Positions 1-64,000 of a stretch of DNA of 64,000 nucleotides are shown piece by piece. The notes under the pieces were generated by a model, which ran no database searches, had not been told where the DNA came from, and saw nothing but the letters and a program-made list of their open reading frames with translations. The position numbers and the translations under genes were made by a program. Origin of the DNA: Vulcanimicrobiota bacterium. GTDB taxonomy: Bacteria > Vulcanimicrobiota > Xenobia > Xenobiales > JADMJV01. The DNA lies in contig JBFWNU010000003.1 in the NCBI GenBank assembly GCA_050250895.1, forward strand, positions 96,001 through 160,000, given 5' to 3'. Within the stretch, counting starts at the first letter, position 1, and each line of letters begins with the position of its first letter.

Positions 1-435
1 TCCAATCACGCCGGGCCAGCCAGCGGCTGCGCCCACCACGGAAGTGAGGGTTCCGCTCAGGGCTCCGATGGCGGCCCCACCGGGGACCATCAACATGGCC
101 AGCATGATGCCACCCTGCTCTTTGCCGGGGGTCAGTTCCCAGCCGGCGATGGCTCCGTGGCAGGCTCCGTAGGCTTGACCACCGGCTCCGCCCACCAGGG
201 CTCCGGCCAGGTCGCTGTGGGGGCCGTGGCCGAAACCGATGCTGCGTCCGGCGGCGCCGAGGGCGGCCGGAACGGCCATGAAGGCGGCGCACTTGAGGCC
301 GCGGCGCAGGGCGATCTTCCAGTTGCCCTTGGGCTGCGAGGGCTGAAATTCGTCTTTAGGTTGCTCGGGCGCGGGTTGGTCGGCGGCGCGAGGGGAGGGA
401 AGGGCTTTGGGCGTGGAAATGGCGGAAATTTTCAT
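1..435 (-). CDS. Gly-rich membrane protein with Pro/Ala-rich N-terminal leader (runs off the left edge)
   Basis: Translated by hand; not in the ORF track. ATG at 435 with AGGAG RBS. Reads MKISAISTPKALPPRAADQPAPEQPKDEFQPS, then glycine-zipper-like hydrophobic segments; open to position 1. Confidence 0.75.
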   Translation of the reverse strand, partial: MKISAISTPKALPSPRAADQPAPEQPKDEFQPSQPKGNWKIALRRGLKCAAFMAVPAALGAAGRSIGFGHGPHSDLAGALVGGAGGQAYGACHGAIAGWELTPGKEQGGIMLAMLMVPGGAAIGALSGTLTSVVGAAAGWPGVIG

Positions 436-511
436 GATTGTGCTCCTGCTTTGTATTTGTGTCAAACCAGGAGTATCACGGACTTTCCGCTGGACTATTT
501 CCGGTGTGTTA

Positions 512-1843
512 TCAGTCAGCGATCTCGACCGAGATGCCGCCGATGGTGAGGGCCTCGGGAGTGACCTCGAGTTCGAGCAGCGAGCGCGGCCGACCCGATA
601 GCGCCGCCAGAGCCGCCTCGAAGGCCTGCTGGGGAAGGCTGCCCACCACCCGTTCGAGCCGCATGCGGTAGGCGCACTCGCGCTCGGCTTCGGCCAGGTT
701 CTCGAGGCTGAGCTGGCCGCTCTGAAAGGCATCCTGCAGGCGTTTTTGATGCTGGTCGCGGCTGGCGAAGTCGCCGTGCAACCAGAGGTCGTCGGCCAAC
801 CGCTTGCCACAGTCTTCGAAACTCTCGTGAGCGCCCTTCTCGGCCAGGACCTGGTCGAGGAACTGGCGGTCGTGACGGGCCGGGCCGGGCTCGGCCAGCA
901 CATCGCCCACCACCCCCGGCAGGTCGGCTCCTTCGGGCAGCTGGGCTTGGAGTTGCGAGTAGTGGTCGACGGTCCAGTCAACGAAGCGGTTGACCTGATC
1001 GGGCTTGAGACCAAGCTCGCTCAGCCGGGTTTCAAGACCGGCGAACTGGTCCCAGAGGGGATCGAGCGTTCCGCCCAGGTTCTCGATGGCAGCCATCCGG
1101 CGTATTGCCTGGTCATAGTCAGGCGCCTGGGCTATGCGTTGCCAGACGCCGTTTTCGGCCCGGGCGGCCAGAGGAATCAGGTGAAAGAGTTCATTATTCT
1201 CGATGCCCGGACGCAGCGAAGCCAGCCGGCCGAGGGCGGCCTCGCGCTCTTCGGGCGAGGCTTCTTCTTCCAGGCGGTGGGTGCCCCAGGCGGCCAGGCT
1301 GGGCGAGCCGGTCAAGCCCAACAGAGTGCGAAAGGGGGTCGAATGGCCGTGGAAGTGGTTGACTTCGATCTTGAGCGCATTGCGGGCGTCGACCTGAGGA
1401 CCCCCGCCGGGACCACCGGCGCGACCGGTCACTACCAGCGCTTGCAGCTCGAGGAAGTCGCGATAGCCGCTAACAAGGTCGGGCGGAGTCTGGTTGGGCG
1501 TATAGTCGAGCGGGGCCGACAAGCCGTTGAGCGAAACGCTTTCGTTCGAGGGCGAGCAGCGATGGAGCACGCCATCTACCTCTTGCAGGCTGGCCCAGGC
1601 CATCTGATCGAGCAGCAGCGCATTGGGGCCGGGCGGGAAGGCATCGATGGCCAGCTGCAGCGCGGTGACTCTGGCCTGCCGGTCAAGTCCCGCCAGGGGT
1701 CCTGGACCTTGCTCGACCATGTTCGACAACAGCTCGAGCGAATCTTCGATCACGGGTTGCTCGTGCTGGCCGACCTGGTGGGCCAGCTTGACGAATCGCT
1801 GTCTTTCGACCGGGCTCAAGCCGGCAGTGGCGCGGACATTCAT
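512..1843 (-). CDS. Hypothetical protein with the shared C-terminal motif
   Basis: 443-aa ORF of mostly helical composition; ends LEVTPEALTIGGISVEIAD; promoter-like motif directly upstream. Confidence 0.8.
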   Translation of the reverse strand: MNVRATAGLSPVERQRFVKLAHQVGQHEQPVIEDSLELLSNMVEQGPGPLAGLDRQARVTALQLAIDAFPPGPNALLLDQMAWASLQEVDGVLHRCSPSNESVSLNGLSAPLDYTPNQTPPDLVSGYRDFLELQALVVTGRAGGPGGGPQVDARNALKIEVNHFHGHSTPFRTLLGLTGSPSLAAWGTHRLEEEASPEEREAALGRLASLRPGIENNELFHLIPLAARAENGVWQRIAQAPDYDQAIRRMAAIENLGGTLDPLWDQFAGLETRLSELGLKPDQVNRFVDWTVDHYSQLQAQLPEGADLPGVVGDVLAEPGPARHDRQFLDQVLAEKGAHESFEDCGKRLADDLWLHGDFASRDQHQKRLQDAFQSGQLSLENLAEAERECAYRMRLERVVGSLPQQAFEAALAALSGRPRSLLELEVTPEALTIGGISVEIAD

Positions 1844-1871
1844 GCTGCGATGCTAGGACAACGGGCTGAAA
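1844..1871 (-). promoter_or_regulatory. TTTCAG-N10-TAGCAT-N6-ATG element (putative leaderless promoter)
   Basis: Same sequence and spacing recur upstream of 9 genes in the window. Confidence 0.65.
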
Positions 1872-1910
1872 AAACAGTGATACTTCGGCCCCGCCGCGAA
1901 AGGCCCGGCC

Positions 1911-3176
1911 ATGAGAACTGTGTTGCTCGTTCTGCTGCTCTTTGCCCAGGCACTGGCCGACCCGGTGCTCGATCAGGTCGTGCCCGGCGCGCTCGAGCAT
2001 TATCGCTGGTTTCACGGCCATCCCGAACTCTCGAACCAGGAAGAGCATACGGCCGCTTACCTGGCCGCCGAGTTGCGCAAGCTGGGTCTCGAGGTCGAAA
2101 CGGGCATCGGCGGCCACGGCCTGGTGGGGGTTCTGCGCGGGCAGGGTCCCGGCCCGGTGGTGCTCTATCGAGCCGATATGGATGCCCTGCCGGTGACGGA
2201 GGCCACCGGCCTGGCCTACGCCAGTACGAACAACGGCGTCATGCACGCCTGTGGCCACGACCTGCATCTGGCCGTGGCCCTGGCCAGCCTGGCCGTGATG
2301 GCGCGCCAGCGGGATTGGCCAGGAACGATCCTGTTTGTCGGTCAACCCGCCGAAGAGGTGGGTAGGGGAGCCCGCGCGATGCTGGCCGACCCCCGCTTGA
2401 TCGAGCTCCTGGGGCGGGTGGGGCGACCGGGTGCCGCCCTGGCCTTGCACGATAGCGCTACCATGCCGGTGGGGCAGGTGGCCGTGACCGGCGGGTTCGT
2501 GAGCGCCAATGTCGACTCGGTCGACATCCTCATCCATGGCCTCGGAGGCCACGGCGCCCACCCCGAGACCACCGTCGACCCCATCGTCATCGGTGCAGAG
2601 ACGGTGCTGGCCTTGCAGACCATCGTCAGCCGCAAGTTGGCTCCCGGCACCCGAGCGGTGGTCACGGTGGGTCGCTTCTCGGCTGGTACCAAGCACAACA
2701 TCATTCCTTCCCAGACTTTGCTGCAGCTGACGGTGCGCTCTTACGAAGACGAGGTAAGAGCCAGGCTGCTCGAGGAGATCGAGGCCGTGGCTGTGGGAGT
2801 GGCTCGGACCCACGGGGCCCCCCGCGATCCCGAAGTGACCTCTTCTGAAGAGTACACCCGGGCCGGCTACAATGACCCCCAGTTAACCGAGCGTATCGCC
2901 CAGGTCTTCAAGCCGCTATTGGGCCCCGAGGGGCTGGCTCCGGACGGTGAACCCAGTATGGGCGGAGAGGATTTCTTCGAGTTTCCCCATCAATTGGGCT
3001 GCCCGGGAATGATGTTCAGTCTGGGGGCGGCTGCCCCGGAGAGCCTGGCCCAACCCAACCCTCCCGGGCTGCATTCCGATCGCTGGTCGCCCGCCGCCGA
3101 GCCGGCTCTGCGGCTGGGAACTCAGCTGATGGTAGCCGCCTTGCGCGAGGTGCTGGGTGCGCGAGCTACAGATTGA
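1911..3176 (+). CDS. M20D family amidohydrolase with signal peptide
   Basis: HPELS, RADMDALP, MHACGHD, QPAEE, GGHGAHP and MGGEDF motifs; Sec-type N-terminus. Confidence 0.93.
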   Translation: MRTVLLVLLLFAQALADPVLDQVVPGALEHYRWFHGHPELSNQEEHTAAYLAAELRKLGLEVETGIGGHGLVGVLRGQGPGPVVLYRADMDALPVTEATGLAYASTNNGVMHACGHDLHLAVALASLAVMARQRDWPGTILFVGQPAEEVGRGARAMLADPRLIELLGRVGRPGAALALHDSATMPVGQVAVTGGFVSANVDSVDILIHGLGGHGAHPETTVDPIVIGAETVLALQTIVSRKLAPGTRAVVTVGRFSAGTKHNIIPSQTLLQLTVRSYEDEVRARLLEEIEAVAVGVARTHGAPRDPEVTSSEEYTRAGYNDPQLTERIAQVFKPLLGPEGLAPDGEPSMGGEDFFEFPHQLGCPGMMFSLGAAAPESLAQPNPPGLHSDRWSPAAEPALRLGTQLMVAALREVLGARATD

Positions 3177-4572
3177 ACTCGCGGCGGGGGCGGAGCCTCT
3201 CTATCGCCGCCTGACCGCCAGCCTGCAGAGTTGCCTGGAAAGCGGCCAGCTGCAGGTGGGTGAGCTGTTGCCCTCGAGCCGCGCCCTGGCTCGCCAGCTC
3301 GGGGTTCACCGCCAGACGGTGTTGACGGCTCTCGACGAGCTGCAGGCCGAAGGTTGGCTGGCAGCCGAGCCCGGGCGTGGCTATCGGGTGGTGGCCCTTC
3401 CGGCCACGGCGCCGACCCGGGCCGGCCAGGCTCGCCCCCGGTTCGTCTGGCAGTTGCGTGCTCCCGACCCCGATCCGCCGCCGGCGCTGGGCTTTCCCAG
3501 TGGCCGGCCCGACCTTACGAAGTTCCCGGTCAAGGAATACTACGCCGCCATTCGCGAGGTGCTGCGTCGCCACGAGCCCACCCAGTTGCTGGGCTACAGC
3601 GATCCGCGCGGCAAGCCGGCCCTGCGCCGCGAGTTGACGCGTTATCTTCGGCGGGCCCGGGGGATCCGAGCCGAAGAGGATGAAGTGGTGATCACCCACG
3701 GCAGTCAAGAGGCCATCTTTCTGCTGGCTCAACTGTTGCTCGAGCCCGGCGACGAGGTGGCCGTCGAGACACCGGGCTACCCTCCCGCCTGGGCGGCCTT
3801 TCGCCAGTGTGGAGCGCGCCTGGTTGGGGTCGAGGTGGATACCGACGGATTACGGCCCGACCAGTTACACGGCCTGAGCTCGAAAGTCAAACTGCTCTAT
3901 CTGACTTCGATTCACCAGTACCCCACCACCGTGACCCTGGCGGGACCGCGCCGCCGGCGGGTCTATGAATGGGCCTGTGAACGCGGTGTGCCTATCCTCG
4001 AGGATGACTACGACAACGAATTTCACTATCGCGGTCCCGGCGACGCCACTCTCAAAGCGCGCGACCCGGCCGGTCTGGTGCTCTATTGCTCGACCTTTTC
4101 CAAGGTGCTCCATCCGTCGTCCCGGTTGGGCTTTGCGGTCGTCCCGTCCGAGGTGGCCGGGCCGCTGGCAGCACTAAAAGACGTGGTCAGTCGTCAGAAC
4201 GACGGGCTCACCCAGGAAGCCGTAGCCTGGTGGATGGAGCAGGGCGGGTTCGAGCGTCATCTGCGCCGCATGCGCCGGCTCTATGAGAAAAAGCGGGACC
4301 ATCTGGCCAGCCTCCTGGCCGAAACCGACTTCACCTTTCAACTGCCCGACGGAGGGATGTGCTTGTGGCTGGATGTGGGCGTCTGTAGCCAGCGAGTAGC
4401 GCACGAGGCGACTCGGCTGGGTCTGGGGCTGCGCCCCGGTAACAGCTATCTCCTCGACGGGGGCCAGAGCACCTGTCTGCGGCTCGGATTTTGTGCTCCG
4501 GCAATCGAGCAGTTGACCCGATCTACGGGCCTGCTCGTGCAGGCCGTCGCCCGCTCGAGGACGAACCTCTGA
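3157..4572 (+). CDS. MocR/GabR family transcriptional regulator (GntR HTH plus PLP aminotransferase domain)
   Basis: LPSSRALARQLGVHRQTV wHTH; HQYPT, ILEDDYD and TFSK motifs. Confidence 0.93.
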   Translation: MRELQIELAAGAEPLYRRLTASLQSCLESGQLQVGELLPSSRALARQLGVHRQTVLTALDELQAEGWLAAEPGRGYRVVALPATAPTRAGQARPRFVWQLRAPDPDPPPALGFPSGRPDLTKFPVKEYYAAIREVLRRHEPTQLLGYSDPRGKPALRRELTRYLRRARGIRAEEDEVVITHGSQEAIFLLAQLLLEPGDEVAVETPGYPPAWAAFRQCGARLVGVEVDTDGLRPDQLHGLSSKVKLLYLTSIHQYPTTVTLAGPRRRRVYEWACERGVPILEDDYDNEFHYRGPGDATLKARDPAGLVLYCSTFSKVLHPSSRLGFAVVPSEVAGPLAALKDVVSRQNDGLTQEAVAWWMEQGGFERHLRRMRRLYEKKRDHLASLLAETDFTFQLPDGGMCLWLDVGVCSQRVAHEATRLGLGLRPGNSYLLDGGQSTCLRLGFCAPAIEQLTRSTGLLVQAVARSRTNL

Positions 4573-4574
4573 GC

Positions 4575-5285
4575 GTGTTTGACAAGTTGCTTAGCAAGTT
4601 CAAAGCGGCTGTGGCGGGGGTGTCGATACCGGCCCAAGAGCGACGGGCCGTCATCCGCATCGGCGGTAAGGGTTTTACCGTCAATGGCCACGATGGTTCT
4701 AGCGCCTTTCAATGTGACCTGCTGGACGTGAGCGTGGCCGGGGCCCGCATTCGGGCCGAACACAGGCTCAAAGTTGGGGCCCGCGTGCGCCTGAGCAAAG
4801 ACACCCTGGGCGATAGCGTCAACGGGCGGGTCGTCTGGGCCGGCAGTCGGCTGGGCACGCTCAAGGGCCAGTATGGTGTGGTGTTCGAAGAGAGCAAAGA
4901 AGTCATGGCTCGCAGTTGGACGAAGCGCTGCTTGCAGCAGCTGGGTCTGGGCTCGAAGATCGGCATTCAAGAGCGGCGCCGAACGGTGCGCATGCCAACC
5001 AATTTCGCTGCCGCCATGGGCAACTTCCAGGGCGAGATCATGTGCGACGGCAAGCTGGTCCAGCTCTCGGCCGGAGGTTGCGTGTTGGCCATTCCCAGCC
5101 ACGTCGACGTGGGCACCCGCGTCTCTTTGATGGTGCCTGCCCTGGGCACGCTCGAGCCTTTGATCTGTCCGGGTACGGTCAAGCATATCCGCAAGGGCGG
5201 TCAGACGGTGCTGGCAGCTATCGAGTTTCACCAGCCCAAGGTGGACCTGGTGGTTCGCTACCTTAACCAGTTGGCCAATACGTGA
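4575..5285 (+). CDS. Tandem PilZ domain protein
   Basis: Two ERRxxxR motifs, each followed by DVSVAG or QLSAGG. Start moved to GTG 4575, just after the upstream stop. Confidence 0.8.
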   Translation: MFDKLLSKFKAAVAGVSIPAQERRAVIRIGGKGFTVNGHDGSSAFQCDLLDVSVAGARIRAEHRLKVGARVRLSKDTLGDSVNGRVVWAGSRLGTLKGQYGVVFEESKEVMARSWTKRCLQQLGLGSKIGIQERRRTVRMPTNFAAAMGNFQGEIMCDGKLVQLSAGGCVLAIPSHVDVGTRVSLMVPALGTLEPLICPGTVKHIRKGGQTVLAAIEFHQPKVDLVVRYLNQLANT

Positions 5286-7135
5286 CCACCCGCAGCGTCA
5301 GTCTAGCCCTGGCTCGGGCCAAGCTGCTCGAGACCCTCGACAAACACCAGATCGACGTAGTGGCCTCGCTTTGCGAGTTGCGCGAGTTCAGCGAGGGAGA
5401 GACCATCGTTCGCCAGGGCGAGCCCGGCATCGAGCTATTCATCATCCTCTCGGGCCAGGTCACGGTGCTGGTCGAAGACGCCGACCTGGGCTATGAGTAT
5501 CCCATTCTCGAGCTGGTCGAGGGCCAGACCTTCGGTGAACTCTCGCTGCTCACTCGCCATCCTCGGGCGGCCACGGTGCGGGCCGACGTCTCTACCCTGT
5601 GCGCTTGTCTCAACCAGCTTTCATTCGAGAAGCTGCTGGGCTCGCTGCCCCAGGTGGGAGTCACCATCTGTCGCTATCTGGCCGAACGCATCAATGCCCA
5701 GGGCGACCGCACCGGTCTGCGCTTCGTCAAGTTGACTCCGGCTCTCTTTGACCAGCGGCTCTATCGCCTCTTGCCCGAGCGGGTCTGGCAGCGCTTTCAG
5801 GCTGTTCCGCTGCGACTGAGCGGCAGCATCTTGACGGTGGCTGTGACCCGACCCGACGAGGTGGCCCAGATGGCCGCTCTCAAACAGCTGTTGCCGACCT
5901 TCGACGTGCGCTGGGTTGCCTGCGGTTTCGAAGACTACTCGGCCCTGCTCACCGAAACCATCCTGCCCGGCCTGGCTGCGATCGCAACCGACCTGCGTTC
6001 TCTGCCGGTCGAAGAGTTCTGTCTCTCGGGCAACCCCCAGGGGCCGGGCGCCAAGCTGTTGGCCAGTCTCTTCCTGCAGGCGCTCTTCACCGAAGCCGAC
6101 GAATTGCTGCTTGAACCCACCTCCGAAGGGGTGCGCCTGCGGGTGCGCCATCAGGGACGCCTCAAGACCCTGGTCGACCGCGACATGACCCGCGAAAGCT
6201 ATCCGGCCCTGGTAGAACTGCTGCGGGGCCTGACCGGCCTCGGCCCCGAGGATCACCATGGCAGCGGGACCTATGTCCTGCGCGCCAAGCTCCACGAATT
6301 CCAGGTCACTTTCCTGGCCACGCGCTGGGGACCCCGCACGGTGGTTCGCTTTTTCTCGTCGGGGCCCGGCCTGAGCCTGACCAGTCTCTTTCGTTCCAAG
6401 GCCATCAGCAGTCTGCTGGCCGAACAGCTTCAAGGCGGACGCCTGTTCCTACTCTCCGGAGGCCGCGGCTCGGGCAAGTCGAGCACCTTCTACCAGATTC
6501 TCGAAGAGTTCTGCGATCTCGAAGAGCAAAGTGTGATCACCGTCGAGCGCCGCCTGCTGCGAGGGCTTCAGGGGGTCAGTCAGTGCGTGGCCAGCTGGGA
6601 CTCGTCCCGCTCGATGGCTCGTCTAACCCGAGCCGCCCTGGCCCAGAACCCCGACGTGTTGGGCCTCGATGAGGTGACCGATCCCGAGACCGCTCAGCTG
6701 GCGGTGTCGGCCGCCCTCAACGGCGCCTGTGTGCTGGTGGTGATGCGGGAAGCCGATGTCCAGTCGGCCCGTCGACGCTTTCTCGAGCTGGCCGGCAACC
6801 CCGATCTCGAGGCCCAGGTGTTGCGCATGGTGGTGTGCCAGCGGTTGGTGCGCAAGTCTTGCTGCGACTGCCGCACAGAGATCCAGGATGACGACTCTTT
6901 ACGGTCCCATCTGCAACGTGCCGGGCTCTTGACCGACACCGACCTGTTTGACTTGCGCCATTCGCCTGGCTGCGACGCCTGCGCCGGCACCGGCGTGATC
7001 GGGCGAATGGCCGCTTTCGAGTTTTTGGCTTACGGCTCTAACGGCTACCAACACCGGGGGATCAAGGCTTTCGGGCGCGAGTTGCTGAGCGAAGGACTGG
7101 TGGCCCCCCTCGAGGCGCTGCGCGTCTTGAACTAG
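5282..7135 (+). CDS. cNMP-binding domain fused to a degenerate PilB/GspE-type ATPase
   Basis: IVRQGEPG...FGELSLL...PRAATVRA (cNMP domain); GspE N-domain-like segment; Walker A GGRGSGKS; QRLVRKSCCDC...GCDACAGTGVIGR tetracysteine. Confidence 0.85.
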   Translation: MTTRSVSLALARAKLLETLDKHQIDVVASLCELREFSEGETIVRQGEPGIELFIILSGQVTVLVEDADLGYEYPILELVEGQTFGELSLLTRHPRAATVRADVSTLCACLNQLSFEKLLGSLPQVGVTICRYLAERINAQGDRTGLRFVKLTPALFDQRLYRLLPERVWQRFQAVPLRLSGSILTVAVTRPDEVAQMAALKQLLPTFDVRWVACGFEDYSALLTETILPGLAAIATDLRSLPVEEFCLSGNPQGPGAKLLASLFLQALFTEADELLLEPTSEGVRLRVRHQGRLKTLVDRDMTRESYPALVELLRGLTGLGPEDHHGSGTYVLRAKLHEFQVTFLATRWGPRTVVRFFSSGPGLSLTSLFRSKAISSLLAEQLQGGRLFLLSGGRGSGKSSTFYQILEEFCDLEEQSVITVERRLLRGLQGVSQCVASWDSSRSMARLTRAALAQNPDVLGLDEVTDPETAQLAVSAALNGACVLVVMREADVQSARRRFLELAGNPDLEAQVLRMVVCQRLVRKSCCDCRTEIQDDDSLRSHLQRAGLLTDTDLFDLRHSPGCDACAGTGVIGRMAAFEFLAYGSNGYQHRGIKAFGRELLSEGLVAPLEALRVLN

Positions 7136-7145
7136 GAGGTTATGG

Positions 7146-8132
7146 TTGGAACTGGTTTTCTCCATCGATACCGGCGACATCGTCAGTTATCCCGCCGACG
7201 CGGTCCTGCTCAAGCACGCCGGAGGCTTTCACGGTGCCGACCTCGAGGTGTGCCGGGTGCTCTCGCGCGGAGGGGTTGACCCCGATTCGATCTCGCCTGG
7301 GCCCGATCAGCATGCCCTGGTGGATACGGCCGGCCAGCTGGCTGCTCCTTGGGCCATCTTCGTGGGCGCACCCACTCTGCGTAAGCTCGGCTACAGCCAG
7401 ATTCGCAAGTTCGTCAGAGCCGGTATGGCGGCGCTCGGGCAAGAACTCTCGGTTTGCCGCCACCTGGCCATGACCATCCACGGACCGGGCTTTGGATTAG
7501 ACGAGACCGAATCGATGTTCTCGAGCTTTCAGGCCTGTGTCGACGCCGTGCGCGAGGGCGCTTGCCCCAAGAATCTCGAGCGGATCACGATCGTCGAGCG
7601 AAGCCCCGGGCGGGTCGAACGCTTGCGGCAGGCCCTCGATGCCCACTTGAGAGCCGAATCATGGGCTCAGCGGCAGGGGCGCGATTTTCGATTGCTACTG
7701 GGTCCAGCCCACCAACCCCAGGTGCCGATTCAGGTGGCTGCCGTCACCAAGCCTCACATCTTCGTAGCCATGCCGTTCGCGGTCGAGATGGAGGATGTCT
7801 TCTACTATGGTATCCAACAACCGGTGCACCAGGCCGGCTACCTGTGCGAGCGCGTGGACAAGACGGTGTTTTCGGGCGACATCGTGGGCCGTATCCTCGA
7901 GCGGATCCAGACGGCCACGGCGGTGGTCGCCGACCTGACCGGTGCTAACGCCAACGTCTATCTCGAAGTGGGCTACGCCTGGGGTCTGGGCCGCCCCACC
8001 ATCTTGATTACCAAGAGCCTCAGCGAGCTGTGCTTTGACGTGCGCGGACACCGGTGTCTCGAGTATCGCTCGATCAAGCAGCTCGAGCAGGCGCTCGAGC
8101 GCGAACTGGCCTCGCTAACCTGCGGGCCTTAA
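7146..8132 (+). CDS. Macro-like domain fused to a nucleoside deoxyribosyltransferase/TIR-like domain
   Basis: N-terminal GDI...ADAVLL...HGPGFGL (macro-like); C-terminal FVAMPF...VADLTGANANVYLEVGYAWG...FDV. AGGAGG RBS before TTG. Confidence 0.75.
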   Translation: MELVFSIDTGDIVSYPADAVLLKHAGGFHGADLEVCRVLSRGGVDPDSISPGPDQHALVDTAGQLAAPWAIFVGAPTLRKLGYSQIRKFVRAGMAALGQELSVCRHLAMTIHGPGFGLDETESMFSSFQACVDAVREGACPKNLERITIVERSPGRVERLRQALDAHLRAESWAQRQGRDFRLLLGPAHQPQVPIQVAAVTKPHIFVAMPFAVEMEDVFYYGIQQPVHQAGYLCERVDKTVFSGDIVGRILERIQTATAVVADLTGANANVYLEVGYAWGLGRPTILITKSLSELCFDVRGHRCLEYRSIKQLEQALERELASLTCGP

Positions 8133-8136
8133 GGCC

Positions 8137-9081
8137 TTAAATCAGACCTGACCACGAGACGCGGTTGCGACCGCTGCGCTTGGCCTGATAGAGGGCCTCG
8201 TCGGCCCGGCCGATCAGCTCGGGCATCTGCTCGTTGGGGCCCAGGGTGGCGCCGCCGATACTCACCGTAATGGGAAGCTGGCCCCGCTGTAGCGGTACCG
8301 GCGTGGTTTCGACCATGATCCGGATGCGCTCGGCTGCCTCTCGGGGAGGGTCGTCCTCGGTGTGAACCAGCAACAGGGCAAATTCTTCACCGCCGTAGCG
8401 AGCCAGGACGTCAGCCTGGCGCTTGCCGGCCATCACGACCTTCACCAGGTGGCGCAGGGCGTCATCGCCGATCTGGTGACCATAGTTGTCGTTGATCTTC
8501 TTGAAGTGGTCGACATCGAGCATCAGCAGTGCGAACTGCAGGCGGTGGCGTTGAGCGCGGGCGATCTCTTCTTGCAAGCGCTCTTCGAAAAAGCGCCGGT
8601 TGTAGGCGCCGGTCAGGGCATCGCGCTGGCTCTGGGCTTTGAGCCGGTCGACCTCTTCGAGCATCTCCTGGCGCGACTCGTGGCGCCGCTCCAGGCGTTT
8701 GAGGGTCGCCTGCAGCTGGGCCACGCGAATGGGACGGGCCAACCAGTCGGTGGCCCCCACTTCGAAGGCCAGATCGCGCTCTTCTTCGGTGTCCACCAGC
8801 AACACCACCAGGGGCGCATTGGGTTGAACCGACAGCTCCTGGGCCAGACGTGCTCCTACGGGCAAGCGCGTAGTGCGCTTCCGGCTGGCGCGGGGCCCAC
8901 CCAAACGTCCCTCAGGCAGGCGGATGTCCACAAACAGGACATCGGGCACGCTTTCCTCGAGCGCCTCCTCTGCTTCGGCCAGCGAGGAAGCCTCTCCGAT
9001 TACCTCAAATCCCGTCTTGAGCAGCCGCCCCAGTCTGCTTCGAGCTGGTCCTTCGTCGTCGACCAGCAAGACCTTGATCAT
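8137..9081 (-). CDS. Response regulator diguanylate cyclase (REC-GGDEF)
   Basis: VLLVDDE and phospho-acceptor FVD; DALTG, DVDHFKKINDNYGH, RQAD I-site, RYGGEEF. Confidence 0.93.
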   Translation of the reverse strand: MIKVLLVDDEGPARSRLGRLLKTGFEVIGEASSLAEAEEALEESVPDVLFVDIRLPEGRLGGPRASRKRTTRLPVGARLAQELSVQPNAPLVVLLVDTEEERDLAFEVGATDWLARPIRVAQLQATLKRLERRHESRQEMLEEVDRLKAQSQRDALTGAYNRRFFEERLQEEIARAQRHRLQFALLMLDVDHFKKINDNYGHQIGDDALRHLVKVVMAGKRQADVLARYGGEEFALLLVHTEDDPPREAAERIRIMVETTPVPLQRGQLPITVSIGGATLGPNEQMPELIGRADEALYQAKRSGRNRVSWSGLI

Positions 9082-9453
9082 GCGGGGCCATTCGCGGCTA
9101 CTCCTCGGGAGCCTTCAGGATTTGGCACGAATCAGAGCCACTCACAGAGTAGAGGAATCTCCTCCTTCGATCGGGCGAGAAAGGGGAATGAAAGAGTGAT
9201 TTTCTCGATTTCGTCGAGTTCGTGAAGGCATTCCTCAACCACGACCTCGAGTAAGTTGATCAGTTCCATCTCCTCAGCTTAGTCCGGAATTAGCCTCTAA
9301 TTCTTTTGGAAATATCTTGGAATTGTGGCGGTTTGAGTTGTGACTTGTTAACAAGCTGGTTACTGTTTTGTCACATGCGCTCCTTTCCCGGTGACTCTGG
9401 TGATAATTGGGTCGGCATACACTCTGGGTAGATCAACGCAGGAGGTTCCCCCC

Positions 9454-9930
9454 ATGATTTCTCATCGCACTCAGCTCACCCAGCCTGGCAGTGCCCACTA
9501 TCAGATCGGTAACAAGAACGAGACGATGGTCTTCGACGGCAAGCTAGAAGACGCCGTCGTCTCGCATGTCTTCGAGCGCGATCAGCTGGTCAGCGACGTC
9601 AAAGATCTGGCCGTTCTCTTTACCGACCCCAAGGTGGCCGAGGCGGAGCAAAAGCTTAACTCCGGGGCCGAGCGAGTCGAGTTGACCCTGGGCGACAAAG
9701 GCAAGTTCGAAGCCATCAAGGCCGGCGAGGAGACCCGCTTTTATCCGGCCGATTCCTACCTTTCCGAGCACTCTCTGGCCAAGTCCGGCGACAAGGGCTT
9801 CATCCGGGTCGACACCGGTCTCTCCAGCGGCCAAGAGCGAGTGCAGCAGCAGGTGGTGGGCCAATTCAACCCCAGCAACGGCACCATCACGTGCGTCTTT
9901 GAAGAGGTGAATGTCAGTCCTTTCGCCTAG
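9454..9930 (+). CDS. Hypothetical protein
   Basis: AGGAGG RBS before ATG 9454; strong codon bias; hairpin terminator follows. Confidence 0.75.
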   Translation: MISHRTQLTQPGSAHYQIGNKNETMVFDGKLEDAVVSHVFERDQLVSDVKDLAVLFTDPKVAEAEQKLNSGAERVELTLGDKGKFEAIKAGEETRFYPADSYLSEHSLAKSGDKGFIRVDTGLSSGQERVQQQVVGQFNPSNGTITCVFEEVNVSPFA

Positions 9931-9949
9931 TTCAGTCCGACTCTCGCAA

Positions 9950-9977
9950 AAACGGGGCGCCTGCAGGCGCTCCGTTT
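9950..9977 (+). terminator. Intrinsic terminator hairpin
   Basis: aaacggggcgcc-tgca-ggcgctccgttt. Confidence 0.65.
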
Positions 9978-10047
9978 GCTTTCTGATGGTTAGTCTGTTG
10001 CGGCCCGGGGTAGAACATCTCGACACGAGATTTTTACGGAGGTTCCT

Positions 10048-10851
10048 ATGGCTACCAAAGCTGCCAAGCAAGAGCTGGTGCTCTATCGGGTTGAAGACGG
10101 GGTCGCGATTTTCGAACTCAACGATCCCCCCGCCAACACCTACACCTACGAGATGATGCGCCAGCTCGACGAGTGCATCCTCAAAGCCCGCATGGACGAC
10201 AACGTCCACGTCATCGTGGTCACCGGCCACGGCGACAAGTTCTTTTCGGCCGGCGCCAACATCAACATGCTGGCTGAGGTCACCCCGGGCTTCAAATACT
10301 ACTTCTGTCTGCACGCCAACGAGACGCTGTGCCGCCTCGAGCAGACCCCCAAGCTGGTGATCGGCGCCCTCAACGGCCACTGCGTCGGCGGCGGCCTCGA
10401 GATCGCCATGGCCTGCGACATTCGCGTGGGCGCCAAGGGCAAAGGCAAAGTCGGCCTGCCCGAGGTCAACCTGGGCGTTCTGCCGGGCACCGGCGGCACC
10501 CAGCGCTTCTCGCGCATGGTCGGCAAGACCAAAGCCATCGAACTGATGGCCACTGGCGAGACCTTCTCGATGGAGAAGGCCATGGAACTTGGCCTGGTCA
10601 ACCAGCTCTTCGAAGCAGACGACTTCATGGGCCAGGTGATGACCTACGCTCGCCAGTTCTTGCCCCCGAGCAAGGCTTCGATGGCCGTTGGCCGCATCAA
10701 GCGTTCGGTCCAAACGGGCATGGAGATGTCCTTCCTCGACGGCCTGGCCCTCGAGCGCGAGTTGCAGCAGCAGCTGTTCTGCTCGATGGACGCCAAGGAA
10801 GGCATCAACGCCTACGCCGAAAAGCGCTCGGCCAGCTTCAGCGGCAAGTAA
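10048..10851 (+). CDS. Enoyl-CoA hydratase/isomerase family protein
   Basis: FSAGANI, NGHCVGGGLEIAMACD and LPEVNLGVLPGTGGTQR crotonase motifs; GGAGG RBS. Confidence 0.95.
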   Translation: MATKAAKQELVLYRVEDGVAIFELNDPPANTYTYEMMRQLDECILKARMDDNVHVIVVTGHGDKFFSAGANINMLAEVTPGFKYYFCLHANETLCRLEQTPKLVIGALNGHCVGGGLEIAMACDIRVGAKGKGKVGLPEVNLGVLPGTGGTQRFSRMVGKTKAIELMATGETFSMEKAMELGLVNQLFEADDFMGQVMTYARQFLPPSKASMAVGRIKRSVQTGMEMSFLDGLALERELQQQLFCSMDAKEGINAYAEKRSASFSGK

Positions 10852-10868
10852 GCGCGCTCTTCTAGAAC

Positions 10869-10900
10869 GAAAACGGGAGCCCGTGCAGGCTCCCGTTTTC
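10869..10900 (+). terminator. Intrinsic terminator (symmetric)
   Basis: gaaaacgggagcc-cgtgca-ggctcccgttttc. Confidence 0.8.
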
Positions 10901-10914
10901 ATTGGCCCGGCGGG

Positions 10915-11200
10915 CTGGGCGGAGTACGGCACGTGGTAGCGCCGAATTCGGCACCTGGTGGTGCCGTACCCGGGGCTTGGCGGGTTAGGGCGGAGTACGG
11001 CACGTGGTAGCGCCGAATCCGGCACCTGGTGGCGCCGTACTCGGGGCTTGGCGGGTTGGCGCGGAGTACGGCACGTGGTAGCGCCGAATTCGGTACCTGG
11101 TGGTGCCGTACCCGGGGCTTGGCGGGCCGGGGCGGAGTACGGCACGTGGTAGCGCCGAATTCGGCACCTGGTGGTGCCGTACCCGGGGCTTGGCGGGCCG
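10915..11200. repeat. Four tandem 71-bp palindromic units (REP/BIME-like)
   Basis: ggagtacggcac recurs at 10921, 10992, 11063 and 11134; outer gtacggcac/gtgccgtac inverted repeat and inner gccgaattcggc palindrome. Confidence 0.92.
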
Positions 11201-11301
11201 TCAGGGCCGGCCGTCGAGTGGTTCGCCTTTCCTGGGCAATCGAGGGGCGAGGCATATCGTGCTCCGTTAGTCCGGGCGAGGAAGTCGGGAAACCTCGGTA
11301 G

Positions 11302-11332
11302 AAAAAGAAAAAGCCCCGGCTTTCGCCGGGGC
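11302..11332 (-). terminator. Minus-strand intrinsic terminator
   Basis: gccccggc-gaaa-gccggggc followed by tttttcttttt on the minus strand. Confidence 0.75.
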
Positions 11333-11429
11333 GTTAGGTCCAACCAATGCTCATCTCACTGAGGAAACTTTACCGCCCCGCCGTCACAAGAGCGTTAAAT
11401 GGAAGTGGCGGGCTACCACCGAAGCTTGG

Positions 11430-11885
11430 GTGATGAGCGGGCCGCCAAGCTTCGCCTCGGAGTTTAAGCGGGGCCTGAATGCCTTCAATCTCACGGTGGG
11501 CGGCGTCACCTCGGTGGCGGTGGCGCTGGGGCTCTACCTGGCCGCACCTGATCTGCTCGGCCTGGGTCAGGCTGGCCAGGCGACCGTGGGAGGTCTGCTG
11601 ACCATGCTGCTGACCACCGGCCTACACACAGCCGGGCACGCCTACTTCGGCTGGCGTTTCGAGCGGGGCATCGCAGCCCATCAGCGCGGAGACCATCGGG
11701 CGGCGGTGGGCTTGCTGGCGGTGGTCGAGAAACACGAGATGGATCACTTCGACCCCGAAGGCTACGCTCTTAGGGCTTTGCAATCGAGCCGAGTCGCCTT
11801 AGAGGAGCAACCGGCCCAACAGGGCGCCGGCCAGGACAAGCCAGGCCGAGTTGACCTCGAAACGGAGGCCAACCAGCGCCACTAG
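11430..11885 (+). CDS. Hypothetical small membrane protein
   Basis: Two hydrophobic segments and a helical tail; overlaps the chrA 3' end by 87 bp, so uncertain. Confidence 0.4.
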   Translation: MMSGPPSFASEFKRGLNAFNLTVGGVTSVAVALGLYLAAPDLLGLGQAGQATVGGLLTMLLTTGLHTAGHAYFGWRFERGIAAHQRGDHRAAVGLLAVVEKHEMDHFDPEGYALRALQSSRVALEEQPAQQGAGQDKPGRVDLETEANQRH

Positions 11886-12896
11886 CAAGATAATCCAGGC
11901 TGGGCCGGTGACGAGGGTCGAGAGGGAGAGCTGAACAACGACCGTTGCCATCAGAGCTAGAGCCGAGACGTTGACTCCGTCGAGGAAGGCCGAAAGCCAG
12001 ACCGATTTGCGCATTCGCGGAATAAGCGGATTGAGCAGCCAGACGAAGAGGAATGAAGGCAAGAAGATGCCGACGGTGGCGCTGAGCGCGCCGCTCGGGC
12101 CGTTAACGAGGAAGCCGATGAAGGTGGCGGTGGACAAGACCGGTCCCGGGGTAAACTGGCCGATGGCGATGGCGTCGAGCAGTTGGGCTTGGGTCAGCCA
12201 GCCCAGTTGTTGCACGAGCCCCTCTTCCAGGAAAGCCACCAGCACATAGCCGCTGCCATAGAGAATGGAGCCGATCTTGAGAAAGAACAGAAACAGGCTG
12301 GGGTTGCTGACCTGGGTGGCGGCTTTGGCGACCCGAGTGCTCAAGAGCAAGAGGGCGGCCGTCAGGTTTGAGGGAGCCCTTTTGCGCAACCACAGCATGG
12401 CCAAAAGCCCGCCCGCTAGCAGAGCCGGGATTTGCGGGCAACCGGCCAGGACCGCGGTGAAGACCAGGGCCGCCACCAGGCCCAATTGGCGGGTCTTCAC
12501 GGCTTTGCCGCCCAGCTTGTAGAGCGCTCCCGCGATGATGGCGATGACTGCCGGCTTGATGCCGGCGAAGAAAGGCGCCACCTGGGGCAGGCTTCCATAG
12601 GTGACATAGAACCAGGCCAACATCCCCGTGAGCGTGACCGCCGGGCCGATAAAGCAGGCGCCGGCTACCAGCAGGCCGCGCCAACCGGCCCGCTCGTAAC
12701 CGAGATGCATGGTCATCTCGGTAGAGTTGGGGCCGGGGATGAGGTTGGTGGCTCCGACCAGATCCAGGAAGTGTTCGGGCGTGACCCACTTGCGACGAGT
12801 CACGAACTCGTCTTCCATCATGGCGATGTGGGCGGCGGGGCCGCCGAAGGCGAACAGGCCGAGCTTGAGAAAGGCGAGCGCGACCTCGGCGAGCAC
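11799..12896 (-). CDS. chrA: Chromate efflux transporter (CHR family, long chain)
   Basis: FLKLGLFAFGGPAAHIAMM, IPGPNSTE, YGSGYVL and GQFTPGP motifs. Confidence 0.93.
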   Translation of the reverse strand: MLAEVALAFLKLGLFAFGGPAAHIAMMEDEFVTRRKWVTPEHFLDLVGATNLIPGPNSTEMTMHLGYERAGWRGLLVAGACFIGPAVTLTGMLAWFYVTYGSLPQVAPFFAGIKPAVIAIIAGALYKLGGKAVKTRQLGLVAALVFTAVLAGCPQIPALLAGGLLAMLWLRKRAPSNLTAALLLLSTRVAKAATQVSNPSLFLFFLKIGSILYGSGYVLVAFLEEGLVQQLGWLTQAQLLDAIAIGQFTPGPVLSTATFIGFLVNGPSGALSATVGIFLPSFLFVWLLNPLIPRMRKSVWLSAFLDGVNVSALALMATVVVQLSLSTLVTGPAWIILLVALVGLRFEVNSAWLVLAGALLGRLLL

Positions 12897-13639
12897 TAGT
12901 GGTGATCGATGTTGTCGAGGCGCTGCTGAAGGCTGGGGTGGGTGCTGCCGCCACCGGGGTGGTCACCGGTGATACGGGTCAGGGCGTCTTTGGCGATCTG
13001 GCGGGGCAGCCCGAGGCTCTCGAGCATGTCGACTCCGACCCCATCCGCTTCCATCTCGAGTCGATGCGAAAGTTCGCGCTCCTCGGCGTCGCTGCCGCTG
13101 AAGGCTCGCTTCTGGGCGCTGTGGTGGTTGGCCACATGGCCAGCCTCGTGACCGGCCACGAAGATCATCTCGTTCTGGTCGAGCTTTTCCATCAGGCCGC
13201 GAGTGAAATAGAGTTTGCCGTTGGGGCAGGCGAAGGCGTTGGTGACGCTCGAGTCGAGCACTTTGTAACGAAGGTCGAGTTCGGAGTCAAAGTGGGGGCG
13301 CACCGTGTCGAGGGCCTGATCGGCTCGGCTGGCGAAGGCAGGGTCGCTGGGACTGGCCAGCGTGCCCGACGAGATGAAGGCGGCCGCGTCGCAGGCCAGG
13401 CTGGTGCCGGCTCCCGAGTGGTTGAGCCAGGCGATGCCTCCGACGGCTCCGGCCACAGCCGCGCCCAGCAACAGGTAGCGGCCGATGCCGCTCTTCTTGG
13501 GTTCGGGCGCGGGAGCATCCCAGTTCTGGCTCAGGGTCAGCTGGTCGGTGGGCAGCGACCGGGAAGCTGGAGGGGCCGCGCTGGCGGTGGGAGGCGCCGA
13601 GCGGGCGAGGAGTGAGGCTGAGTGCGTCGTGATCTTCAT
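12896..13639 (-). CDS. M48 family metallopeptidase with Pro/Ala/Ser-rich leader and TM segment
   Basis: NAFACPNG, GHEAGH, EMEAD and STHP motifs; AGGAG RBS. Confidence 0.88.
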   Translation of the reverse strand: MKITTHSASLLARSAPPTASAAPPASRSLPTDQLTLSQNWDAPAPEPKKSGIGRYLLLGAAVAGAVGGIAWLNHSGAGTSLACDAAAFISSGTLASPSDPAFASRADQALDTVRPHFDSELDLRYKVLDSSVTNAFACPNGKLYFTRGLMEKLDQNEMIFVAGHEAGHVANHHSAQKRAFSGSDAEERELSHRLEMEADGVGVDMLESLGLPRQIAKDALTRITGDHPGGGSTHPSLQQRLDNIDHH

Positions 13640-13740
13640 CTATCTTGCTCCTATGTCTATGTGAGTCGAGCAAAGGCAAGATAACACCACCGCCGCCAGA
13701 TTTGGTAACGGAAGTGTTACCGTTCGGTTTTTAAGGCTAG

Positions 13741-13762
13741 CTTCAGGCCGCTTCTCTAGTCT
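13741..13762 (+). promoter_or_regulatory. CTTCAG-N10-TAGTCT element
   Basis: Variant of the recurrent motif, followed by a leader with an AGGAGG RBS. Confidence 0.55.
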
Positions 13763-13794
13763 TTGCTTGATAGAAGACATAGGAGGAACGACCG

Positions 13795-15054
13795 ATGCAA
13801 ATCGCTCAGGTCAAGACCGGCTTCCCGCCGCTTCGGAGGGCAGCCACCTCCGACCAACCCTCACTCACCATCGAACAGGCTACCGACGTCTTGCTGGGTG
13901 GCGCATACAGAAATGCCGCCCAGCAAGCGCTCTCTCAAATCAGCCGGGCCCAACTGCCCCATGTGCCTAAAGAAGGCGAACGGCTGTGGACCCTGGCCGA
14001 TGGGCGGACCCTCGCCCTGCGCACCGACTTTCGCACCGTCACCGCCACGGATCTCGAGACGGGTAAGGAGCTCTGGGCTCACCATGAGTTTCCTGAAAGC
14101 CTGGGCGGGCTCCGGCCCTTGCGCCCCGACCGCGGTGGCAAGACCCTCGCTTTGACGGACGCTCACCACGGCGTGGCCTTGATCGACGGCGCCACCGGTC
14201 GGGTCAAGAGCCGCATCGAACCGCCCTTGAAAGGCTTCATCACGGCCTCTGAGTTCACCAAAGAGGGGCTGCTGCTGGTGGGCGTGCAACCCAGTCTGCC
14301 CAGTGGCTCAAAGCCGCTGACGCGAATCTTTGCCTACCCGGAAGGCGCCAGCGAGCCGGCCTGGTCGCTCGACCTCGAGCGCAGCGGCATCAACAACGCC
14401 GTCCCCTCTCCCGACGGAAAGAGGCTCTACTTCTCGGCTCACAACGAGTTCAAGATGCACGCTCTGGACCTTGAGAAGGGCGAGATCGTGTGGTCCAAGC
14501 CGCTGGCTCACCACTCGGATCCGGCCGTGGCCCGCGACGGCTCGGTGATTCTCGAGGGCGTGGCCTATGACCCCGAGACGCACCAGCCGCGCTGGAAGGT
14601 CGAAGGCGAGTTTGCTTCCACCCCCATCGAGGATGCTCAGGGTCAGCTCTATTTTGGGGTTGGCGGTCAATTGCAGTGCCGTCGTGAGGATGGCGCTGTG
14701 CTGTGGTCTACCCACGCTTCGGGCAAGAAGTGGAGATTTCCGCCGGTGATCAAGGATGACGCGGTTTTCGCCATGTCGGCCTCTGACCAGGGCACTCAGT
14801 TGCACGTGCTCAATCGCCTGACGGGGGAAGAACTGGCGGTTTCCGAGCCGCTCGGTGATGTGAGCCGGGGCTTCTTCCAGGCCGGCGACCGCGTCTATCT
14901 CGGACTCAAGCAGGGTTATGCCAGCATGGACCTTCCCACCTACACGCTGGCCGCCCTGGCCAGTCAGGCCGCCGAAAAGAACCGGCCGGCCGAGATTGTG
15001 ATCGGCGAAGACAAGCTGTCGGTGGGCGGCTTCGAACTCGACATCCTCGACTAG
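13795..15054 (+). CDS. PQQ-like beta-propeller protein with the shared C-terminal motif
   Basis: Repeated ALDxxxGxxxW blades; no signal peptide; ends IVIGEDKLSVGGFELDILD. Confidence 0.85.
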   Translation: MQIAQVKTGFPPLRRAATSDQPSLTIEQATDVLLGGAYRNAAQQALSQISRAQLPHVPKEGERLWTLADGRTLALRTDFRTVTATDLETGKELWAHHEFPESLGGLRPLRPDRGGKTLALTDAHHGVALIDGATGRVKSRIEPPLKGFITASEFTKEGLLLVGVQPSLPSGSKPLTRIFAYPEGASEPAWSLDLERSGINNAVPSPDGKRLYFSAHNEFKMHALDLEKGEIVWSKPLAHHSDPAVARDGSVILEGVAYDPETHQPRWKVEGEFASTPIEDAQGQLYFGVGGQLQCRREDGAVLWSTHASGKKWRFPPVIKDDAVFAMSASDQGTQLHVLNRLTGEELAVSEPLGDVSRGFFQAGDRVYLGLKQGYASMDLPTYTLAALASQAAEKNRPAEIVIGEDKLSVGGFELDILD

Positions 15055-15057
15055 GGC

Positions 15058-15930
15058 CTAAGGCTTCGGCAGCATCTTCTCGCAAAAGCCGCACATCTGG
15101 GCTTGAGGCGGGACCGAGCGCTTGCAATCGGGACAGGTGCGCCCCTCGACCACGCGCAGATGGGTGGCCCGTCGCTTCTTACGAGGCTTTGGTGGCACGA
15201 TTCGGCTGGACTGGCCGTGGAAGAGCGGATGAGCGTCGAGCGCTCCGCTTTGCTGCAGCTGGTGCAGTCGGTAGGCTTCATAGAAGAGCAACAGTCCGAT
15301 CAAAAGCGTTCCCCCCAGCACCATCATCACCAGTCCGGCCAGACAGGAGAAGCCGATGGTGAACCGGGCCGTCTTGTCACGATGGAAGCCCAACAAGAGC
15401 AAAGTGCAGACCAGGATTTTGCCCCCGTCCATCGGGTAGGCCGGCACGAACACGTTGAAGAGGAAGAGCTGAATCTGGATTTTGGCGATGCCGATCAGGG
15501 CCCAGGGCCAGAATTCGGACGGCATGCCGGTCCAGAACGGGGAAAAGTATTGCCAGTCGAAGGGCGCCCCGAGAGCCACCGCTCCGCCGATACAGGCCAA
15601 CGTGATGGGAATGTGCACGGCCGGGCCGGCGGCCGAGATTTTTATCTGGTCGCGCAGGTCGCCGCGGTGGCGAACATAGGCCAGCCCTCCCAGAGGCCAC
15701 AGTAGAATCCGGTCGGCGTGCCCTCCCAGCGCCCGAGTCATGAAGGCGTGGCCGAACTCGTGGAGCAAAACCGATAGGAACAAGGCGCCAGCAAAGATCG
15801 CGCTCAGCTCAAAGTGAGCGGGCTCGCTGAACAGGTAGTAGGCTTCGACGATCAGGAGGGTCCAGTGGGCCCGAACCGGGATGCCGCGGAAGGTGAAAAG
15901 GTGGAAGCTCCACCCGAGCGCTTTGTCCAT
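15058..15930 (-). CDS. Site-2 protease (M50) with C-terminal zinc ribbon
   Basis: LLHEFGH, AGP and PAYPMDGG motifs; CPDC...CGFC. Confidence 0.9.
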   Translation of the reverse strand: MDKALGWSFHLFTFRGIPVRAHWTLLIVEAYYLFSEPAHFELSAIFAGALFLSVLLHEFGHAFMTRALGGHADRILLWPLGGLAYVRHRGDLRDQIKISAAGPAVHIPITLACIGGAVALGAPFDWQYFSPFWTGMPSEFWPWALIGIAKIQIQLFLFNVFVPAYPMDGGKILVCTLLLLGFHRDKTARFTIGFSCLAGLVMMVLGGTLLIGLLLFYEAYRLHQLQQSGALDAHPLFHGQSSRIVPPKPRKKRRATHLRVVEGRTCPDCKRSVPPQAQMCGFCEKMLPKP

Positions 15931-16075
15931 GGGCTCCAGTTTAAACCGACTGGACCCAATAGCGCAACGCTCTAACTCTCCTCAAACTATTCTCTAACGC
16001 CAGTGTGGCTTCGGACGTGTTAGTTTCGAGGGTGAATCGGGGTAAGCCCCATGAAACATTTCCAGGAGGTCGCTC

Positions 16076-18016
16076 ATGAGCGCGGTTGAAACTTTCGAAT
16101 TCCAGGCTGAGGCCAAACAGCTTCTCGATCTGATGATCCACTCGGTCTATTCCGAGAAGGACGTTTTTCTCAGAGAACTCATCTCGAACGCCTCGGATGC
16201 CCTCGACAAGCTGCGACTCGAGGCCCTGCTCAACAAAGACCTCGACATCGACACCTCCGACCTGCACATCTTCTTGTCGGTGGACCCCGAAAAGCGCACC
16301 CTGTCGATTTCCGACAACGGCATCGGTATGTCGCGGGAAGATGTGGTCGGCCTCATCGGCACCATCGCCAAGTCGGGCACCCGCGAGTTCTTGCACAACC
16401 TCAAAGCAGGCGACAAAAAGGATGTCACGGCCGAGCTGATCGGCCAGTTCGGAGTCGGTTTCTACTCGAGCTTTATGGTGGCCGACAAGGTCGAACTCGT
16501 GACCAGGAAGCCGGGCGCCGATGAGGCCATTCACTGGCTGTCCGAAGGGGACGGCACCTACACCATCGAGCCGGCCGAGCGCGACGCTCACGGCACCACC
16601 GTGACCCTCCACCTCAAGCCCGAAGATAGCGAAGACGGTCTGCACGACTACACCAAGACCTGGCAGCTGCGCCAGCTGGTCAAGCGCTACTCGGACTTCA
16701 TCAACTATCCCATCCGCATGGATGTGGAGCGCACCGAGAGCGAAAAAGACGCCGACGGTAAGCCCATCGAGGGTAAGACCAAAACGGTGGTCGAGACCGA
16801 GACTCTCAACTCGATGAAGGCCCTTTGGGCCCGCAACCAGGACGAGGTCGAACAGGAAGAATACAACCAGTTCTATCGCCACGTCTCGCGCGATTGGAAC
16901 GAGCCCTGGAAAACCATCCACCTCAAGGCCGAAGGCACCTTCGAATACCAGTCGCTACTGTTCTTGCCTACTAAGGCTCCGATGGACATGTTCATGCCCG
17001 ACGCGGACCGCGGCCTGCAGCTCTACGTCAAGCGGGTCTTCATCATGGACAACTGTGAAGAGCTGCTCTCGCCCCATCTGCGCTTCGTCAAAGGCGTGGT
17101 CGACGCGACCGACCTCTCGCTCAACGTCTCGCGCGAGATCCTGCAAAAAGACCGCCGCATCCAACAGATCAAAAAGCGCCTCGAGCGCAAATTACTCGAC
17201 ACTCTCAAGGAGAGCCTCGATGAGGACCGCGAGGGTTACGAGAAGTTCTGGAACGAGTTTGGCAAGGTGCTCAAAGAGGGCCTCTACCACGACCACCAGA
17301 ACCGCGACAAGCTGCTCGAGAGCTGCCTGTTCCGCTCGACCCACGGTGAGGGTTGGACTACTCTGGCCGACTACGTCAGCCGCATGAAAGAGGGCCAGGA
17401 GGCCATTTACTACCTGACCGGCGAGAATCGCGAGGCGGTCGAGAACTCGCCCCACCTCGAGATCTTCAAGTCGAAGGGCTACGAAGTGCTGATTCTCACC
17501 GACTCGGTCGACGAGATCTGGCTGGGCGTGACCCACGAATTCGAAGACAAGAAGCTGCAGTCGGCCGCCCGCGGCGACCTTAACCTGGGTAGCGAGGACG
17601 AGCAGAAAGCCGCCAAAGAAGAGCGCGAGAAGAAGCAGAAAGAGCTGGCCACCTTTATTTCGTGGATGCAGACCAAGCTCGAGGACCAGGTCAAGGAAGT
17701 TCGTCTGACCGACCGTCTGGTCGACTCTCCGGCTTGCCTGGTGGGCGACACTCACGATATGTCGGCTAACCTCGAACGCCTGATGAAGGCGATGGGCCAG
17801 GAGGTTCCCAAGACCAAGCGTATCCTCGAGCTCAACCCCAAGCATCCGCTGGTCGAGAAACTGCACACCGGCTATGAGGACAAGAAAGACCAACCCGAGC
17901 TAGCCCGGGCCGCTCAGCTCGTCTACTCGCTGGCCGTGCTGGCCGAAGGCGGCGAGCTCGACGAGCCCGCCAACTTCAGCAAGCAGGTGGCCGAGTTGCT
18001 GGCTTCGACCCTCTGA
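16076..18016 (+). CDS. htpG: Molecular chaperone HtpG (Hsp90)
   Basis: FLRELISNASDA, DNGIGM, IGQFGVGFYS and LNVSREILQ motifs; AGGAGG RBS. Confidence 0.98.
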   Translation: MSAVETFEFQAEAKQLLDLMIHSVYSEKDVFLRELISNASDALDKLRLEALLNKDLDIDTSDLHIFLSVDPEKRTLSISDNGIGMSREDVVGLIGTIAKSGTREFLHNLKAGDKKDVTAELIGQFGVGFYSSFMVADKVELVTRKPGADEAIHWLSEGDGTYTIEPAERDAHGTTVTLHLKPEDSEDGLHDYTKTWQLRQLVKRYSDFINYPIRMDVERTESEKDADGKPIEGKTKTVVETETLNSMKALWARNQDEVEQEEYNQFYRHVSRDWNEPWKTIHLKAEGTFEYQSLLFLPTKAPMDMFMPDADRGLQLYVKRVFIMDNCEELLSPHLRFVKGVVDATDLSLNVSREILQKDRRIQQIKKRLERKLLDTLKESLDEDREGYEKFWNEFGKVLKEGLYHDHQNRDKLLESCLFRSTHGEGWTTLADYVSRMKEGQEAIYYLTGENREAVENSPHLEIFKSKGYEVLILTDSVDEIWLGVTHEFEDKKLQSAARGDLNLGSEDEQKAAKEEREKKQKELATFISWMQTKLEDQVKEVRLTDRLVDSPACLVGDTHDMSANLERLMKAMGQEVPKTKRILELNPKHPLVEKLHTGYEDKKDQPELARAAQLVYSLAVLAEGGELDEPANFSKQVAELLASTL

Positions 18017-18610
18017 GAGTCGGAAAAACCGCGGAGGGCCGCGAAGGGCGCGGAGGATCGAGCCATACCGTGATAGAGCAACCTCGCTCCAGCCGTGGTG
18101 CCTATTTAATAGCTGAGGGACGCGGTCGGTGATTCCCATCAGGATCTCGCGACCGCTGAAGAGGCCTTGACGCTGGGGCCGGGCAGGCTGGTATTGGGAG
18201 CCATCCCAACTCCAGACCCAGAAGCCTGGCTCTGGCTTCTCGCCGCGCAGGTTGAAAGCATGATAGGTGAGCAACTGGCGGGGAAAGGTGGCGCCGGTCG
18301 AGAGCCATAACCGGGGCTTGGTGCACTCGTCGCAGTTGCCGCTAAGCGCGAGTGCGCGCTGCTTGCGGTCGCCGCGACGATAAACGGTGAGGTCGCAGTA
18401 ACGATGATTGCCACCGCCGCACCCGAGCACGATCAGGTCCAGTTGGTCGGGCTCGACGAGGGCGCACCGGATTTCTCGCTCGGCCCACTGCCAGCTCTTG
18501 CGCGCTTGTAGTTCGCCAAGCTCGCGCAGCGGGCGCCAGCCGGGGCCGGGTACCGACATCGCCAGAGCCAGCGGTAGCGGTAGTAAAACGAGCAGCCATC
18601 TCTCCTTCAC
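17900..18610 (-). CDS. Hypothetical exported protein
   Basis: GTG 18610 preceded by TACTCT-N6; hydrophobic N-terminus. The 3' end overlaps htpG by 117 bp and is doubtful. Confidence 0.4.
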   Translation of the reverse strand: MKERWLLVLLPLPLALAMSVPGPGWRPLRELGELQARKSWQWAEREIRCALVEPDQLDLIVLGCGGGNHRYCDLTVYRRGDRKQRALALSGNCDECTKPRLWLSTGATFPRQLLTYHAFNLRGEKPEPGFWVWSWDGSQYQPARPQRQGLFSGREILMGITDRVPQLLNRHHGWSEVALSRYGSILRALRGPPRFFRLSEGRSQQLGHLLAEVGGLVELAAFGQHGQRVDELSGPG

Positions 18611-19176
18611 TCGGTCAGAGTAGCAGGGCAATGTGTCACAGTCGTGTCGAGGCGGGGACCGCCAGGACGCTCACCCCACGCGACCCACAACCCTCTCCGT
18701 GCCCTCCCTATCTCCGCGGTTTATTTCTCAGGCGCCCCACTGGCGAGCCACAAGCACGCAAGCACGGAAGAGCAAACTCGCCCGAGTACGGCACCAACGG
18801 CCGGCGGCGTCTTGAACTACGGAAATACCAACGGTCCATCGACTTGCGCGAACCAGAGCCTGGCAAGATGCCAGGCACTAGTGTTTTCCTCACCCGGGCA
18901 CACCCGCCCGAGGGAGAGGCCAGGCTCCAGCCAAGCGGGCTCACCCCATGAATTCGCCAGGACTCCCACCTTTCAGTTCCTCCCGTCCTCTCCACGACCT
19001 CCGTGGTCCTCCTTTGGATCTCCGCGTTAAACCCTAGCAAGCGCCCACCTCCGCGTCTGAAGTTAGCAAACTCGCAACATGCAAGCTCAGCAAACGAGCT
19101 AAGCTCGGCTCAGGAGGCCCGCAATGTCTAGTTCAGGCTATGGGGTCGGCCGAGCCATCCACGCCCAGGGGGAGTC

Positions 19177-19815
19177 ATGCGCATAGCCGGCTCACCCCCA
19201 ATTCGTCTGGCCCGCACGAGGACCGAGCCGACTGCTCGGGACGTGCTGCTGCCGCCCTGCCCGGAGAAGCCCGAGGACCTGCCGCTGCTCACGCGCCACG
19301 GCGTGGGCCTCACCGTGGCCGGGACGATGGCCACCTCGATCGGCACCGCGATCGGCGCCTCCTTTGCCGATGGTGGACTGGCTGGCCGGGCGATGGGGCT
19401 CACCTTTGGAGCCATTGCGGGAATGTCGGCCGGGTTCTTCGCGGCCGACCTGACGATGGGTCTGGCCTCGAAGGTCAGCGGGCATCAATTTTCGCCCACG
19501 GCCATCAAGATCGCCAGGGGAGTGGGCATGGCCGGGTGTCTGGCCGCGGGCTGGGCCCTGGCGGGAAAGAGGCTGCCCGACGAGTTCGTGCTCGGGCCAA
19601 TGGTGCCGGGAGTGTTCCTCGGCATGTTCACCGGAATCGGGCTGGCTTTCCGCTACGTCGACCCCATCATCGAGCGACACCGCCAGGCGGTGAGGCAGTA
19701 CGAAGAGGACCTGACCAGCTACAATCGGGCGGTGGCAGAATTGGAGACGGGTGTCGCCCTCAAAGAAACCGACGACTATGTCGAGGTGGGAGACATCACG
19801 CTCGATAAAGCCTAG
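19177..19815 (+). CDS. Membrane protein (about 4 Gly-rich hydrophobic segments) with the shared C-terminal motif
   Basis: MRIAGSPP start; coiled segment; ends LKETDDYVEVGDITLDKA. Confidence 0.8.
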   Translation: MRIAGSPPIRLARTRTEPTARDVLLPPCPEKPEDLPLLTRHGVGLTVAGTMATSIGTAIGASFADGGLAGRAMGLTFGAIAGMSAGFFAADLTMGLASKVSGHQFSPTAIKIARGVGMAGCLAAGWALAGKRLPDEFVLGPMVPGVFLGMFTGIGLAFRYVDPIIERHRQAVRQYEEDLTSYNRAVAELETGVALKETDDYVEVGDITLDKA

Positions 19816-22800
19816 TCTTGCTGGCGCGTGAGCGTGAAGTCGCCTACCGTGACCTGCTCGGCGTCCATCTCGAGCGACAGGTCCTTCTGGTTTTGAACCG
19901 CCTCGAACATCGCGATCACTTCGGTCACCGCTTCCAGTTCGGCTGACAGTGAGCGCCCGCTGGCAACCCGTTCACCGATGGCTTGATAAAGGGAGGCCTG
20001 GTCAGGCGTGCTGACTGCCAGCCAGCCCAGAATGGCCGTGGCCGCCTCGGCGCTCTGGTCGCGGTTGGCAAACCCAAGACCCAGCTTGAGAAATTCGCTA
20101 GGGCGGGTCGGTTGAGCGTCGCTGGCCAGAGCCTGCTCGGCCAGATCCAGCTGACCGGCTTCGGCAAAGCGAGCGGCCAGTTCTCCCGTCCATTTCTTTT
20201 CGGGCGACTGGCTGGCGCTGCGACAGGCCACCGCCATCACCAGGCCGCGGGCCTGATTGTGTTGATAGGCCCGCCGCAGTTGGGCGGCTTCGCGCAGCAC
20301 GCCGTTGTAGAAGTCGCCTGGTTGGGCGTCGGGGTCGGCCACGGCTCGCCGCAACACGATCTCTTCCACGGTGGGGTCGTGCAATTGCTGCCTCAGGGCG
20401 TTGGCCAATCCGGCCAGAGGCTTCTTGCAGTCGGCCAGGATCCGTTCAAGAATGCCCAGAGAAAGCTGGCCCTGCAGCTCTTTGCCGAGCTCTTCGACCG
20501 TGCGGGGTTGCTCGAGCAAGGCGCGGGCGATGAGTCGGCGCTCGCCGGCATCGGTTTCCGGTGTTACGAGCTTTTCGAGGACCGGCAGTTGGGCCGGGGC
20601 GTGCGTGCGCAGCGCCTTTTCGAGCAGAGCGGCTTGCTGGGGACGATAGGTGTAAGAGCGTGACCGTCCCAGGATTTCGTCGTCGGTGGCTAGCGCCGCT
20701 TCGAGGGCCGTGGCCGTGGGGTTGCCCGCTGCCTGGGCCAAGACTGCCGCCGTGGTCAGCTCGTCGCCGCCCTGGGCCAGTTCTAGCACGGCCGGCAAGG
20801 TGGCCTGGTAGGGCGGGTTTTGCGACAGCTCGGTGAGTAGTCCGAGCAAAGCGGGTGTTTCGGCGCCGGGAGCCACCTGCTGGATGAACGCGGCCAGCCG
20901 CTCGGGAGTCGACAGGTCGGGGTTGCGCAGCATCAGCTCCAGAGCCAGCTTGCTCGAGCCCCCCAGGGTGTCTTTGAGTTGCTTGGCCCGGGCCACGGTC
21001 TCGGGATGACTCGGTTGCAGCAGTTCGAGGGCCGACAGATAGACCTTCGAGACCTCCTGGTCGTATTTGTAGGAATAGCGGAACCCTTGAACCTTGCCAC
21101 CGGTGGCCAGGGCCAACTGCTGTGGGGTCTGGGTGGGATGTTCAAAAACGGACTCGTAGATGGCCTTCTGGACCGTTTCGTTGTCGCTGGCCCCGTCCAG
21201 TTGCCTGGCCGCTTGCACCAGCTGACATCCCTTGGCCTCGAGAGCCCCGGCCAGTCGGCGGGTTTTGTCCAGGCTCAACGAGGAGTTGGCGAAGTTGGCG
21301 AAGGCGGCCACCTGCTCGGCGGTGTCAAGCTGGGGCTGGCTGATCAGGCGCTCGAGCAGTGAGGGGGTCACCTCCGTTTCGAGCAAGTCGGCCATGGCCA
21401 CCGCCTGACCGTAGGTTTGAGTGGGAGCCTGAGTCAGGGCCTCTCGCATCACCGCACTCACCGCCGGGTCATACTTGTAGGAATAGCGAAGTTGAGACAG
21501 GCTGCGTCGCACGCGGCCGGCCAGTTCGAGGGCATCGGCGGTGGGGGCGAGCAGGGCGTTCTCGCGGATCGCTCCGGCCACCGTATTGTCGGCGGCGACC
21601 TGGATGTATCTGTCGGCAACCTCCAGGGTGGGGCGGTGGACCGTATCTTGCCGGAGCAATTCGATCATCCCCAGCCGAGCTCTGTCGTAGGATGTGCTGT
21701 TGACCACGGTGCGGGCCAACTCGCGCCGGCCCTCGGGGCTGTCGGGCACCGGCTGTTTCAGCAGATGCTTGACCAGCGGTAGCTCGTTGCTGGGTTCGGC
21801 CGGGTCGCCCAGGGCTTGGAGCAAGGTCAGGTTGTAAGCGAAGCCAGGCTCGTTCTGGCGGGCTTGCAGGCAGTCGCGCAGAATCTTTGCCACCTCGGGA
21901 TCGTGCCTGTAGGCGTAACGCCAGCCTGACACTTCCTCGGCCGTTTTCGTGCCCAGCTCGGTCCTGGACAGTTTGGGATGGGCGAAAGCCTGGTTGTAGA
22001 CGGCCCGGGCGATGCCCGGCGCGGTGGCGGCCAGTTGGCGGGCCTCGGTCATGGTCTGGTTGTAGTCGGGGTTGCGTCCCAGAATGCCGGCTAACCGTTC
22101 GGCTAGATCGACCTGTGAGCTGTGCGAGGTCAACTGCCGGGCGATGTTCAGCCAGTCTACCTTCGGGTCGCCCAGGAGCATGCGGTGGAAGACCACTCGG
22201 GTCGAATCATCGAGAAGGCCCTCGAGCTCGGCAATCGGTCCGTCGCGTCCCTCGAGTTCGAGAGCCGATTTCAGCAGGCGAGCACGGGAAGGGTCGTGCT
22301 GGTAGGCGTGGCGCATCTGGCCGACCTCCGACTCTGCCTTTTGGGCCAGAACGCCGGGGGAGGCCTCGGGGTTTTTGAGCGCCTGGCGGGTTAGCGCCAG
22401 CCGGGTCGTGGCATCGCAATCCTTACTCAGACTGGCCACCCTTTGGGGCAGCTCGGCCAGGCCGGCCCTGGCGGCGACTCCTTCAAGAATACGGTCGGCG
22501 TTGCTCTGGGTGACCGAGTCGGCCAGCTCTCGAGCCAGGCTTAGATAACCTTTGGGCGTGTCGGGACGGTCCGTCTGCAGTAGCTGCTTATAGACGGTCA
22601 GCCGTTCAGCCGAGTCGCTGGCCGGGTCAAGCCATCGGGCTACCTCGGCGCTCAGGCCGCCGGTGAGGTTGCAGGCCGTTTCGAGCAGTTCGGCGCGGGC
22701 ATCGATCCATTGATAGGCGTGGCGCAACCCCTGCATCGCTTCTTCGGTGCGCATGGCCTGATGGCGAGGCTCGGCCGTGGGATAGCGCCGCAGGGCGGCG

Positions 22801-24023
22801 GCCAGTTTTTCGCGCAGAGTGGCATCTTTTGCCACCTCGAAGAACTTCTCGAGGTGGGGCCCGCCGCTGGCCATCAAGGCCGAACAGGTCATCTTGACCG
22901 CGTCCTCGCCACGCAACCCGTCAGCCAACTCGAGCGCCTTGTCGGGGGCGGCCAGTTCGGGCTTTTCCAGCAGCAGAGCGGCCATCGTGACTTTGCCTTC
23001 AGGGCTCAGTTTGGCAGCGTTGTAGAGCTGGCAGGCCTGCTCGTAGGTGGCTTCGTTAGCCAAACTTTGCATGGCGCGGTCGGCAATTTTCTGGTAGGCC
23101 GCGCTTCCGTCTCCGGCGCGCAGGGCTCGCGCCACTACCCCGGCTTTAGCCTCGGGCGAAGAATGGCTGCGGGCCACCAGGGCCTCGTTGAGTAACTGGG
23201 TCCGAGCGCGTTCCCCGTCGAGTCCCTCGACCAGATGGGTGGCGAATCCGGCCATGGGTGCGTAGCTGGGATGGACAGCCAGCACAGGCACCACCTCGGG
23301 TGAGGCCTTCCCGTCTAGAGTGCCTTTGTCCAGCGCGAAAGCCTGTTGGGCCAACTCGAGCGAGCCTGCCTCACGAAGTCTTGCAAACGTCTGCAGATCG
23401 TCCGCCTGGAAGTCGCTGGCCCTGGCCAAAAGCCAGGGCTCGTCCTGGTGGCCGATCCAGCTCTTCGCCTGGCCGTGATTGGCCAGCACGTAGGCGCCCA
23501 CCGGCTGTTTGTTCTCTTCAAAAAAGCTGTATCCGCCGTTCTCGAGGCCGGCCAGGGGGTGGCTGCCCGCATAGAAGGCATCCACTCGCTGCAACTGCTC
23601 GGGGCTCGAGATGGCCAGCAGCGTGCCACGGCGGGCCAGGGTCAACTCGCTCAGGCCGTGGGCCGCATCGGTCAGCGTGTTGTAGGCCCCGTAGAGACCC
23701 ACTTCTACCTGTTGGCCCTCGAAGGTGGCCAGGAAGCGAAATTCTCGCGAGGCCAGATCGTGCAGTTGACTGGCCAGGCTTTTGTGGCTGGAGTTGCCGG
23801 CCAGGTCCTTGACTTCGCCCAGATCTTCCGGACTGCGCAGGGGTAGACGCACAGCGGCGTCGGCCGGTTGCACGCGCAGGCGGTCGGTCTGGGGATGTGA
23901 GCCGAGATACTCCTCGACCTGGGAGGGGGTGACTTCCTTATAGGCATCCATCAGCAAGGGCACGTAGAAGCGCCGCTTCTGGAAGTAGTGAACCTGTCCC
24001 GGCCCGTCTGGGTTGATCCTCAC
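19812..24023 (-). CDS. 1403-aa alpha-helical repeat protein, paralog 1, with the shared C-terminal motif
   Basis: Long ORF collinear with 28749..32942; seven repeats of about 135 aa; ends LEMDAEQVTVGDFTLTRQQD. Confidence 0.9.
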   Translation of the reverse strand: MRINPDGPGQVHYFQKRRFYVPLLMDAYKEVTPSQVEEYLGSHPQTDRLRVQPADAAVRLPLRSPEDLGEVKDLAGNSSHKSLASQLHDLASREFRFLATFEGQQVEVGLYGAYNTLTDAAHGLSELTLARRGTLLAISSPEQLQRVDAFYAGSHPLAGLENGGYSFFEENKQPVGAYVLANHGQAKSWIGHQDEPWLLARASDFQADDLQTFARLREAGSLELAQQAFALDKGTLDGKASPEVVPVLAVHPSYAPMAGFATHLVEGLDGERARTQLLNEALVARSHSSPEAKAGVVARALRAGDGSAAYQKIADRAMQSLANEATYEQACQLYNAAKLSPEGKVTMAALLLEKPELAAPDKALELADGLRGEDAVKMTCSALMASGGPHLEKFFEVAKDATLREKLAAALRRYPTAEPRHQAMRTEEAMQGLRHAYQWIDARAELLETACNLTGGLSAEVARWLDPASDSAERLTVYKQLLQTDRPDTPKGYLSLARELADSVTQSNADRILEGVAARAGLAELPQRVASLSKDCDATTRLALTRQALKNPEASPGVLAQKAESEVGQMRHAYQHDPSRARLLKSALELEGRDGPIAELEGLLDDSTRVVFHRMLLGDPKVDWLNIARQLTSHSSQVDLAERLAGILGRNPDYNQTMTEARQLAATAPGIARAVYNQAFAHPKLSRTELGTKTAEEVSGWRYAYRHDPEVAKILRDCLQARQNEPGFAYNLTLLQALGDPAEPSNELPLVKHLLKQPVPDSPEGRRELARTVVNSTSYDRARLGMIELLRQDTVHRPTLEVADRYIQVAADNTVAGAIRENALLAPTADALELAGRVRRSLSQLRYSYKYDPAVSAVMREALTQAPTQTYGQAVAMADLLETEVTPSLLERLISQPQLDTAEQVAAFANFANSSLSLDKTRRLAGALEAKGCQLVQAARQLDGASDNETVQKAIYESVFEHPTQTPQQLALATGGKVQGFRYSYKYDQEVSKVYLSALELLQPSHPETVARAKQLKDTLGGSSKLALELMLRNPDLSTPERLAAFIQQVAPGAETPALLGLLTELSQNPPYQATLPAVLELAQGGDELTTAAVLAQAAGNPTATALEAALATDDEILGRSRSYTYRPQQAALLEKALRTHAPAQLPVLEKLVTPETDAGERRLIARALLEQPRTVEELGKELQGQLSLGILERILADCKKPLAGLANALRQQLHDPTVEEIVLRRAVADPDAQPGDFYNGVLREAAQLRRAYQHNQARGLVMAVACRSASQSPEKKWTGELAARFAEAGQLDLAEQALASDAQPTRPSEFLKLGLGFANRDQSAEAATAILGWLAVSTPDQASLYQAIGERVASGRSLSAELEAVTEVIAMFEAVQNQKDLSLEMDAEQVTVGDFTLTRQQD

Positions 24024-24051
24024 CAGTCTAACCTAGACCAGGCGACTGAAA
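24024..24051 (-). promoter_or_regulatory. TTTCAG-N10-TAGGTT-N6-GTG element
   Basis: Recurrent motif with identical spacing. Confidence 0.65.
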
Positions 24052-24062
24052 ATGTCATGAAC

Positions 24063-24086
24063 GAAAAAGGCTCCCCTGAGGGAGCC
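24063..24086 (-). terminator. Intrinsic terminator of 24112..24564
   Basis: ggctccc/gggagcc stem followed by a T run on the minus strand. Confidence 0.7.
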
Positions 24087-24111
24087 CTTGCCTTGTCGAC
24101 GCGGTTTTGCG

Positions 24112-24564
24112 CTAGGCGTCGGGGGTCTGGCCGGCCACGAGGTAACCGTCAAATTTGTTTTCACCGGCGGGGGTCATGACCGCTCCGCGAATCTCGATGG
24201 TGTCGCCGTGGTCGAGCAGGGCGAAGCTCTGCAGGCCTTTCTCGTCGGCGTTTACATAGATGGCGGCTTCTTCATTGGTGGGGGTCTTACCGTAGATGAC
24301 GGCTTCCATCTGTTGCTTGCCTTTGATCTCGAACTCGCAGGCCATGGGACCCTGCACCACTTTGCCGGGTTGGCCCATGGCCTGATCCTGGCCTTCGACT
24401 TCGTCCATCTGAGCCAACATGGCAGCGGCGAAAACGCTCTTGCCGGCTTCTTGCTGACCCTCTTCGGTCAGAGCCTGACGCTCGACGCCTTGGGGGAGTT
24501 CTCCCTGACGTAGCCGATTAACCGGCCCCTGAGCGAACTTGGGTAGTGAGTTGATAACACTCAT
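24112..24564 (-). CDS. Hypothetical protein
   Basis: AGGAGG RBS, good codon bias, own terminator. Confidence 0.75.
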   Translation of the reverse strand: MSVINSLPKFAQGPVNRLRQGELPQGVERQALTEEGQQEAGKSVFAAAMLAQMDEVEGQDQAMGQPGKVVQGPMACEFEIKGKQQMEAVIYGKTPTNEEAAIYVNADEKGLQSFALLDHGDTIEIRGAVMTPAGENKFDGYLVAGQTPDA

Positions 24565-24719
24565 AATATGTGAATCCTCCTGAGATTGCTACCAGCAAGC
24601 TACCAATCTCGGCCGGGATGGGGTGTGAACACAGTGTTACTCTTTTCGAAGGCAGTCGGGCTGACGCTGATCATCGCCGTTACCCGATCGCCCTGCTAAC
24701 CTCTGTCCAGGAGGCGGCG

Positions 24720-27419
24720 ATGAGCGTTCATCGATGTTCGCTTGCAGAGTTGTTCGAGCAGCTCGGGACAAGCCACCACGGGCTGGACCCGGTCGAGGCG
24801 GCGGCACGCCTTCAGCGAGATGGACCCAATCGCATCTCAGAGCGGCGTCCCAGGCCTCTGGTGGTGCGGCTGGGCCGGCATCTGGTCAACCCCTTCGCAC
24901 TCTTGCTCTGGGTGGGGGCCGGGCTGGCCTTTCTGGCCGATTCGTTCCAGCCCGGTGAGGGCATGGCCAGTATTGCTCGGGCTCTGGTAGCGGTGGTGCT
25001 GATTAACGCCGGTTTCACTTTCTGGCAAGAGTCCAAAGCCGAGCACGCGATGGCTGCCTTTCGGCGAATGCTGAGTCCCCGGGCCAGGGTGATGCGAGGC
25101 GCGGAGGAGGTCGAGATCGAGGCTGCCGCCATCGTGGCCGGGGATATCCTCATCCTGCGCGAGGGCGACGGCGTGCCGGCCGACGGCCGGTTGTTCGAGG
25201 TCCATGCCCTCAAAGTGAACAACGCCAGTCTGACCGGTGAGAGCGAGCCTCAATTGCGCAGCTTGCACTCTGAAGCGGCTCAGCTGGTGGACGCCCGCAA
25301 CCTGGTCTTCTCGGGAACCCTGGTCAGCGCGGGCAGCGGCCGCGCCGTGGTATTCGCCACCGGTGACCGCAGCCAGTTGGGACAGATCGCTGTCCAGACC
25401 TTGCAGACCCGACCTGGTAGTTCGCCGATGCAGCGCGAGATCGAGCACTTCATCCGGGTCATTTCTTGCATCGCTGTGTCGCTCGGAGTCCTCTTCTTTG
25501 GTTTAGGTTGGCTGCTGGGCAACCCCTTCTGGAGCAATCTCATCTTCGCCATCGGCATCATCGTGGCCAATGTTCCGGAGGGGCTCTTGCCCACCGTCAC
25601 CCTGGCTTTGAGCCTGGCGGCCGTGCGCATGGCCCGGCGCCAGGCGCTGGTCAAGTCGTTGCAATCTGTGGAAACCCTGGGCCGCACCACGGTCATCTGC
25701 ACCGACAAGACAGGAACGCTCACCAGCAACACGATGCGGGTCGACCAGTGTTTTCTGGGATTACAGGACTATCCAAGCGGCCAGGCCCCGCCAGCACACC
25801 TGGGCCAGTGGCTGACGGCCGTCTCGGTGTTGTGCAGCAACGCCGGCCTGAGCCGCTCAGGGGACCAGTTGCGGCTCACCGGTGACCCCACCGAGACGGC
25901 GCTGCTGCTGATGGCCGAAGAGCTGGGCACTGGCTGCAGCTGGCTGCGCCAGGAGTGGCCGCGCCTGCTCGAGCTTCCCTTCAGCAGCGAGACCCGCTGC
26001 ATGACCACCGTCCATCAGCACGGCGCCGACCGGGTGGCTTACCTCAAGGGCGCTCCCGAGGTAATCCTTGAGCGTTGTGACCAGATCTTGTTGGCCGAGG
26101 CTACCTCGCTCGAGGGCGACCACCGCCAACGTCTCACCGAGCAAAGTCGCCTTTATGCCCTCAGCGGCCGTCGGGTTCTGGCTCTAGCTTATCGCCGGCT
26201 CGAGGCCGGACTTGATGCCGAAGAAGAAGTGGAGCGTCCCTTCACTCTGGTGGGGTTGGTGGCGCTCTACGACCCACCCCGGCCCGAGGTGCCAGCCGCT
26301 GTCAGGGACTGTCGTCGGGCCGGAATTCGGGTGGCGGTCATCAGCGGCGACCATCCGCTCACGGTCGAGTCGGTGGCCCGGGAGGTGGGAATCGTCACCA
26401 GTGACCAGAGAGTCTTGCTGACCGGGGCCGAGATGGCCGCTTTGAGCGATCAGCGATTGTCTGATCTCCTGCGCCTTCCCGAGGTGGTGCTGGCCCGAAC
26501 CAGTCCCCAGGACAAGTTGCGAGTGGTGGAGTTGTTGCAGGCCGCCGGCGAAGTGGTGGCCGTGACCGGAGACGGAGTCAACGATGCTCCTGCGCTCAAG
26601 CGTGCCGACATCGGCGTGGCCATGGGCCTGACCGGGACCGAAGTCGCCCGCGAGGCAGCCGACGTGGTGCTAGCCGATGATAACTTCAGCACGATCGTGT
26701 GCGCCGTGCGGGAGGGGCGGGTGATCTACGGCAATATTCGCAAGTTCATCGCCTACGTTCTGACCAGTAACATCCCCGAGATCCTCCCTTACATCGCCTT
26801 TGTCTTGCTGGCCATTCCCCTGCCCTTGACCGTCATTTTGATCCTGGCCATCGACCTGGGCACCGACATGCTGCCGGCCCTGGGGCTGGCCGCCGAAACG
26901 CCCGAGGATGACGTGATGGAGCAGCCTCCTATCGACCCCGCCCAACGCTTGCTTTCCCCTCGGCTGTTGCTGCTCAGCTACGGCGTGTACGGACCGATCC
27001 AGGCGGCCGCGGGATTCGCCGCCTACTTCTGGTTGCTGCATCAGGGGGGGTGGTGGTGGGGCCGGGCTCTGCCACCGTCAGACCCGCTCTATCGGCAGGC
27101 CATCGGAGCCTTCTTTCTGGCCATCGTGCTCAGCCAGGTGGCCAACGTGATGGCCTGTCGCACTCGCCGTCAGAGTGTCTTTTCGAAAGGGCTGCTCACG
27201 AATCGCCTGGTGCTGGCGGGAGTGGCCCTCGAGTTGGCGATGGTTGGCTTCATCCTTTACACGCCGGCGGGCAACGCACTTTTTGGGACCGCCGGCGTGC
27301 CGGTCGTGGCCTGGCTGGTCCCCCTGCCCTTCGCTGGCTTGCTGCTGCTTTTAGAAGAGACTCGCAAGGCCCTTCGCCGGCGCAACAGCCGCTGGGTCGA
27401 GCGCTGGCTTACCTGGTAG
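24720..27419 (+). CDS. Cation-transporting P-type ATPase, type IIC (Na/K-ATPase-like)
   Basis: TGES, IIVANVPEGL, DKTGTLT, KGAPE, TGDGVNDAPALK, TSNIPEI and IDLGTDM motifs; start at ATG 24720 after AGGAGG. Confidence 0.95.
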   Translation: MSVHRCSLAELFEQLGTSHHGLDPVEAAARLQRDGPNRISERRPRPLVVRLGRHLVNPFALLLWVGAGLAFLADSFQPGEGMASIARALVAVVLINAGFTFWQESKAEHAMAAFRRMLSPRARVMRGAEEVEIEAAAIVAGDILILREGDGVPADGRLFEVHALKVNNASLTGESEPQLRSLHSEAAQLVDARNLVFSGTLVSAGSGRAVVFATGDRSQLGQIAVQTLQTRPGSSPMQREIEHFIRVISCIAVSLGVLFFGLGWLLGNPFWSNLIFAIGIIVANVPEGLLPTVTLALSLAAVRMARRQALVKSLQSVETLGRTTVICTDKTGTLTSNTMRVDQCFLGLQDYPSGQAPPAHLGQWLTAVSVLCSNAGLSRSGDQLRLTGDPTETALLLMAEELGTGCSWLRQEWPRLLELPFSSETRCMTTVHQHGADRVAYLKGAPEVILERCDQILLAEATSLEGDHRQRLTEQSRLYALSGRRVLALAYRRLEAGLDAEEEVERPFTLVGLVALYDPPRPEVPAAVRDCRRAGIRVAVISGDHPLTVESVAREVGIVTSDQRVLLTGAEMAALSDQRLSDLLRLPEVVLARTSPQDKLRVVELLQAAGEVVAVTGDGVNDAPALKRADIGVAMGLTGTEVAREAADVVLADDNFSTIVCAVREGRVIYGNIRKFIAYVLTSNIPEILPYIAFVLLAIPLPLTVILILAIDLGTDMLPALGLAAETPEDDVMEQPPIDPAQRLLSPRLLLLSYGVYGPIQAAAGFAAYFWLLHQGGWWWGRALPPSDPLYRQAIGAFFLAIVLSQVANVMACRTRRQSVFSKGLLTNRLVLAGVALELAMVGFILYTPAGNALFGTAGVPVVAWLVPLPFAGLLLLLEETRKALRRRNSRWVERWLTW

Positions 27420-27460
27420 TTCGGCTTGGCGTGAACGGGGCGTAGCTCTTTTCGAAGCGT

Positions 27461-27489
27461 TTTCAGGGCCTGGTGTTAGGCTCGGCTTG
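27461..27489 (+). promoter_or_regulatory. TTTCAG-N10-TAGGCT-N7-ATG element
   Basis: Recurrent motif. Confidence 0.65.
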
Positions 27490-28752
27490 ATGAGGATTGA
27501 CTCCCAGATAGGTCTCCCCCGGTCGGTTGCCAGGCCCGCGGTCGCTGCTACCGGGCCGATCGACACGGTCGAACTCGGTCGCGAAACTCCGGTCAAACTC
27601 ACGCGTGCGGCCGTGGCCGCCCTGGTCGGCCAGACCTCAAAGGAACTCAAGCCTCTCTGGAACCGCGAAATCTCAGACGTGGTGGGGCCAGACTATCCCG
27701 AAATTCAGGGCGCACCGGTGATTGCAACCGATGGCAAGCGGGCCTTCTTCGCCAGCCAGCACGCTTTGCTCGCGCTTGACTCCAAGACCGGCGCGACCGG
27801 TTGGAGCTTCGACGCCGACGGCAAAGGCATCGCCAGCCGTCCGCTGGTGCACGGTGATCAGGTTCTGGTGTCGGCCCTCGATGGCAGAGTCTATGCTCTG
27901 GATTCGGTTTCCGGCACTCCGGCCTGGAGTGCCCCTTGCGACCATCCCGCAGGCTTGCAACTGGGGGCCGACGGTTCCATCGTGGTGGGGGTCAAGAATG
28001 GCCAACTGGGACTCGACCCCACCACGGGCGAGCAACTGTGGTCCTCTCCGGTTCCTTTTGGCGACTCGGCGGTCGGACTGAATAACCAGATCGTTCGCGC
28101 CGGCGACCAGGTCCGGGCCGCGGTGGCCTATGACCGCGACAGCGGCGAAGAGCAGTGGCGTTTTTCTCAGGGCGGCCTGATCCGTCATCGGCCCACGGTG
28201 GGTCCCGACGGAACGGTCTATGTGGGCGATACCGACGGCAAGTTTTTTGCTCTTGACCCGGCCACCGGCCAGCCTCGCTGGATTCACCAGACCGAGGGCT
28301 ACGTGTTGGAGCCGTCGACGGTATCGGCCGACGGTCAGACTGTCTACGTGGGCAGCAGCGATCAACACCTCTATGCCCTGGATACGGCTACCGGCGACCC
28401 CCGCTGGAAATGCAAGGTCGAGGGCGAGGTGCGCATGCAGCCCAACCTGTCGGGCCAGGGCACGGTGGTGCTGGCCAGCGATAAGAACAAGATTTACGTG
28501 GTCGACGAGGCCACCGGTTCGCCCCTGGCCTCGGCCCCGGCCGCCAGTTACGTGCATGTGGCCCCGGCGGCTGGCGGTGATAGCCTGGTGCTGCAGGCCA
28601 ACAACCACACCCTCTACGGCTTTGGTTCGCCTACCGGGCTGCGCTCGCAACTGAGCCAGGCGATGCAGCAGGCAGACGCTCCCACGATGCGCTTGACCAG
28701 CGACGCCGAGGCCGTTCACATCGGCGAAGTCGACGTGCCCATCCAGCCTTAG
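27490..28752 (+). CDS. PQQ-like (BamB-type) beta-propeller protein with the shared C-terminal motif
   Basis: VYVGSSDQHLYALDTATGDPRW-type blades; no signal peptide or lipobox; ends LTSDAEAVHIGEVDVPIQP. Confidence 0.88.
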   Translation: MRIDSQIGLPRSVARPAVAATGPIDTVELGRETPVKLTRAAVAALVGQTSKELKPLWNREISDVVGPDYPEIQGAPVIATDGKRAFFASQHALLALDSKTGATGWSFDADGKGIASRPLVHGDQVLVSALDGRVYALDSVSGTPAWSAPCDHPAGLQLGADGSIVVGVKNGQLGLDPTTGEQLWSSPVPFGDSAVGLNNQIVRAGDQVRAAVAYDRDSGEEQWRFSQGGLIRHRPTVGPDGTVYVGDTDGKFFALDPATGQPRWIHQTEGYVLEPSTVSADGQTVYVGSSDQHLYALDTATGDPRWKCKVEGEVRMQPNLSGQGTVVLASDKNKIYVVDEATGSPLASAPAASYVHVAPAAGGDSLVLQANNHTLYGFGSPTGLRSQLSQAMQQADAPTMRLTSDAEAVHIGEVDVPIQP

Positions 28753-31700
28753 TCCTGCTGGCGAGTGACGCTGAAGTCACCCACCGTGACCTGCTCGGCG
28801 TCCATGTCTAAAGACAGATCTTTCTGGCTGTTCATGGCCTCGGCCAGGGCGATGACTTCGGTTACGGCTTTGAGTTCGGCGGCCAGCGAACTGCCGTTGG
28901 CAACCTTCTGGGCGATGGTGCTGTAGAGCGAGGATTGCTCGGGGGTGCTGTCGGCCAGCCAGCTCAAGATAGGCTTGGCAGCGCGATTCTGCTTGTCGGT
29001 CTCGGCCAGCTTGAGGCCTAGCTTGAGATACTCGCTCGGTCGGCTGGGCGGGGCCTCTTCGGCTAGGACGGTGGTGGCTAAACCGAGTTCTTTGGCTGTG
29101 GCCAGACGCGCCGCAAGCTCGCCGAGCCACCTCTTCTCGGGGCTGCCCGACAGATTGCGGGCAGCCGCGGCCATGACGATCCCCTGGGACTCGGTGTAGT
29201 TGTAAGCGTCGTTCCGGCTGCGGATGCGTTGCATCACATGCTGATAATACTCCTGGACCGACTGGTCGGGATTAGCGGCCGCTTCACGTAAGGCCAGCAG
29301 CCGGACCGTTTCCTGTTGGAGTTGCTGGTTAAGCGTGTCGACCACCGGAGCCAGGGGATTCGAGCCGACGGCCATCAGCCGTTGCAGCACACCCGTCCCC
29401 AGACTCTCGGCGAGCTTGGTGCCCAATTGCTCGGGGTCGTGGCCCTGCTCGAGCAGGGTCCTGGCCAGCAGACGCCGCTCGGAATCGTTCGGTTTGCCCT
29501 GGAGCAACTGGTCGAGCAGCGAGGCCGAGTCGGCCTGGTGTCCTTTCACGGCGGCCACCAACAAGTTTGCCTGGGCGTTGCGATAGTCGTAGGCATTGCT
29601 GCGCTGGTTGATGCTCGCATCGGCGGCCAGGGCCAGCGTCACGACCGACGCGCTCGGGTCCTTGGCGCTCGCCCTGAGGAATTCGCTCTTGACCACGCCC
29701 TCGAGCTGGGCGGCCAGGCTCAGCGCTGGTGTTAGCGTCGGCTGGTTGGTGGCCAGATCTTGTAGCAAAGCAGTCAGGGCCGCGTCGGACGCGCTCCAGT
29801 TGGCCATCTGCCTGGTAAACTCGGCGAGCTTGCCGGGGGTGGAAAGATCCGGCGATTCGAGCAGGTAGTCCAGCATCCGTCCATTGGCGTAAGTTTCGTG
29901 AAGCTTGTGGGCGCGGTCCACCGTGTCGGGATGGCTCGGTCTGAGGGTGTCCAGGGCCGCCAGTTGCACCTTAGCCAACTCACCCCGATAGTTGTAGGCG
30001 TCGTTGCGTTGGGCCACTTGCCGACTGACGGCCAGGGCTAGCTGGGTGGGGCTGTCATCAGGATGGGCGAAGGCCTCTTGGTAAACGATTCGCTGGATGA
30101 GTTGATTCTCGCAGGCCTGATCGAAGCGCTGGGCGGTGGCGAGCAACTTGCCGCCCTGAGCGGCAACCGCCTCGGCTAACCGGCGAGTGGATTCGAGGGA
30201 AAGACGCTGACTGGCAAAGGCCCCGAAATCGTTGAGCTGGTCCAGGTTGCCAAGCTCGGGGTGCTCGAGTAGCCGGGCGTAGATGTCGGGACGCTTGTTC
30301 TCGCTCAGGCTCTGGGCCATCTGGTTGGCCTGACCGTAGCGCTCGGCCGGAGCCGCCGCCAGCGCTTGTTTGAGTAGCGTCGCCACGGCCTGGCTGTGTT
30401 CATAGCTGTTGTTGAGCTGGTTGACGGCTCGATGGGTGGCCAGGGCCATTTCTACCCCATTCGCTGTGGGCTTTAAGAGGGTCTGCTTGCGCAACTCGCG
30501 CAGCACCACCGGGTCGGCCGGCACCACGAGTTCGCGGTAACTTGCCATGGTGGCCCGGGTTGCCTGATCGCCCTCGAGCAGATCGATCGCGCCTTCCAGG
30601 CAGCGGTCATTGGCGTAGCTATTGGCGATGAAGGTCGCCAGCCGTTGGCGTCCTTCGGGAGTGTCGGCGATGGGAGCTTCGAGCAGATGGCGCAGCCAGC
30701 GAATCTCGTTGGTGGACTCCGGGTTGCCTAAGAGGTCGTAGAGTTTGAGGTTGTAAGCATAGTCGGGATGGCTACTCATCTCGGCCATGCCTTTTCGCAG
30801 CACCTTCGTGAGGTCCCCGTAGTGGTTGTAGCTCGAGGACCAGCTCGAGACTTCGTCGGCGGCGCCCACCGCCAGTTGGGCGGGGTTGGCGTCCGGATGG
30901 GCGTAAGCCTGGCGATAGACGGCCGCTCCGGGCGTGCCTGCTCCAACGGCCAGCTTGGCGGCCGCTTCCATGGTGGGGCGATACTCGGGCGTCTCGGCCA
31001 CCAGAGCAGCCAGTCGCTTGTGTAAGTCTAGCTCGTTGCGCCTGCCCAGCGAACTCCTGGCGACATCCAGCCAGGTGGTCTGGGGCTCGCGCAAGAGCTG
31101 ACTATAGAAGCTGACTTTGCCGCTATCGTCGAGGACAGAGTCGAGCTGGTTCGCCCGGTCGGCCAGACCTTCCATCTTGACGCCGTTGGCCAGTTGGCGG
31201 GCCCGAGAGGCAAAGTGATTGTAGGCCGAGTTGCCCTGGCTGACCTCGGCCTCGACCGCCAGGGCCAGGCGGCCGGGCGGGGCGTCGGGATTGGCCAGAG
31301 CTTTGCGAGCCAGCGCCAGCTTGATCTGGTCGTCACAACCCTCGCTCAACCCCTTCACTCGATCGGCTAGCGAGTCGAACCCCGCCATCTTCGAGAGGGC
31401 CTGTAGGAAGCTCTCGGCGCTGGCCTGACCTAACGAGTTCGCCAGGGTGGCCACCACCCGGCGCTGGTCCTGGGGGGTCTCGAGACGCTGGTCTTGCAGC
31501 ACCCGACGGCAGACGCTGAGGCGTTCGCTGTCGCCGCCTTCGGGCTTGAGCCAGGTCACGATTTCGGCCCCGGGGCCCGCGCCTTCCAGGCAGGCGACCG
31601 CGAGCAGTTTCGCCCGGTCAGCGTTCCACTGATAGGAGTATTGCCACTGGCCGATTTCTTGCTCGGTCCTGACAGCCCACTCGCGCATGCCCGCCTCGGG

Positions 31701-32942
31701 GTCTTTGCGCACGACCCGGGCCAGCACCTCACGAATGCGGGGATTCTTGCTGGCCTCGAAAAGCTTGTGGACCGAACCCTGGCCGCGAGCGAGCATGGCC
31801 GAGCGGGTCATCTCGACCGCGTCTTCTCCTTTGACCCGGTCGGCCAGGGCCAGCGACTGGTCGGGCTCGGCGAGTTCGGGTTGGGCCAACAGAGCGGCCG
31901 CCATCGAGACCTTGCCCGCCGCCCCCAGCGAAGCGTTTTGATAGAGCTTGCAGGCGTTGGCATAGGCCGGCTCGGCGGCCAGAGCGGCCATGGCCCGGTC
32001 GGCGACCTGCCCGTATTCTTCGGGCTTTTTAGCCTCTTCCAGCACCCTGGCCACCAGCGCCGCTCGAGCGGCAGCGGTGACCTCGGTGCGATAAGGCAAG
32101 GCGTTGGCCAGCACGGCGACGCGGGCCGCCTGGGGCACACCCTCGCTCAATCCGGCCGCAAAGCCGCACATCGAGGCATATTTCGGGTGAGCGGCCAGCA
32201 CCGGCACCAGGTCTGACGATGGGTTGCCTGCCAGAGTGCCCTGGTGGAGCTGAAAAGCCCTCTGGGCCAGGCTCAGCTCTTCGGTGGCGGCGCGAAAAGT
32301 CTCGAACTCTTGCAACTGTTGGCGATCGAAGCTGCCGTCTGGGCTCTCGTACCAGGCTTCGTCGGCCTTGCCGACCCAGGCCGGACGACCGGCCGCATTG
32401 GCCTGGACATAGGCAGTAGTGGGCTTTTGCTGACTGCCGAACAGGCGATAGCCGTCACTTTCCAGGCTGGCCAGGGGATGGGAGCCGGTATAGAAGCGGT
32501 GGACCTTTTCCAGTTCGTGACCATCAGCCACCACCAGCGGCAGGCCTGCTCGCATCAGGGTTAGTTCCTTCAGGCCGTGGGCCGGATCGGTAAGGCTATT
32601 GTAGGCGCCATAGAGCCCCACCTCGGCGCTGGTTCCGTCGAGCTTCGCGTGAAAGCGAAAGCCTTGCCCGGCCAGCTCTTCGAGCTTGCTAGCCAGCCCC
32701 TTCTGGGTCGAGTTGACGGTCAGGTTTTGGACTTCGCCCAGGTCTTCACTGGTGCGCAGCGGCAGGCGCACCTGGCTGTCGGGTGGCTGCACCAGCAGTT
32801 TGTCGGTGTTGGGGTGGCTGCCGAGATACTGCTCGACCTGAGCGGGAGCGACCTCCTTATAGGCGTCCATCAGCCAGGGCACGTAAAATGCCTTCTTCTG
32901 GAAAAACCGGACCTGGCCCGGGTCCTGTGGGTTGATCCTCAC
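28749..32942 (-). CDS. 1397-aa alpha-helical repeat protein, paralog 2, with the shared C-terminal motif
   Basis: Collinear with 19812..24023; ends LDMDAEQVTVGDFSVTRQQD. Confidence 0.9.
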   Translation of the reverse strand: MRINPQDPGQVRFFQKKAFYVPWLMDAYKEVAPAQVEQYLGSHPNTDKLLVQPPDSQVRLPLRTSEDLGEVQNLTVNSTQKGLASKLEELAGQGFRFHAKLDGTSAEVGLYGAYNSLTDPAHGLKELTLMRAGLPLVVADGHELEKVHRFYTGSHPLASLESDGYRLFGSQQKPTTAYVQANAAGRPAWVGKADEAWYESPDGSFDRQQLQEFETFRAATEELSLAQRAFQLHQGTLAGNPSSDLVPVLAAHPKYASMCGFAAGLSEGVPQAARVAVLANALPYRTEVTAAARAALVARVLEEAKKPEEYGQVADRAMAALAAEPAYANACKLYQNASLGAAGKVSMAAALLAQPELAEPDQSLALADRVKGEDAVEMTRSAMLARGQGSVHKLFEASKNPRIREVLARVVRKDPEAGMREWAVRTEQEIGQWQYSYQWNADRAKLLAVACLEGAGPGAEIVTWLKPEGGDSERLSVCRRVLQDQRLETPQDQRRVVATLANSLGQASAESFLQALSKMAGFDSLADRVKGLSEGCDDQIKLALARKALANPDAPPGRLALAVEAEVSQGNSAYNHFASRARQLANGVKMEGLADRANQLDSVLDDSGKVSFYSQLLREPQTTWLDVARSSLGRRNELDLHKRLAALVAETPEYRPTMEAAAKLAVGAGTPGAAVYRQAYAHPDANPAQLAVGAADEVSSWSSSYNHYGDLTKVLRKGMAEMSSHPDYAYNLKLYDLLGNPESTNEIRWLRHLLEAPIADTPEGRQRLATFIANSYANDRCLEGAIDLLEGDQATRATMASYRELVVPADPVVLRELRKQTLLKPTANGVEMALATHRAVNQLNNSYEHSQAVATLLKQALAAAPAERYGQANQMAQSLSENKRPDIYARLLEHPELGNLDQLNDFGAFASQRLSLESTRRLAEAVAAQGGKLLATAQRFDQACENQLIQRIVYQEAFAHPDDSPTQLALAVSRQVAQRNDAYNYRGELAKVQLAALDTLRPSHPDTVDRAHKLHETYANGRMLDYLLESPDLSTPGKLAEFTRQMANWSASDAALTALLQDLATNQPTLTPALSLAAQLEGVVKSEFLRASAKDPSASVVTLALAADASINQRSNAYDYRNAQANLLVAAVKGHQADSASLLDQLLQGKPNDSERRLLARTLLEQGHDPEQLGTKLAESLGTGVLQRLMAVGSNPLAPVVDTLNQQLQQETVRLLALREAAANPDQSVQEYYQHVMQRIRSRNDAYNYTESQGIVMAAAARNLSGSPEKRWLGELAARLATAKELGLATTVLAEEAPPSRPSEYLKLGLKLAETDKQNRAAKPILSWLADSTPEQSSLYSTIAQKVANGSSLAAELKAVTEVIALAEAMNSQKDLSLDMDAEQVTVGDFSVTRQQD

Positions 32943-32970
32943 CTGCCCATTGTGGTCGGTGGGGCTGAAA
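32943..32970 (-). promoter_or_regulatory. TTTCAG-N10-CACAAT-N6-GTG element
   Basis: Recurrent motif. Confidence 0.6.
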
Positions 32971-33077
32971 CTTTCCTGAAGGGCGTGGCGGCCGGGCTGG
33001 TCGGCGCGGGCCCGATGGATAAACCGCAGAGTTTAGGAGGCGCGGAGAGAGGAGGTCGGTCTATCGCGGCATGGTGA

Positions 33078-33341
33078 CTTTTGGACTCCGGGCGCGGGCA
33101 CTCTTTCGACAACGTGGTCACCTATCTGCCCGCCGAGAAGGTGCTCTTTGGAGGCTGTCTGCTGAAAGCGCGGGGGGCCGGCAAAGGCAACCTGGCCGAT
33201 GCCGACGTGGCCGCCTGGCCCACCACCGTGGCCGCCGTGCGCCAGGCCTTTGCCGAGGCCGAGTTCGTGGTGCCCGGTCACGGCCGCTGGGGAGGACCCG
33301 AGTTGCTCGACTACACCATCGAGATGTTCTCCCAGCCTTAG
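33078..33341 (+). pseudogene. C-terminal fragment of a subclass B1 metallo-beta-lactamase
   Basis: GHSFDNVV...VLFGGCLLK...GNLADADVAAWP...VVPGHG present; HxHxD half absent; apparent frameshift at PGAG/H. Confidence 0.8.
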
Positions 33342-33529
33342 CCCCTGGCTTCGGCCAGGGCCTCCGGTGGGAGCCGGAGGAAAAATAGGAAGGGAGGCAG
33401 TCCCATGCGTTTGCGACGTCGTCGTGACTGCTCTCCCCTGGGCGGGATCATCACCCTCGGTTTGATCACCTCTCGATGAGGTAATTTGGGGTTGTCCTGG
33501 GCGGCGGTCGAGGGCTGTCGCCCCTCTCC

Positions 33530-34063
33530 TTATTGCCGAATGTAGGCGTCGACCTGGTTGGCCATCTTGTCGGCGGTCTTGGCGCGGTTGATGCTGACGT
33601 CCTGGATGATTTCGAAGATCTTGGTCTGAACGTCCTGTTGGATCTTCCAGCGCTGGGCCTGCTGCTTTTGGGCGTCGGCCTGGATCTGCGCCTGGATGGT
33701 CAGCACCTGCTGGATGGCCTGTTCTTGCGCCTGGCGGCGGCTGGCCCAGAGCGTCATGAGCGACTCGGGTGAGGCGCCCGACTGCATGGCTTGCAGCATC
33801 ATCGGGTCCATCCCGCCAAAGCTCTGGAGCATCGAAAGCATCGAGGGGTCTGCCCCGGGCAACTGGGGCAGGTTGAACGAGCGCAACGCGTCGATGTTGC
33901 CGAGGGTGTTGCCGAAGTAGGGGCGGTAGGCTCCCACCTGGCTGGGGTCCATTCCCCCCAGCAGGTCCATTTCTTCAACCAGGGCTCGCACCTCGGCGGC
34001 GCGTCCGCTGGCCTCCAATCCGGCGGTGGTCAAACTTCTGAGAGGCAGTCCCTGAACGTCCAT
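33530..34063 (-). CDS. Gln/Met-rich protein with long C-terminal amphipathic helix
   Basis: 177-aa ORF with strong codon bias; C-terminus RWKIQQDVQTKIFEIIQDVSINRAKTADKMANQVDAYIRQ. Confidence 0.8.
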   Translation of the reverse strand: MDVQGLPLRSLTTAGLEASGRAAEVRALVEEMDLLGGMDPSQVGAYRPYFGNTLGNIDALRSFNLPQLPGADPSMLSMLQSFGGMDPMMLQAMQSGASPESLMTLWASRRQAQEQAIQQVLTIQAQIQADAQKQQAQRWKIQQDVQTKIFEIIQDVSINRAKTADKMANQVDAYIRQ

Positions 34064-34279
34064 CCTGCTAAGCTTCCTTCCGAGAACTACTCTTCTATCG
34101 CGACAAGCTGGTTCAGAGTAAAGGGGCTTTTGTTGTTAAATTTTTGCAGCAGTCTGAATCTTTGGATTGCTTTTGTTTTGCTTGTTGGCCTCGTGGCTTT
34201 TTTGTGATCAGTTTTTGGTGTTTGGGAGTCGGGCTTGGGTTTTCGTGGGAGCACCGGGCAGGGCCGGTGAGCAGCGGGC

Positions 34280-35485
34280 TTAGCTTTCTTGCGACCAGAG
34301 AGCGGCCAACTCCAGCAGCACGTCGACGGCCGACTCCATCTCTTCGAGACACGCGAACTCGAGGCGCGAGTGGAAGTTGTGCATGCCGGTAGCCAGGTTG
34401 GGGGTGGGCAAGCCCTTTTCGCTCAGCTTGCTGCCGTCGGTGCCACCGCGGACCGACGAGAACTTCGGCTCGACTCCGCAGGCTTCATAGGCTTTAGAAG
34501 CGAGGGCCACGGCCCGGGGCTCTTTGGAGAGATACTCGGCCATGTTGCGATACTGTTCGCGCACGGTGATGTCGATGCGCGAGCCGGCGTGGCTGGCGGC
34601 TACTTTCTCGGCCGTCTCGCGCAGCAGCGCTTCTTGCGAGCGCAAGTCGCTGGCCTCGAAGCTGCGCAGGAGGATCTTGATTTTGACCTGCTCGACCCCG
34701 CCCTCGATGGTATAGGGGTGGACGAATCCCTCGCGGTCACGGGTGCGCTCGGGCGACAGATCGGGGGGCAGGGCGGCCAGGAAGGCTCCGGCCACGCGCA
34801 GGGCGTTGACCATGCGGTCATAGGCGAGTCCCGGGTGGATGTTGACTCCGGTTACCACCACCTCGGCCAGGTCGGCCGAGAAGGTCTCGTTCTCGATGAC
34901 TCCCGCTCCCTCGCCGTCGAGGGTGTAGGCGGCGGTGGCGCCGATGGCGTCCAGGTCGAGGTGCTCGGTGCCGCGCCCGATCTCTTCGTCGCAGGTGAAG
35001 ACCAGGCGGACCGGCCCCCGCGGTTTGTTCTCGGCCAGCAGCCGCGCGGCGGCCGTCATGACCACGGCTACGCCGGCTTTGTCGTCGGCGCCCAGGAGGG
35101 TGGTGCCGTCGGTGGTGATGATGGTCTTGCCTTGATAGGCGGGCGCTTCGAGCACGGCGGCGGGGTTGGCCGCCAGGGGCAGCTTGCCTCCGTCATAGTC
35201 GCGCACCACCTGGGGTTTGACCCCGGCGCCGCTGGCTTCGGGCGACGTGTCGAGGTGGGCCAACCAGGCGATGGTGGGGGCGTTGGGATGGGTGGCCGGA
35301 ACGGTGGCCATCACGATGCCCCGGTCGCTGACCGTTACGTCCTGCAGGCCGAGCTGGCGCAGCTCGTCGGCCAATAGGCGACCGAGTTCGAACTGGCCGG
35401 GCGAGCTGGGATAGTCGGTGGTGTCTTCGTTGGCGGTGGTTTCGACCTGGACGTAGCGACAAAAGCGCTCGAGTAGCTGATTCAT
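34280..35485 (-). CDS. pepT: Peptidase T (M20B tripeptidase)
   Basis: AHLDTS, TTDGTTLLGADDKAG, DEEIGRG, RGGTDG and HNFHS motifs. Confidence 0.95.
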   Translation of the reverse strand: MNQLLERFCRYVQVETTANEDTTDYPSSPGQFELGRLLADELRQLGLQDVTVSDRGIVMATVPATHPNAPTIAWLAHLDTSPEASGAGVKPQVVRDYDGGKLPLAANPAAVLEAPAYQGKTIITTDGTTLLGADDKAGVAVVMTAAARLLAENKPRGPVRLVFTCDEEIGRGTEHLDLDAIGATAAYTLDGEGAGVIENETFSADLAEVVVTGVNIHPGLAYDRMVNALRVAGAFLAALPPDLSPERTRDREGFVHPYTIEGGVEQVKIKILLRSFEASDLRSQEALLRETAEKVAASHAGSRIDITVREQYRNMAEYLSKEPRAVALASKAYEACGVEPKFSSVRGGTDGSKLSEKGLPTPNLATGMHNFHSRLEFACLEEMESAVDVLLELAALWSQES

Positions 35486-35520
35486 GCCGGCCCCTTCGCA
35501 GGCGGGCGGGCCAGGGCCTC

Positions 35521-35952
35521 TCAGAACATCAGCAGAGGACCGTTGACTCCGGCGCTCATCACGGTGGCTCCGGTCGAGGTCTTGTCGACTTCGATCAGTT
35601 CAGGCGGCGGAGGTGGCGGCGGGTCTTCGAGCGGTAGGGGCGACCGAGCGTCAAGTCGGCCGGCGAGCATGTCGAGTTCTGAGGGAGGGGCGGGGCGAGC
35701 GTCAACTCGGCCGGCCAGCATCTCGAGAGTCGAGATGCCATTGGGGTCGGGCGCCGGGATCGGGGGCACTTCCAGAAAAGGCTCGGGAGGCGGGGAGCTG
35801 TAGGCTGACGGTGTGTAGGTCTCGCCCACCGGCTCGGGTGGAGGTGGTGGCGGAGGTTCGGGAGGGGGCGGGGGAGGCGGAGGGGGCGTGTAGGCCCGCA
35901 CGTTCTCGTGGCGAGTGTTGAGAATTCTTGCCTCGAAGCCACCGAATGCCAT
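35521..35952 (-). CDS. Polyproline-rich protein with an internal duplication
   Basis: Poly-Pro runs; LEMLAGRVDARP / LDMLAGRLDARS repeat; fits between two same-strand genes. Confidence 0.6.
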   Translation of the reverse strand: MAFGGFEARILNTRHENVRAYTPPPPPPPPPEPPPPPPPEPVGETYTPSAYSSPPPEPFLEVPPIPAPDPNGISTLEMLAGRVDARPAPPSELDMLAGRLDARSPLPLEDPPPPPPPELIEVDKTSTGATVMSAGVNGPLLMF

Positions 35953-35989
35953 GAGTCCAGGATTCTCGCTCGAGCGGGATGTTCCTGGC

Positions 35990-36793
35990 TCACAGGCAAG
36001 ACAGCACGTAGGTCGGAGTGATGGCCTGGCTGGGGCCAGAGCTGACTCCGGTCAGTACCAGAGCGCTATCGAGGCCGGCTGCCCGGGCACCCTGGATGTC
36101 GGTCTCGAGCTGATCGCCCACCACCAGCGCCTGGCGGGTGCCAGCGCGTTCGATGGCCATTTGATAGAGGGCCGGCGAGGGCTTGCCCAGCCGCTCGAAA
36201 GTGGGAGGGTCGGGGTAGCGGCGGGCCAGGGCGGCCTCGAGCATCAGCGCCATGGCGCCAGCCGTGAAACCGAATCCACCCTGGCGGCGAGGATAGACCA
36301 GGTCGGGGTTTGGCACCACCAGGTGAGGACGCCGGCCGGAGTCGAGGGCGGCCACCAGTTGGCTGAGCAGCTCGTCCATGGATTCGAGAAAGTCGAAGCC
36401 GCGTTCATCGCCCAGCACCACCACCTCGAAGGGCTGGCCAGGTGCGACCGGGCTGCCTCCGGCCAGTTCGACGTAGCGCCGGCTGTCGTCGGGGCCGAGC
36501 ACCAGGCTGGGCGCGCCGGCCAGATCGTGGCGGGCAAAGTAGTCGGCCAGTAAAAGGCCCGACGTCAGGATGCGCTCGGGCTCGACCTCGAGGCCGCGCT
36601 CGAGAAAGTGGCGCGACGAGGTCTCGGGGGTCTTGGACGCGTCGTTGGTGATGATGTAGAACGCCTTGTCGCGAGCCCTCAGTTGGGACAGCAATTCGGC
36701 CGCGCCGGGAATGGGCCCGGCCGCGTCCACCAGCACGCCGTAGGCGTCCAGGAAAAGCGCCTGGTAACGGTCGAGCAGCTCGACGAGGGTCAC
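35990..36793 (-). CDS. HAD-IIA (NagD-like) hydrolase
   Basis: DAYGVL, TNDA, NPD, GKP, VGDQLETDIQGA and VLTG motifs. Confidence 0.92.
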   Translation of the reverse strand: MTLVELLDRYQALFLDAYGVLVDAAGPIPGAAELLSQLRARDKAFYIITNDASKTPETSSRHFLERGLEVEPERILTSGLLLADYFARHDLAGAPSLVLGPDDSRRYVELAGGSPVAPGQPFEVVVLGDERGFDFLESMDELLSQLVAALDSGRRPHLVVPNPDLVYPRRQGGFGFTAGAMALMLEAALARRYPDPPTFERLGKPSPALYQMAIERAGTRQALVVGDQLETDIQGARAAGLDSALVLTGVSSGPSQAITPTYVLSCL

Positions 36794-37791
36794 GGACCGC
36801 CCACCAGTTTGGCCTGTTCATTGGCCCAGGTTTTCAGCCAATCCGCGGGTTGGGCGGCCAGGGCCGCGCGATAGCTCTCCAGGGCCACTTGGGGGCGGCC
36901 CAGGCGGCGAGCCAGCTCGCCTCGCAAGTAGAGTAGATTGGCTCGGGAGGGGCCCTCGGCTTCGGGGGTCTCGAGGCCCGCTTCGAGTAGCTGCAGCACG
37001 CGTTCGAGATAGCTGCGCTCGTGGGCGATGCTGGCCGTGACCTGCTGCTCGAGTTGGGGTTGACGCATGGCCGCAACCAGGCGCGGTAGGGCCTGTTCGA
37101 GTTCACTCAATTCCCCGTGGGTGCGGAGCAAGAACCCCGCCAGGGTCGCCTGAGGACCGCTCAGCTCGGGCCCGGCCAGTAGCTGGCGGGCCATCTCGAC
37201 TTCGATGTCGGCCCGCCCCGCCTCGGTGTCGGGCTCGAGCGCTTGCAGGGCCGTCTTCCACTCTTCTTCTGAGAGCTGCCCGGCCAGGGGCGTGAAGGGG
37301 TTGTCCTCGAGGCGCACCGACCAGGCCGCGCGGTGAAGGAAGAGGGCCTGGGTCAGCACCGGGTCGTCCACCAGTTTGGATTGCTGAGCCATCAGGTCCC
37401 AACGCGCCCAGGCCGGCAGGCTCTGAAGCGAGTCGAGCCCTTCGGTGAAATAGGCGCGGGAAGGCCCGTTGGGAGTGATCGGTTGATGCTCGGGAAGCTT
37501 GAGTTCGGTCAGTCGCTTGAGCAGTTCGGGCGGGACCGGTTCTTCGAACAGCGAGGCATCGGACACGGTGTAGTGGCACTTGGGACAGGTGGCCGGCGTC
37601 AGCAGCAGGGCGAAGCCTCCGGCCGGGCGCTCGAGAAAGTCACGGTCCATTCCCCCGGCGTTGTTGCTGGTGTAGAGCACGGTCACGCTGACTTGCGTGC
37701 CGCAGGCTGGACAGGTCGCCTCTTCGACAGCCCCGGTGGTGGCCCAGGCGGGAAGCCACAACACCAGTAGTACTAGGAGTTTCCTCAACAT
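36790..37791 (-). CDS. DUF2225-like exported protein (Zn-binding CxxC pairs plus TPR)
   Basis: Signal peptide; CPACG...CPKCHY; YLRGELARRLG TPR-like end. Confidence 0.7.
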   Translation of the reverse strand: MLRKLLVLLVLWLPAWATTGAVEEATCPACGTQVSVTVLYTSNNAGGMDRDFLERPAGGFALLLTPATCPKCHYTVSDASLFEEPVPPELLKRLTELKLPEHQPITPNGPSRAYFTEGLDSLQSLPAWARWDLMAQQSKLVDDPVLTQALFLHRAAWSVRLEDNPFTPLAGQLSEEEWKTALQALEPDTEAGRADIEVEMARQLLAGPELSGPQATLAGFLLRTHGELSELEQALPRLVAAMRQPQLEQQVTASIAHERSYLERVLQLLEAGLETPEAEGPSRANLLYLRGELARRLGRPQVALESYRAALAAQPADWLKTWANEQAKLVGGP

Positions 37792-37898
37792 GCCGCTGAC
37801 TTCACTGCCAAGGCGGCTTCCCCTCCGCCCCGTCCTGGCAACAAACCTGACATAAAACGTGAGCAGATCGTTAACATGCCCGAACTAGGGTAGCACCT

Positions 37899-38090
37899 AT
37901 GAACTCTGCTCTTTGTGAACCAACCGTATATCGTCTTGAGGAGTTTCGGGTGATTTGCGCCTGGTGCCACTCCATCATCCAGTCTCCGACCTGTTGTCGT
38001 GGCGAGGTGCCCGAGTCTCACGGCGTGTGCCGCCGCTGTGCCATCAACATGGGCCTGCCGGCCCATTTGCTCGACCGTCAGTCCGCCTGA
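37899..38090 (+). CDS. Small zinc-binding protein
   Basis: ICAWC...SHGVCRRC; TAGGGT 7 bp before ATG. Confidence 0.6.
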   Translation: MNSALCEPTVYRLEEFRVICAWCHSIIQSPTCCRGEVPESHGVCRRCAINMGLPAHLLDRQSA

Positions 38091-38653
38091 AGGGGGACCT
38101 CGATCGCGTTGATCGAAAGCCAATCGGATTCCAACTGAAAGTCCACCTCACGCGGGGACGCCACGAGCTCTTCTACCTTGCCGCGATTCTCCTGGTGATA
38201 GCGCTCCAGGTTGTCGGCGAAGTGGCCGGGATCTTGCATGAACATCGTCACGCAGAAGTGGCGATTGTCGTAGGGACCCAGATGCTCCGAAATCTCTTTC
38301 ATGGTGGCCAGGGCGTTCCTGGGGGCGTCGATGTACTTGCGCTCGCGTTCGAACGGAATCAGGCGCTTGTAGTCTTCGACCAGGTCGGCCATCGGCTCGC
38401 CCGGGCGGCGCAACTCGGCCAGCGCCGGAAAGCTGCGGTTGACGGCGCTGGTGGGACAGGCAGTGTGGCGCTTTTCCTCTTCGAAGAGATCGACCATCAC
38501 CTTGCTCATCTCGACCACATCGTCGCCGGGCTGCATGGACGATTCGACCACTCCCAGATGGGTCTGTTCGACCCCTACGCACTCCCAGAATTCGCCCCGG
38601 CGGGCGATGGTCGAGAGCACTTCGATGGCCGGATTCTTAGGAGAGACTCGCAT
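38078..38653 (-). CDS. Hypothetical protein with a variant of the shared C-terminal motif
   Basis: MRVS start; ends FQLESDWLSINAIEVPLQAD; upstream motif present. Confidence 0.75.
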   Translation of the reverse strand: MRVSPKNPAIEVLSTIARRGEFWECVGVEQTHLGVVESSMQPGDDVVEMSKVMVDLFEEEKRHTACPTSAVNRSFPALAELRRPGEPMADLVEDYKRLIPFERERKYIDAPRNALATMKEISEHLGPYDNRHFCVTMFMQDPGHFADNLERYHQENRGKVEELVASPREVDFQLESDWLSINAIEVPLQAD

Positions 38654-38681
38654 GGGCCTAGCCTAGCCGCTCGCCCTCAAA
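38654..38681 (-). promoter_or_regulatory. TTTGAG-N10-TAGGCT-N6-ATG element
   Basis: Variant of the recurrent motif. Confidence 0.6.
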
Positions 38682-38693
38682 GAAAGTCGAAAT

Positions 38694-39962
38694 TCAGCCC
38701 AAGCCGAGCCGCTGCTTGATGTGTTGGCGCAGGGCCGCGCTCGAGGCTTCGCCCGGGTCGGTCAGGTTCTTGAACTGACCTAAGATGGCCAGACCCAGCG
38801 GAATGGACACCGGGGTGCCCAGACCAGCGATCAGGTAAAATCCACCCGCCTCGGGATCACCGGCGTGGGCAAAGCAATAGACCGAAATGGCCGTGGCTAG
38901 AGCAATGGCCGCGGCGATGGGTAAACAGCTGATATGCGAATTGGGCTTGACCCGTTCGCGGGTGGCATCCAACAGGTTGACCGAGGCCAGCACCATCTTC
39001 TTGAGTTCGGGCAGGCAGTCGAACAACTCTTGCGTTTTGGCCCGTAGTTCGGGCCCGTCGAGCACCTGCATGCCGGTCAGATCAGTCTTGAGTTCATCGA
39101 CCGAAAGCACCGCTTGCAGCCCAGGAATAGGAGCCTCGACGGTCTTGGTGTCGACCCAGACTCCGGCCTGGACCAGATGGATTTCGGCGGTATCCTCGAG
39201 CGCTGCGCGCATGGTCAACCAGCGATCGCTGTTAGCTCCGTCGAGGCGACGGGTGAGCGGGGCAAGGGTGTCGGCCGGGGGCAGATCCAGGCGGTGCTCG
39301 GCTGCGGCCGGGCGCCATTCGGCCAGCACATAGTCACCTTCGAGATGCTGCAGATGGCGGCGCGGCTTATAAGGGGGAAAGCCTCCGCCCGGTAGCACCG
39401 CGCCATCGACCAGGATGGGCAGCGGCAGGTAGCGGCAGCGGGTCCGAAGCGCTTCCATCTCGGCTCCCCGATCGCGTTTGGGCAAATCCAGGCGAATCTC
39501 CATATAGGGGCCTTTATGGATGGTGGCCAGGGGCTCGAGCTTCATCTCGTTGGCATCCACCGTCAGGGCCTTGGATTGGCCCTCGCTATCGGTCAAAAAG
39601 AGATAGCCCTTACCGCCCTGGGCCAGGGCCGCGTTGAGGGCGATCAAGAGACAACCCGCCGGCGTGAAGGCGTCGCTGCCCAGCGGATTGCACAACCCTT
39701 CGGCTACCTGCTGAAGGTCGGAGTTGGACCAGCCCGGCAGCTGGACGACCAGTTCGCTACGCAGACTAAGTTGAACCTCGCGGCAGTCGGCCAGCACGGC
39801 CGCCTGCATCAGCTTGAGCAGATAGTCGGTGGGACGAGCCAGTTGAAACTTGGCCAACTTCTCGCGCGCTTTGCGAAAGTCGACGGTGAAGCGTCCGCTC
39901 GACTCGAGCTGGGCTCCGCCTTCGCTGGTCTGTTCGGCGATGTATTTCTGCAGTTCGCTCAT
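38694..39962 (-). CDS. Protein with degenerate GHKL/Hsp90-like N-domain and C-terminal TM pair
   Basis: Start reassigned to ATG 39962 (ATGA overlap); SSGRFTVDFRKAREKLAKFQLARPTDYLLKL matches the N-terminus of 49056..50861. Confidence 0.75.
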   Translation of the reverse strand: MSELQKYIAEQTSEGGAQLESSGRFTVDFRKAREKLAKFQLARPTDYLLKLMQAAVLADCREVQLSLRSELVVQLPGWSNSDLQQVAEGLCNPLGSDAFTPAGCLLIALNAALAQGGKGYLFLTDSEGQSKALTVDANEMKLEPLATIHKGPYMEIRLDLPKRDRGAEMEALRTRCRYLPLPILVDGAVLPGGGFPPYKPRRHLQHLEGDYVLAEWRPAAAEHRLDLPPADTLAPLTRRLDGANSDRWLTMRAALEDTAEIHLVQAGVWVDTKTVEAPIPGLQAVLSVDELKTDLTGMQVLDGPELRAKTQELFDCLPELKKMVLASVNLLDATRERVKPNSHISCLPIAAAIALATAISVYCFAHAGDPEAGGFYLIAGLGTPVSIPLGLAILGQFKNLTDPGEASSAALRQHIKQRLGLG

Positions 39963-40768
39963 GGCTTGCTCCGGGCGGCGGCCAGCAGGCGCTGGTTGGC
40001 GATCTTGGCCAGCGCGCGTTTGAGCGGCCGCTGGTTGCCGGTGGTCTCGAGCCACTCGAGCACCTGCTTGTGATTGCTGCGGTCGACGTAGTTGGCCGTC
40101 AGGGCCACGCCGGTTTCGACGTGACGGGTCTGATGCCACCAGGCGCTCGGGGTGAACATCAACTCGCCCGGGGCGACGGTGGCCATCCAGGGTGTGGCCC
40201 GGGCGTAGCGCGGAAATTTCTTGTGGTCGGGAGCAAAAGCGTCGACCTCGCCCCCGTAGAGATACGGCGTGTCGTCGGGCGCGAAGAAGACCCACTCTTT
40301 GCTGCCCGACAGCTGAACGTTCCAGGCGCTGGTCATGCCCACATCTTGATGCATCTTAAAGCCCGAGCCGGCCGGGCCCATGAAGATCCACATCAGCTGA
40401 TAGCGCAGCTCTTCGGGCACCTCGGCCAGCCAATCCTCGGCGAAGTACTCGGGCACGGTGAAGTCGTCGAGCAGCTCGGGCAGGCCGTCTTGGAACGACC
40501 AGCTGGCCAGATACAACATCCGCTCGTCGGGCGCCTCGAGATAGGCCACATAGTCCTTCAAAGCCATGGTAACCTTGTCGCGGTTGGGGCCGGCGCTGGG
40601 AGTCAGGATCACTTCTAACTCGGGTTGGCGCCGGGCCAGTTCGGCCGGCGTCCAGGCGCGGGCCGGCCAATCCTCGGCCAGGCCGGTCAAGACCACGGGT
40701 TTGCCAGGCTTGGCATAGTCGCGGTAAAACTCCTCAGGGTCCGGTCGGTGAAGGCGCTGGATTTCCAC
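39959..40768 (-). CDS. JmjC/cupin-like Fe(II)/2-OG oxygenase
   Basis: KPVVLTG, MGPAGSGFKMHQD, GSKEW and PSAWWHQ motifs. Confidence 0.9.
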   Translation of the reverse strand: MEIQRLHRPDPEEFYRDYAKPGKPVVLTGLAEDWPARAWTPAELARRQPELEVILTPSAGPNRDKVTMALKDYVAYLEAPDERMLYLASWSFQDGLPELLDDFTVPEYFAEDWLAEVPEELRYQLMWIFMGPAGSGFKMHQDVGMTSAWNVQLSGSKEWVFFAPDDTPYLYGGEVDAFAPDHKKFPRYARATPWMATVAPGELMFTPSAWWHQTRHVETGVALTANYVDRSNHKQVLEWLETTGNQRPLKRALAKIANQRLLAAARSKP

Positions 40769-40848
40769 TCTGATGGGTTCTACGCCGCCCCGGCCACTCC
40801 CGCTTCGCCCGACCAGGAGGTCGGCTCGGCGCCAGCCAACAGTGGGGC

Positions 40849-41649
40849 ATGCGAAGGCTCTTGCTCGTCTTGTTATTGCTCACCACACCGGCCCTGGCCC
40901 AGGTCGATCTGTCCGGGAAAATGGTCTTGCTGGTGGTTACCGATGAGCGCGAGGACGCTCAGGCCAAGCAGCTCGAAGCTCCTCTGCTCAGGCTGCGAGA
41001 GCGCCTGGGCCTGTCCAAGAGCGAGCTGCCCTTCGTGTTCATGGGCTTTCAGGACCCCCTCATCGACCGCTCGGTGTTTGGGCGTCTCGGCTTTTCGGTC
41101 TCGCAGAACCCGGTGGTCTGCGTAGTCCGCTGGGGAACTCCGGCCTCGGCCGGGCCCAGCCATGTGGTCAACGGGGCCATCCGCCGCCAACTCTCCAAGA
41201 ATCCCGAACCGGCTCTGGTGGGGCTGTTGCGCGATTGGCTGCAAGGCACCGACCGGGCCGAGCTGGCCACCCGCCTGCCGGGACCGACCTTCGGGAAGCT
41301 CTCGCTCAAGCAGCTCGATGTGCAGGCTCACGGCGAGCCCCTCAACCTGATGACCCTGACCACCCAACTCATTAACGACAGCTCGGCCGCCTCGCGACCG
41401 GTTTCGCTCGAGTTTCGCGTTCAGACCAATCCGGATGAGCCCTGGAGCACGGTGGCGCTCTTCTCGATCGGGGCGGTCAAGCCGGGCGCACTGGCCAAGA
41501 AAGGCACGGTGGTCTCGCTCAAGGACTATCCCGAGTTGGTTCGCGACGGCCAGGTGCTCGACTTTAAAGGCCGGTTGCTGATCGAGTCCGAGACGATCTT
41601 CGAAGGCAGTTTTGTCCAGGGCCACTGGCAACCACAGGAGGACGAATGA
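40849..41649 (+). CDS. Hypothetical exported protein
   Basis: Clear Sec signal peptide (ALA-Q); coupled to the next gene by ATGA. Confidence 0.75.
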   Translation: MRRLLLVLLLLTTPALAQVDLSGKMVLLVVTDEREDAQAKQLEAPLLRLRERLGLSKSELPFVFMGFQDPLIDRSVFGRLGFSVSQNPVVCVVRWGTPASAGPSHVVNGAIRRQLSKNPEPALVGLLRDWLQGTDRAELATRLPGPTFGKLSLKQLDVQAHGEPLNLMTLTTQLINDSSAASRPVSLEFRVQTNPDEPWSTVALFSIGAVKPGALAKKGTVVSLKDYPELVRDGQVLDFKGRLLIESETIFEGSFVQGHWQPQEDE

Positions 41650-42365
41650 GTCTGGAAAAGGATTTTGACGCGCTGCTCCACGGCTACGACCCGGCCATCG
41701 GCGAGTTGGCCCGCGGGGCTCGCCGGCTCATCGCTTCGGTGCGGCCCAGGGCCCACCAAGAGGTCCATCCCGGCTGGGGCGGCTATCTGCTGTTCAAGCA
41801 AGTGGCCGGGGCCGGTACCACGGTGTGCTGGCTGAGCGCCCACCAGAAGCACGTCTCGATCGGTTTTTCTCAGGGAGCCTCACTGCCCGACCCGGCGGGG
41901 TTGCTGGCCGGCACCGGCAAGCACCAGCGTCACGTCAAGATCAAGAAGCCCGTGGACCTCGAGCGCCCCGAGCTGCGCGCCCTTATCGCGGCCGCCTGGG
42001 ACCAGCAGCCAGACCCCTCCACCCTGTCCGTTGCCCTCGAGCGCGTGCGCGAGTTATGCCTGGCTTTGCCCGAGGCCTCCGAGAAGCTCTCCCACGGTCA
42101 TCCCACTTTCTTCGCTGGCAAGAAGTCCTTCGCCGTCTACGGCCTCTACTCGCCCTCGGTGGCCTTTAAAGCGCCGCTCGGCCTGCAGGTCGAACTCGAG
42201 GGCGACCCGCGCTTTTTTCCCACCCCCTACATGGCCCATCGCGGCTGGCTGTCGGTGCGCCTCGACAACGAGACCGACTGGGCGCAGGTGGCGGACCTGC
42301 TCAAGCAAAGCTACCGCGAGGTGGCCCCCGCCAAGCTGCGCAAAACTCTCGAGGCCCGCGGTTAG
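41646..42365 (+). CDS. DUF1801/YdhG-like domain fused to MmcQ/YjbR domain
   Basis: LPDPAGLLAGTGKHQRHVK; LCLALPEA...HGHPTF...PYMAHRGW...SYR. Confidence 0.8.
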   Translation: MSLEKDFDALLHGYDPAIGELARGARRLIASVRPRAHQEVHPGWGGYLLFKQVAGAGTTVCWLSAHQKHVSIGFSQGASLPDPAGLLAGTGKHQRHVKIKKPVDLERPELRALIAAAWDQQPDPSTLSVALERVRELCLALPEASEKLSHGHPTFFAGKKSFAVYGLYSPSVAFKAPLGLQVELEGDPRFFPTPYMAHRGWLSVRLDNETDWAQVADLLKQSYREVAPAKLRKTLEARG

Positions 42366-42603
42366 GCTGGCTCTGCGCCGGGGCCTCCCAACAGCAGGCT
42401 TGGCAGACAACCGAACAAGCAAGCCAGACCCAAGGCGATAGGGCCAAAGCACGAGAGCGTCCCGTGGTCGAACACCGGCGTCTGCCAGGCCCAATGGAAT
42501 CCGAGGTAGTAGCCGCCCAACGACCTGCACGAGGGGTCAAGGTTTGCTCAAGAACCAGGCCCTAAGCTGAGCAAGACCCAGCTTGGGTCGAGGAGGTTCC
42601 ACC

Positions 42604-43476
42604 GTGAAGGTCAGCTTGCCGAGACGTCTCATCAAAGCCCTGGATGACTACAGTTCGCCGCGCCCCCATACCAAGGCCGACTTCGAAGAGGCCAGCTATA
42701 TTCAGTCGGCCTTGCTTTCGGTCGAAGACGGCTTTTGCTTTATGGGTCTGGCGGGGGTGGCGGTGGCCGTGCCTCCCGCTCTGGTCTCGACTTACGTCAA
42801 TCGCAAGACGAATTCACGCACTCTGGGAGTCCTTTCGGGGGCAGCCACAGGAACGGCTATCGCCCTGGGGGTGGGCGCGATAGCGGGAGGGGCCGGTTTG
42901 GCCCTGGGAGTGGGCGGAGCTTTGGTGGGGGCTTTGGAGGGGATTCGGGGAGACAAATCCTCGGAGGTGCGGGATGCGGCCCTGGGTGGACTGATGGCCA
43001 CCGGAGCCTGGATGCCGGGGCCCAGTAAGATTGCCGCCGGCATCGGTGCGGCCCTGGGGGGCACCCGTCGCAGCAAGTGGGTTCAGGCTCTGGTGGGCGG
43101 GGCTACCGGAGCGGCTCTGGGGGGCGCCCTCGGCTTGATGGGGTTGGGCGCGGGTCCGCTGGCGGCGGCGATTCTCGGTGGGATTGGGGGCGCAGTGGGC
43201 CCGGTGGTCGGCCAGCGCTTCAACCAGTTGACCCGCAATCTGGCTTCGGATACGGCCGGGGCCGTTCACAAGCTGGCCGAGCGATTTCGCAAGACCAGAC
43301 CGTCAGAAGAGGCGGCTCTGGTGGTGGGGTCCTTTCCGGCCCAGGCCGTGCACGAGTTCGCCGAGATCGCTATCAACTCCGACGGCAATCTGGCCGCCAT
43401 CGGACTGGGATTGGGCTTGGAAACGGCCGCCATGGTCCATTCGCTACTATGCTACAAGCCAGCCAAGCAGGGGTAG
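42604..43476 (+). CDS. Glycine-zipper-like membrane protein
   Basis: GGAGG RBS before GTG 42604; multiple GxxxG hydrophobic segments. Confidence 0.7.
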   Translation: MKVSLPRRLIKALDDYSSPRPHTKADFEEASYIQSALLSVEDGFCFMGLAGVAVAVPPALVSTYVNRKTNSRTLGVLSGAATGTAIALGVGAIAGGAGLALGVGGALVGALEGIRGDKSSEVRDAALGGLMATGAWMPGPSKIAAGIGAALGGTRRSKWVQALVGGATGAALGGALGLMGLGAGPLAAAILGGIGGAVGPVVGQRFNQLTRNLASDTAGAVHKLAERFRKTRPSEEAALVVGSFPAQAVHEFAEIAINSDGNLAAIGLGLGLETAAMVHSLLCYKPAKQG

Positions 43477-43509
43477 TGGCCGTCGCTGATTCCAGCTACA
43501 ATGGGAGCG

Positions 43510-43986
43510 ATGGTCCAGGCAATGTGTGCGAAGACGGGGAGGGTCTGGTTGGGCGTAGGGTTGACTTGTACGGTTGGCCTTTTGGGGATCATCCTGACGG
43601 GTTGGGACTTGACCTCCACCCGATGGCAACGGGCAGACGCCGAGCAACGGCTCTTTCAGGGACTCGACGGTGTGAGTCTGGGGATGGATAGAGGCTCGCT
43701 CCTGAAGCGACTGCAGGCCGACCCCTGGTTGGCCCAGAGAGTCAGCCAACGTTCGCTCTGGGTGGAACAGCCCGATGACCAACTCGTTCTCGAAGCGATC
43801 CCGAACTCCAGTGTGGCCGCGGTTGCCATCCTGGATTTCGAGCACGGGCGATTGCGCAGGATACGCTATCGGACCTGGGACGATGGTGTCAGACCTGCAC
43901 CTGGGGCCCCGCCGGACCGCGAAGCAGATTTTTTTCAGGGCGGGCGACTAGACTCGAGCTATGCTCGTCGGTCCACGCCTTTTTAG
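43510..43986 (+). CDS. Hypothetical membrane-anchored protein
   Basis: TACAAT 7 bp before ATG 43510; N-terminal hydrophobic segment. Confidence 0.5.
   Translation: MVQAMCAKTGRVWLGVGLTCTVGLLGIILTGWDLTSTRWQRADAEQRLFQGLDGVSLGMDRGSLLKRLQADPWLAQRVSQRSLWVEQPDDQLVLEAIPNSSVAAVAILDFEHGRLRRIRYRTWDDGVRPAPGAPPDREADFFQGGRLDSSYARRSTPF
43933..43960 (+). promoter_or_regulatory. TTTCAG-N10-TAGACT-N6-ATG element
   Basis: Recurrent motif directly before the P450 start. Confidence 0.65.
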
Positions 43987-45610
43987 TTACTCTCACCGTC
44001 CGCCCGTTCTCACGGCGGGTTTCCCAAGCTCCATTCCCGATAGCGTTCAGCTCGGGACAGACCTGCCCAACGCGACCCTGTTGGCCCAGGAACTCGAGCA
44101 GGCCAAGGAGAGTTGTCCCAACGGAATCGCTGCGTCACCCGAGAAACGTGGGTTGCAGAAGGCCGACACGGCTCTGGCCCAGCAGGCCGGGCTGGTTGCG
44201 TCCGGGCCGGCGGCGAACGCGGTGGCTGCTCAGCAAAGCGAGTTTCGGCGTGGCGTGTGCCCCTATCTGGCCACCATGGGCAAGGTCGAGCAGGGAGTGC
44301 TCGAGCCGGAGGCGGTCGGCAAGCTCGAGTTCGCCTCGAGCCTGATTCGCAATCACGGCAATGCAGCTGTTCTCTTCGAGGAGATGCACACCGCCCACGG
44401 CAGCACGTTCCAGGTCCAGGGAGCCAGCGGTCCAATCCTTTTCGACACTCGTCCCGAGACGGTCGAGCAATTGCTGGTGCGCACCGAGGATCCTCGCAAT
44501 CCACCGCTGTTTCAGAAATCGGCCGTGGCTTCCCACGGTATGGCCGGCCTGTTCGGGACCGACAATGTGTTTCTCAACGACGGTCCCGGCTGGAAGCTCA
44601 GTCGTCAGGCGGTGATGCCTTACTTTTCTTCCAAGCATGTCCATACCGACGAGCGAGTAGCGGCTATCGACGCCATTGTAGGGCGCCATCTCGATCGTCT
44701 GGGCGAGCGGGTGGGCCCCGGCGCCGTGGTCGACCTGCAGGAGGTGATGGAGAAGACCACCCTCGACGTCGCTCTCAACCACATTTTCAGCGCCGATCTT
44801 ACACCGGCGCGCCTGGACGAGATTCACGCCGCCTTCGCGGTGGCCATGCAGGCCTCGGCGAAAGAGACGATGCTACCGGGCTCGTCCAGCCGGGCCGATG
44901 AGAGCGCTCGGGCCCGGGTCAAGCAAGCTTACTCCACCCTTGAGTCTTTCGCCGACGAGCTGATCGCCGGGCGGCGTAGCCAGGGAGTGGGCCAGCGAGA
45001 CGCCCTCGACGGCTTGCTGTCGATGCGGCATCCCGACACCGGGCTGGGGCCCTCCGACAGCCAGCTACGCCACGAGATCTTGACCCTGATGCTGGCTGGT
45101 CACGAGACCACCGCCAGTCTATTGGGTTGGACGCTGTGCGAACTGGCTCGCAATCCGGAGGGGCAGGCCCAGGCGCGCGCCGAGATCGAGCGCGAGATCG
45201 GTTCGGCCGAACCCGGATTTCGCAGCCTGAAGGGTCTGCAAGGTGTGCACGACGCCTGGTTCCAGAGTGCGGTGGACCACACTCCCAGCTTCTTGATCGC
45301 CCGCCAGGCGGTGAACGACACCCTGGTCGGGCCCGAGGGCGCCCAGGTCGAAGTGAAAAAGGGCACCACCATTCTGGCCAGCATTCGGCACGCCAATCAG
45401 ACTCGCTCGGCCAGCGGCAGCACCAAGGTTTTCTCCTTTGGTGGAGGGCCGCGCATGTGCATCGGTCAAATGCTGGCCCGGCTCGAGGCCGAGCTTGTCA
45501 TGACGCGCTTTCTGCAGCGGTTTGAAGTGAGCGCTCAAGGGCCTCTCCAGACCGCCTCGGGGCTATCGGCTCATCCCCACGACGCCCGGGTCGAAGTCAA
45601 GCCGCGCTAG
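43961..45610 (+). CDS. Cytochrome P450 with long N-terminal extension
   Basis: AGHETT I-helix and FGGGPRMCIG heme Cys; ExxR and PERF motifs not recognisable. Confidence 0.9.
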   Translation: MLVGPRLFSYSHRPPVLTAGFPSSIPDSVQLGTDLPNATLLAQELEQAKESCPNGIAASPEKRGLQKADTALAQQAGLVASGPAANAVAAQQSEFRRGVCPYLATMGKVEQGVLEPEAVGKLEFASSLIRNHGNAAVLFEEMHTAHGSTFQVQGASGPILFDTRPETVEQLLVRTEDPRNPPLFQKSAVASHGMAGLFGTDNVFLNDGPGWKLSRQAVMPYFSSKHVHTDERVAAIDAIVGRHLDRLGERVGPGAVVDLQEVMEKTTLDVALNHIFSADLTPARLDEIHAAFAVAMQASAKETMLPGSSSRADESARARVKQAYSTLESFADELIAGRRSQGVGQRDALDGLLSMRHPDTGLGPSDSQLRHEILTLMLAGHETTASLLGWTLCELARNPEGQAQARAEIEREIGSAEPGFRSLKGLQGVHDAWFQSAVDHTPSFLIARQAVNDTLVGPEGAQVEVKKGTTILASIRHANQTRSASGSTKVFSFGGGPRMCIGQMLARLEAELVMTRFLQRFEVSAQGPLQTASGLSAHPHDARVEVKPR

Positions 45611-46977
45611 CGGCCTTTGCCGATCGAGAAGCCCCCAATGGTGATGGCCTCTTCGTCCTCCTCGAGCCTGGTGGTGGGCTCGCTGGCCGTGGCTAGATCT
45701 CGCATTTCTTCCACGGCTTCTTGGTGCTGGCGGCGAGCCTCGCGCACGGCCCCGTAGTTATCGTGGAAGCCTCCGGCCGCCCCGAGCACGGCGCCAGCCG
45801 CGACCAACGGCAAGGTGGCCTGGGGCCCGAGCCAGGCGCTCAGGCCGCCTCCGACGGCTGCCCCCACCAGGCTGGCCCCTCCCACCTCGGGCACTCCGCC
45901 TAACAGCAGGCCCGAGACACCCGATAGGATGGCCGCCGAGAAGAAGCCTGGCCAGCCATAGGCGTGGGTAAGGGCGGCCGTGCCACCCAGCACTCCGGCC
46001 GTAACCAATCCGCCCACCAGCGTGCGCCGGATGAGGTTCTCGGTGGGGCCCGAACGGGCTCGTCCGCTTTCGCCTTCGAGGCCGGCGGCCAGGCCTACCA
46101 GCCCCGAGCCGAGGGTCAGCGAGGCGGCCAATCCTGGGCCTCCATAGGCTCCACAAGCGGCCAGGGCGCCGGTGATGAGAGCGCCGGGGATGATGGCTTC
46201 GCCGGCCTTGGTAAAGGCGGCTAGCCCGGCCGCGCCGGACAGGGCCGACACGATGGCGCCGGGGACCTGATGGCCGGCCCCCAGGGCGGCGCTGCCGCCA
46301 AAAAAAGCCGCCATGGTGGAGGCCCCCACCAGGGCCGCCCCGGCCTGGGCTTGCCGGCCGTCGAGGTTCTTGGCGTAGTTCTCGTCTTGAAAGGTGCCCA
46401 CGATTCCCAGGCCCGCCCCCACGGCGGCAATGGGTATCAGCAATCCGGGTGAGGCCATGGCGCAGCCACCCAGGCCGGCCGACAAGACGGTGCCGACCGT
46501 GGCCAGTTCGGGGGCTTCGGCCACGGCTGCCGTGCTGAGAAAAGTGGTCAGCCCTCCGCTCACCAGGCCGGGAAAGCCGTAGTTGACGGCCATGGCGCCC
46601 GTGCCCGCGGCCAGTCCCGCTCCCAGCAAACCGTGGCTGGCCAGCTTGAAAGCGGCCTCGGCAACCGGGCCAGGTGGAGAGGACTTGAATTCGTCACGCA
46701 GGCTCAGATAGGCTCCCACCGCTCCGCCCGCTGCCGCCAGCGGAAGGGCCATTTGGGGGCCGCCGTAGGCTCCGCAAGCGGCCTGAATGCCTCCCACCGC
46801 CATGGCCGGTAGCGCCGCTTCGCCGGCCTGGGTCCAGGCGGCCAGACCGATGCCTGTGCCCACGCTGCCGGCCGCTCCAAGCCACGGATTCACCCCGCCC
46901 AGGGCCACGTTGGCCCCGGCCAGGGTGGCCCCGCCCAGGCCAGCGCCGACGACTCTGGTGAAGGAGGAGACTTTCAC
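45607..46977 (-). CDS. Gly/Ala-rich polytopic membrane protein with the shared C-terminal motif
   Basis: Four internal repeats of about 95 aa (AGEAA/APEL/AGEAI/VPEV...GP); ends LEEDEEAITIGGFSIGKGR. Confidence 0.85.
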   Translation of the reverse strand: MKVSSFTRVVGAGLGGATLAGANVALGGVNPWLGAAGSVGTGIGLAAWTQAGEAALPAMAVGGIQAACGAYGGPQMALPLAAAGGAVGAYLSLRDEFKSSPPGPVAEAAFKLASHGLLGAGLAAGTGAMAVNYGFPGLVSGGLTTFLSTAAVAEAPELATVGTVLSAGLGGCAMASPGLLIPIAAVGAGLGIVGTFQDENYAKNLDGRQAQAGAALVGASTMAAFFGGSAALGAGHQVPGAIVSALSGAAGLAAFTKAGEAIIPGALITGALAACGAYGGPGLAASLTLGSGLVGLAAGLEGESGRARSGPTENLIRRTLVGGLVTAGVLGGTAALTHAYGWPGFFSAAILSGVSGLLLGGVPEVGGASLVGAAVGGGLSAWLGPQATLPLVAAGAVLGAAGGFHDNYGAVREARRQHQEAVEEMRDLATASEPTTRLEEDEEAITIGGFSIGKGR

Positions 46978-47005
46978 CGGGTCAGGCTAGCCGCCGGGCG
47001 TCAAA
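46978..47005 (-). promoter_or_regulatory. TTTGAC-N10-TAGCCT-N6-GTG element
   Basis: Variant of the recurrent motif. Confidence 0.55.
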
Positions 47006-47011
47006 AATCCA

Positions 47012-48187
47012 TTAATAGTAGTCGCGGCGGAAACGCTCGCTGTCGGGCTTTTGGAATTCGGGAGCCTGGCTCCACTTGCGGGAACGCTGGGGCGGAGTGT
47101 AGTCGTTGCGCGGCACCGGCTGCGAGTAGGTCGGGGCTGGCCGCGGCGGCGGTGTGTAGCTGGGCGCGCTTGGCTCCGAGCGTCTCGACCTGCGTCGAGG
47201 TCGCTCGCGAAACTCTTCTTCTTCGTCGTCTTCGTAGCGCGGCCGGTGGGTGGGATAGGCCGGACCGCCGGAGAGTCTGGCCGGAGTGCGGGGCTCACGG
47301 CTGACCACGGCGGGATTTGGCTTGGGTCGGGGAGCCGAGTAACTGTAAGCATGATCCAACTGCTGGTAGGCGGCTAGAGCGCTGCTGTCGTCGGGGTTGA
47401 GCTTGTAAGCCCGATAGTAGTGCTGGGTGGCCGCGCCCCGGTCGCCCTGGGCTTTCTCGGCATCGGCCAGCAAGTGATAGGCTTTGCCCAACTGCCAACC
47501 GACGCCGCCGTTGGCTTCGAACAGCTCGAGAGAGCGCCGGGCGCAGGTAGCCGCCTCGGCGGGATCCGTGGCCAGGGCGGCCTGACCCAGCTTCAGGGTG
47601 GCCATGGCCTGGCTGCGGGCCTGCTTCTGCAATCGCTCCTCGCAGGCCATGGCTTCAGCCAGGGCGCCGTGCACCTGACTGTAGTATTCGAGTGCCTCGG
47701 CATCGCGACCCAGGTCTCGGAGCACGTCGGCTTGCAGCGCCATAGCCTGCTGCAGTTCGAGAGGAGCCTTGAGTCGAGCGTAAATCTGGCGGGCCTGGTC
47801 GACTTCGGCCAGGGCCTTCTCGTCGGCTTTGGCGCGATGGTGTGCCTGAGCCTCCTGGAAGAGGTCGTTGGCCTGACTGAGCTGACGCCGACCGATCAGG
47901 GTGGGCACCAGCATGAAGGCGACCAGCAGGCAAACCAGGGCCGCTCCCAACCCCGCCGCCGAGAACCAGCTCAGCCAGGAAGGACCGGGCTCGGGAAGGA
48001 CCGGCACCACCTGGCGCAGGTCCAGACCCAGGTTACTTCTGAGCTGGGGGTTAGGGGGGCGATCCCGACAACGGGCCAGCATGGCCGCCTCGACGGGCCC
48101 GGCGTCGCTCTCATCGGTATAAAAACAGTTGGGGCAGGCGGAGCCCAGAAAATCAGCGGAGCGACATTGAGGACAGACGGCAGACAT
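47012..48187 (-). CDS. Zinc-ribbon / TM / TPR protein with Pro-Arg-rich tail
   Basis: CPQC...CPNC, one TM segment, TPR-like helices (YYRAYKLNPDD). Confidence 0.75.
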   Translation of the reverse strand: MSAVCPQCRSADFLGSACPNCFYTDESDAGPVEAAMLARCRDRPPNPQLRSNLGLDLRQVVPVLPEPGPSWLSWFSAAGLGAALVCLLVAFMLVPTLIGRRQLSQANDLFQEAQAHHRAKADEKALAEVDQARQIYARLKAPLELQQAMALQADVLRDLGRDAEALEYYSQVHGALAEAMACEERLQKQARSQAMATLKLGQAALATDPAEAATCARRSLELFEANGGVGWQLGKAYHLLADAEKAQGDRGAATQHYYRAYKLNPDDSSALAAYQQLDHAYSYSAPRPKPNPAVVSREPRTPARLSGGPAYPTHRPRYEDDEEEEFRERPRRRSRRSEPSAPSYTPPPRPAPTYSQPVPRNDYTPPQRSRKWSQAPEFQKPDSERFRRDYY

Positions 48188-48192
48188 CGACG

Positions 48193-49008
48193 CTATCTAG
48201 ATTCGGCGTCAGTAGGTGAATCCTTCTCGGAGATCAGCCCGCGGTCGCGAAGATACCAGTAGAAGAAGGCTCCCAGCGCCAGACTCACCAGGCTCAGCCA
48301 GTGGGCGGGCGTGATGGTGCCGGCCACGTAGTGGGTGCCGTAGTCGCCTCGGAAGAACTCTACCAGAGAACGATTGATGGGATAGATCATCACCAGCAGG
48401 CAGAAGACCTGACCGTCAAATTTCTTGCGCTGGTGGACCCAGGCCAGGAAAGCGTAGAGACAAAGGCTGAGAAAGGCATCGTAGAGTTGGCAAGGGTGGA
48501 CGCCGATACCGGCCGTCGGATGGTCGGCCGGAAAGTGGATGGCCCAGGGCAGGTCGGTCGGACGCCCATAGCAGCAGCCACTCATCAGGCAGCCGAAGCG
48601 GCCGAAGGCGGCGCCTAAAGCTCCGCTGGGGGCCAGGGCGTCGCCCAGCTGCCAGCGGTCGACCCCCCGATGCCAGGTAAACAACAGCACCGCCACCACC
48701 GAGCCCACCAGGCCCCCATAAAAGACGAGTCCTCCCCGGCGCAGCATGAAGATCTCGAGCCAGGGGGCGCTGGGAAAGGCCGGGTTCTGCATCATCTCGT
48801 CCCAGTAGGTGATGCAATAGAACAGGCGTGACCCCACGATCACTCCGATCACAATCCACATGGTCGAGTCGAGCACGGTTTGGCGGTCCAGGCCGTAGCG
48901 CTCTCCGCGCCGGCCGGCCGTCCAGGAGCCGAGCATGAACCCGGCAGCCGCTAGCAAGCCGTACCAGTGGATGGCCAGAGAGCCTATGGAGAAAGCAACT
49001 TTATGCAT
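48193..49008 (-). CDS. lgt: Prolipoprotein diacylglyceryl transferase
   Basis: IHWYG, GGLVFYGG, GRFGC...GCCYG, HPCQLY and EFFRGD motifs. Confidence 0.93.
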   Translation of the reverse strand: MHKVAFSIGSLAIHWYGLLAAAGFMLGSWTAGRRGERYGLDRQTVLDSTMWIVIGVIVGSRLFYCITYWDEMMQNPAFPSAPWLEIFMLRRGGLVFYGGLVGSVVAVLLFTWHRGVDRWQLGDALAPSGALGAAFGRFGCLMSGCCYGRPTDLPWAIHFPADHPTAGIGVHPCQLYDAFLSLCLYAFLAWVHQRKKFDGQVFCLLVMIYPINRSLVEFFRGDYGTHYVAGTITPAHWLSLVSLALGAFFYWYLRDRGLISEKDSPTDAESR

Positions 49009-49055
49009 TGTCTGGGGCGGGAATTCTCGTTTGGTTCCGGAACTCTTCCTCTCAG

Positions 49056-50861
49056 GTGTCTATTCCTGGGCCTCAGCCGCCCGACTCGATCGAAACGATG
49101 CTGGGTCAGTACCGAGAGGCCGGCAGTGTCGATTCGGAAGGTCGTTTCACCTTAGACCCGCGCCGCGCTCGTGAGTTGCTGCGGGAGTTTCAGCTTGCCC
49201 AGCCCGAGCACTATATCCTGCATCTTCTCTCTTATGCCGTGGCCGCAGGGGCCGAGCACATCGAGGTGGGAGTGGGCGACCAGTCGGTCAGTCTGACCCA
49301 TGACGGCCAACTGCCGACCATGGCCGAACTGGAGTCTCCTTTCTCGGCGCTCTTGAGCAACGATCATCAACGCCAGGCTCCGCGAGAATTCGCCATCGCT
49401 CTCAACAGCCTGCTGGCCAACCCTGATAACGACCTTCGCCTGACCTGTCCGAGCGCGGAAGGTGGCTGGCTGGCTTTCTACAGCCCCAAGGAGCAGCGGG
49501 TGGAGCCGCTAGCAAAGCCCCCTCAAGGACTGCGCATCGAGATCTTTCGCTCGCTCCCTCGCTCCCAACGGGCGCAGGTCGAAATCGATGTGATTCGTGA
49601 TCATTTCAAATACTGCCCGGCCGACATCAGGGTCAACGGCCGGCCCATTACCGAATCGGTTTCGCCGGGGCCTTGCACCGCCTGGCTCGAGTTGACCGCC
49701 GAGCCTGGCAGCCCGGCCACTCGCATGCGGGTGGCGGCCGCCCCGGCCGACTATCACGAGCGGAAAGAGCATGCCCTGCGCTGCTCGGCCCTGATTAGCG
49801 TCGGCGGAGAGCGCTCGGGATTGCAGATCGTGTATCTGGGGCGCCTCTATCCGATGCCGCTGGGTTGGGAGTTCGAAGGTCTGGAACTCTCGATCGGGGT
49901 GACCGTCGCCACCGACCGCCTCAAGAAAGACCTCTCGGGTGGCCAGTTGGTGGAGGATAAGGTCCTGGCCAACCTCCGTCGCTATCTGCAGCAACAGACC
50001 GCCTGGCTTTTGACCCGCATGGTGGGGGCACGGCCTAGAATCGAGCTCAGCGCAGGGCTGCTGCCGGCGCTCGAGTGGGTCGTGACGTGCTTGAGCCGGG
50101 CCGGCCAGTATGAGCAGGCGCATCACCTGCAAACCATCCTTTGTCAGTGGTGGCGCGACCGTGAAGGAGCCGCCCCGGCTGGGGCCGTCTTCTATCGCCT
50201 CGGCCTGCTGAGCCAAAAGCTGGGGCTCGGGCACGAGACCACCTCGCACTTCGAGCTCGCCGACCTGCATTGGAGGCGACTCGGACGCCAGCTCCAGGTC
50301 GGCGACGAAGTGGTCCCGGCCAAGCTGCAGGTAGACTGGCTTCGGCTCCGGGCCAGTGCCGAGCTGTTCGGCCAGTTGCCCGCTCACGAGGCCACCCGCT
50401 TGCTGACCGTCACCCGCACGGCGCGCGACCTGGGCTTGCCTCGCCTGGTCAAGGCCAGTTCGGAGATTTTGCTGGTCAACGGGGCGGCCGGCGAGGCCAA
50501 CCGGTTGGAGGTGACGGCCGCCCTGGCCGGAGCACTGTTCGAACTAAGAGAGTCAGACCGCAGCCTTGAACTTTACGAGGCGATCTGGGCGCTCGGTGAG
50601 CCTCTCGAATCCTCGTTGCCCACCGCCGCTCGGCTGCAAGCTCGCGAGAACTTCGCCGTGTTGCTGGCCGAGCAGGGCCGTTTCGAAGCTGCCCGCGATC
50701 ATCTGCTGATTGCTCTGTCGGCGCGCAAGGAACAGTTGGGCGAGTCGTCCCCCGCCGTTCTTCAGCTGGCCCTGCGCCTGAGCGTGGTCTTCGCCGCTCT
50801 GGGCCAGAACCAGGAGTCCGAGCAGTTGCGAGCCTGGATCGCAAGTTTACAAAAGGCCTGA
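49056..50861 (+). CDS. Degenerate GHKL/Hsp90-like N-domain plus TPR protein (start uncertain)
   Basis: SEGRFTLDPRRARELLREFQLAQPEHYIL; C-terminal TPR-like helices. Confidence 0.75.
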   Translation: MSIPGPQPPDSIETMLGQYREAGSVDSEGRFTLDPRRARELLREFQLAQPEHYILHLLSYAVAAGAEHIEVGVGDQSVSLTHDGQLPTMAELESPFSALLSNDHQRQAPREFAIALNSLLANPDNDLRLTCPSAEGGWLAFYSPKEQRVEPLAKPPQGLRIEIFRSLPRSQRAQVEIDVIRDHFKYCPADIRVNGRPITESVSPGPCTAWLELTAEPGSPATRMRVAAAPADYHERKEHALRCSALISVGGERSGLQIVYLGRLYPMPLGWEFEGLELSIGVTVATDRLKKDLSGGQLVEDKVLANLRRYLQQQTAWLLTRMVGARPRIELSAGLLPALEWVVTCLSRAGQYEQAHHLQTILCQWWRDREGAAPAGAVFYRLGLLSQKLGLGHETTSHFELADLHWRRLGRQLQVGDEVVPAKLQVDWLRLRASAELFGQLPAHEATRLLTVTRTARDLGLPRLVKASSEILLVNGAAGEANRLEVTAALAGALFELRESDRSLELYEAIWALGEPLESSLPTAARLQARENFAVLLAEQGRFEAARDHLLIALSARKEQLGESSPAVLQLALRLSVVFAALGQNQESEQLRAWIASLQKA

Positions 50862-50919
50862 AGCTGTTAACATTGCTCCGAAAAATTTTACAAAGTGTGT
50901 CTTTAATTTTTATGGACTT

Positions 50920-50941
50920 TTTCAGAGCCGGCTCCCATAAT
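50920..50941 (+). promoter_or_regulatory. TTTCAG-N10-CATAAT element in an AT-rich intergenic region
   Basis: Recurrent motif upstream of 50980. Confidence 0.6.
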
Positions 50942-50979
50942 GGAATGAACACACGCCAGTGTTATCAGGAGGGTCCAAC

Positions 50980-51537
50980 ATGTCACTTTACTTTCCCACC
51001 GAAGTAGCCGGCCAGGGCATTCGCATCGGCATCGGCGATTACGATCACAACGGTAAGATCGACTTCGACTTCGGCCTGCAGGGTTTCAACGCCTGGGGCA
51101 ACGGCGTCAGCGGAGGCTATAACTCCACCGAAATCGGCTACGGCACTGCCCGTGGAGCCTACGTCGAAAACAGCAACGGCTCCTACACCCCCTGGGCTCG
51201 CCAGGACAATCACTGGGGCGCCGACTCTTGGGGCAACCACGGTTCTTCGACCTACCAGGACGTTTTCGGCAATTACCAAAACCATCGCTACGCCAACGAT
51301 GTCTTCGGCAACTATTCCTACGGCGACACCCAGGCCACGCCGTGGAGCTATTCTGACCGCAACGCTTCTGGGAACTCTTACTGGGGCAACCACCACGAGA
51401 GCGGCCGCTACGCCGACGCTTTCGGCAACCGGGGCAGCTACAATGTGCCCGGCTGCGTGCCCAACTATGGCTGCCGCGACTATTGCTGCGGCGGCGGTGT
51501 CCAGGTCAATGCCTGGTTCGGCGGCTGCTTCGGCTAG
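50980..51537 (+). CDS. Gly/Asn/Tyr/Trp-rich repetitive protein with Cys-rich tail
   Basis: AGGAGG RBS; repeated [DN]-x-[FW]-G-N; strong codon bias; terminator follows. Confidence 0.8.
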   Translation: MSLYFPTEVAGQGIRIGIGDYDHNGKIDFDFGLQGFNAWGNGVSGGYNSTEIGYGTARGAYVENSNGSYTPWARQDNHWGADSWGNHGSSTYQDVFGNYQNHRYANDVFGNYSYGDTQATPWSYSDRNASGNSYWGNHHESGRYADAFGNRGSYNVPGCVPNYGCRDYCCGGGVQVNAWFGGCFG

Positions 51538-51553
51538 ACCGTCCCGACCTACG

Positions 51554-51582
51554 AAGAAAGGCAGCCAGTGGCTGCCTTTCTT
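51554..51582 (+). terminator. Intrinsic terminator
   Basis: aagaaaggcagcc-agt-ggctgcctttctt. Confidence 0.75.
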
Positions 51583-51599
51583 GGCTTTAGGGGGAAATC

Positions 51600-52517
51600 A
51601 TGGAGACCCAAAGTCGCGGCATTCCTCAGCCTGATAGCGATGGTAACTATACCTCGCCACCGTTGGCGGCCATTCGGCGTGTGTGGGGAGACTACCAGCA
51701 AGAGATCGCTAGCGAAGAGGACGTGGTCACTGTCCTGCAAGCGGTGGCCGACTTCGCCCAACTGCAGGTCGAGCAACTCGAGGCTCAGCTCGAAGCCGGA
51801 GTGAGCCAGGTCGAGAACGCGGCCTTCCTTCGCATTCTCGAGGCCTTCGAGCTGCATCACGAGGCTCTCGAGCTGATGGCCGAGCACTTCGAGGCCCCCG
51901 AAGAGGGCTTGTTCGAGCGAGGGTTGGCTATCGTGCAAGAGGCCACTAACGAGCTGATGGCCGGCCATCAGATGCTGCTCGACGATATCGAGGCGGCCGG
52001 CCAGGTCAACTGCATGTTCTGCTCGGCCCCCAACCCGCGCGGCACCGACAAGTGCGCCCGTTGCGGCCGCAGCCTGCTGGTGCCCGGCGAGGCCCGCTCG
52101 GCCATTTCGGTGGTCAACGCCGAAGGCCTCGACAACTCTGCCGGCCAGGGCCAGGTGACTCAGAACTTCGCCCTGGTCAAAGGCGCGGTCGAGGCCTGGC
52201 GGGCCGAGCAGCTCTCGTCTGACGACCTGCTGGCTCAACTCGAGCAGGTCGAGGAAAACCTGGCCGGCCATCGGGCCTCCAACGAAGAGGCCGCCTCCCG
52301 CCTGGAAGAGGCCCCCCCCGAACGCCGCCAGGCCATCACCGCCGCCCTCGAGCAAACCGATGTCGCCATCGCCCATAACCTGGCCGCTATCGAGAAGATG
52401 AAGCTGGCCTTCGTCAAAGAAGACGACACTTACCTGGTCAACGGCCTGGCCGACCTCGAGCACGCCTCGCGTCTGACCCTGGCCGCCTTTCAAGCCCTCA
52501 AGTCGGCCAACAGCTAG
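51600..52517 (+). CDS. Acidic helical protein with central zinc ribbon
   Basis: CMFC...CARC between two helical halves; purine-rich RBS. Confidence 0.75.
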   Translation: METQSRGIPQPDSDGNYTSPPLAAIRRVWGDYQQEIASEEDVVTVLQAVADFAQLQVEQLEAQLEAGVSQVENAAFLRILEAFELHHEALELMAEHFEAPEEGLFERGLAIVQEATNELMAGHQMLLDDIEAAGQVNCMFCSAPNPRGTDKCARCGRSLLVPGEARSAISVVNAEGLDNSAGQGQVTQNFALVKGAVEAWRAEQLSSDDLLAQLEQVEENLAGHRASNEEAASRLEEAPPERRQAITAALEQTDVAIAHNLAAIEKMKLAFVKEDDTYLVNGLADLEHASRLTLAAFQALKSANS

Positions 52518-52534
52518 ACTCGCTGCGCTCGCCA

Positions 52535-52605
52535 GGGAGCGAAGCTCGCGGGCTCGCTTCGGGAAAGGAGCGAAGCTCGCTGAGCTCGCTTCGGGAGAAG
52601 GAGCT
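52535..52605. repeat. Short palindromic direct repeats (REP-like)
   Basis: ggagcgaagctcgc..gctcgcttcggga occurs twice in tandem. Confidence 0.6.
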
Positions 52606-52689
52606 CTTGCTTCGCGCGAGGGAGAAGGGGCGACCCTGCGGGCCGGGAGAAGAAGCGTCGGTCGCTACCGCTCCCTCCGAGGTTGGACT

Positions 52690-52957
52690 TCCGTGCGGAA
52701 GTTGCCCGGAATCGGCCCGACAAACTGGTGCGGAGCTGGAACGGCGCTTTCGTGGTGGCTGTCAGGCCGGGCTCGATCACCGGCGTCGCGCAGTTTCTTC
52801 TTGCGCAGGTTGCCGGAGTTGACGGCGGTCCCGGCTGGCTCGACGGCCGTCAGCCGGTTGGAGTCGTCCGAGTCGTTCGCGTACGGCTCGGGTTGAGAAC
52901 CCGGGCGATCGTGGTGCCATTATTGTCGTGGTTAGACGACTCCACCAGCTCGTCTAC
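52690..52957 (-). pseudogene. Degenerate Rhs core remnant
   Basis: Hand translation across a frameshift gives LVESSNHDNNG / DDSNRLTAVEPAGTAVNSGNLRKKK / HQFVG, which parallels VETFAYDDDG / DTFDRLVAVE...TGGLRKLK / HQLLG of the Rhs at 55040..56281. Confidence 0.5.
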
Positions 52958-53165
52958 CCCTCCGCGCACACGTGTGTCAAAATTATTTTCCGATGCGGCC
53001 GCCGAACCGCCTCGGAGGAGCCTCACCCCTAGACTGCTCGTGATAGCCCCTCCAGGACCCCCTCAGGCATTTGAACAGCCGAGTTTGAAGAAATCTTCAT
53101 TTCGGCCTCGAAAAGCTCGAATAATCATCGCTCAGAAAATGCGCAATTGCCTGTAAAATAAGGGT

Positions 53166-54278
53166 TTGAGTCGCATCGAATCTTTGACGAACAAGGGGAG
53201 CAAAGACTATCATGGATTTATGATTACCGATGACAAGCAACGCGAATTCTGGACCCTCGAAAACTTGAGCAAGCTCCCTTATGAGCGGCTGGAAAGGGTG
53301 ACCCGTCGCCTGGCCAACACCCTGGCCCTGACTCGCATCCTGCTGGGGCGATGTCTGTTGGCTATCGAGCGCACCGACTTCTGCGCCCAGACCGGCTGCC
53401 ATTCGGCTATCCACTTCGCCCGGCTCATCAAAGTCGAGAAGCGCGAGGCGCTAGATTCAATGAGGATCGCCGGCCATCTCGAAGGGCTGCCGCTGTTTTC
53501 CAAAGCCTGCGAAGAGAACAGAATCTGCTGGTCCAATCTGCGTGTTGTCACCCGCATCGTGACGCCCGAGACCGAAGAGGCCTGGCTTGACCTGGCGGTG
53601 CGCCTCAAGCCTCATCGCCTGGCCCGTCTGGTGGCCGGGGCCAATCGCGGTGACACTCCGGCTGAAGCGGCCCTGAACATGGTAGAAGAGGTGGAGCTTC
53701 GTTTTCGGGTCGCTCCCGAGGTGTCCGAGCTGTGGTCGCGAGCCGTGACCGTGATCTCGAGAGACCATGGGGGCACGGTCAATCCGGCCGAGGCGTTCGA
53801 ATGGATCCTGGCCGACTTTCTGGGTGGCCAGGTAGAGCAGCTCAAGGTTGAGGCCGCCCAGGACCTGGTCGCTCCGGTCGAGGCACTGGCAATGCGGACA
53901 CACGTGTGTCCGGGCGAGTCGAAGTTGCAACTGGCCGGACGGTTGAGGTTCAATCCCAGCAAGCGGCAGGCGACTGCCGCCCAGCGCCGGGCAGTGCTGC
54001 GGCGGGATGGCTATCGCTGCTCTTGTCCGGGTTGCCCCAACCGACTCTGGCTCGATGTGCATCACGTGGTATTCTACTGTCGGGGCGGACCGACGGTGCC
54101 CGAGAATCTGGTGGTGGTGTGCTCGCGCTGCCACAAGAACATCCATCGGGGCATCCTGCAAGTGAGCGGGGTGGCGCCCCGGGAGCTGGTCTGGCGCGAT
54201 CGTCGCGGCCGTGACCTCGAACGCCAGCGAGAGAGCGGGCTATTGGAATGGCTGCTGGAATGGGCTCGAGCTGGCTAA
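53166..54278 (+). CDS. HNH endonuclease with DUF222-like helical N-terminal region
   Basis: RRAVLRRDGYRCSCPGC...LDVHHVVFYCRGGPTVPENLVVVCSRCHKNIH; TAAAAT-N6 before TTG. Confidence 0.88.
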   Translation: MSRIESLTNKGSKDYHGFMITDDKQREFWTLENLSKLPYERLERVTRRLANTLALTRILLGRCLLAIERTDFCAQTGCHSAIHFARLIKVEKREALDSMRIAGHLEGLPLFSKACEENRICWSNLRVVTRIVTPETEEAWLDLAVRLKPHRLARLVAGANRGDTPAEAALNMVEEVELRFRVAPEVSELWSRAVTVISRDHGGTVNPAEAFEWILADFLGGQVEQLKVEAAQDLVAPVEALAMRTHVCPGESKLQLAGRLRFNPSKRQATAAQRRAVLRRDGYRCSCPGCPNRLWLDVHHVVFYCRGGPTVPENLVVVCSRCHKNIHRGILQVSGVAPRELVWRDRRGRDLERQRESGLLEWLLEWARAG

Positions 54279-54521
54279 GTTGCGGCGACGGAGAAGTGAC
54301 CCCCGATACTAGAACTTTCTCTGGCGGAGGGGGTCGCTGAGCCGTCGCCCCGGGCGGGCTCGTTTCGTGCGCAGTTCCATCAGGTTCGACGTGGTCTGAG
54401 AACTGCGCCCGCGCGCCTTTCAGCGACGCTCACGCCCTTCTCCGTTGCAGTCCTTGCTCACGTCCCGCGGCGCTGGCGAGCGCCCTTTGGGCAAAGAGAG
54501 CGCCAGCGCCCCGGTGGCGTT

Positions 54522-55043
54522 TCAGATACGACACGCGTCCTGAGGTTTCGGCCCGACCGAGCGTCCGGTTCCAAGCTTCTGCGCACGAATACAGTCAAAC
54601 AGTTCGTCACGTCCGATTCTGATTCTCTTAACAGATCCTTCTCTAGTCACTCGCATTTCGAAGGTCTCAACCTCCTGGTGACAGGCGTCGAGAAGAGCCG
54701 ATGGCCCAGTAATCTCGACGCCGTTAACAGCCTGCAATAGGTCGCCAGCTTCTAGGCGCATACAAGCGAAAGCTCCTTGTGGCTCCCTGATTAGCAAGCC
54801 TCCATCAACAAACTCCGCAGGAGGCAAGTATTGCCTTTCGGGTTCGACTTTCTGCTCGTCCTGGGATTCGTGCGCATTTTCTCGCTCCGCTAGTCGCGGA
54901 TAGCACTTTCCCCCTCCATTAACCTGATGTGAGGAACTAACCCGCGTGGTGGTGTCGACTGTTCGGCTGACAAGCTGGGCTCCCAGAGCGACAAAGGCCA
55001 AGACCACAATGATTGTAAGGCTGTTTGCGAGTGATATCTTCAT
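54522..55043 (-). CDS. Putative Rhs immunity protein: TM anchor plus PDZ-like domain
   Basis: ATGA-coupled to the Rhs toxin; visibly lower GC; LEAGDLLQAVNG...VTREG is PDZ-like. Confidence 0.6.
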   Translation of the reverse strand: MKISLANSLTIIVVLAFVALGAQLVSRTVDTTTRVSSSHQVNGGGKCYPRLAERENAHESQDEQKVEPERQYLPPAEFVDGGLLIREPQGAFACMRLEAGDLLQAVNGVEITGPSALLDACHQEVETFEMRVTREGSVKRIRIGRDELFDCIRAQKLGTGRSVGPKPQDACRI

Positions 55044-56970
55044 GGCATGTACCTGGTTCCCTCAAAGAGAATGTTCGGGTGCGACTCTATGATTTGCCCC
55101 CTCATACCCTCGAAGTTGCCTTTAAAGAGATCCTTGCGAAAGGCTTCCTGAGCTTCGCGCATCTTGTCTAGCTCTGGAGGGTACAACATTCCGAAGAGAC
55201 TAGAAAGGGTTTCTGCAAAAACCTCCGAGTTAAGTTGGTCATCGGAGTTTTTCCGGCTTGCTCCATAAAAAGTCCACCAAACGTAGTGACCGCACTCGTG
55301 AACCAAGGTATTTAACTCAACTAGCCGAAATGGTCGGGGCTGCTTTTCTATGAAGATGTCCACAGACCCGTCTTCATTCAACCTTGCCGCTCCGTATTTC
55401 CCACCCATGCGTTCAATGTCATTGCCCTTCACGTAATTGATTTTTGGAGGCGGCACCAGAGCTTGGGCTAGGCCCAGATAGAGCGAGTCCGCTCCTTGTT
55501 CCAGAGAGCCGAACCAAGATTCCAAGCCACTCGGGTCGACCTTGCCAATCGGATTCCCGCCAACATACCCATACAGGTTCAAGCCACCCGCAAACCCGAT
55601 CGGGTCGCGACTCAAGAACCTGGCGGTGGCGGGGTCATAATGGCGCTGGCGCATGTAGAGCAAGCCGGTATCGGCGGTGTCGTCGTGGACGCCCAGGCCA
55701 CCCACGTAGGTCTTCGGACTCACCACCGAGCCCGAGTAGGCGATCTGCTGGCCGAACTCGTCGTATTCATAATAGGCCAACTGACTGCCATCGGCGCCGT
55801 CCACGACCACCCGCACCGATGAGAGCCCATCGGTTAGGAAGAAGCGGAAGTCGCCACCGCGGTCAAAGCCCAGGAGTTGGTGACCCATGAAGTAGCTGAT
55901 CTCCACCGGTGAACCGGCGCTCGGCGTCTCGACCTCGCTCACGGTTGGCAAGCCAGAGAAGTGGCTACGGGTCTCGGTACCGTCGGCAGCAGTCTTGAGC
56001 TTGCGCAAGCCGCCAGTATCGTAGTGTTGGACGACGGTCTCGTCGGCAGGTTGTTTCTCGACCGCAACCAAACGGTCGAAAGTATCCCACGAGAAAGTGT
56101 TGGTGTTGGTGCCGTCGTCCGACTCGATCATGTCCCCATCATCGTCGTAGGCAAAGGTCTCCACCGATGTCGTGAAATCTCCTTCGTCCCGAGACTGGAA
56201 GGTCCCGGAGAAGATCTCCTGGAGTTGATTCGCGTCGTCATAGTCGTAAAGGTAGCTCACGCTAGCTCCGTGGTCGTCCATGAACTTGCGGTTGTCGGAC
56301 TCATCGTATTGATAAGTTCGCTGCGCCGACGGAGTAGCCCCCCCCTACACCTCGCTTGACTTCCGTCAATCGATTCAGGAAGTCGTAGGAGTATTCCCAG
56401 CGGATGTCCTGGGCCGGCGTTCCGCTTTTCTCATCCATGGAGACGCGGTTGCTCGAAGCGAAGAATCTCGGTGCCGTCCTTCTCGTAACGCAGACACGTC
56501 AATTGGCCGTTTTGGTTCCAGCCAGGGCCGGGTGTCATCGCGCCGTCGTCAAACTTGGCCACGATTTCGCTATCGGTAGGGTAGACGATCTCGGCGAGGC
56601 GCCCGGCCGCGTCGTAGGAGTAGACGAATTCGCCCACATCAGAGCTATCGCGCTCGATGATGACCTTCGAGTGGAGGCCGTCATTCTGGTATTCGTAACG
56701 GGTCGCGTTGCCGTTCGGGTCGACCATCCTCAGCAGCTCGCTCTCTCGAGAGTAGCTGTAGTCGATGGTCTTGCCATCGCCAAAGGTCACGCGGGTGATG
56801 CGGTCCAGCGAGTCGTACTCGTAGCGTCTTCGGCTACCGTGCCGTGCCCAGCTGACCTCAGGCCATTCGTTGAGCAACTCTTCAAAGTCAAATTGATCTC
56901 TGGCAACAGACGCGAGTTCTCCACAGCTATGCTCGACGATCCTCCTGAAGGCCCTAAGCTCGTTTTCCAT
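55040..56970 (-). pseudogene. Truncated, frameshifted Rhs/YD-repeat toxin gene with HExxH metallopeptidase C-terminal domain (413-aa C-terminal ORF 55040..56281 intact)
   Basis: YD repeats; LLYMRQRHYDP..ARFLSRDPIG...NLYGYVGGNP...DPSGL core end; HECGH...E in the tip; frame breaks near 56450 and at the C8 tract 56338-56345. Confidence 0.85.
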
Positions 56971-57062
56971 CCTCAGCCCTCGCTCGGCCGATGTTGCTCC
57001 AGCCCCACTCGGCCGAATCCCCGCGAAGCGGCTCCTTCTCCCGCCGACGCAGTCGGCGCTCC

Positions 57063-57132
57063 CTACCGACTACCGTCTACCGACTACCAACTACCGTCTA
57101 CCGTCTACCGTCTACCGACTACCGACTGCCGT
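57063..57132. repeat. Heptamer microsatellite (CTACCGW) x10
   Basis: Ten consecutive 7-bp units, two of them with single substitutions. Confidence 0.95.
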
Positions 57133-58752
57133 CTCAGCGGCCGGCGGCGAGTGGGCGAAGTCGATCATCGCGTCTTTGACCTCGGGGTTGAACATAATAC
57201 CGACATGGCCGCCGCGCTCGTAGACGTGGAGGGCTTCGTTGGGCCCCTGCTGGCCTTCGAGCTGACGATAGGTCTCGACGTTCTCGGGCAAGAGGATGTA
57301 GTCGTCCTGCGAGACGATGGTCATCACCGGAGTGTCGTCGATGACCTCGAGGGCGCGGCTGTAGCTATACTCTGAACTCATCTGCTGAGGAGTCATCTGG
57401 TGCTGGCGCAGCCAGGCGTCCTGCGACATCCAGACGTCCGAGAACTGGTCGTAGTCGAGTTGGTGTAGTGCTCGATAGTGCTCGCGCATGATCTGGTTGC
57501 GCTCTTCGCCGCGGGCCCAGCGATTCTCGGGGCGATGGGCGGGCAAGAGGTCGTGGTCGAACTGCCGGTCGACCCGGTCGATCATGTCCTCCATGCCATC
57601 CCGCGAGCCGTAGCGGTCGGCGATCTTGATGTCGGTGGTGTTCTGGTGGCGTGAAGCGAGCTCGCTCTCCATGAAGCGCTCATAGCCATACTCGCGCACC
57701 TGGTTGCGGTATTTCAGGCCGGTGAAGATGATCGAGCCTTCGACGCTCGGTCCCTCATAGTGCTGGCGCAGACCGTCGAGGGCGTGCATCGAGTCGTAGA
57801 GGTTCTCGGGCGGGCTCAGGGCCACCAGCGAGCCGGTGAACAAGCGCGGCTGGCCGGCGTCGGCCAGCTCTTCGTCATAGCGCACAGCGTTGGCGCCGAG
57901 CAGCGCGCCGTAAGAGTAGCCGGCCACGGATACTTGACCAAAATAATCGGGATACCGTTCTTTGAGTTGAGAAACGATATCGCGCACCGCCCGTGCTTCC
58001 AGGCCCGGGTTGCCGGGATGGAAGAACGGGTCCTCAGTCATGGCGTCTTTGCTGAGAGCGTTGGGAATGGCCACATAGTTCATGCCGCGCTCGAGCGCCA
58101 TGCGCTTGAAAGCCACCGTCAGCGAACCGCCGGGATCGCCGTAGATGCCGGGCAAGATGACCAGCATGGGCGCGTTGGGGCCGTTCTGCAGACCCATGCG
58201 GATGTCGAAGCGATCGTCATACTGGTCTAAAACGCGTAGTTTGATCTTCATCTCGTCGCGCACGCCGCCGCCGCGACCGGCGTCGATGCTGTTAGCGATC
58301 GAGGCCACGTAGGGATCGATGTCGTGAAAGGTGAGGTTGTTCATACGGTCACGGGTCTCGCTGATGGTGACCGGGGCCAGGCCGTCAGCGTGCAGACCGG
58401 GCACGATAGGCCGGGTTTCGCCGGTGCCGGGCAGAGAGAGGCGCTGCCACTGCTCGCTGGTGGGATCGCCCTGCCACTCGAGCACCTCGGATTGGCTGAA
58501 TTCTGGGGGAGGCGCGGGTGGGGTGGCGGCCGAGATCAGCCCGCCGATGACGCCGATGGCTCCCAGGCCGATCAGCGACCACTTCTGCCATGGCTTGAGG
58601 TGGATGCCCTGGGGAGTCTGAGCCGCCTGATCGAGCTGGACTTGATCGGTGGGCAACGCCGCTGGCGCCGGTCCGCTCTGAGGAGCAGACTTGGGGGGAG
58701 CGCTGCGGGCGCTGAGAAGACCAGTCTGTTTTGGCGCGTCATAGACAAGCAT
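57112..58752 (-). CDS. Alpha/beta hydrolase with Pro/Ala-rich leader and TM segment
   Basis: ILPG oxyanion region, GYSYG nucleophile elbow, QDD acid and GGHVG His. Confidence 0.8.
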   Translation of the reverse strand: MLVYDAPKQTGLLSARSAPPKSAPQSGPAPAALPTDQVQLDQAAQTPQGIHLKPWQKWSLIGLGAIGVIGGLISAATPPAPPPEFSQSEVLEWQGDPTSEQWQRLSLPGTGETRPIVPGLHADGLAPVTISETRDRMNNLTFHDIDPYVASIANSIDAGRGGGVRDEMKIKLRVLDQYDDRFDIRMGLQNGPNAPMLVILPGIYGDPGGSLTVAFKRMALERGMNYVAIPNALSKDAMTEDPFFHPGNPGLEARAVRDIVSQLKERYPDYFGQVSVAGYSYGALLGANAVRYDEELADAGQPRLFTGSLVALSPPENLYDSMHALDGLRQHYEGPSVEGSIIFTGLKYRNQVREYGYERFMESELASRHQNTTDIKIADRYGSRDGMEDMIDRVDRQFDHDLLPAHRPENRWARGEERNQIMREHYRALHQLDYDQFSDVWMSQDAWLRQHQMTPQQMSSEYSYSRALEVIDDTPVMTIVSQDDYILLPENVETYRQLEGQQGPNEALHVYERGGHVGIMFNPEVKDAMIDFAHSPPAAETAVGSR

Positions 58753-58801
58753 AGAGACCCTCCGGCCCCAAGCCTAACGCGTCGAAGGCGGCAGGTTTAG
58801 A

Positions 58802-59998
58802 TCAGGAAGTTAACATTCCGACCGGTTGCAGAGCCCGCCGGGGCTGGGCCCGTTTCCAGCAGGAGTAGAGCACCTCGGCCGGTTGCTCGAAGCGAGTCAG
58901 CAAGATCATGGCCGCCACCACGAAGGGCTTGTGGCCGGCCTCGCGATACGTGTCCAGGCGAAAGCGCTCGAAGACCGAGGCGGCCACCTCGCCGGCCGGG
59001 CAGCTGACCCCGCTGATGTCGGCCGGAAGGCAGTGGCAGTAGAGGGCGTCGTTGGTGGTGGCCATGAGCTTCTCGGTGCACTCCCAGTCTCGGTGGCGGG
59101 CGTTTTGGGCCAGGGCCTCTCGCTCGAGTTCGGCCAGCTGGTTGGATTGGCCGGCCCGCAACAGTTCGGTGCGGCGTTCCATGACCTGGCGGGGAGCCCA
59201 GCTTTTGGGATAGACGAGGTCGGCTCCGGCGAAGGCTTCTTGCATCGAGTGGGTGATGGTGAACGAGCCACCGCTGGCGGCGGCAAAGCGAGTAGCGGCC
59301 TCGAGCGGTTCGTCGACCAGTTGGTAGCCCTCGGGATAGGCCAGGCTCACCTCCATGCCAAAGCGCGTCATGAGAGCCACGATGCCCTGGGGCACCGACA
59401 AAGGCTTGCCGTAGCTGGGCGAGTAGGCCCAGGTCATGGCCAGCTTTTTACCCCGTAGGGCCTCGAGGCTGCCGAAGTGTTCCACCAGGTGACCCAGGTC
59501 GGCCAGGGCCTGGGTGGGGTGGTCGAGGTCGCACTGCAGATTGAGCACCGACGGTCGCTGCATCAACACGCCCTGCTCGAAGCTCTCCTGGATCGAGGCG
59601 GCCGTCTCGACCATCGAGGCGTGCCCGTGGCCCAAAAACATGTCGTCGCGAATGCCCACCGTCTCGGTGAGAAAGCTCAGCATGGCTGCCGTCTCGCGGA
59701 CCGTCTCGCCGTGGGCCAGCTGCGAGGTTTCTTCGCTGAGTTCTTCGGTGGAAAGTCCCAGCAGGTTGCAGCCCGACTTGAAGGCGTAGCGGGTTCGCGT
59801 TGATTTGTCGCGGAAGATGCTGTAGCCCATTCCGCTCTCGAACAGGCGCAGCGAGATGCCGCGCCGGGCGATCTCGCGCAGGGCCTGGGCGGCCAGCAGG
59901 GTGCTGCGGATGGCCCGCTCGTCGAGTTCCCAACTGAGCAAAAAATCTCGGTTGTAAAGCGGGCTCGGGCCGAGTTGGTCGAGTAGGGTCGGAATCAT
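58802..59998 (-). CDS. ygeW: Knotted carbamoyltransferase YgeW
   Basis: FRDKSTRTR, HGETVRETA, NLQCDLDHPTQ, WAYSPSYGKPLSVPQG and HCLPADI motifs; start reassigned to ATG 59998 (GGAGG RBS). Confidence 0.93.
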   Translation of the reverse strand: MIPTLLDQLGPSPLYNRDFLLSWELDERAIRSTLLAAQALREIARRGISLRLFESGMGYSIFRDKSTRTRYAFKSGCNLLGLSTEELSEETSQLAHGETVRETAAMLSFLTETVGIRDDMFLGHGHASMVETAASIQESFEQGVLMQRPSVLNLQCDLDHPTQALADLGHLVEHFGSLEALRGKKLAMTWAYSPSYGKPLSVPQGIVALMTRFGMEVSLAYPEGYQLVDEPLEAATRFAAASGGSFTITHSMQEAFAGADLVYPKSWAPRQVMERRTELLRAGQSNQLAELEREALAQNARHRDWECTEKLMATTNDALYCHCLPADISGVSCPAGEVAASVFERFRLDTYREAGHKPFVVAAMILLTRFEQPAEVLYSCWKRAQPRRALQPVGMLTS

Positions 59999-61224
59999 AG
60001 AGCCTCCTGTTTTGTTTCGAGGTAGAGGGTGGGGAAGGCGGCGTAGAAGCGGGCCGCGGCCGTCAGGTGCGCGATGGGGCACTGGTCTTCGGTCGAGTGG
60101 GCGTGGATTTCGTTGGCCGGGCCAAAACCCACGGTGGGAATGGAGAACATGCCGCAGGTGGCCACGCCGTTGGTCGAAAATCCCCACTTGTCGATGCGGG
60201 GCGCCTCTCCCAGAGCTTGTTCGGCCGCTTTGGCGGCCGCTTGCACCACCGGCTCGTCTTCGTCGAGGACCCAGGTCGGGTAGTATTTGGTGGTGGGGTA
60301 GGTGAGGCCGGTGTAGGCCTGCCGGGCATACTCGAGCAGGCGCACCTGGCCCTTAGCCGCTTTGACACTGGCGAGGTTGCGCAGCTGGTCCATGGCCGTC
60401 TGCTGGGTCTCGCCCCGGGTCAGGCGCCGGTCGACGTGGATGGTACAGCTGTCGGCCACCGCGCACAACGAGGGCGAGGTGGAGCGGATCTGCGAGATGG
60501 TCATCGAGCCTTTGCCCAGGAAAGGGTCGGCGCTGTCGGCCAGTTCGCGATTGAGGCGCTCGATGTCGGCGATGATGGGAGCCATGGCATAGATGGCGTT
60601 CTCGCCGAGTTCGGGCATCGAGCCGTGAGCCGAGCGGCCTTTGACTTCGATCTCCATCTCCATACGGCCGCGATGACCGCGATAGACTCCCAGGTTGGTG
60701 GGCTCGGTGATGACCACCACCTCGGGCTGCAGCACCTTTTCGTGCAGGATATACTGCCAGCACAGGCCGTCACAATCTTCCTCCATTACGGTGCCGGTGA
60801 TCCAGAGCTGGTAGTCGCCCGACAGGTCGAGGTCTTTGATGATGCGAGCGCCATAGACCATGGCCGCCATGGCGCCTTCCATGTCCGAGGCGCCGCGGCC
60901 GAAGATGATGCCGTCCTTGACCTCGCCCTGATAGGGGTCGCGGGTCCAGGCGCTGGGGTCGCCCACCCCTACCGTGTCGAGATGGGCGTCCATGGCGATG
61001 ACGGTCTTGCCGTTGCCGATGCGTCCCAGGATGTTGCCCAGGCCGTCGATCTTGATCTCGTCAAAACCGACTTTCTCCATCTCCTGGCGAACCCGCTCGA
61101 CCACCGCTTTTTCTTCGGTGCTCTCGGAAGGGATGGCGATCATGTCGCGCAAGAACGCGACCATTTCGGGGGTGTAGCGGTCGGCCAATTCCGCGATCTG
61201 CTCGGCCTGATTGGTGGTCAGCAT
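59995..61224 (-). CDS. ygeY: YgeY family M20 hydrolase
   Basis: DAHLDTV, GRGASD, TVMEEDCDG, GHRGRME and FSTNGV motifs; adjacent to ygeW. Confidence 0.92.
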   Translation of the reverse strand: MLTTNQAEQIAELADRYTPEMVAFLRDMIAIPSESTEEKAVVERVRQEMEKVGFDEIKIDGLGNILGRIGNGKTVIAMDAHLDTVGVGDPSAWTRDPYQGEVKDGIIFGRGASDMEGAMAAMVYGARIIKDLDLSGDYQLWITGTVMEEDCDGLCWQYILHEKVLQPEVVVITEPTNLGVYRGHRGRMEMEIEVKGRSAHGSMPELGENAIYAMAPIIADIERLNRELADSADPFLGKGSMTISQIRSTSPSLCAVADSCTIHVDRRLTRGETQQTAMDQLRNLASVKAAKGQVRLLEYARQAYTGLTYPTTKYYPTWVLDEDEPVVQAAAKAAEQALGEAPRIDKWGFSTNGVATCGMFSIPTVGFGPANEIHAHSTEDQCPIAHLTAAARFYAAFPTLYLETKQEAL

Positions 61225-63149
61225 GGAGCCTCCTCAAGACAATTGATGTAGTTGACCGTGTCGGTTGCGAACACGGCCTGATGCAAGCGAAGCATCAGGT
61301 GATAGTAGGTCAGGTCGATGACGCCCTCGGCCCGGCCGGTGACGGTGGCGGCCGGGTTGTCGGGGTCGAAGCTGACCTCGAAGGTGGGACCGGCGTAAGT
61401 GGGCGGATGGCCCAGGGCCAGGCGATACTCCCGGCCCTCGAAACGGGCCCAGACGGTGGTCGTCGTCAGATAGAACCCGTCGTGATCGGTGAAGCGCTCG
61501 AAGCTTTCCAGACTGCCGAAAAAGCGCGGCTTGATGGCGTACGGACCGCCGTCTTCAGGGCAGAAGATGTCGCAGTTGCCGCACTCGTTGCAAAAATCGG
61601 CGAAGTTGGCTAACTGGTGTTTTTGCTCGACAGGAATCGGCATCTGCTCAGTCAGCTTCCAGCCGCTGCCGTGCCGTTCGAGCAGCTGGCGGGGCACGGG
61701 TTGGCGGGGCAAGACGAAGGTGAAATTGGCGTCGTTGGGACAGACCGGGATGCACTTGTCGCAGGTCAGGCAGTCAAACAGCACCAGCCGGCTGCCGACC
61801 TTTTTGGGTGGCTTGGAGTTGGCGCTGTGGTGATAGCTGGGATCGGCCAGCAGTTGCTCGAGGTAGTGCTCGGTGTTGCGTAGGGCCGTTTGGGCAACCC
61901 ACTCTGGATAGGCCAGGGGAGACTCCGCTTCGGCCAGACCGTAGCTACGCAGGATGAATTCGTCGATGTTGCCGGCCCCGACTTTTTGCATGCGCGACTT
62001 GAGTTCGAGGTGATAGCCCTGGGCCCGTCCGTAGCCGCCGGGCCCGAGCAGGTCGCTGCAGACGGTCACCGGGGTCAAGCCTAGAGCGACCGCATCGGGA
62101 TAGTTCTTGCGTCCGATGCCGGCCGCAAACGAGATGGGCAGACGCTGACCGAAGTGGCGCCGCCAGTCGCGCACCAGGCACATGGCCAGCACGTGCAGGG
62201 GGCGCCCCGAGAGGTACATCTCCTTTTCGGTGGCGGGAAAGAAGTCGCGCTGGTTGTTTACGATGAGGGTGTTAGAGAACTTGACTCCAAAGCTCAGGCC
62301 AAGTTGGTGGGCCCTCTCCGAGAGGCGTTCTGAGAAGGCCACGGCCTGGTCCCAGCGGGTGTCCTTTTGGAAGGCCGACTCGGGCACCGTCGCCTCGTAA
62401 CCCAGCTGGTCGTTGAGCAGGCGCTTGACCTCGGCCTGGCCCAGCAGGGTGGGGTTGAGCTTGACCACGCAGTGCAGGCCGTGGTGCTGCATGAGAAACT
62501 CGAGGATGCGCTCGATCTCGTCGGGGGGGCAGCCGTGAAAGGTGGAGAGGGTGAGGGTGCGCGAGAGTTGGCGAGGAAAATCCAGATCGCGATAGGCCTT
62601 GGGCAGTTGGGGCCGCAGGCGGTCGATAACCGGGCCGGCGTCTTTCATACCGGTTAGGAAAGCCTCCACCCGAGGGTTCTGGATGCCGGCCAGATCATAG
62701 CCCACGCTCATGTCGTAGATGACCTCGTTGCGAACGTCGAGATGGGCTTTGAGCACCTCGATGAGCATGGCAGCCTTGACGTATTCTTCCAGCGACTGCT
62801 CGAGTTTGAGTTCTTGCGACCATTCCACGTTGTAGCCGACCGTCTGCATGTCGATGCAAGGACGGGGGATCTTCAGTTCGTCGAGCACCTGGACGGTCTT
62901 TAGTTCCATGATGCGCCCGCCGGCCAGCCAGCTGAGCACGATGTTCTGGGCCAGTTGGGAATGGGGTCCGGCGGCCGGTCCGAAGGGAGTCGAGGCGGGC
63001 TGGCCGTGGAAGCGAACCGAGAAGTCGACCTCGGGGTCGCCCAGGAAGAACTTGCGCCGGGGCAGATCGAAGATCGAGTCGCGGCTTTCGAGTTCGCGCA
63101 GCATGCGCCGGGTCAGGGCAGCGAGGGGATAGGGACAAAGTTCAGCCAT
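61218..63149 (-). CDS. YgfK-like Fe-S oxidoreductase (short form)
   Basis: GPAAGPHSQLAQNI, ELKTVQ, TLSTFHGCPPDEIE and KLNPTLLG motifs; CxxCxxCxxxCP ferredoxin motifs; no central Rossmann FAD domain. Confidence 0.85.
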   Translation of the reverse strand: MAELCPYPLAALTRRMLRELESRDSIFDLPRRKFFLGDPEVDFSVRFHGQPASTPFGPAAGPHSQLAQNIVLSWLAGGRIMELKTVQVLDELKIPRPCIDMQTVGYNVEWSQELKLEQSLEEYVKAAMLIEVLKAHLDVRNEVIYDMSVGYDLAGIQNPRVEAFLTGMKDAGPVIDRLRPQLPKAYRDLDFPRQLSRTLTLSTFHGCPPDEIERILEFLMQHHGLHCVVKLNPTLLGQAEVKRLLNDQLGYEATVPESAFQKDTRWDQAVAFSERLSERAHQLGLSFGVKFSNTLIVNNQRDFFPATEKEMYLSGRPLHVLAMCLVRDWRRHFGQRLPISFAAGIGRKNYPDAVALGLTPVTVCSDLLGPGGYGRAQGYHLELKSRMQKVGAGNIDEFILRSYGLAEAESPLAYPEWVAQTALRNTEHYLEQLLADPSYHHSANSKPPKKVGSRLVLFDCLTCDKCIPVCPNDANFTFVLPRQPVPRQLLERHGSGWKLTEQMPIPVEQKHQLANFADFCNECGNCDIFCPEDGGPYAIKPRFFGSLESFERFTDHDGFYLTTTTVWARFEGREYRLALGHPPTYAGPTFEVSFDPDNPAATVTGRAEGVIDLTYYHLMLRLHQAVFATDTVNYINCLEEAPC

Positions 63150-63999
63150 GGGACCTCCTGAGGCCGGTGAACAACACCAGCGAGCGCCCTTGGGGGCGCA
63201 CCTGCAGCAGCCCGGCCAGGCCGGCCGTTCCGGTGTTGCTCACCGCGATATCGGTGGTTTGTCGGGCCAACCAGTTGGCCTCGTTCAAAAGCTCTTCCGA
63301 GGCCGCCAGCGGCCTGCCGCCGCTTTCTTTCATGGCCTTGACCAGTTCGAACCAGTCGTAGGTCTCGTCGTCGAGAATGCCGCTGGCCACACTGTGCGGC
63401 GGAGTGGGCCAGGGTCGCATGTAGCGCGAGCGGTGGGCGGCCACCTCAGACCAGGGAGCGTCCAGACGGTTCCAGGCGGCCAGCAGCGGCGAGGCCTCGG
63501 TCTGAACGGCATAAAGGGTGGGAACGCGCTTCACGGCGCCCAGGCGCAGGCCGTCGGAGTAGGCCTGCACGAACGAGCTGGCCAGCGCTCCCCCGCCCAC
63601 CTGGATGAAGACCTGGTCGAAGACCTCGCCCTGACGCAGCAGCTCGTAAGCCAGCGTCTGGCCGCCCTCGATGGTCAGGCCGTTTTCGGGACCCTGGCAG
63701 CCGAAGGGCAGGGCCCCTCCCGCCAGCGCCTGGCGAAAGCGCAAAAGGCAGGGGTCGCCGTGCTCCTCCGGATGGCGCGGACAAAGGGCCAGCTCGGCTC
63801 CCAACTGGCGGAGTCGCTCGACCACCAGCGGGTTGGCCTCGAGCGGGATGAACACCTTGAGGGGATACTCGGCCGCGGCCGCCACCACCGCTGCGGCCAG
63901 GGCGGCGTTGCCGCAGCTGGCGATGGCCAGTCGGGGGCGGGGGCCGGTCTGGCCGCGCAGGCGGCGGACCACCTCGAGGTAGAGGATGATCCCGAACAG
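63142..63999 (-). CDS. PLP-dependent threonine synthase-like (fold type II) enzyme, 5' end outside the window
   Basis: ASCGNAA, EGGQTLAYE and QVGGGAL motifs; frame stays open to the window edge. Confidence 0.85.
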   Translation of the reverse strand: MFGIILYLEVVRRLRGQTGPRPRLAIASCGNAALAAAVVAAAAEYPLKVFIPLEANPLVVERLRQLGAELALCPRHPEEHGDPCLLRFRQALAGGALPFGCQGPENGLTIEGGQTLAYELLRQGEVFDQVFIQVGGGALASSFVQAYSDGLRLGAVKRVPTLYAVQTEASPLLAAWNRLDAPWSEVAAHRSRYMRPWPTPPHSVASGILDDETYDWFELVKAMKESGGRPLAASEELLNEANWLARQTTDIAVSNTGTAGLAGLLQVRPQGRSLVLFTGLRRSHG

Positions 64000-64000
64000 A

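Follow-up and report, generated by a model that had tools for sequence, protein, structure and literature searches.

The last residues of 81 proteins of a Vulcanimicrobiota bacterium, about one in a hundred of its proteome, form the same tag, i.e. a short modular peptide of about 15 core residues that is strictly C-terminal. The tag co-varies with a promoter and with cargo families, and the proteins that bear it have no Sec-type signal. We give an even chance to the view that it is an address tag, carried by a subset of a co-regulated, effector-like set of proteins and read by a shared partner. Eight of the tagged proteins are encoded in the stretch of 64,000 nucleotides that was analysed (hereafter, the window).

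A short peptide confined to C-termini

The tagged genes of the window, the shared promoters found by upstream alignment and matrix score (a two-block matrix) and one untagged gene are listed below, with tail profile scores in bits.

512..1843, minus strand: tagged protein, 443 aa, no known family, starts MNVRATAG; tail 512-571, 16.8 bits, core ending 4 residues from the stop; promoter score 26.5
1844..1890, minus strand: shared promoter of 512-1843, abutting the start codon
13795..15054, plus strand: tagged PQQ_2/BamB-like beta-propeller, 419 aa, N-terminal leader MQIAQVKTGFPPLRRAA; tail 14995-15054, 10.6 bits; a Shine-Dalgarno-like AGGAGG upstream in place of the shared promoter
19177..19815, plus strand: tagged small protein, 212 aa, Gly/Ala-rich hydrophobic segments, N-terminal leader MRIAGSPPIRLARTR; tail 19759-19815, 13.6 bits; one tagged paralogue elsewhere in the genome
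19812..24023, minus strand: tagged giant, 1403 aa; tail 19812-19874, 19.0 bits; promoter score 23.1
24024..24070, minus strand: shared promoter of the giant 19812-24023 (TTTTCAG ... CTAGGTT ... GTG)
27443..27489, plus strand: shared promoter of the propeller 27490-28752
27490..28752 (ORF 27487-28752), plus strand: tagged PQQ_2 beta-propeller, 420 aa from the leader start MRIDSQIG; tail 28693-28752, 9.3 bits; promoter score 23.4
28749..32942, minus strand: tagged giant, 1397 aa, paralogue of 19812-24023; tail 28749-28811, 17.7 bits; promoter score 14.1
38078..38653, minus strand: tagged small acidic protein, 191 aa; tail 38078-38140, 13.6 bits; promoter score 25.4
38654..38700, minus strand: shared promoter of 38078-38653
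43961..45610, plus strand: cytochrome P450, untagged, with the shared promoter (score 30.8) and the N-terminal leader MLVGPRLFSYSHRPPVLTAGFPSSIPDSVQLG
45607..46977, minus strand: tagged Gly/Ala-rich protein, 456 aa; tail 45607-45666, 21.2 bits; promoter score 16.6
46978..47024, minus strand: shared promoter of 45607-46977

Checking of the translations confirmed the eight ORFs and the position and ending of their tails, as given in the original prediction. A profile built from these eight tails alone was run against the 85,839 stop-to-stop ORFs in the six frames of the whole genome (9.5 Mb, 99.6% complete), a match being called C-terminal when it ended at most 10 residues from the stop. It gave 21 matches of at least 10 bits, 20 of them C-terminal where about 8% were expected; outside the training set the figure was 12 of 13. 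After iteration, all 53 matches of at least 15 bits and 30 of the 34 between 10 and 15 bits were C-terminal, i.e. 83 of 87, so that the expectation that such a profile would find its matches near C-termini was borne out. At the same 10-bit threshold, the reversed database yielded one match and a database with the last 40 residues shuffled yielded two, none at a C-end in either case. Within the window, the profile recovered only the eight tagged ORFs even at 4 bits or more, which agrees with the earlier remark that the housekeeping proteins there lack the motif. Of the proteins with internal matches, three have a paralogue-free extension after the tag, and one match, in the N-domain of a PilT-like ATPase, was taken as due to chance; examined for a parent domain of the tag, the internal matches gave no clue.

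The consensus of the 83 tails begins, after a P/S/G/A-rich linker, with Leu (57 tails), Glu, a variable position and three acidic positions (44, 66 and 73). There follow any residue, V/L/I (83), any residue, V/I (82), Gly (72; Asn in 10, among them that of 38078-38653), Asp (59; Gly in 11), F/I/Q/V, any residue and V/L/I (83). The core is then followed by 4 or 5 residues in 68 of the 83 tails (range 1-9). At the DNA level the tail cores (69 nt) have a mean pairwise identity of 44%, which rules out a DNA repeat, and only 2 of 3403 pairs reach 75%. Since the tail DNA is not a repeat across 54 unrelated groups of proteins, the conservation is at the protein level. A same-genus orthologue of 512-1843 is 37% identical overall and has kept the tail.

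These 54 groups, obtained by blastp grouping of the 81 tagged proteins, comprise 43 singletons and 11 families, and the protein bodies can indeed be called unrelated. Pfam families among the matches listed for the 81 include PQQ/BamB-like propellers (11 proteins), PD40 (3), InhA-like MAM proteases (3) and WD40 (1), while about 60 proteins have no family. Some of the tagged proteins have glycine-zipper segments, and the largest has 1683 aa. The N-terminal domain of the giant 19812-24023 (about 260 aa) is common to other tagged proteins and to proteins of the sister-family genus g4 (see below); it was modelled with a pLDDT of 91.7 and matched no PDB fold. Although the recognisable domains are mostly of extracytoplasmic type, none of the 81 has a hydrophobic N-terminal stretch (12 residues with a Kyte-Doolittle mean of at least 2.0 within the first 45, a crude hydropathy test and not SignalP), whereas 2076 of the 8057 other genes encode one. 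The lack of Sec-type signals noticed in the window thus extends to the whole set, and the sequences are consistent with the large, effector-like repertoire without signal peptides that had been proposed.

No curated Pfam or NCBIfam model accounts for the tag: the tail stayed without a model in the Pfam scan of the eight window proteins and the NCBIfam scan of seven of them (all save 28749-32942), and no tail model was among the best 25 of the 37 families matched by the 81 proteins. A library-wide profile search (1.84 billion representatives) gave eight matches at E ≤ 0.001. Six of these, long repeat proteins with 3 to 9 internal stretches, were taken as chance matches; the five that were scanned with Pfam had BRCA2 repeats, BspA-type LRR, Big_12 or nothing above the Pfam cut-off. 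The other two are fragments of 55 and 71 aa with the motif at their ends. A profile of 35 positions has little power at that scale, so this search is no proof of absence elsewhere. The ESM Atlas gave no usable match to the tail, and a word-based homologue search with one tagged family gave only three clusters. Nothing on the motif was found in print, which is weak evidence for novelty as the literature searches were not aimed at the motif sequence itself.

In the AlphaFold2 model of the propeller 27490-28752, the propeller itself is confident, residues 1-48 and the tail being at a pLDDT of about 50 or below. Residues 1-48, which hold the N-terminal leader, come out as a disordered appendage. 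The tail lies off the body and is built as short strands, preceded by a helix and a linker that is likewise disordered. The three-strand beta tag of the original prediction is therefore no more than plausible, the pLDDT there being only about 50.

A shared promoter, an N-terminal leader and a patchy distribution

About half of the tagged genes, and six of the eight in the window, have the same promoter directly before the start codon; the mRNAs are thus probably leaderless. In 1844-1890, a T-rich TTCAG element is followed by CTAGCAT (TANNNT), which ends 6 nt before the ATG. Judged with the two-block matrix, the tag is present in 39 of 138 promoter-bearing genes versus 37 of 8017 genes without the promoter. 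Many tagged proteins also have a common N-terminal leader, Met-x-Ile/Val-x-Pro followed by a Pro/Arg/Ala-rich segment. Of the 138 promoter-bearing genes, 93 encode Ile or Val at position 3, and in 101 the first 12 residues are free of Asp and Glu, as they are in 2799 of 8057 other genes. Leader and tag are only partly linked, because 34 tagged genes have a promoter matrix score under 8 and only 34 of the 81 tagged proteins start with Met-[KRQ]-[IV]-x-[PSG].

The regulon is wider than the tagged subset, and the P450 of the window (43961-45610) is one of its members outside that subset. Untagged members are more often enzymes, and tagged ones lean to binding or structural folds (propellers, giants and many proteins without a family). 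The untagged members include pyruvate kinase, DeoC, peptide deformylase, flavin reductase and P450, all of them families normally met in the cytoplasm. Such enzymes fit plain secretion poorly; they may point to targeting to an internal compartment or to another cell, or some of them may be false positives of the promoter matrix.

The distribution of the tag among relatives is clear-cut. Tail-profile matches at E ≤ 1 number 93 in G000, 65 in G001 (same genus) and 28 to 37 in each of five genomes of genus g4, against 0 to 2 in each of 14 genomes of g2 and g3, two other genera of the host family. The promoter pattern occurs 31 times in G000 (a count without control); with control counts in brackets, it occurs 9 (1) times in G001, 11 (2) and 14 (3) times in two g4 genomes, and 2 (2) and 2 (1) times in one g2 and one g3 genome. 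For two of the tagged cargo families, relatives occur in g4 and are lacking from the g2 and g3 genomes searched. The host genus and one sister-family genus thus have tag, promoter and cargo families together, a combination not found in g2 and g3. In g4 the tag has the same h-x-V-G-G-h-x-h core with a basic end, and the promoter and leaders are the same. Promoter, leader and lineage-restricted, patchy distribution were absent from the first reading of the window.

Candidate readers and known targeting systems

A chaperone or secretion machine had been expected to read the tag; none emerged from the neighbouring genes or from the secretion markers tested, and no tested marker co-varied with the tag. 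No gene family was over-represented up to 2 or 4 genes away from tagged ones, the best family having 3 of its 9 members beside tagged genes (P = 0.003, uncorrected for many tests). A cassette encoding a kinase, a GAF-PilC protein, a 550-aa protein and two pilins recurs beside some tagged genes. This pilus-type cassette was rejected as reader: each of its parts is present in 48 to 87 copies in the genome, and proximity is not enriched (P from 0.07 to 0.5). The T2SSF expansion was discarded as well, being present in tag-free genera too. The FlhA family is equally present in genera without the tag; here it comprises two full-length genes and eight stand-alone paralogues of the FlhA C-domain, and as far as the order and sizes of the genes show, both FlhA loci look flagellar. 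As for C39 peptidases, the domain of the ABC transporters that handle double-glycine leader substrates, G000 has one C39 ORF of 233 aa and G001 none, and full-length C39-bearing ORFs (716-781 aa) sit in genera without the tag. The genome has only two secretin genes, which adjoin pilus or T2SS genes, and no match to T6SS TssC (PF05943), to the phage-type sheath (PF04984) or to VirB4 (PF03135, the type IV marker searched).

The C-terminal domains (CTDs) of type IX secretion (T9SS; types A and B, in Bacteroidota) are comparable in that there also one C-terminal element is found on many unrelated cargo proteins, serves a large secreted repertoire and works together with a separate N-terminal signal. 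They are folded domains of roughly 80-100 residues, covered by Pfam and TIGRFAM models, on cargo with Sec signals. In contrast, the tag has about 20 residues, matches no model and is found on cargo of which none (0/81) has a Sec-type signal. The T9SS CTD models (Por_Secre_tail, TIGR04183 for type A, and type B) had no match in the eight window proteins scanned with Pfam or the seven scanned with NCBIfam, and no such family is among the best 25 of the 37 matched by the 81 proteins.

The regulon and its N-termini are reminiscent of type III effector regulons. In Pseudomonas syringae, a dedicated promoter (HrpL and the hrp box) defines a large effector set whose N-termini have an aliphatic residue at position 3 or 4, no early acidic residues and a Ser/Pro-rich composition; the Ile/Val at position 3 (93/138) and the acid-free first 12 residues (101/138) are similar, and the host has two FlhA-type export gates. 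However, we know of no C-terminal tag common to type III effectors, and the export-gate genes are also found in tag-free relatives. The C-terminal signals of Dot/Icm (type IVB) substrates, with their glutamate-rich E-block, resemble the tag in that acidic residues cluster about 10-17 residues before the C-terminus, with hydrophobic positions next, and in serving a very large and diverse effector set. The tag is far more regular, and the genome has no match to the VirB4-family ATPase model. A signal of the sortase, exosortase or rhombosortase type (LPXTG, PEP-CTERM, GlyGly-CTERM) was rejected, for want of the series of motif, transmembrane helix and basic tail: the 1-9 residues after the core (4-5 in 68/83) leave no room for such a helix. 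The NCBIfam sorting-signal models had no match in the seven window proteins scanned.

Possible roles of the tag

If the tag is an address, it would consist of the acidic cluster, V/L/I-x-V/I-Gly-Asp and hydrophobic-x-hydrophobic, presented after a flexible linker at 4-5 residues from the free C-terminus. One shared partner may read it by beta-strand pairing and direct the tagged proteins to a final destination outside the cytoplasm, either by secretion or by retention on a surface or structure. A first, non-Sec export step could be supplied by the N-terminal leader of the wider regulon (Met-x-Ile/Val-x-Pro, no early acidic residues, rich in Pro, Arg, Ala and Ser). More tentatively, tag and leader might be the two address signals of an undescribed, Sec-independent trafficking route of large-genome Eremiobacterota, with a reader outside the described secretion systems. 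It would carry some 150-200 co-regulated proteins, made from leaderless mRNAs, out of the cytoplasm, among them degradative enzymes, extra copies of metabolic ones, small membrane-active proteins and giants. The tag would pick some 80-95 of these proteins for a second step or a distinct destination, perhaps prey or a surface structure.

A different role, which we find rather doubtful, is that of a docking or assembly handle. Within the cell or once exported, many different proteins would be held on one scaffold by tails that add strands to its incomplete sheet; a surface layer, a filament tip, a vesicle or a large particle could be that scaffold. The form of the tag, which is short, hairpin-like, flexibly linked and at a constant spacing from the free end, would suit this, as would the leaning of tagged proteins to binding and structural folds in a regulon where enzymes are commoner among the untagged members. 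The end of the tag is acidic in the host genus and basic in g4, as co-evolution with a charged site would look, and the approximately 75-87 copies of the pilus-type cassette could offer tips. However, these cassettes are not enriched beside tagged genes (see above) and show the same expansion in tag-free genera, and no candidate gene for a scaffold emerged. In particular, the encapsulin shell model PF04454 (Linocin_M18) has no match in this 99.6% complete genome. We know of no encapsulin cargo set anywhere near 81 cargoes of up to 1683 aa. Encapsulin cargo peptides, such as the native PLTVGSLRRGG and the consensus DGSLGIGSLKG given in PMC7925596, are nonetheless like the tag: both are short and C-terminal, follow a flexible linker and read hydrophobic-x-V/I-Gly-small-hydrophobic, the g4 variant (..VLVGGVALPRRKA) being especially close by eye. 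The difference lies in the lack of a PF04454 shell gene, in the size of the 81 cargoes (up to 1683 aa) and in their scattered genes, with no shell operon.

It is unlikely that the tag is a type I-like signal, i.e. an uncleaved tail read by an ABC transporter, a membrane fusion protein and an outer-membrane channel that are encoded elsewhere and serve all substrates. Its C-terminal position recalls the uncleaved signals of HlyA, serralysin-type proteases and giant RTX adhesins, and type I substrates, like the tagged proteins, are acidic, often very large and without an N-terminal signal peptide. The tagged proteins reach 1683 aa, are more negative per residue than other proteins (net charge -0.033 versus -0.017) and have fewer Cys. 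Known type I signals, however, show little sequence conservation, and neither a common promoter nor a common N-terminal leader is known to go with them, whereas the tag is sharply conserved at a fixed distance from the end and its carriers have promoter and leader in common. Transporter genes do not recur beside the cargo genes, no RTX-type repeat family is among the best 25 of the 37 families matched by the 81 proteins, and the C39 peptidase family does not track the tag.

Still less probable is a cytoplasmic control tag (a degron, an autoinhibitory peptide or a chaperone handle) with no role in localisation. Recognition at a fixed distance from the free C-terminus is typical of proteases and their adaptors, and the regulon does include usually cytoplasmic enzyme families; against this, the cargo has domains of extracytoplasmic type and no other export signal, the housekeeping proteins of the window are without the tag, and one degron on 81 unrelated proteins under one promoter would be an unusual arrangement. 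A foldon-like motif for C-terminal oligomerisation, suggested by the hairpin-like peptide after a helix in the single model made, is very improbable, since the tag is found on monomer-type folds, e.g. beta-propellers, and there is as a rule no sequence hint of coiled coils.

To come back to the address tag, the host is a little-studied soil or water bacterium from a phylum with almost no experimental biology, and large secretion or sorting systems (T9SS CTDs, PEP-CTERM, LPXTG) were first recognised by shared terminal tags. Here such a tag is present on about 1% of the proteome, matches no curated model and comes with two handles, the promoter and the N-terminal leader. Because it is cleanly present or absent among close relatives, comparative genomics should be able to find its reader, and simple fusions to test its function. 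Should the route prove new, it would define the effector repertoire of a group for which predation has been proposed (PMC9259500), and would supply a portable targeting peptide.

The C-terminal tail and the proteins that carry it

On translation, the eight open reading frames (ORFs) of the original prediction were all present in the window with the ends that had been quoted. A profile made from these eight tails alone was run against the 85,839 stop-to-stop ORFs of the whole genome (9.50 Mb, 63% G+C, 17 contigs, 99.6% complete). It gave 21 matches at 10 bits or more, of which 20 finish no more than 10 residues from the stop (about 8% expected); outside the training set, 12 of the 13 matches were C-terminal. 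After three rounds of rebuilding, this was true of all 53 matches at 15 bits or more and of 30 of the 34 matches between 10 and 15 bits. The enrichment at C-termini anticipated in the original prediction was thus found, decoys included: 83 of the 87 real matches at 10 bits or more were at the C-end, versus none of the decoy matches (one with the reversed database, two with shuffling limited to the last 40 residues).

Within a crude call of 8241 genes, 80 proteins were tagged at 10 bits or more; adding the window propeller (27490-28752, +; 9.3 bits) gave a working set of 81, and weaker variants suggest a total of roughly 90-95. The bodies are indeed unrelated, since the 81 proteins make 54 groups without blastp relationship. 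The DNA coding for the tails is not a repeat (mean identity of 44%, with 2 of 3403 pairs reaching 75%), and the consensus sits at a fixed distance, 4-5 residues, from the C-terminal end. Three proteins of the window's genome (G000) have the motif in an internal position:

G000:C2:15369-17363, internal tag motif (L092)
G000:C1:2562485-2565370, internal tag motif (L093)
G000:C4:149200-151521, internal tag motif (L095)

There, the motif is followed by 35-305 further residues, an extension without paralogue; two of the three have their N-terminus in common and carry the promoter described below.

The majority of the 81 proteins have no Pfam family. Among the matches listed were 11 PQQ_2 propellers, three InhA-like MAM domains, three PD40, one WD40 and one S9/S33 hydrolase. 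For the eight in the window, Pfam recognised only two PQQ_2/BamB-like propellers, and an NCBIfam scan of seven of them (all save 28749-32942) found no model for the tails. Compared with the rest of the proteome, tagged proteins are more acidic and contain fewer cysteines; several are Gly/Ala-rich and look membrane-active. A hydrophobic N-terminal segment was found in none of the 81 versus 25% of the other genes, in agreement with the predicted absence of a Sec-type signal. What else the window encodes is ordinary and unrelated, including M20 peptidases, a GntR-aminotransferase, PilZ with a T2SSE-type ATPase, a GGDEF regulator, HtpG, a P-type ATPase, Lgt, TPR proteins and a P450.

An AlphaFold2 model of the window propeller, from an alignment of nine paralogues, showed a confident propeller preceded by disorder (residues 1-48) and followed by a helix, a disordered linker and then the tail, predicted as two short strands off the body (pLDDT about 50). 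The two giants (19812-24023 and 28749-32942, both on the minus strand) begin with a domain of about 260 residues (23214-24023 and 32133-32942, minus strand; relatives L082-L091) which recurs in six or more tagged proteins of this genome and in proteins of g4, a genus of a sister family (32-41% identity). Its AlphaFold2 model (pLDDT 91.7, pTM 0.83) had no Foldseek match in the PDB at E ≤ 0.001 (best E 0.26, TM about 0.12); it may be a new fold.

A shared promoter and N-terminal leader

Of the 81 tagged genes, 34 have a candidate start Met-[KRQ]-[IV]-x-[PSG], versus 208 of 8160 others. Such a start opens a leader, i.e. a stretch rich in Pro, Arg, Ala and Ser, often followed by Asp-x-Val-x-Leu-Ser. 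Upstream alignment revealed a common DNA signature before such starts: two T-rich TTCAG elements about 11 nt apart (-39 to -23) and a -10 box, CTAGnCT (TANNNT at -12 to -7), lying 6-7 nt from the start codon. Because the start codon stands where transcription should begin, the mRNAs are predicted to be leaderless. Promoters activated by winged-helix response regulators (pho-box type) have a similar layout, with two repeats one helical turn apart; the spacing of the TTCAG repeats, just upstream of the -10 box, would suggest such a regulator here.

The regulon was searched by scoring the DNA before start codons with a two-block matrix, the specificity of which rests on regex-pattern controls and on the tag enrichment itself. 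At 18 bits or more, it retained 138 genes, 35 tagged and four weakly tagged; the 8017 genes scoring below 8 included 37 tagged ones. In the window, the promoter precedes six of the eight tagged genes and an untagged P450; about 130 further sites lie elsewhere in the genome.

Window 1844-1890, 24024-24070, 27443-27489, 32943-32989, 38654-38700, 43914-43960 and 46978-47024, shared promoter sites
G000:C4:731065-731904, YidD-domain protein behind the promoter (L127)
G000:C1:327652-328608, YidD-domain protein behind the promoter (L128)

The 61 untagged members scanned are a mixture of degradative proteins (M48, S41 and C11 peptidases, DPPIV, amylases, glycerophosphodiesterases, endonuclease I) and of families whose usual place is the cytoplasm (pyruvate kinase, DeoC, peptide deformylase, flavin reductase, P450). 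Therefore, the leader is the mark of a wider class, within which the C-terminal tag defines a subset.

A few individual members can be described. The window P450 (43961-45610, +; promoter score 30.8) has a 40-residue leader and no C-terminal tag. An ADP-dependent kinase is likewise among the copies of normally cytoplasmic enzymes. A 239-aa protein (L169, G000:C1:650733-651452), presumably the DeoC match of the scan, has a 20-residue leader ahead of its DeoC-like start. YidD is a membrane-protein insertion efficiency factor; in the two proteins listed (279 and 318 aa), its domain is N-terminal, and the first ends with a Gly-rich segment.

Distribution among relatives and search for a partner

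At E ≤ 1, the tail profile had 93 matches in the window's genome, 65 in the other genome of the genus and 28-37 in each of the five g4 genomes; 14 genomes from two other genera of the window's own family (g2 and g3, 3.3-8.4 Mb) gave 0-2 each and the small genomes of family f3 0-1. The promoter pattern splits in the same way, being above background only in tag-bearing genera. Two tagged cargo families, the N-domain of the giants and the InhA-like giants, have relatives in g4, whereas the searched genomes of g2 and g3 gave none. The g4 ORFs behind the promoter bear leaders, and their tails have the same core with a basic end (..VVVGGVRVPRRS, ..VLVGGVALPRRKA). A sister-species orthologue, of 37% overall identity, has kept the end ..ELVVEDDLITIGG... 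Across an 81-genome sample of the phylum, matches at E ≤ 1e-4 were confined to the two genomes of the genus, a g8 genome and a single class-level relative; elsewhere, elevated first-look counts in a few large genomes are a hint of further tag variants.

That the tag marks a large, effector-like set of proteins without signal peptides is supported, but the chaperone or secretion machine proposed as its reader was not found, either by neighbourhood survey or by secretion-marker searches of the genome and its relatives. Tagged genes are solitary. One recurrent neighbour, a pilus-type cassette (about 75-87 genomic copies), is not enriched near them, nor was any other neighbour family. TssC, phage sheath, VirB4 and encapsulin shell were not found in the genome, and its two secretins both adjoin canonical PilC/GspF genes. 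Neither T2SSF nor C39 follows the distribution of the tag. The FlhA family is equally frequent in genera that lack the tag; the genome has eight stand-alone FlhA C-domain proteins and two complete genes, and by gene order and size only, the latter look flagellar:

G000:C1:585691-587613, full-length FlhA/SctV export gate
G000:C1:1458965-1460971, full-length FlhA/SctV export gate

In type III export, substrates dock on the ring formed by the cytoplasmic C-domain of FlhA. Every relative searched has stand-alone versions, with 2-15 matches to the family in each genome.

Pilus/type II secretion-like cassettes are massively expanded genome-wide. An example (L077:1058-6535, G000:C1:2412025-2417502) comprises a Ser/Thr kinase, a GAF-fused PilC/GspF platform, a no-family protein of about 550 aa and two pilin-like proteins; by family profiles, the genome has 75 platforms, 48 of the ~550-aa proteins and, for the two pilins, 80 and 87 copies. 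The window's only share of such machinery is a PilZ gene and a T2SSE ATPase (4575-7135). PF00482 domain matches number 60-97 or more in complete large genomes of families f1 and f2, less in three large genomes that are 65-78% complete, and about 10 in small f3 genomes. The expanded cassettes bring to mind the Kil pilus of Myxococcus, with its interchangeable minor-pilin tips (PMC12075869).

Possible roles of the tag

The tag comprises a flexible linker and a short amphipathic segment with a predicted strand-turn-strand form. Its hydrophobic positions are invariant, its distance from the free end is fixed and its charge switches between lineages, which is the anatomy of an address peptide recognised by one partner. 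The cargo combines folds of extracytoplasmic type with rapid divergence, a dedicated promoter and the lack of a Sec signal; this makes a role in export or sorting the best fit, to which we give roughly an even chance. The main rival, a docking handle that would act after export, is a good deal less probable; below it come a type I-like secretion signal, a tag for control in the cytoplasm and a motif for oligomerisation.

If the tag serves in export or sorting, the leader could be the first signal and the tag the other. Of known systems, T9SS and the sortase-type systems, with their two signals, then come closest in logic, and the leader obeys the compositional rules of type III signals. For type I and type III secretion the picture is mixed: the C-terminal position and the lack of a Sec signal fit the former and the leader's composition the latter, but no transporter genes recur beside tagged genes and the FlhA family does not track the tag. 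By the defining tests applied, the tag does not qualify as a T9SS CTD, a sortase-type signal, an encapsulin targeting peptide, T6SS/CIS cargo, a VirB4-type T4SS effector signal or part of a GG-leader system. Therefore, it is a new C-terminal tag whose general kind, shared sorting or docking tails, is known. To conclude, what this analysis brings is the genome-wide extent of the tag and its companions, the promoter and the N-leader; the system that underlies the tag may itself be new.
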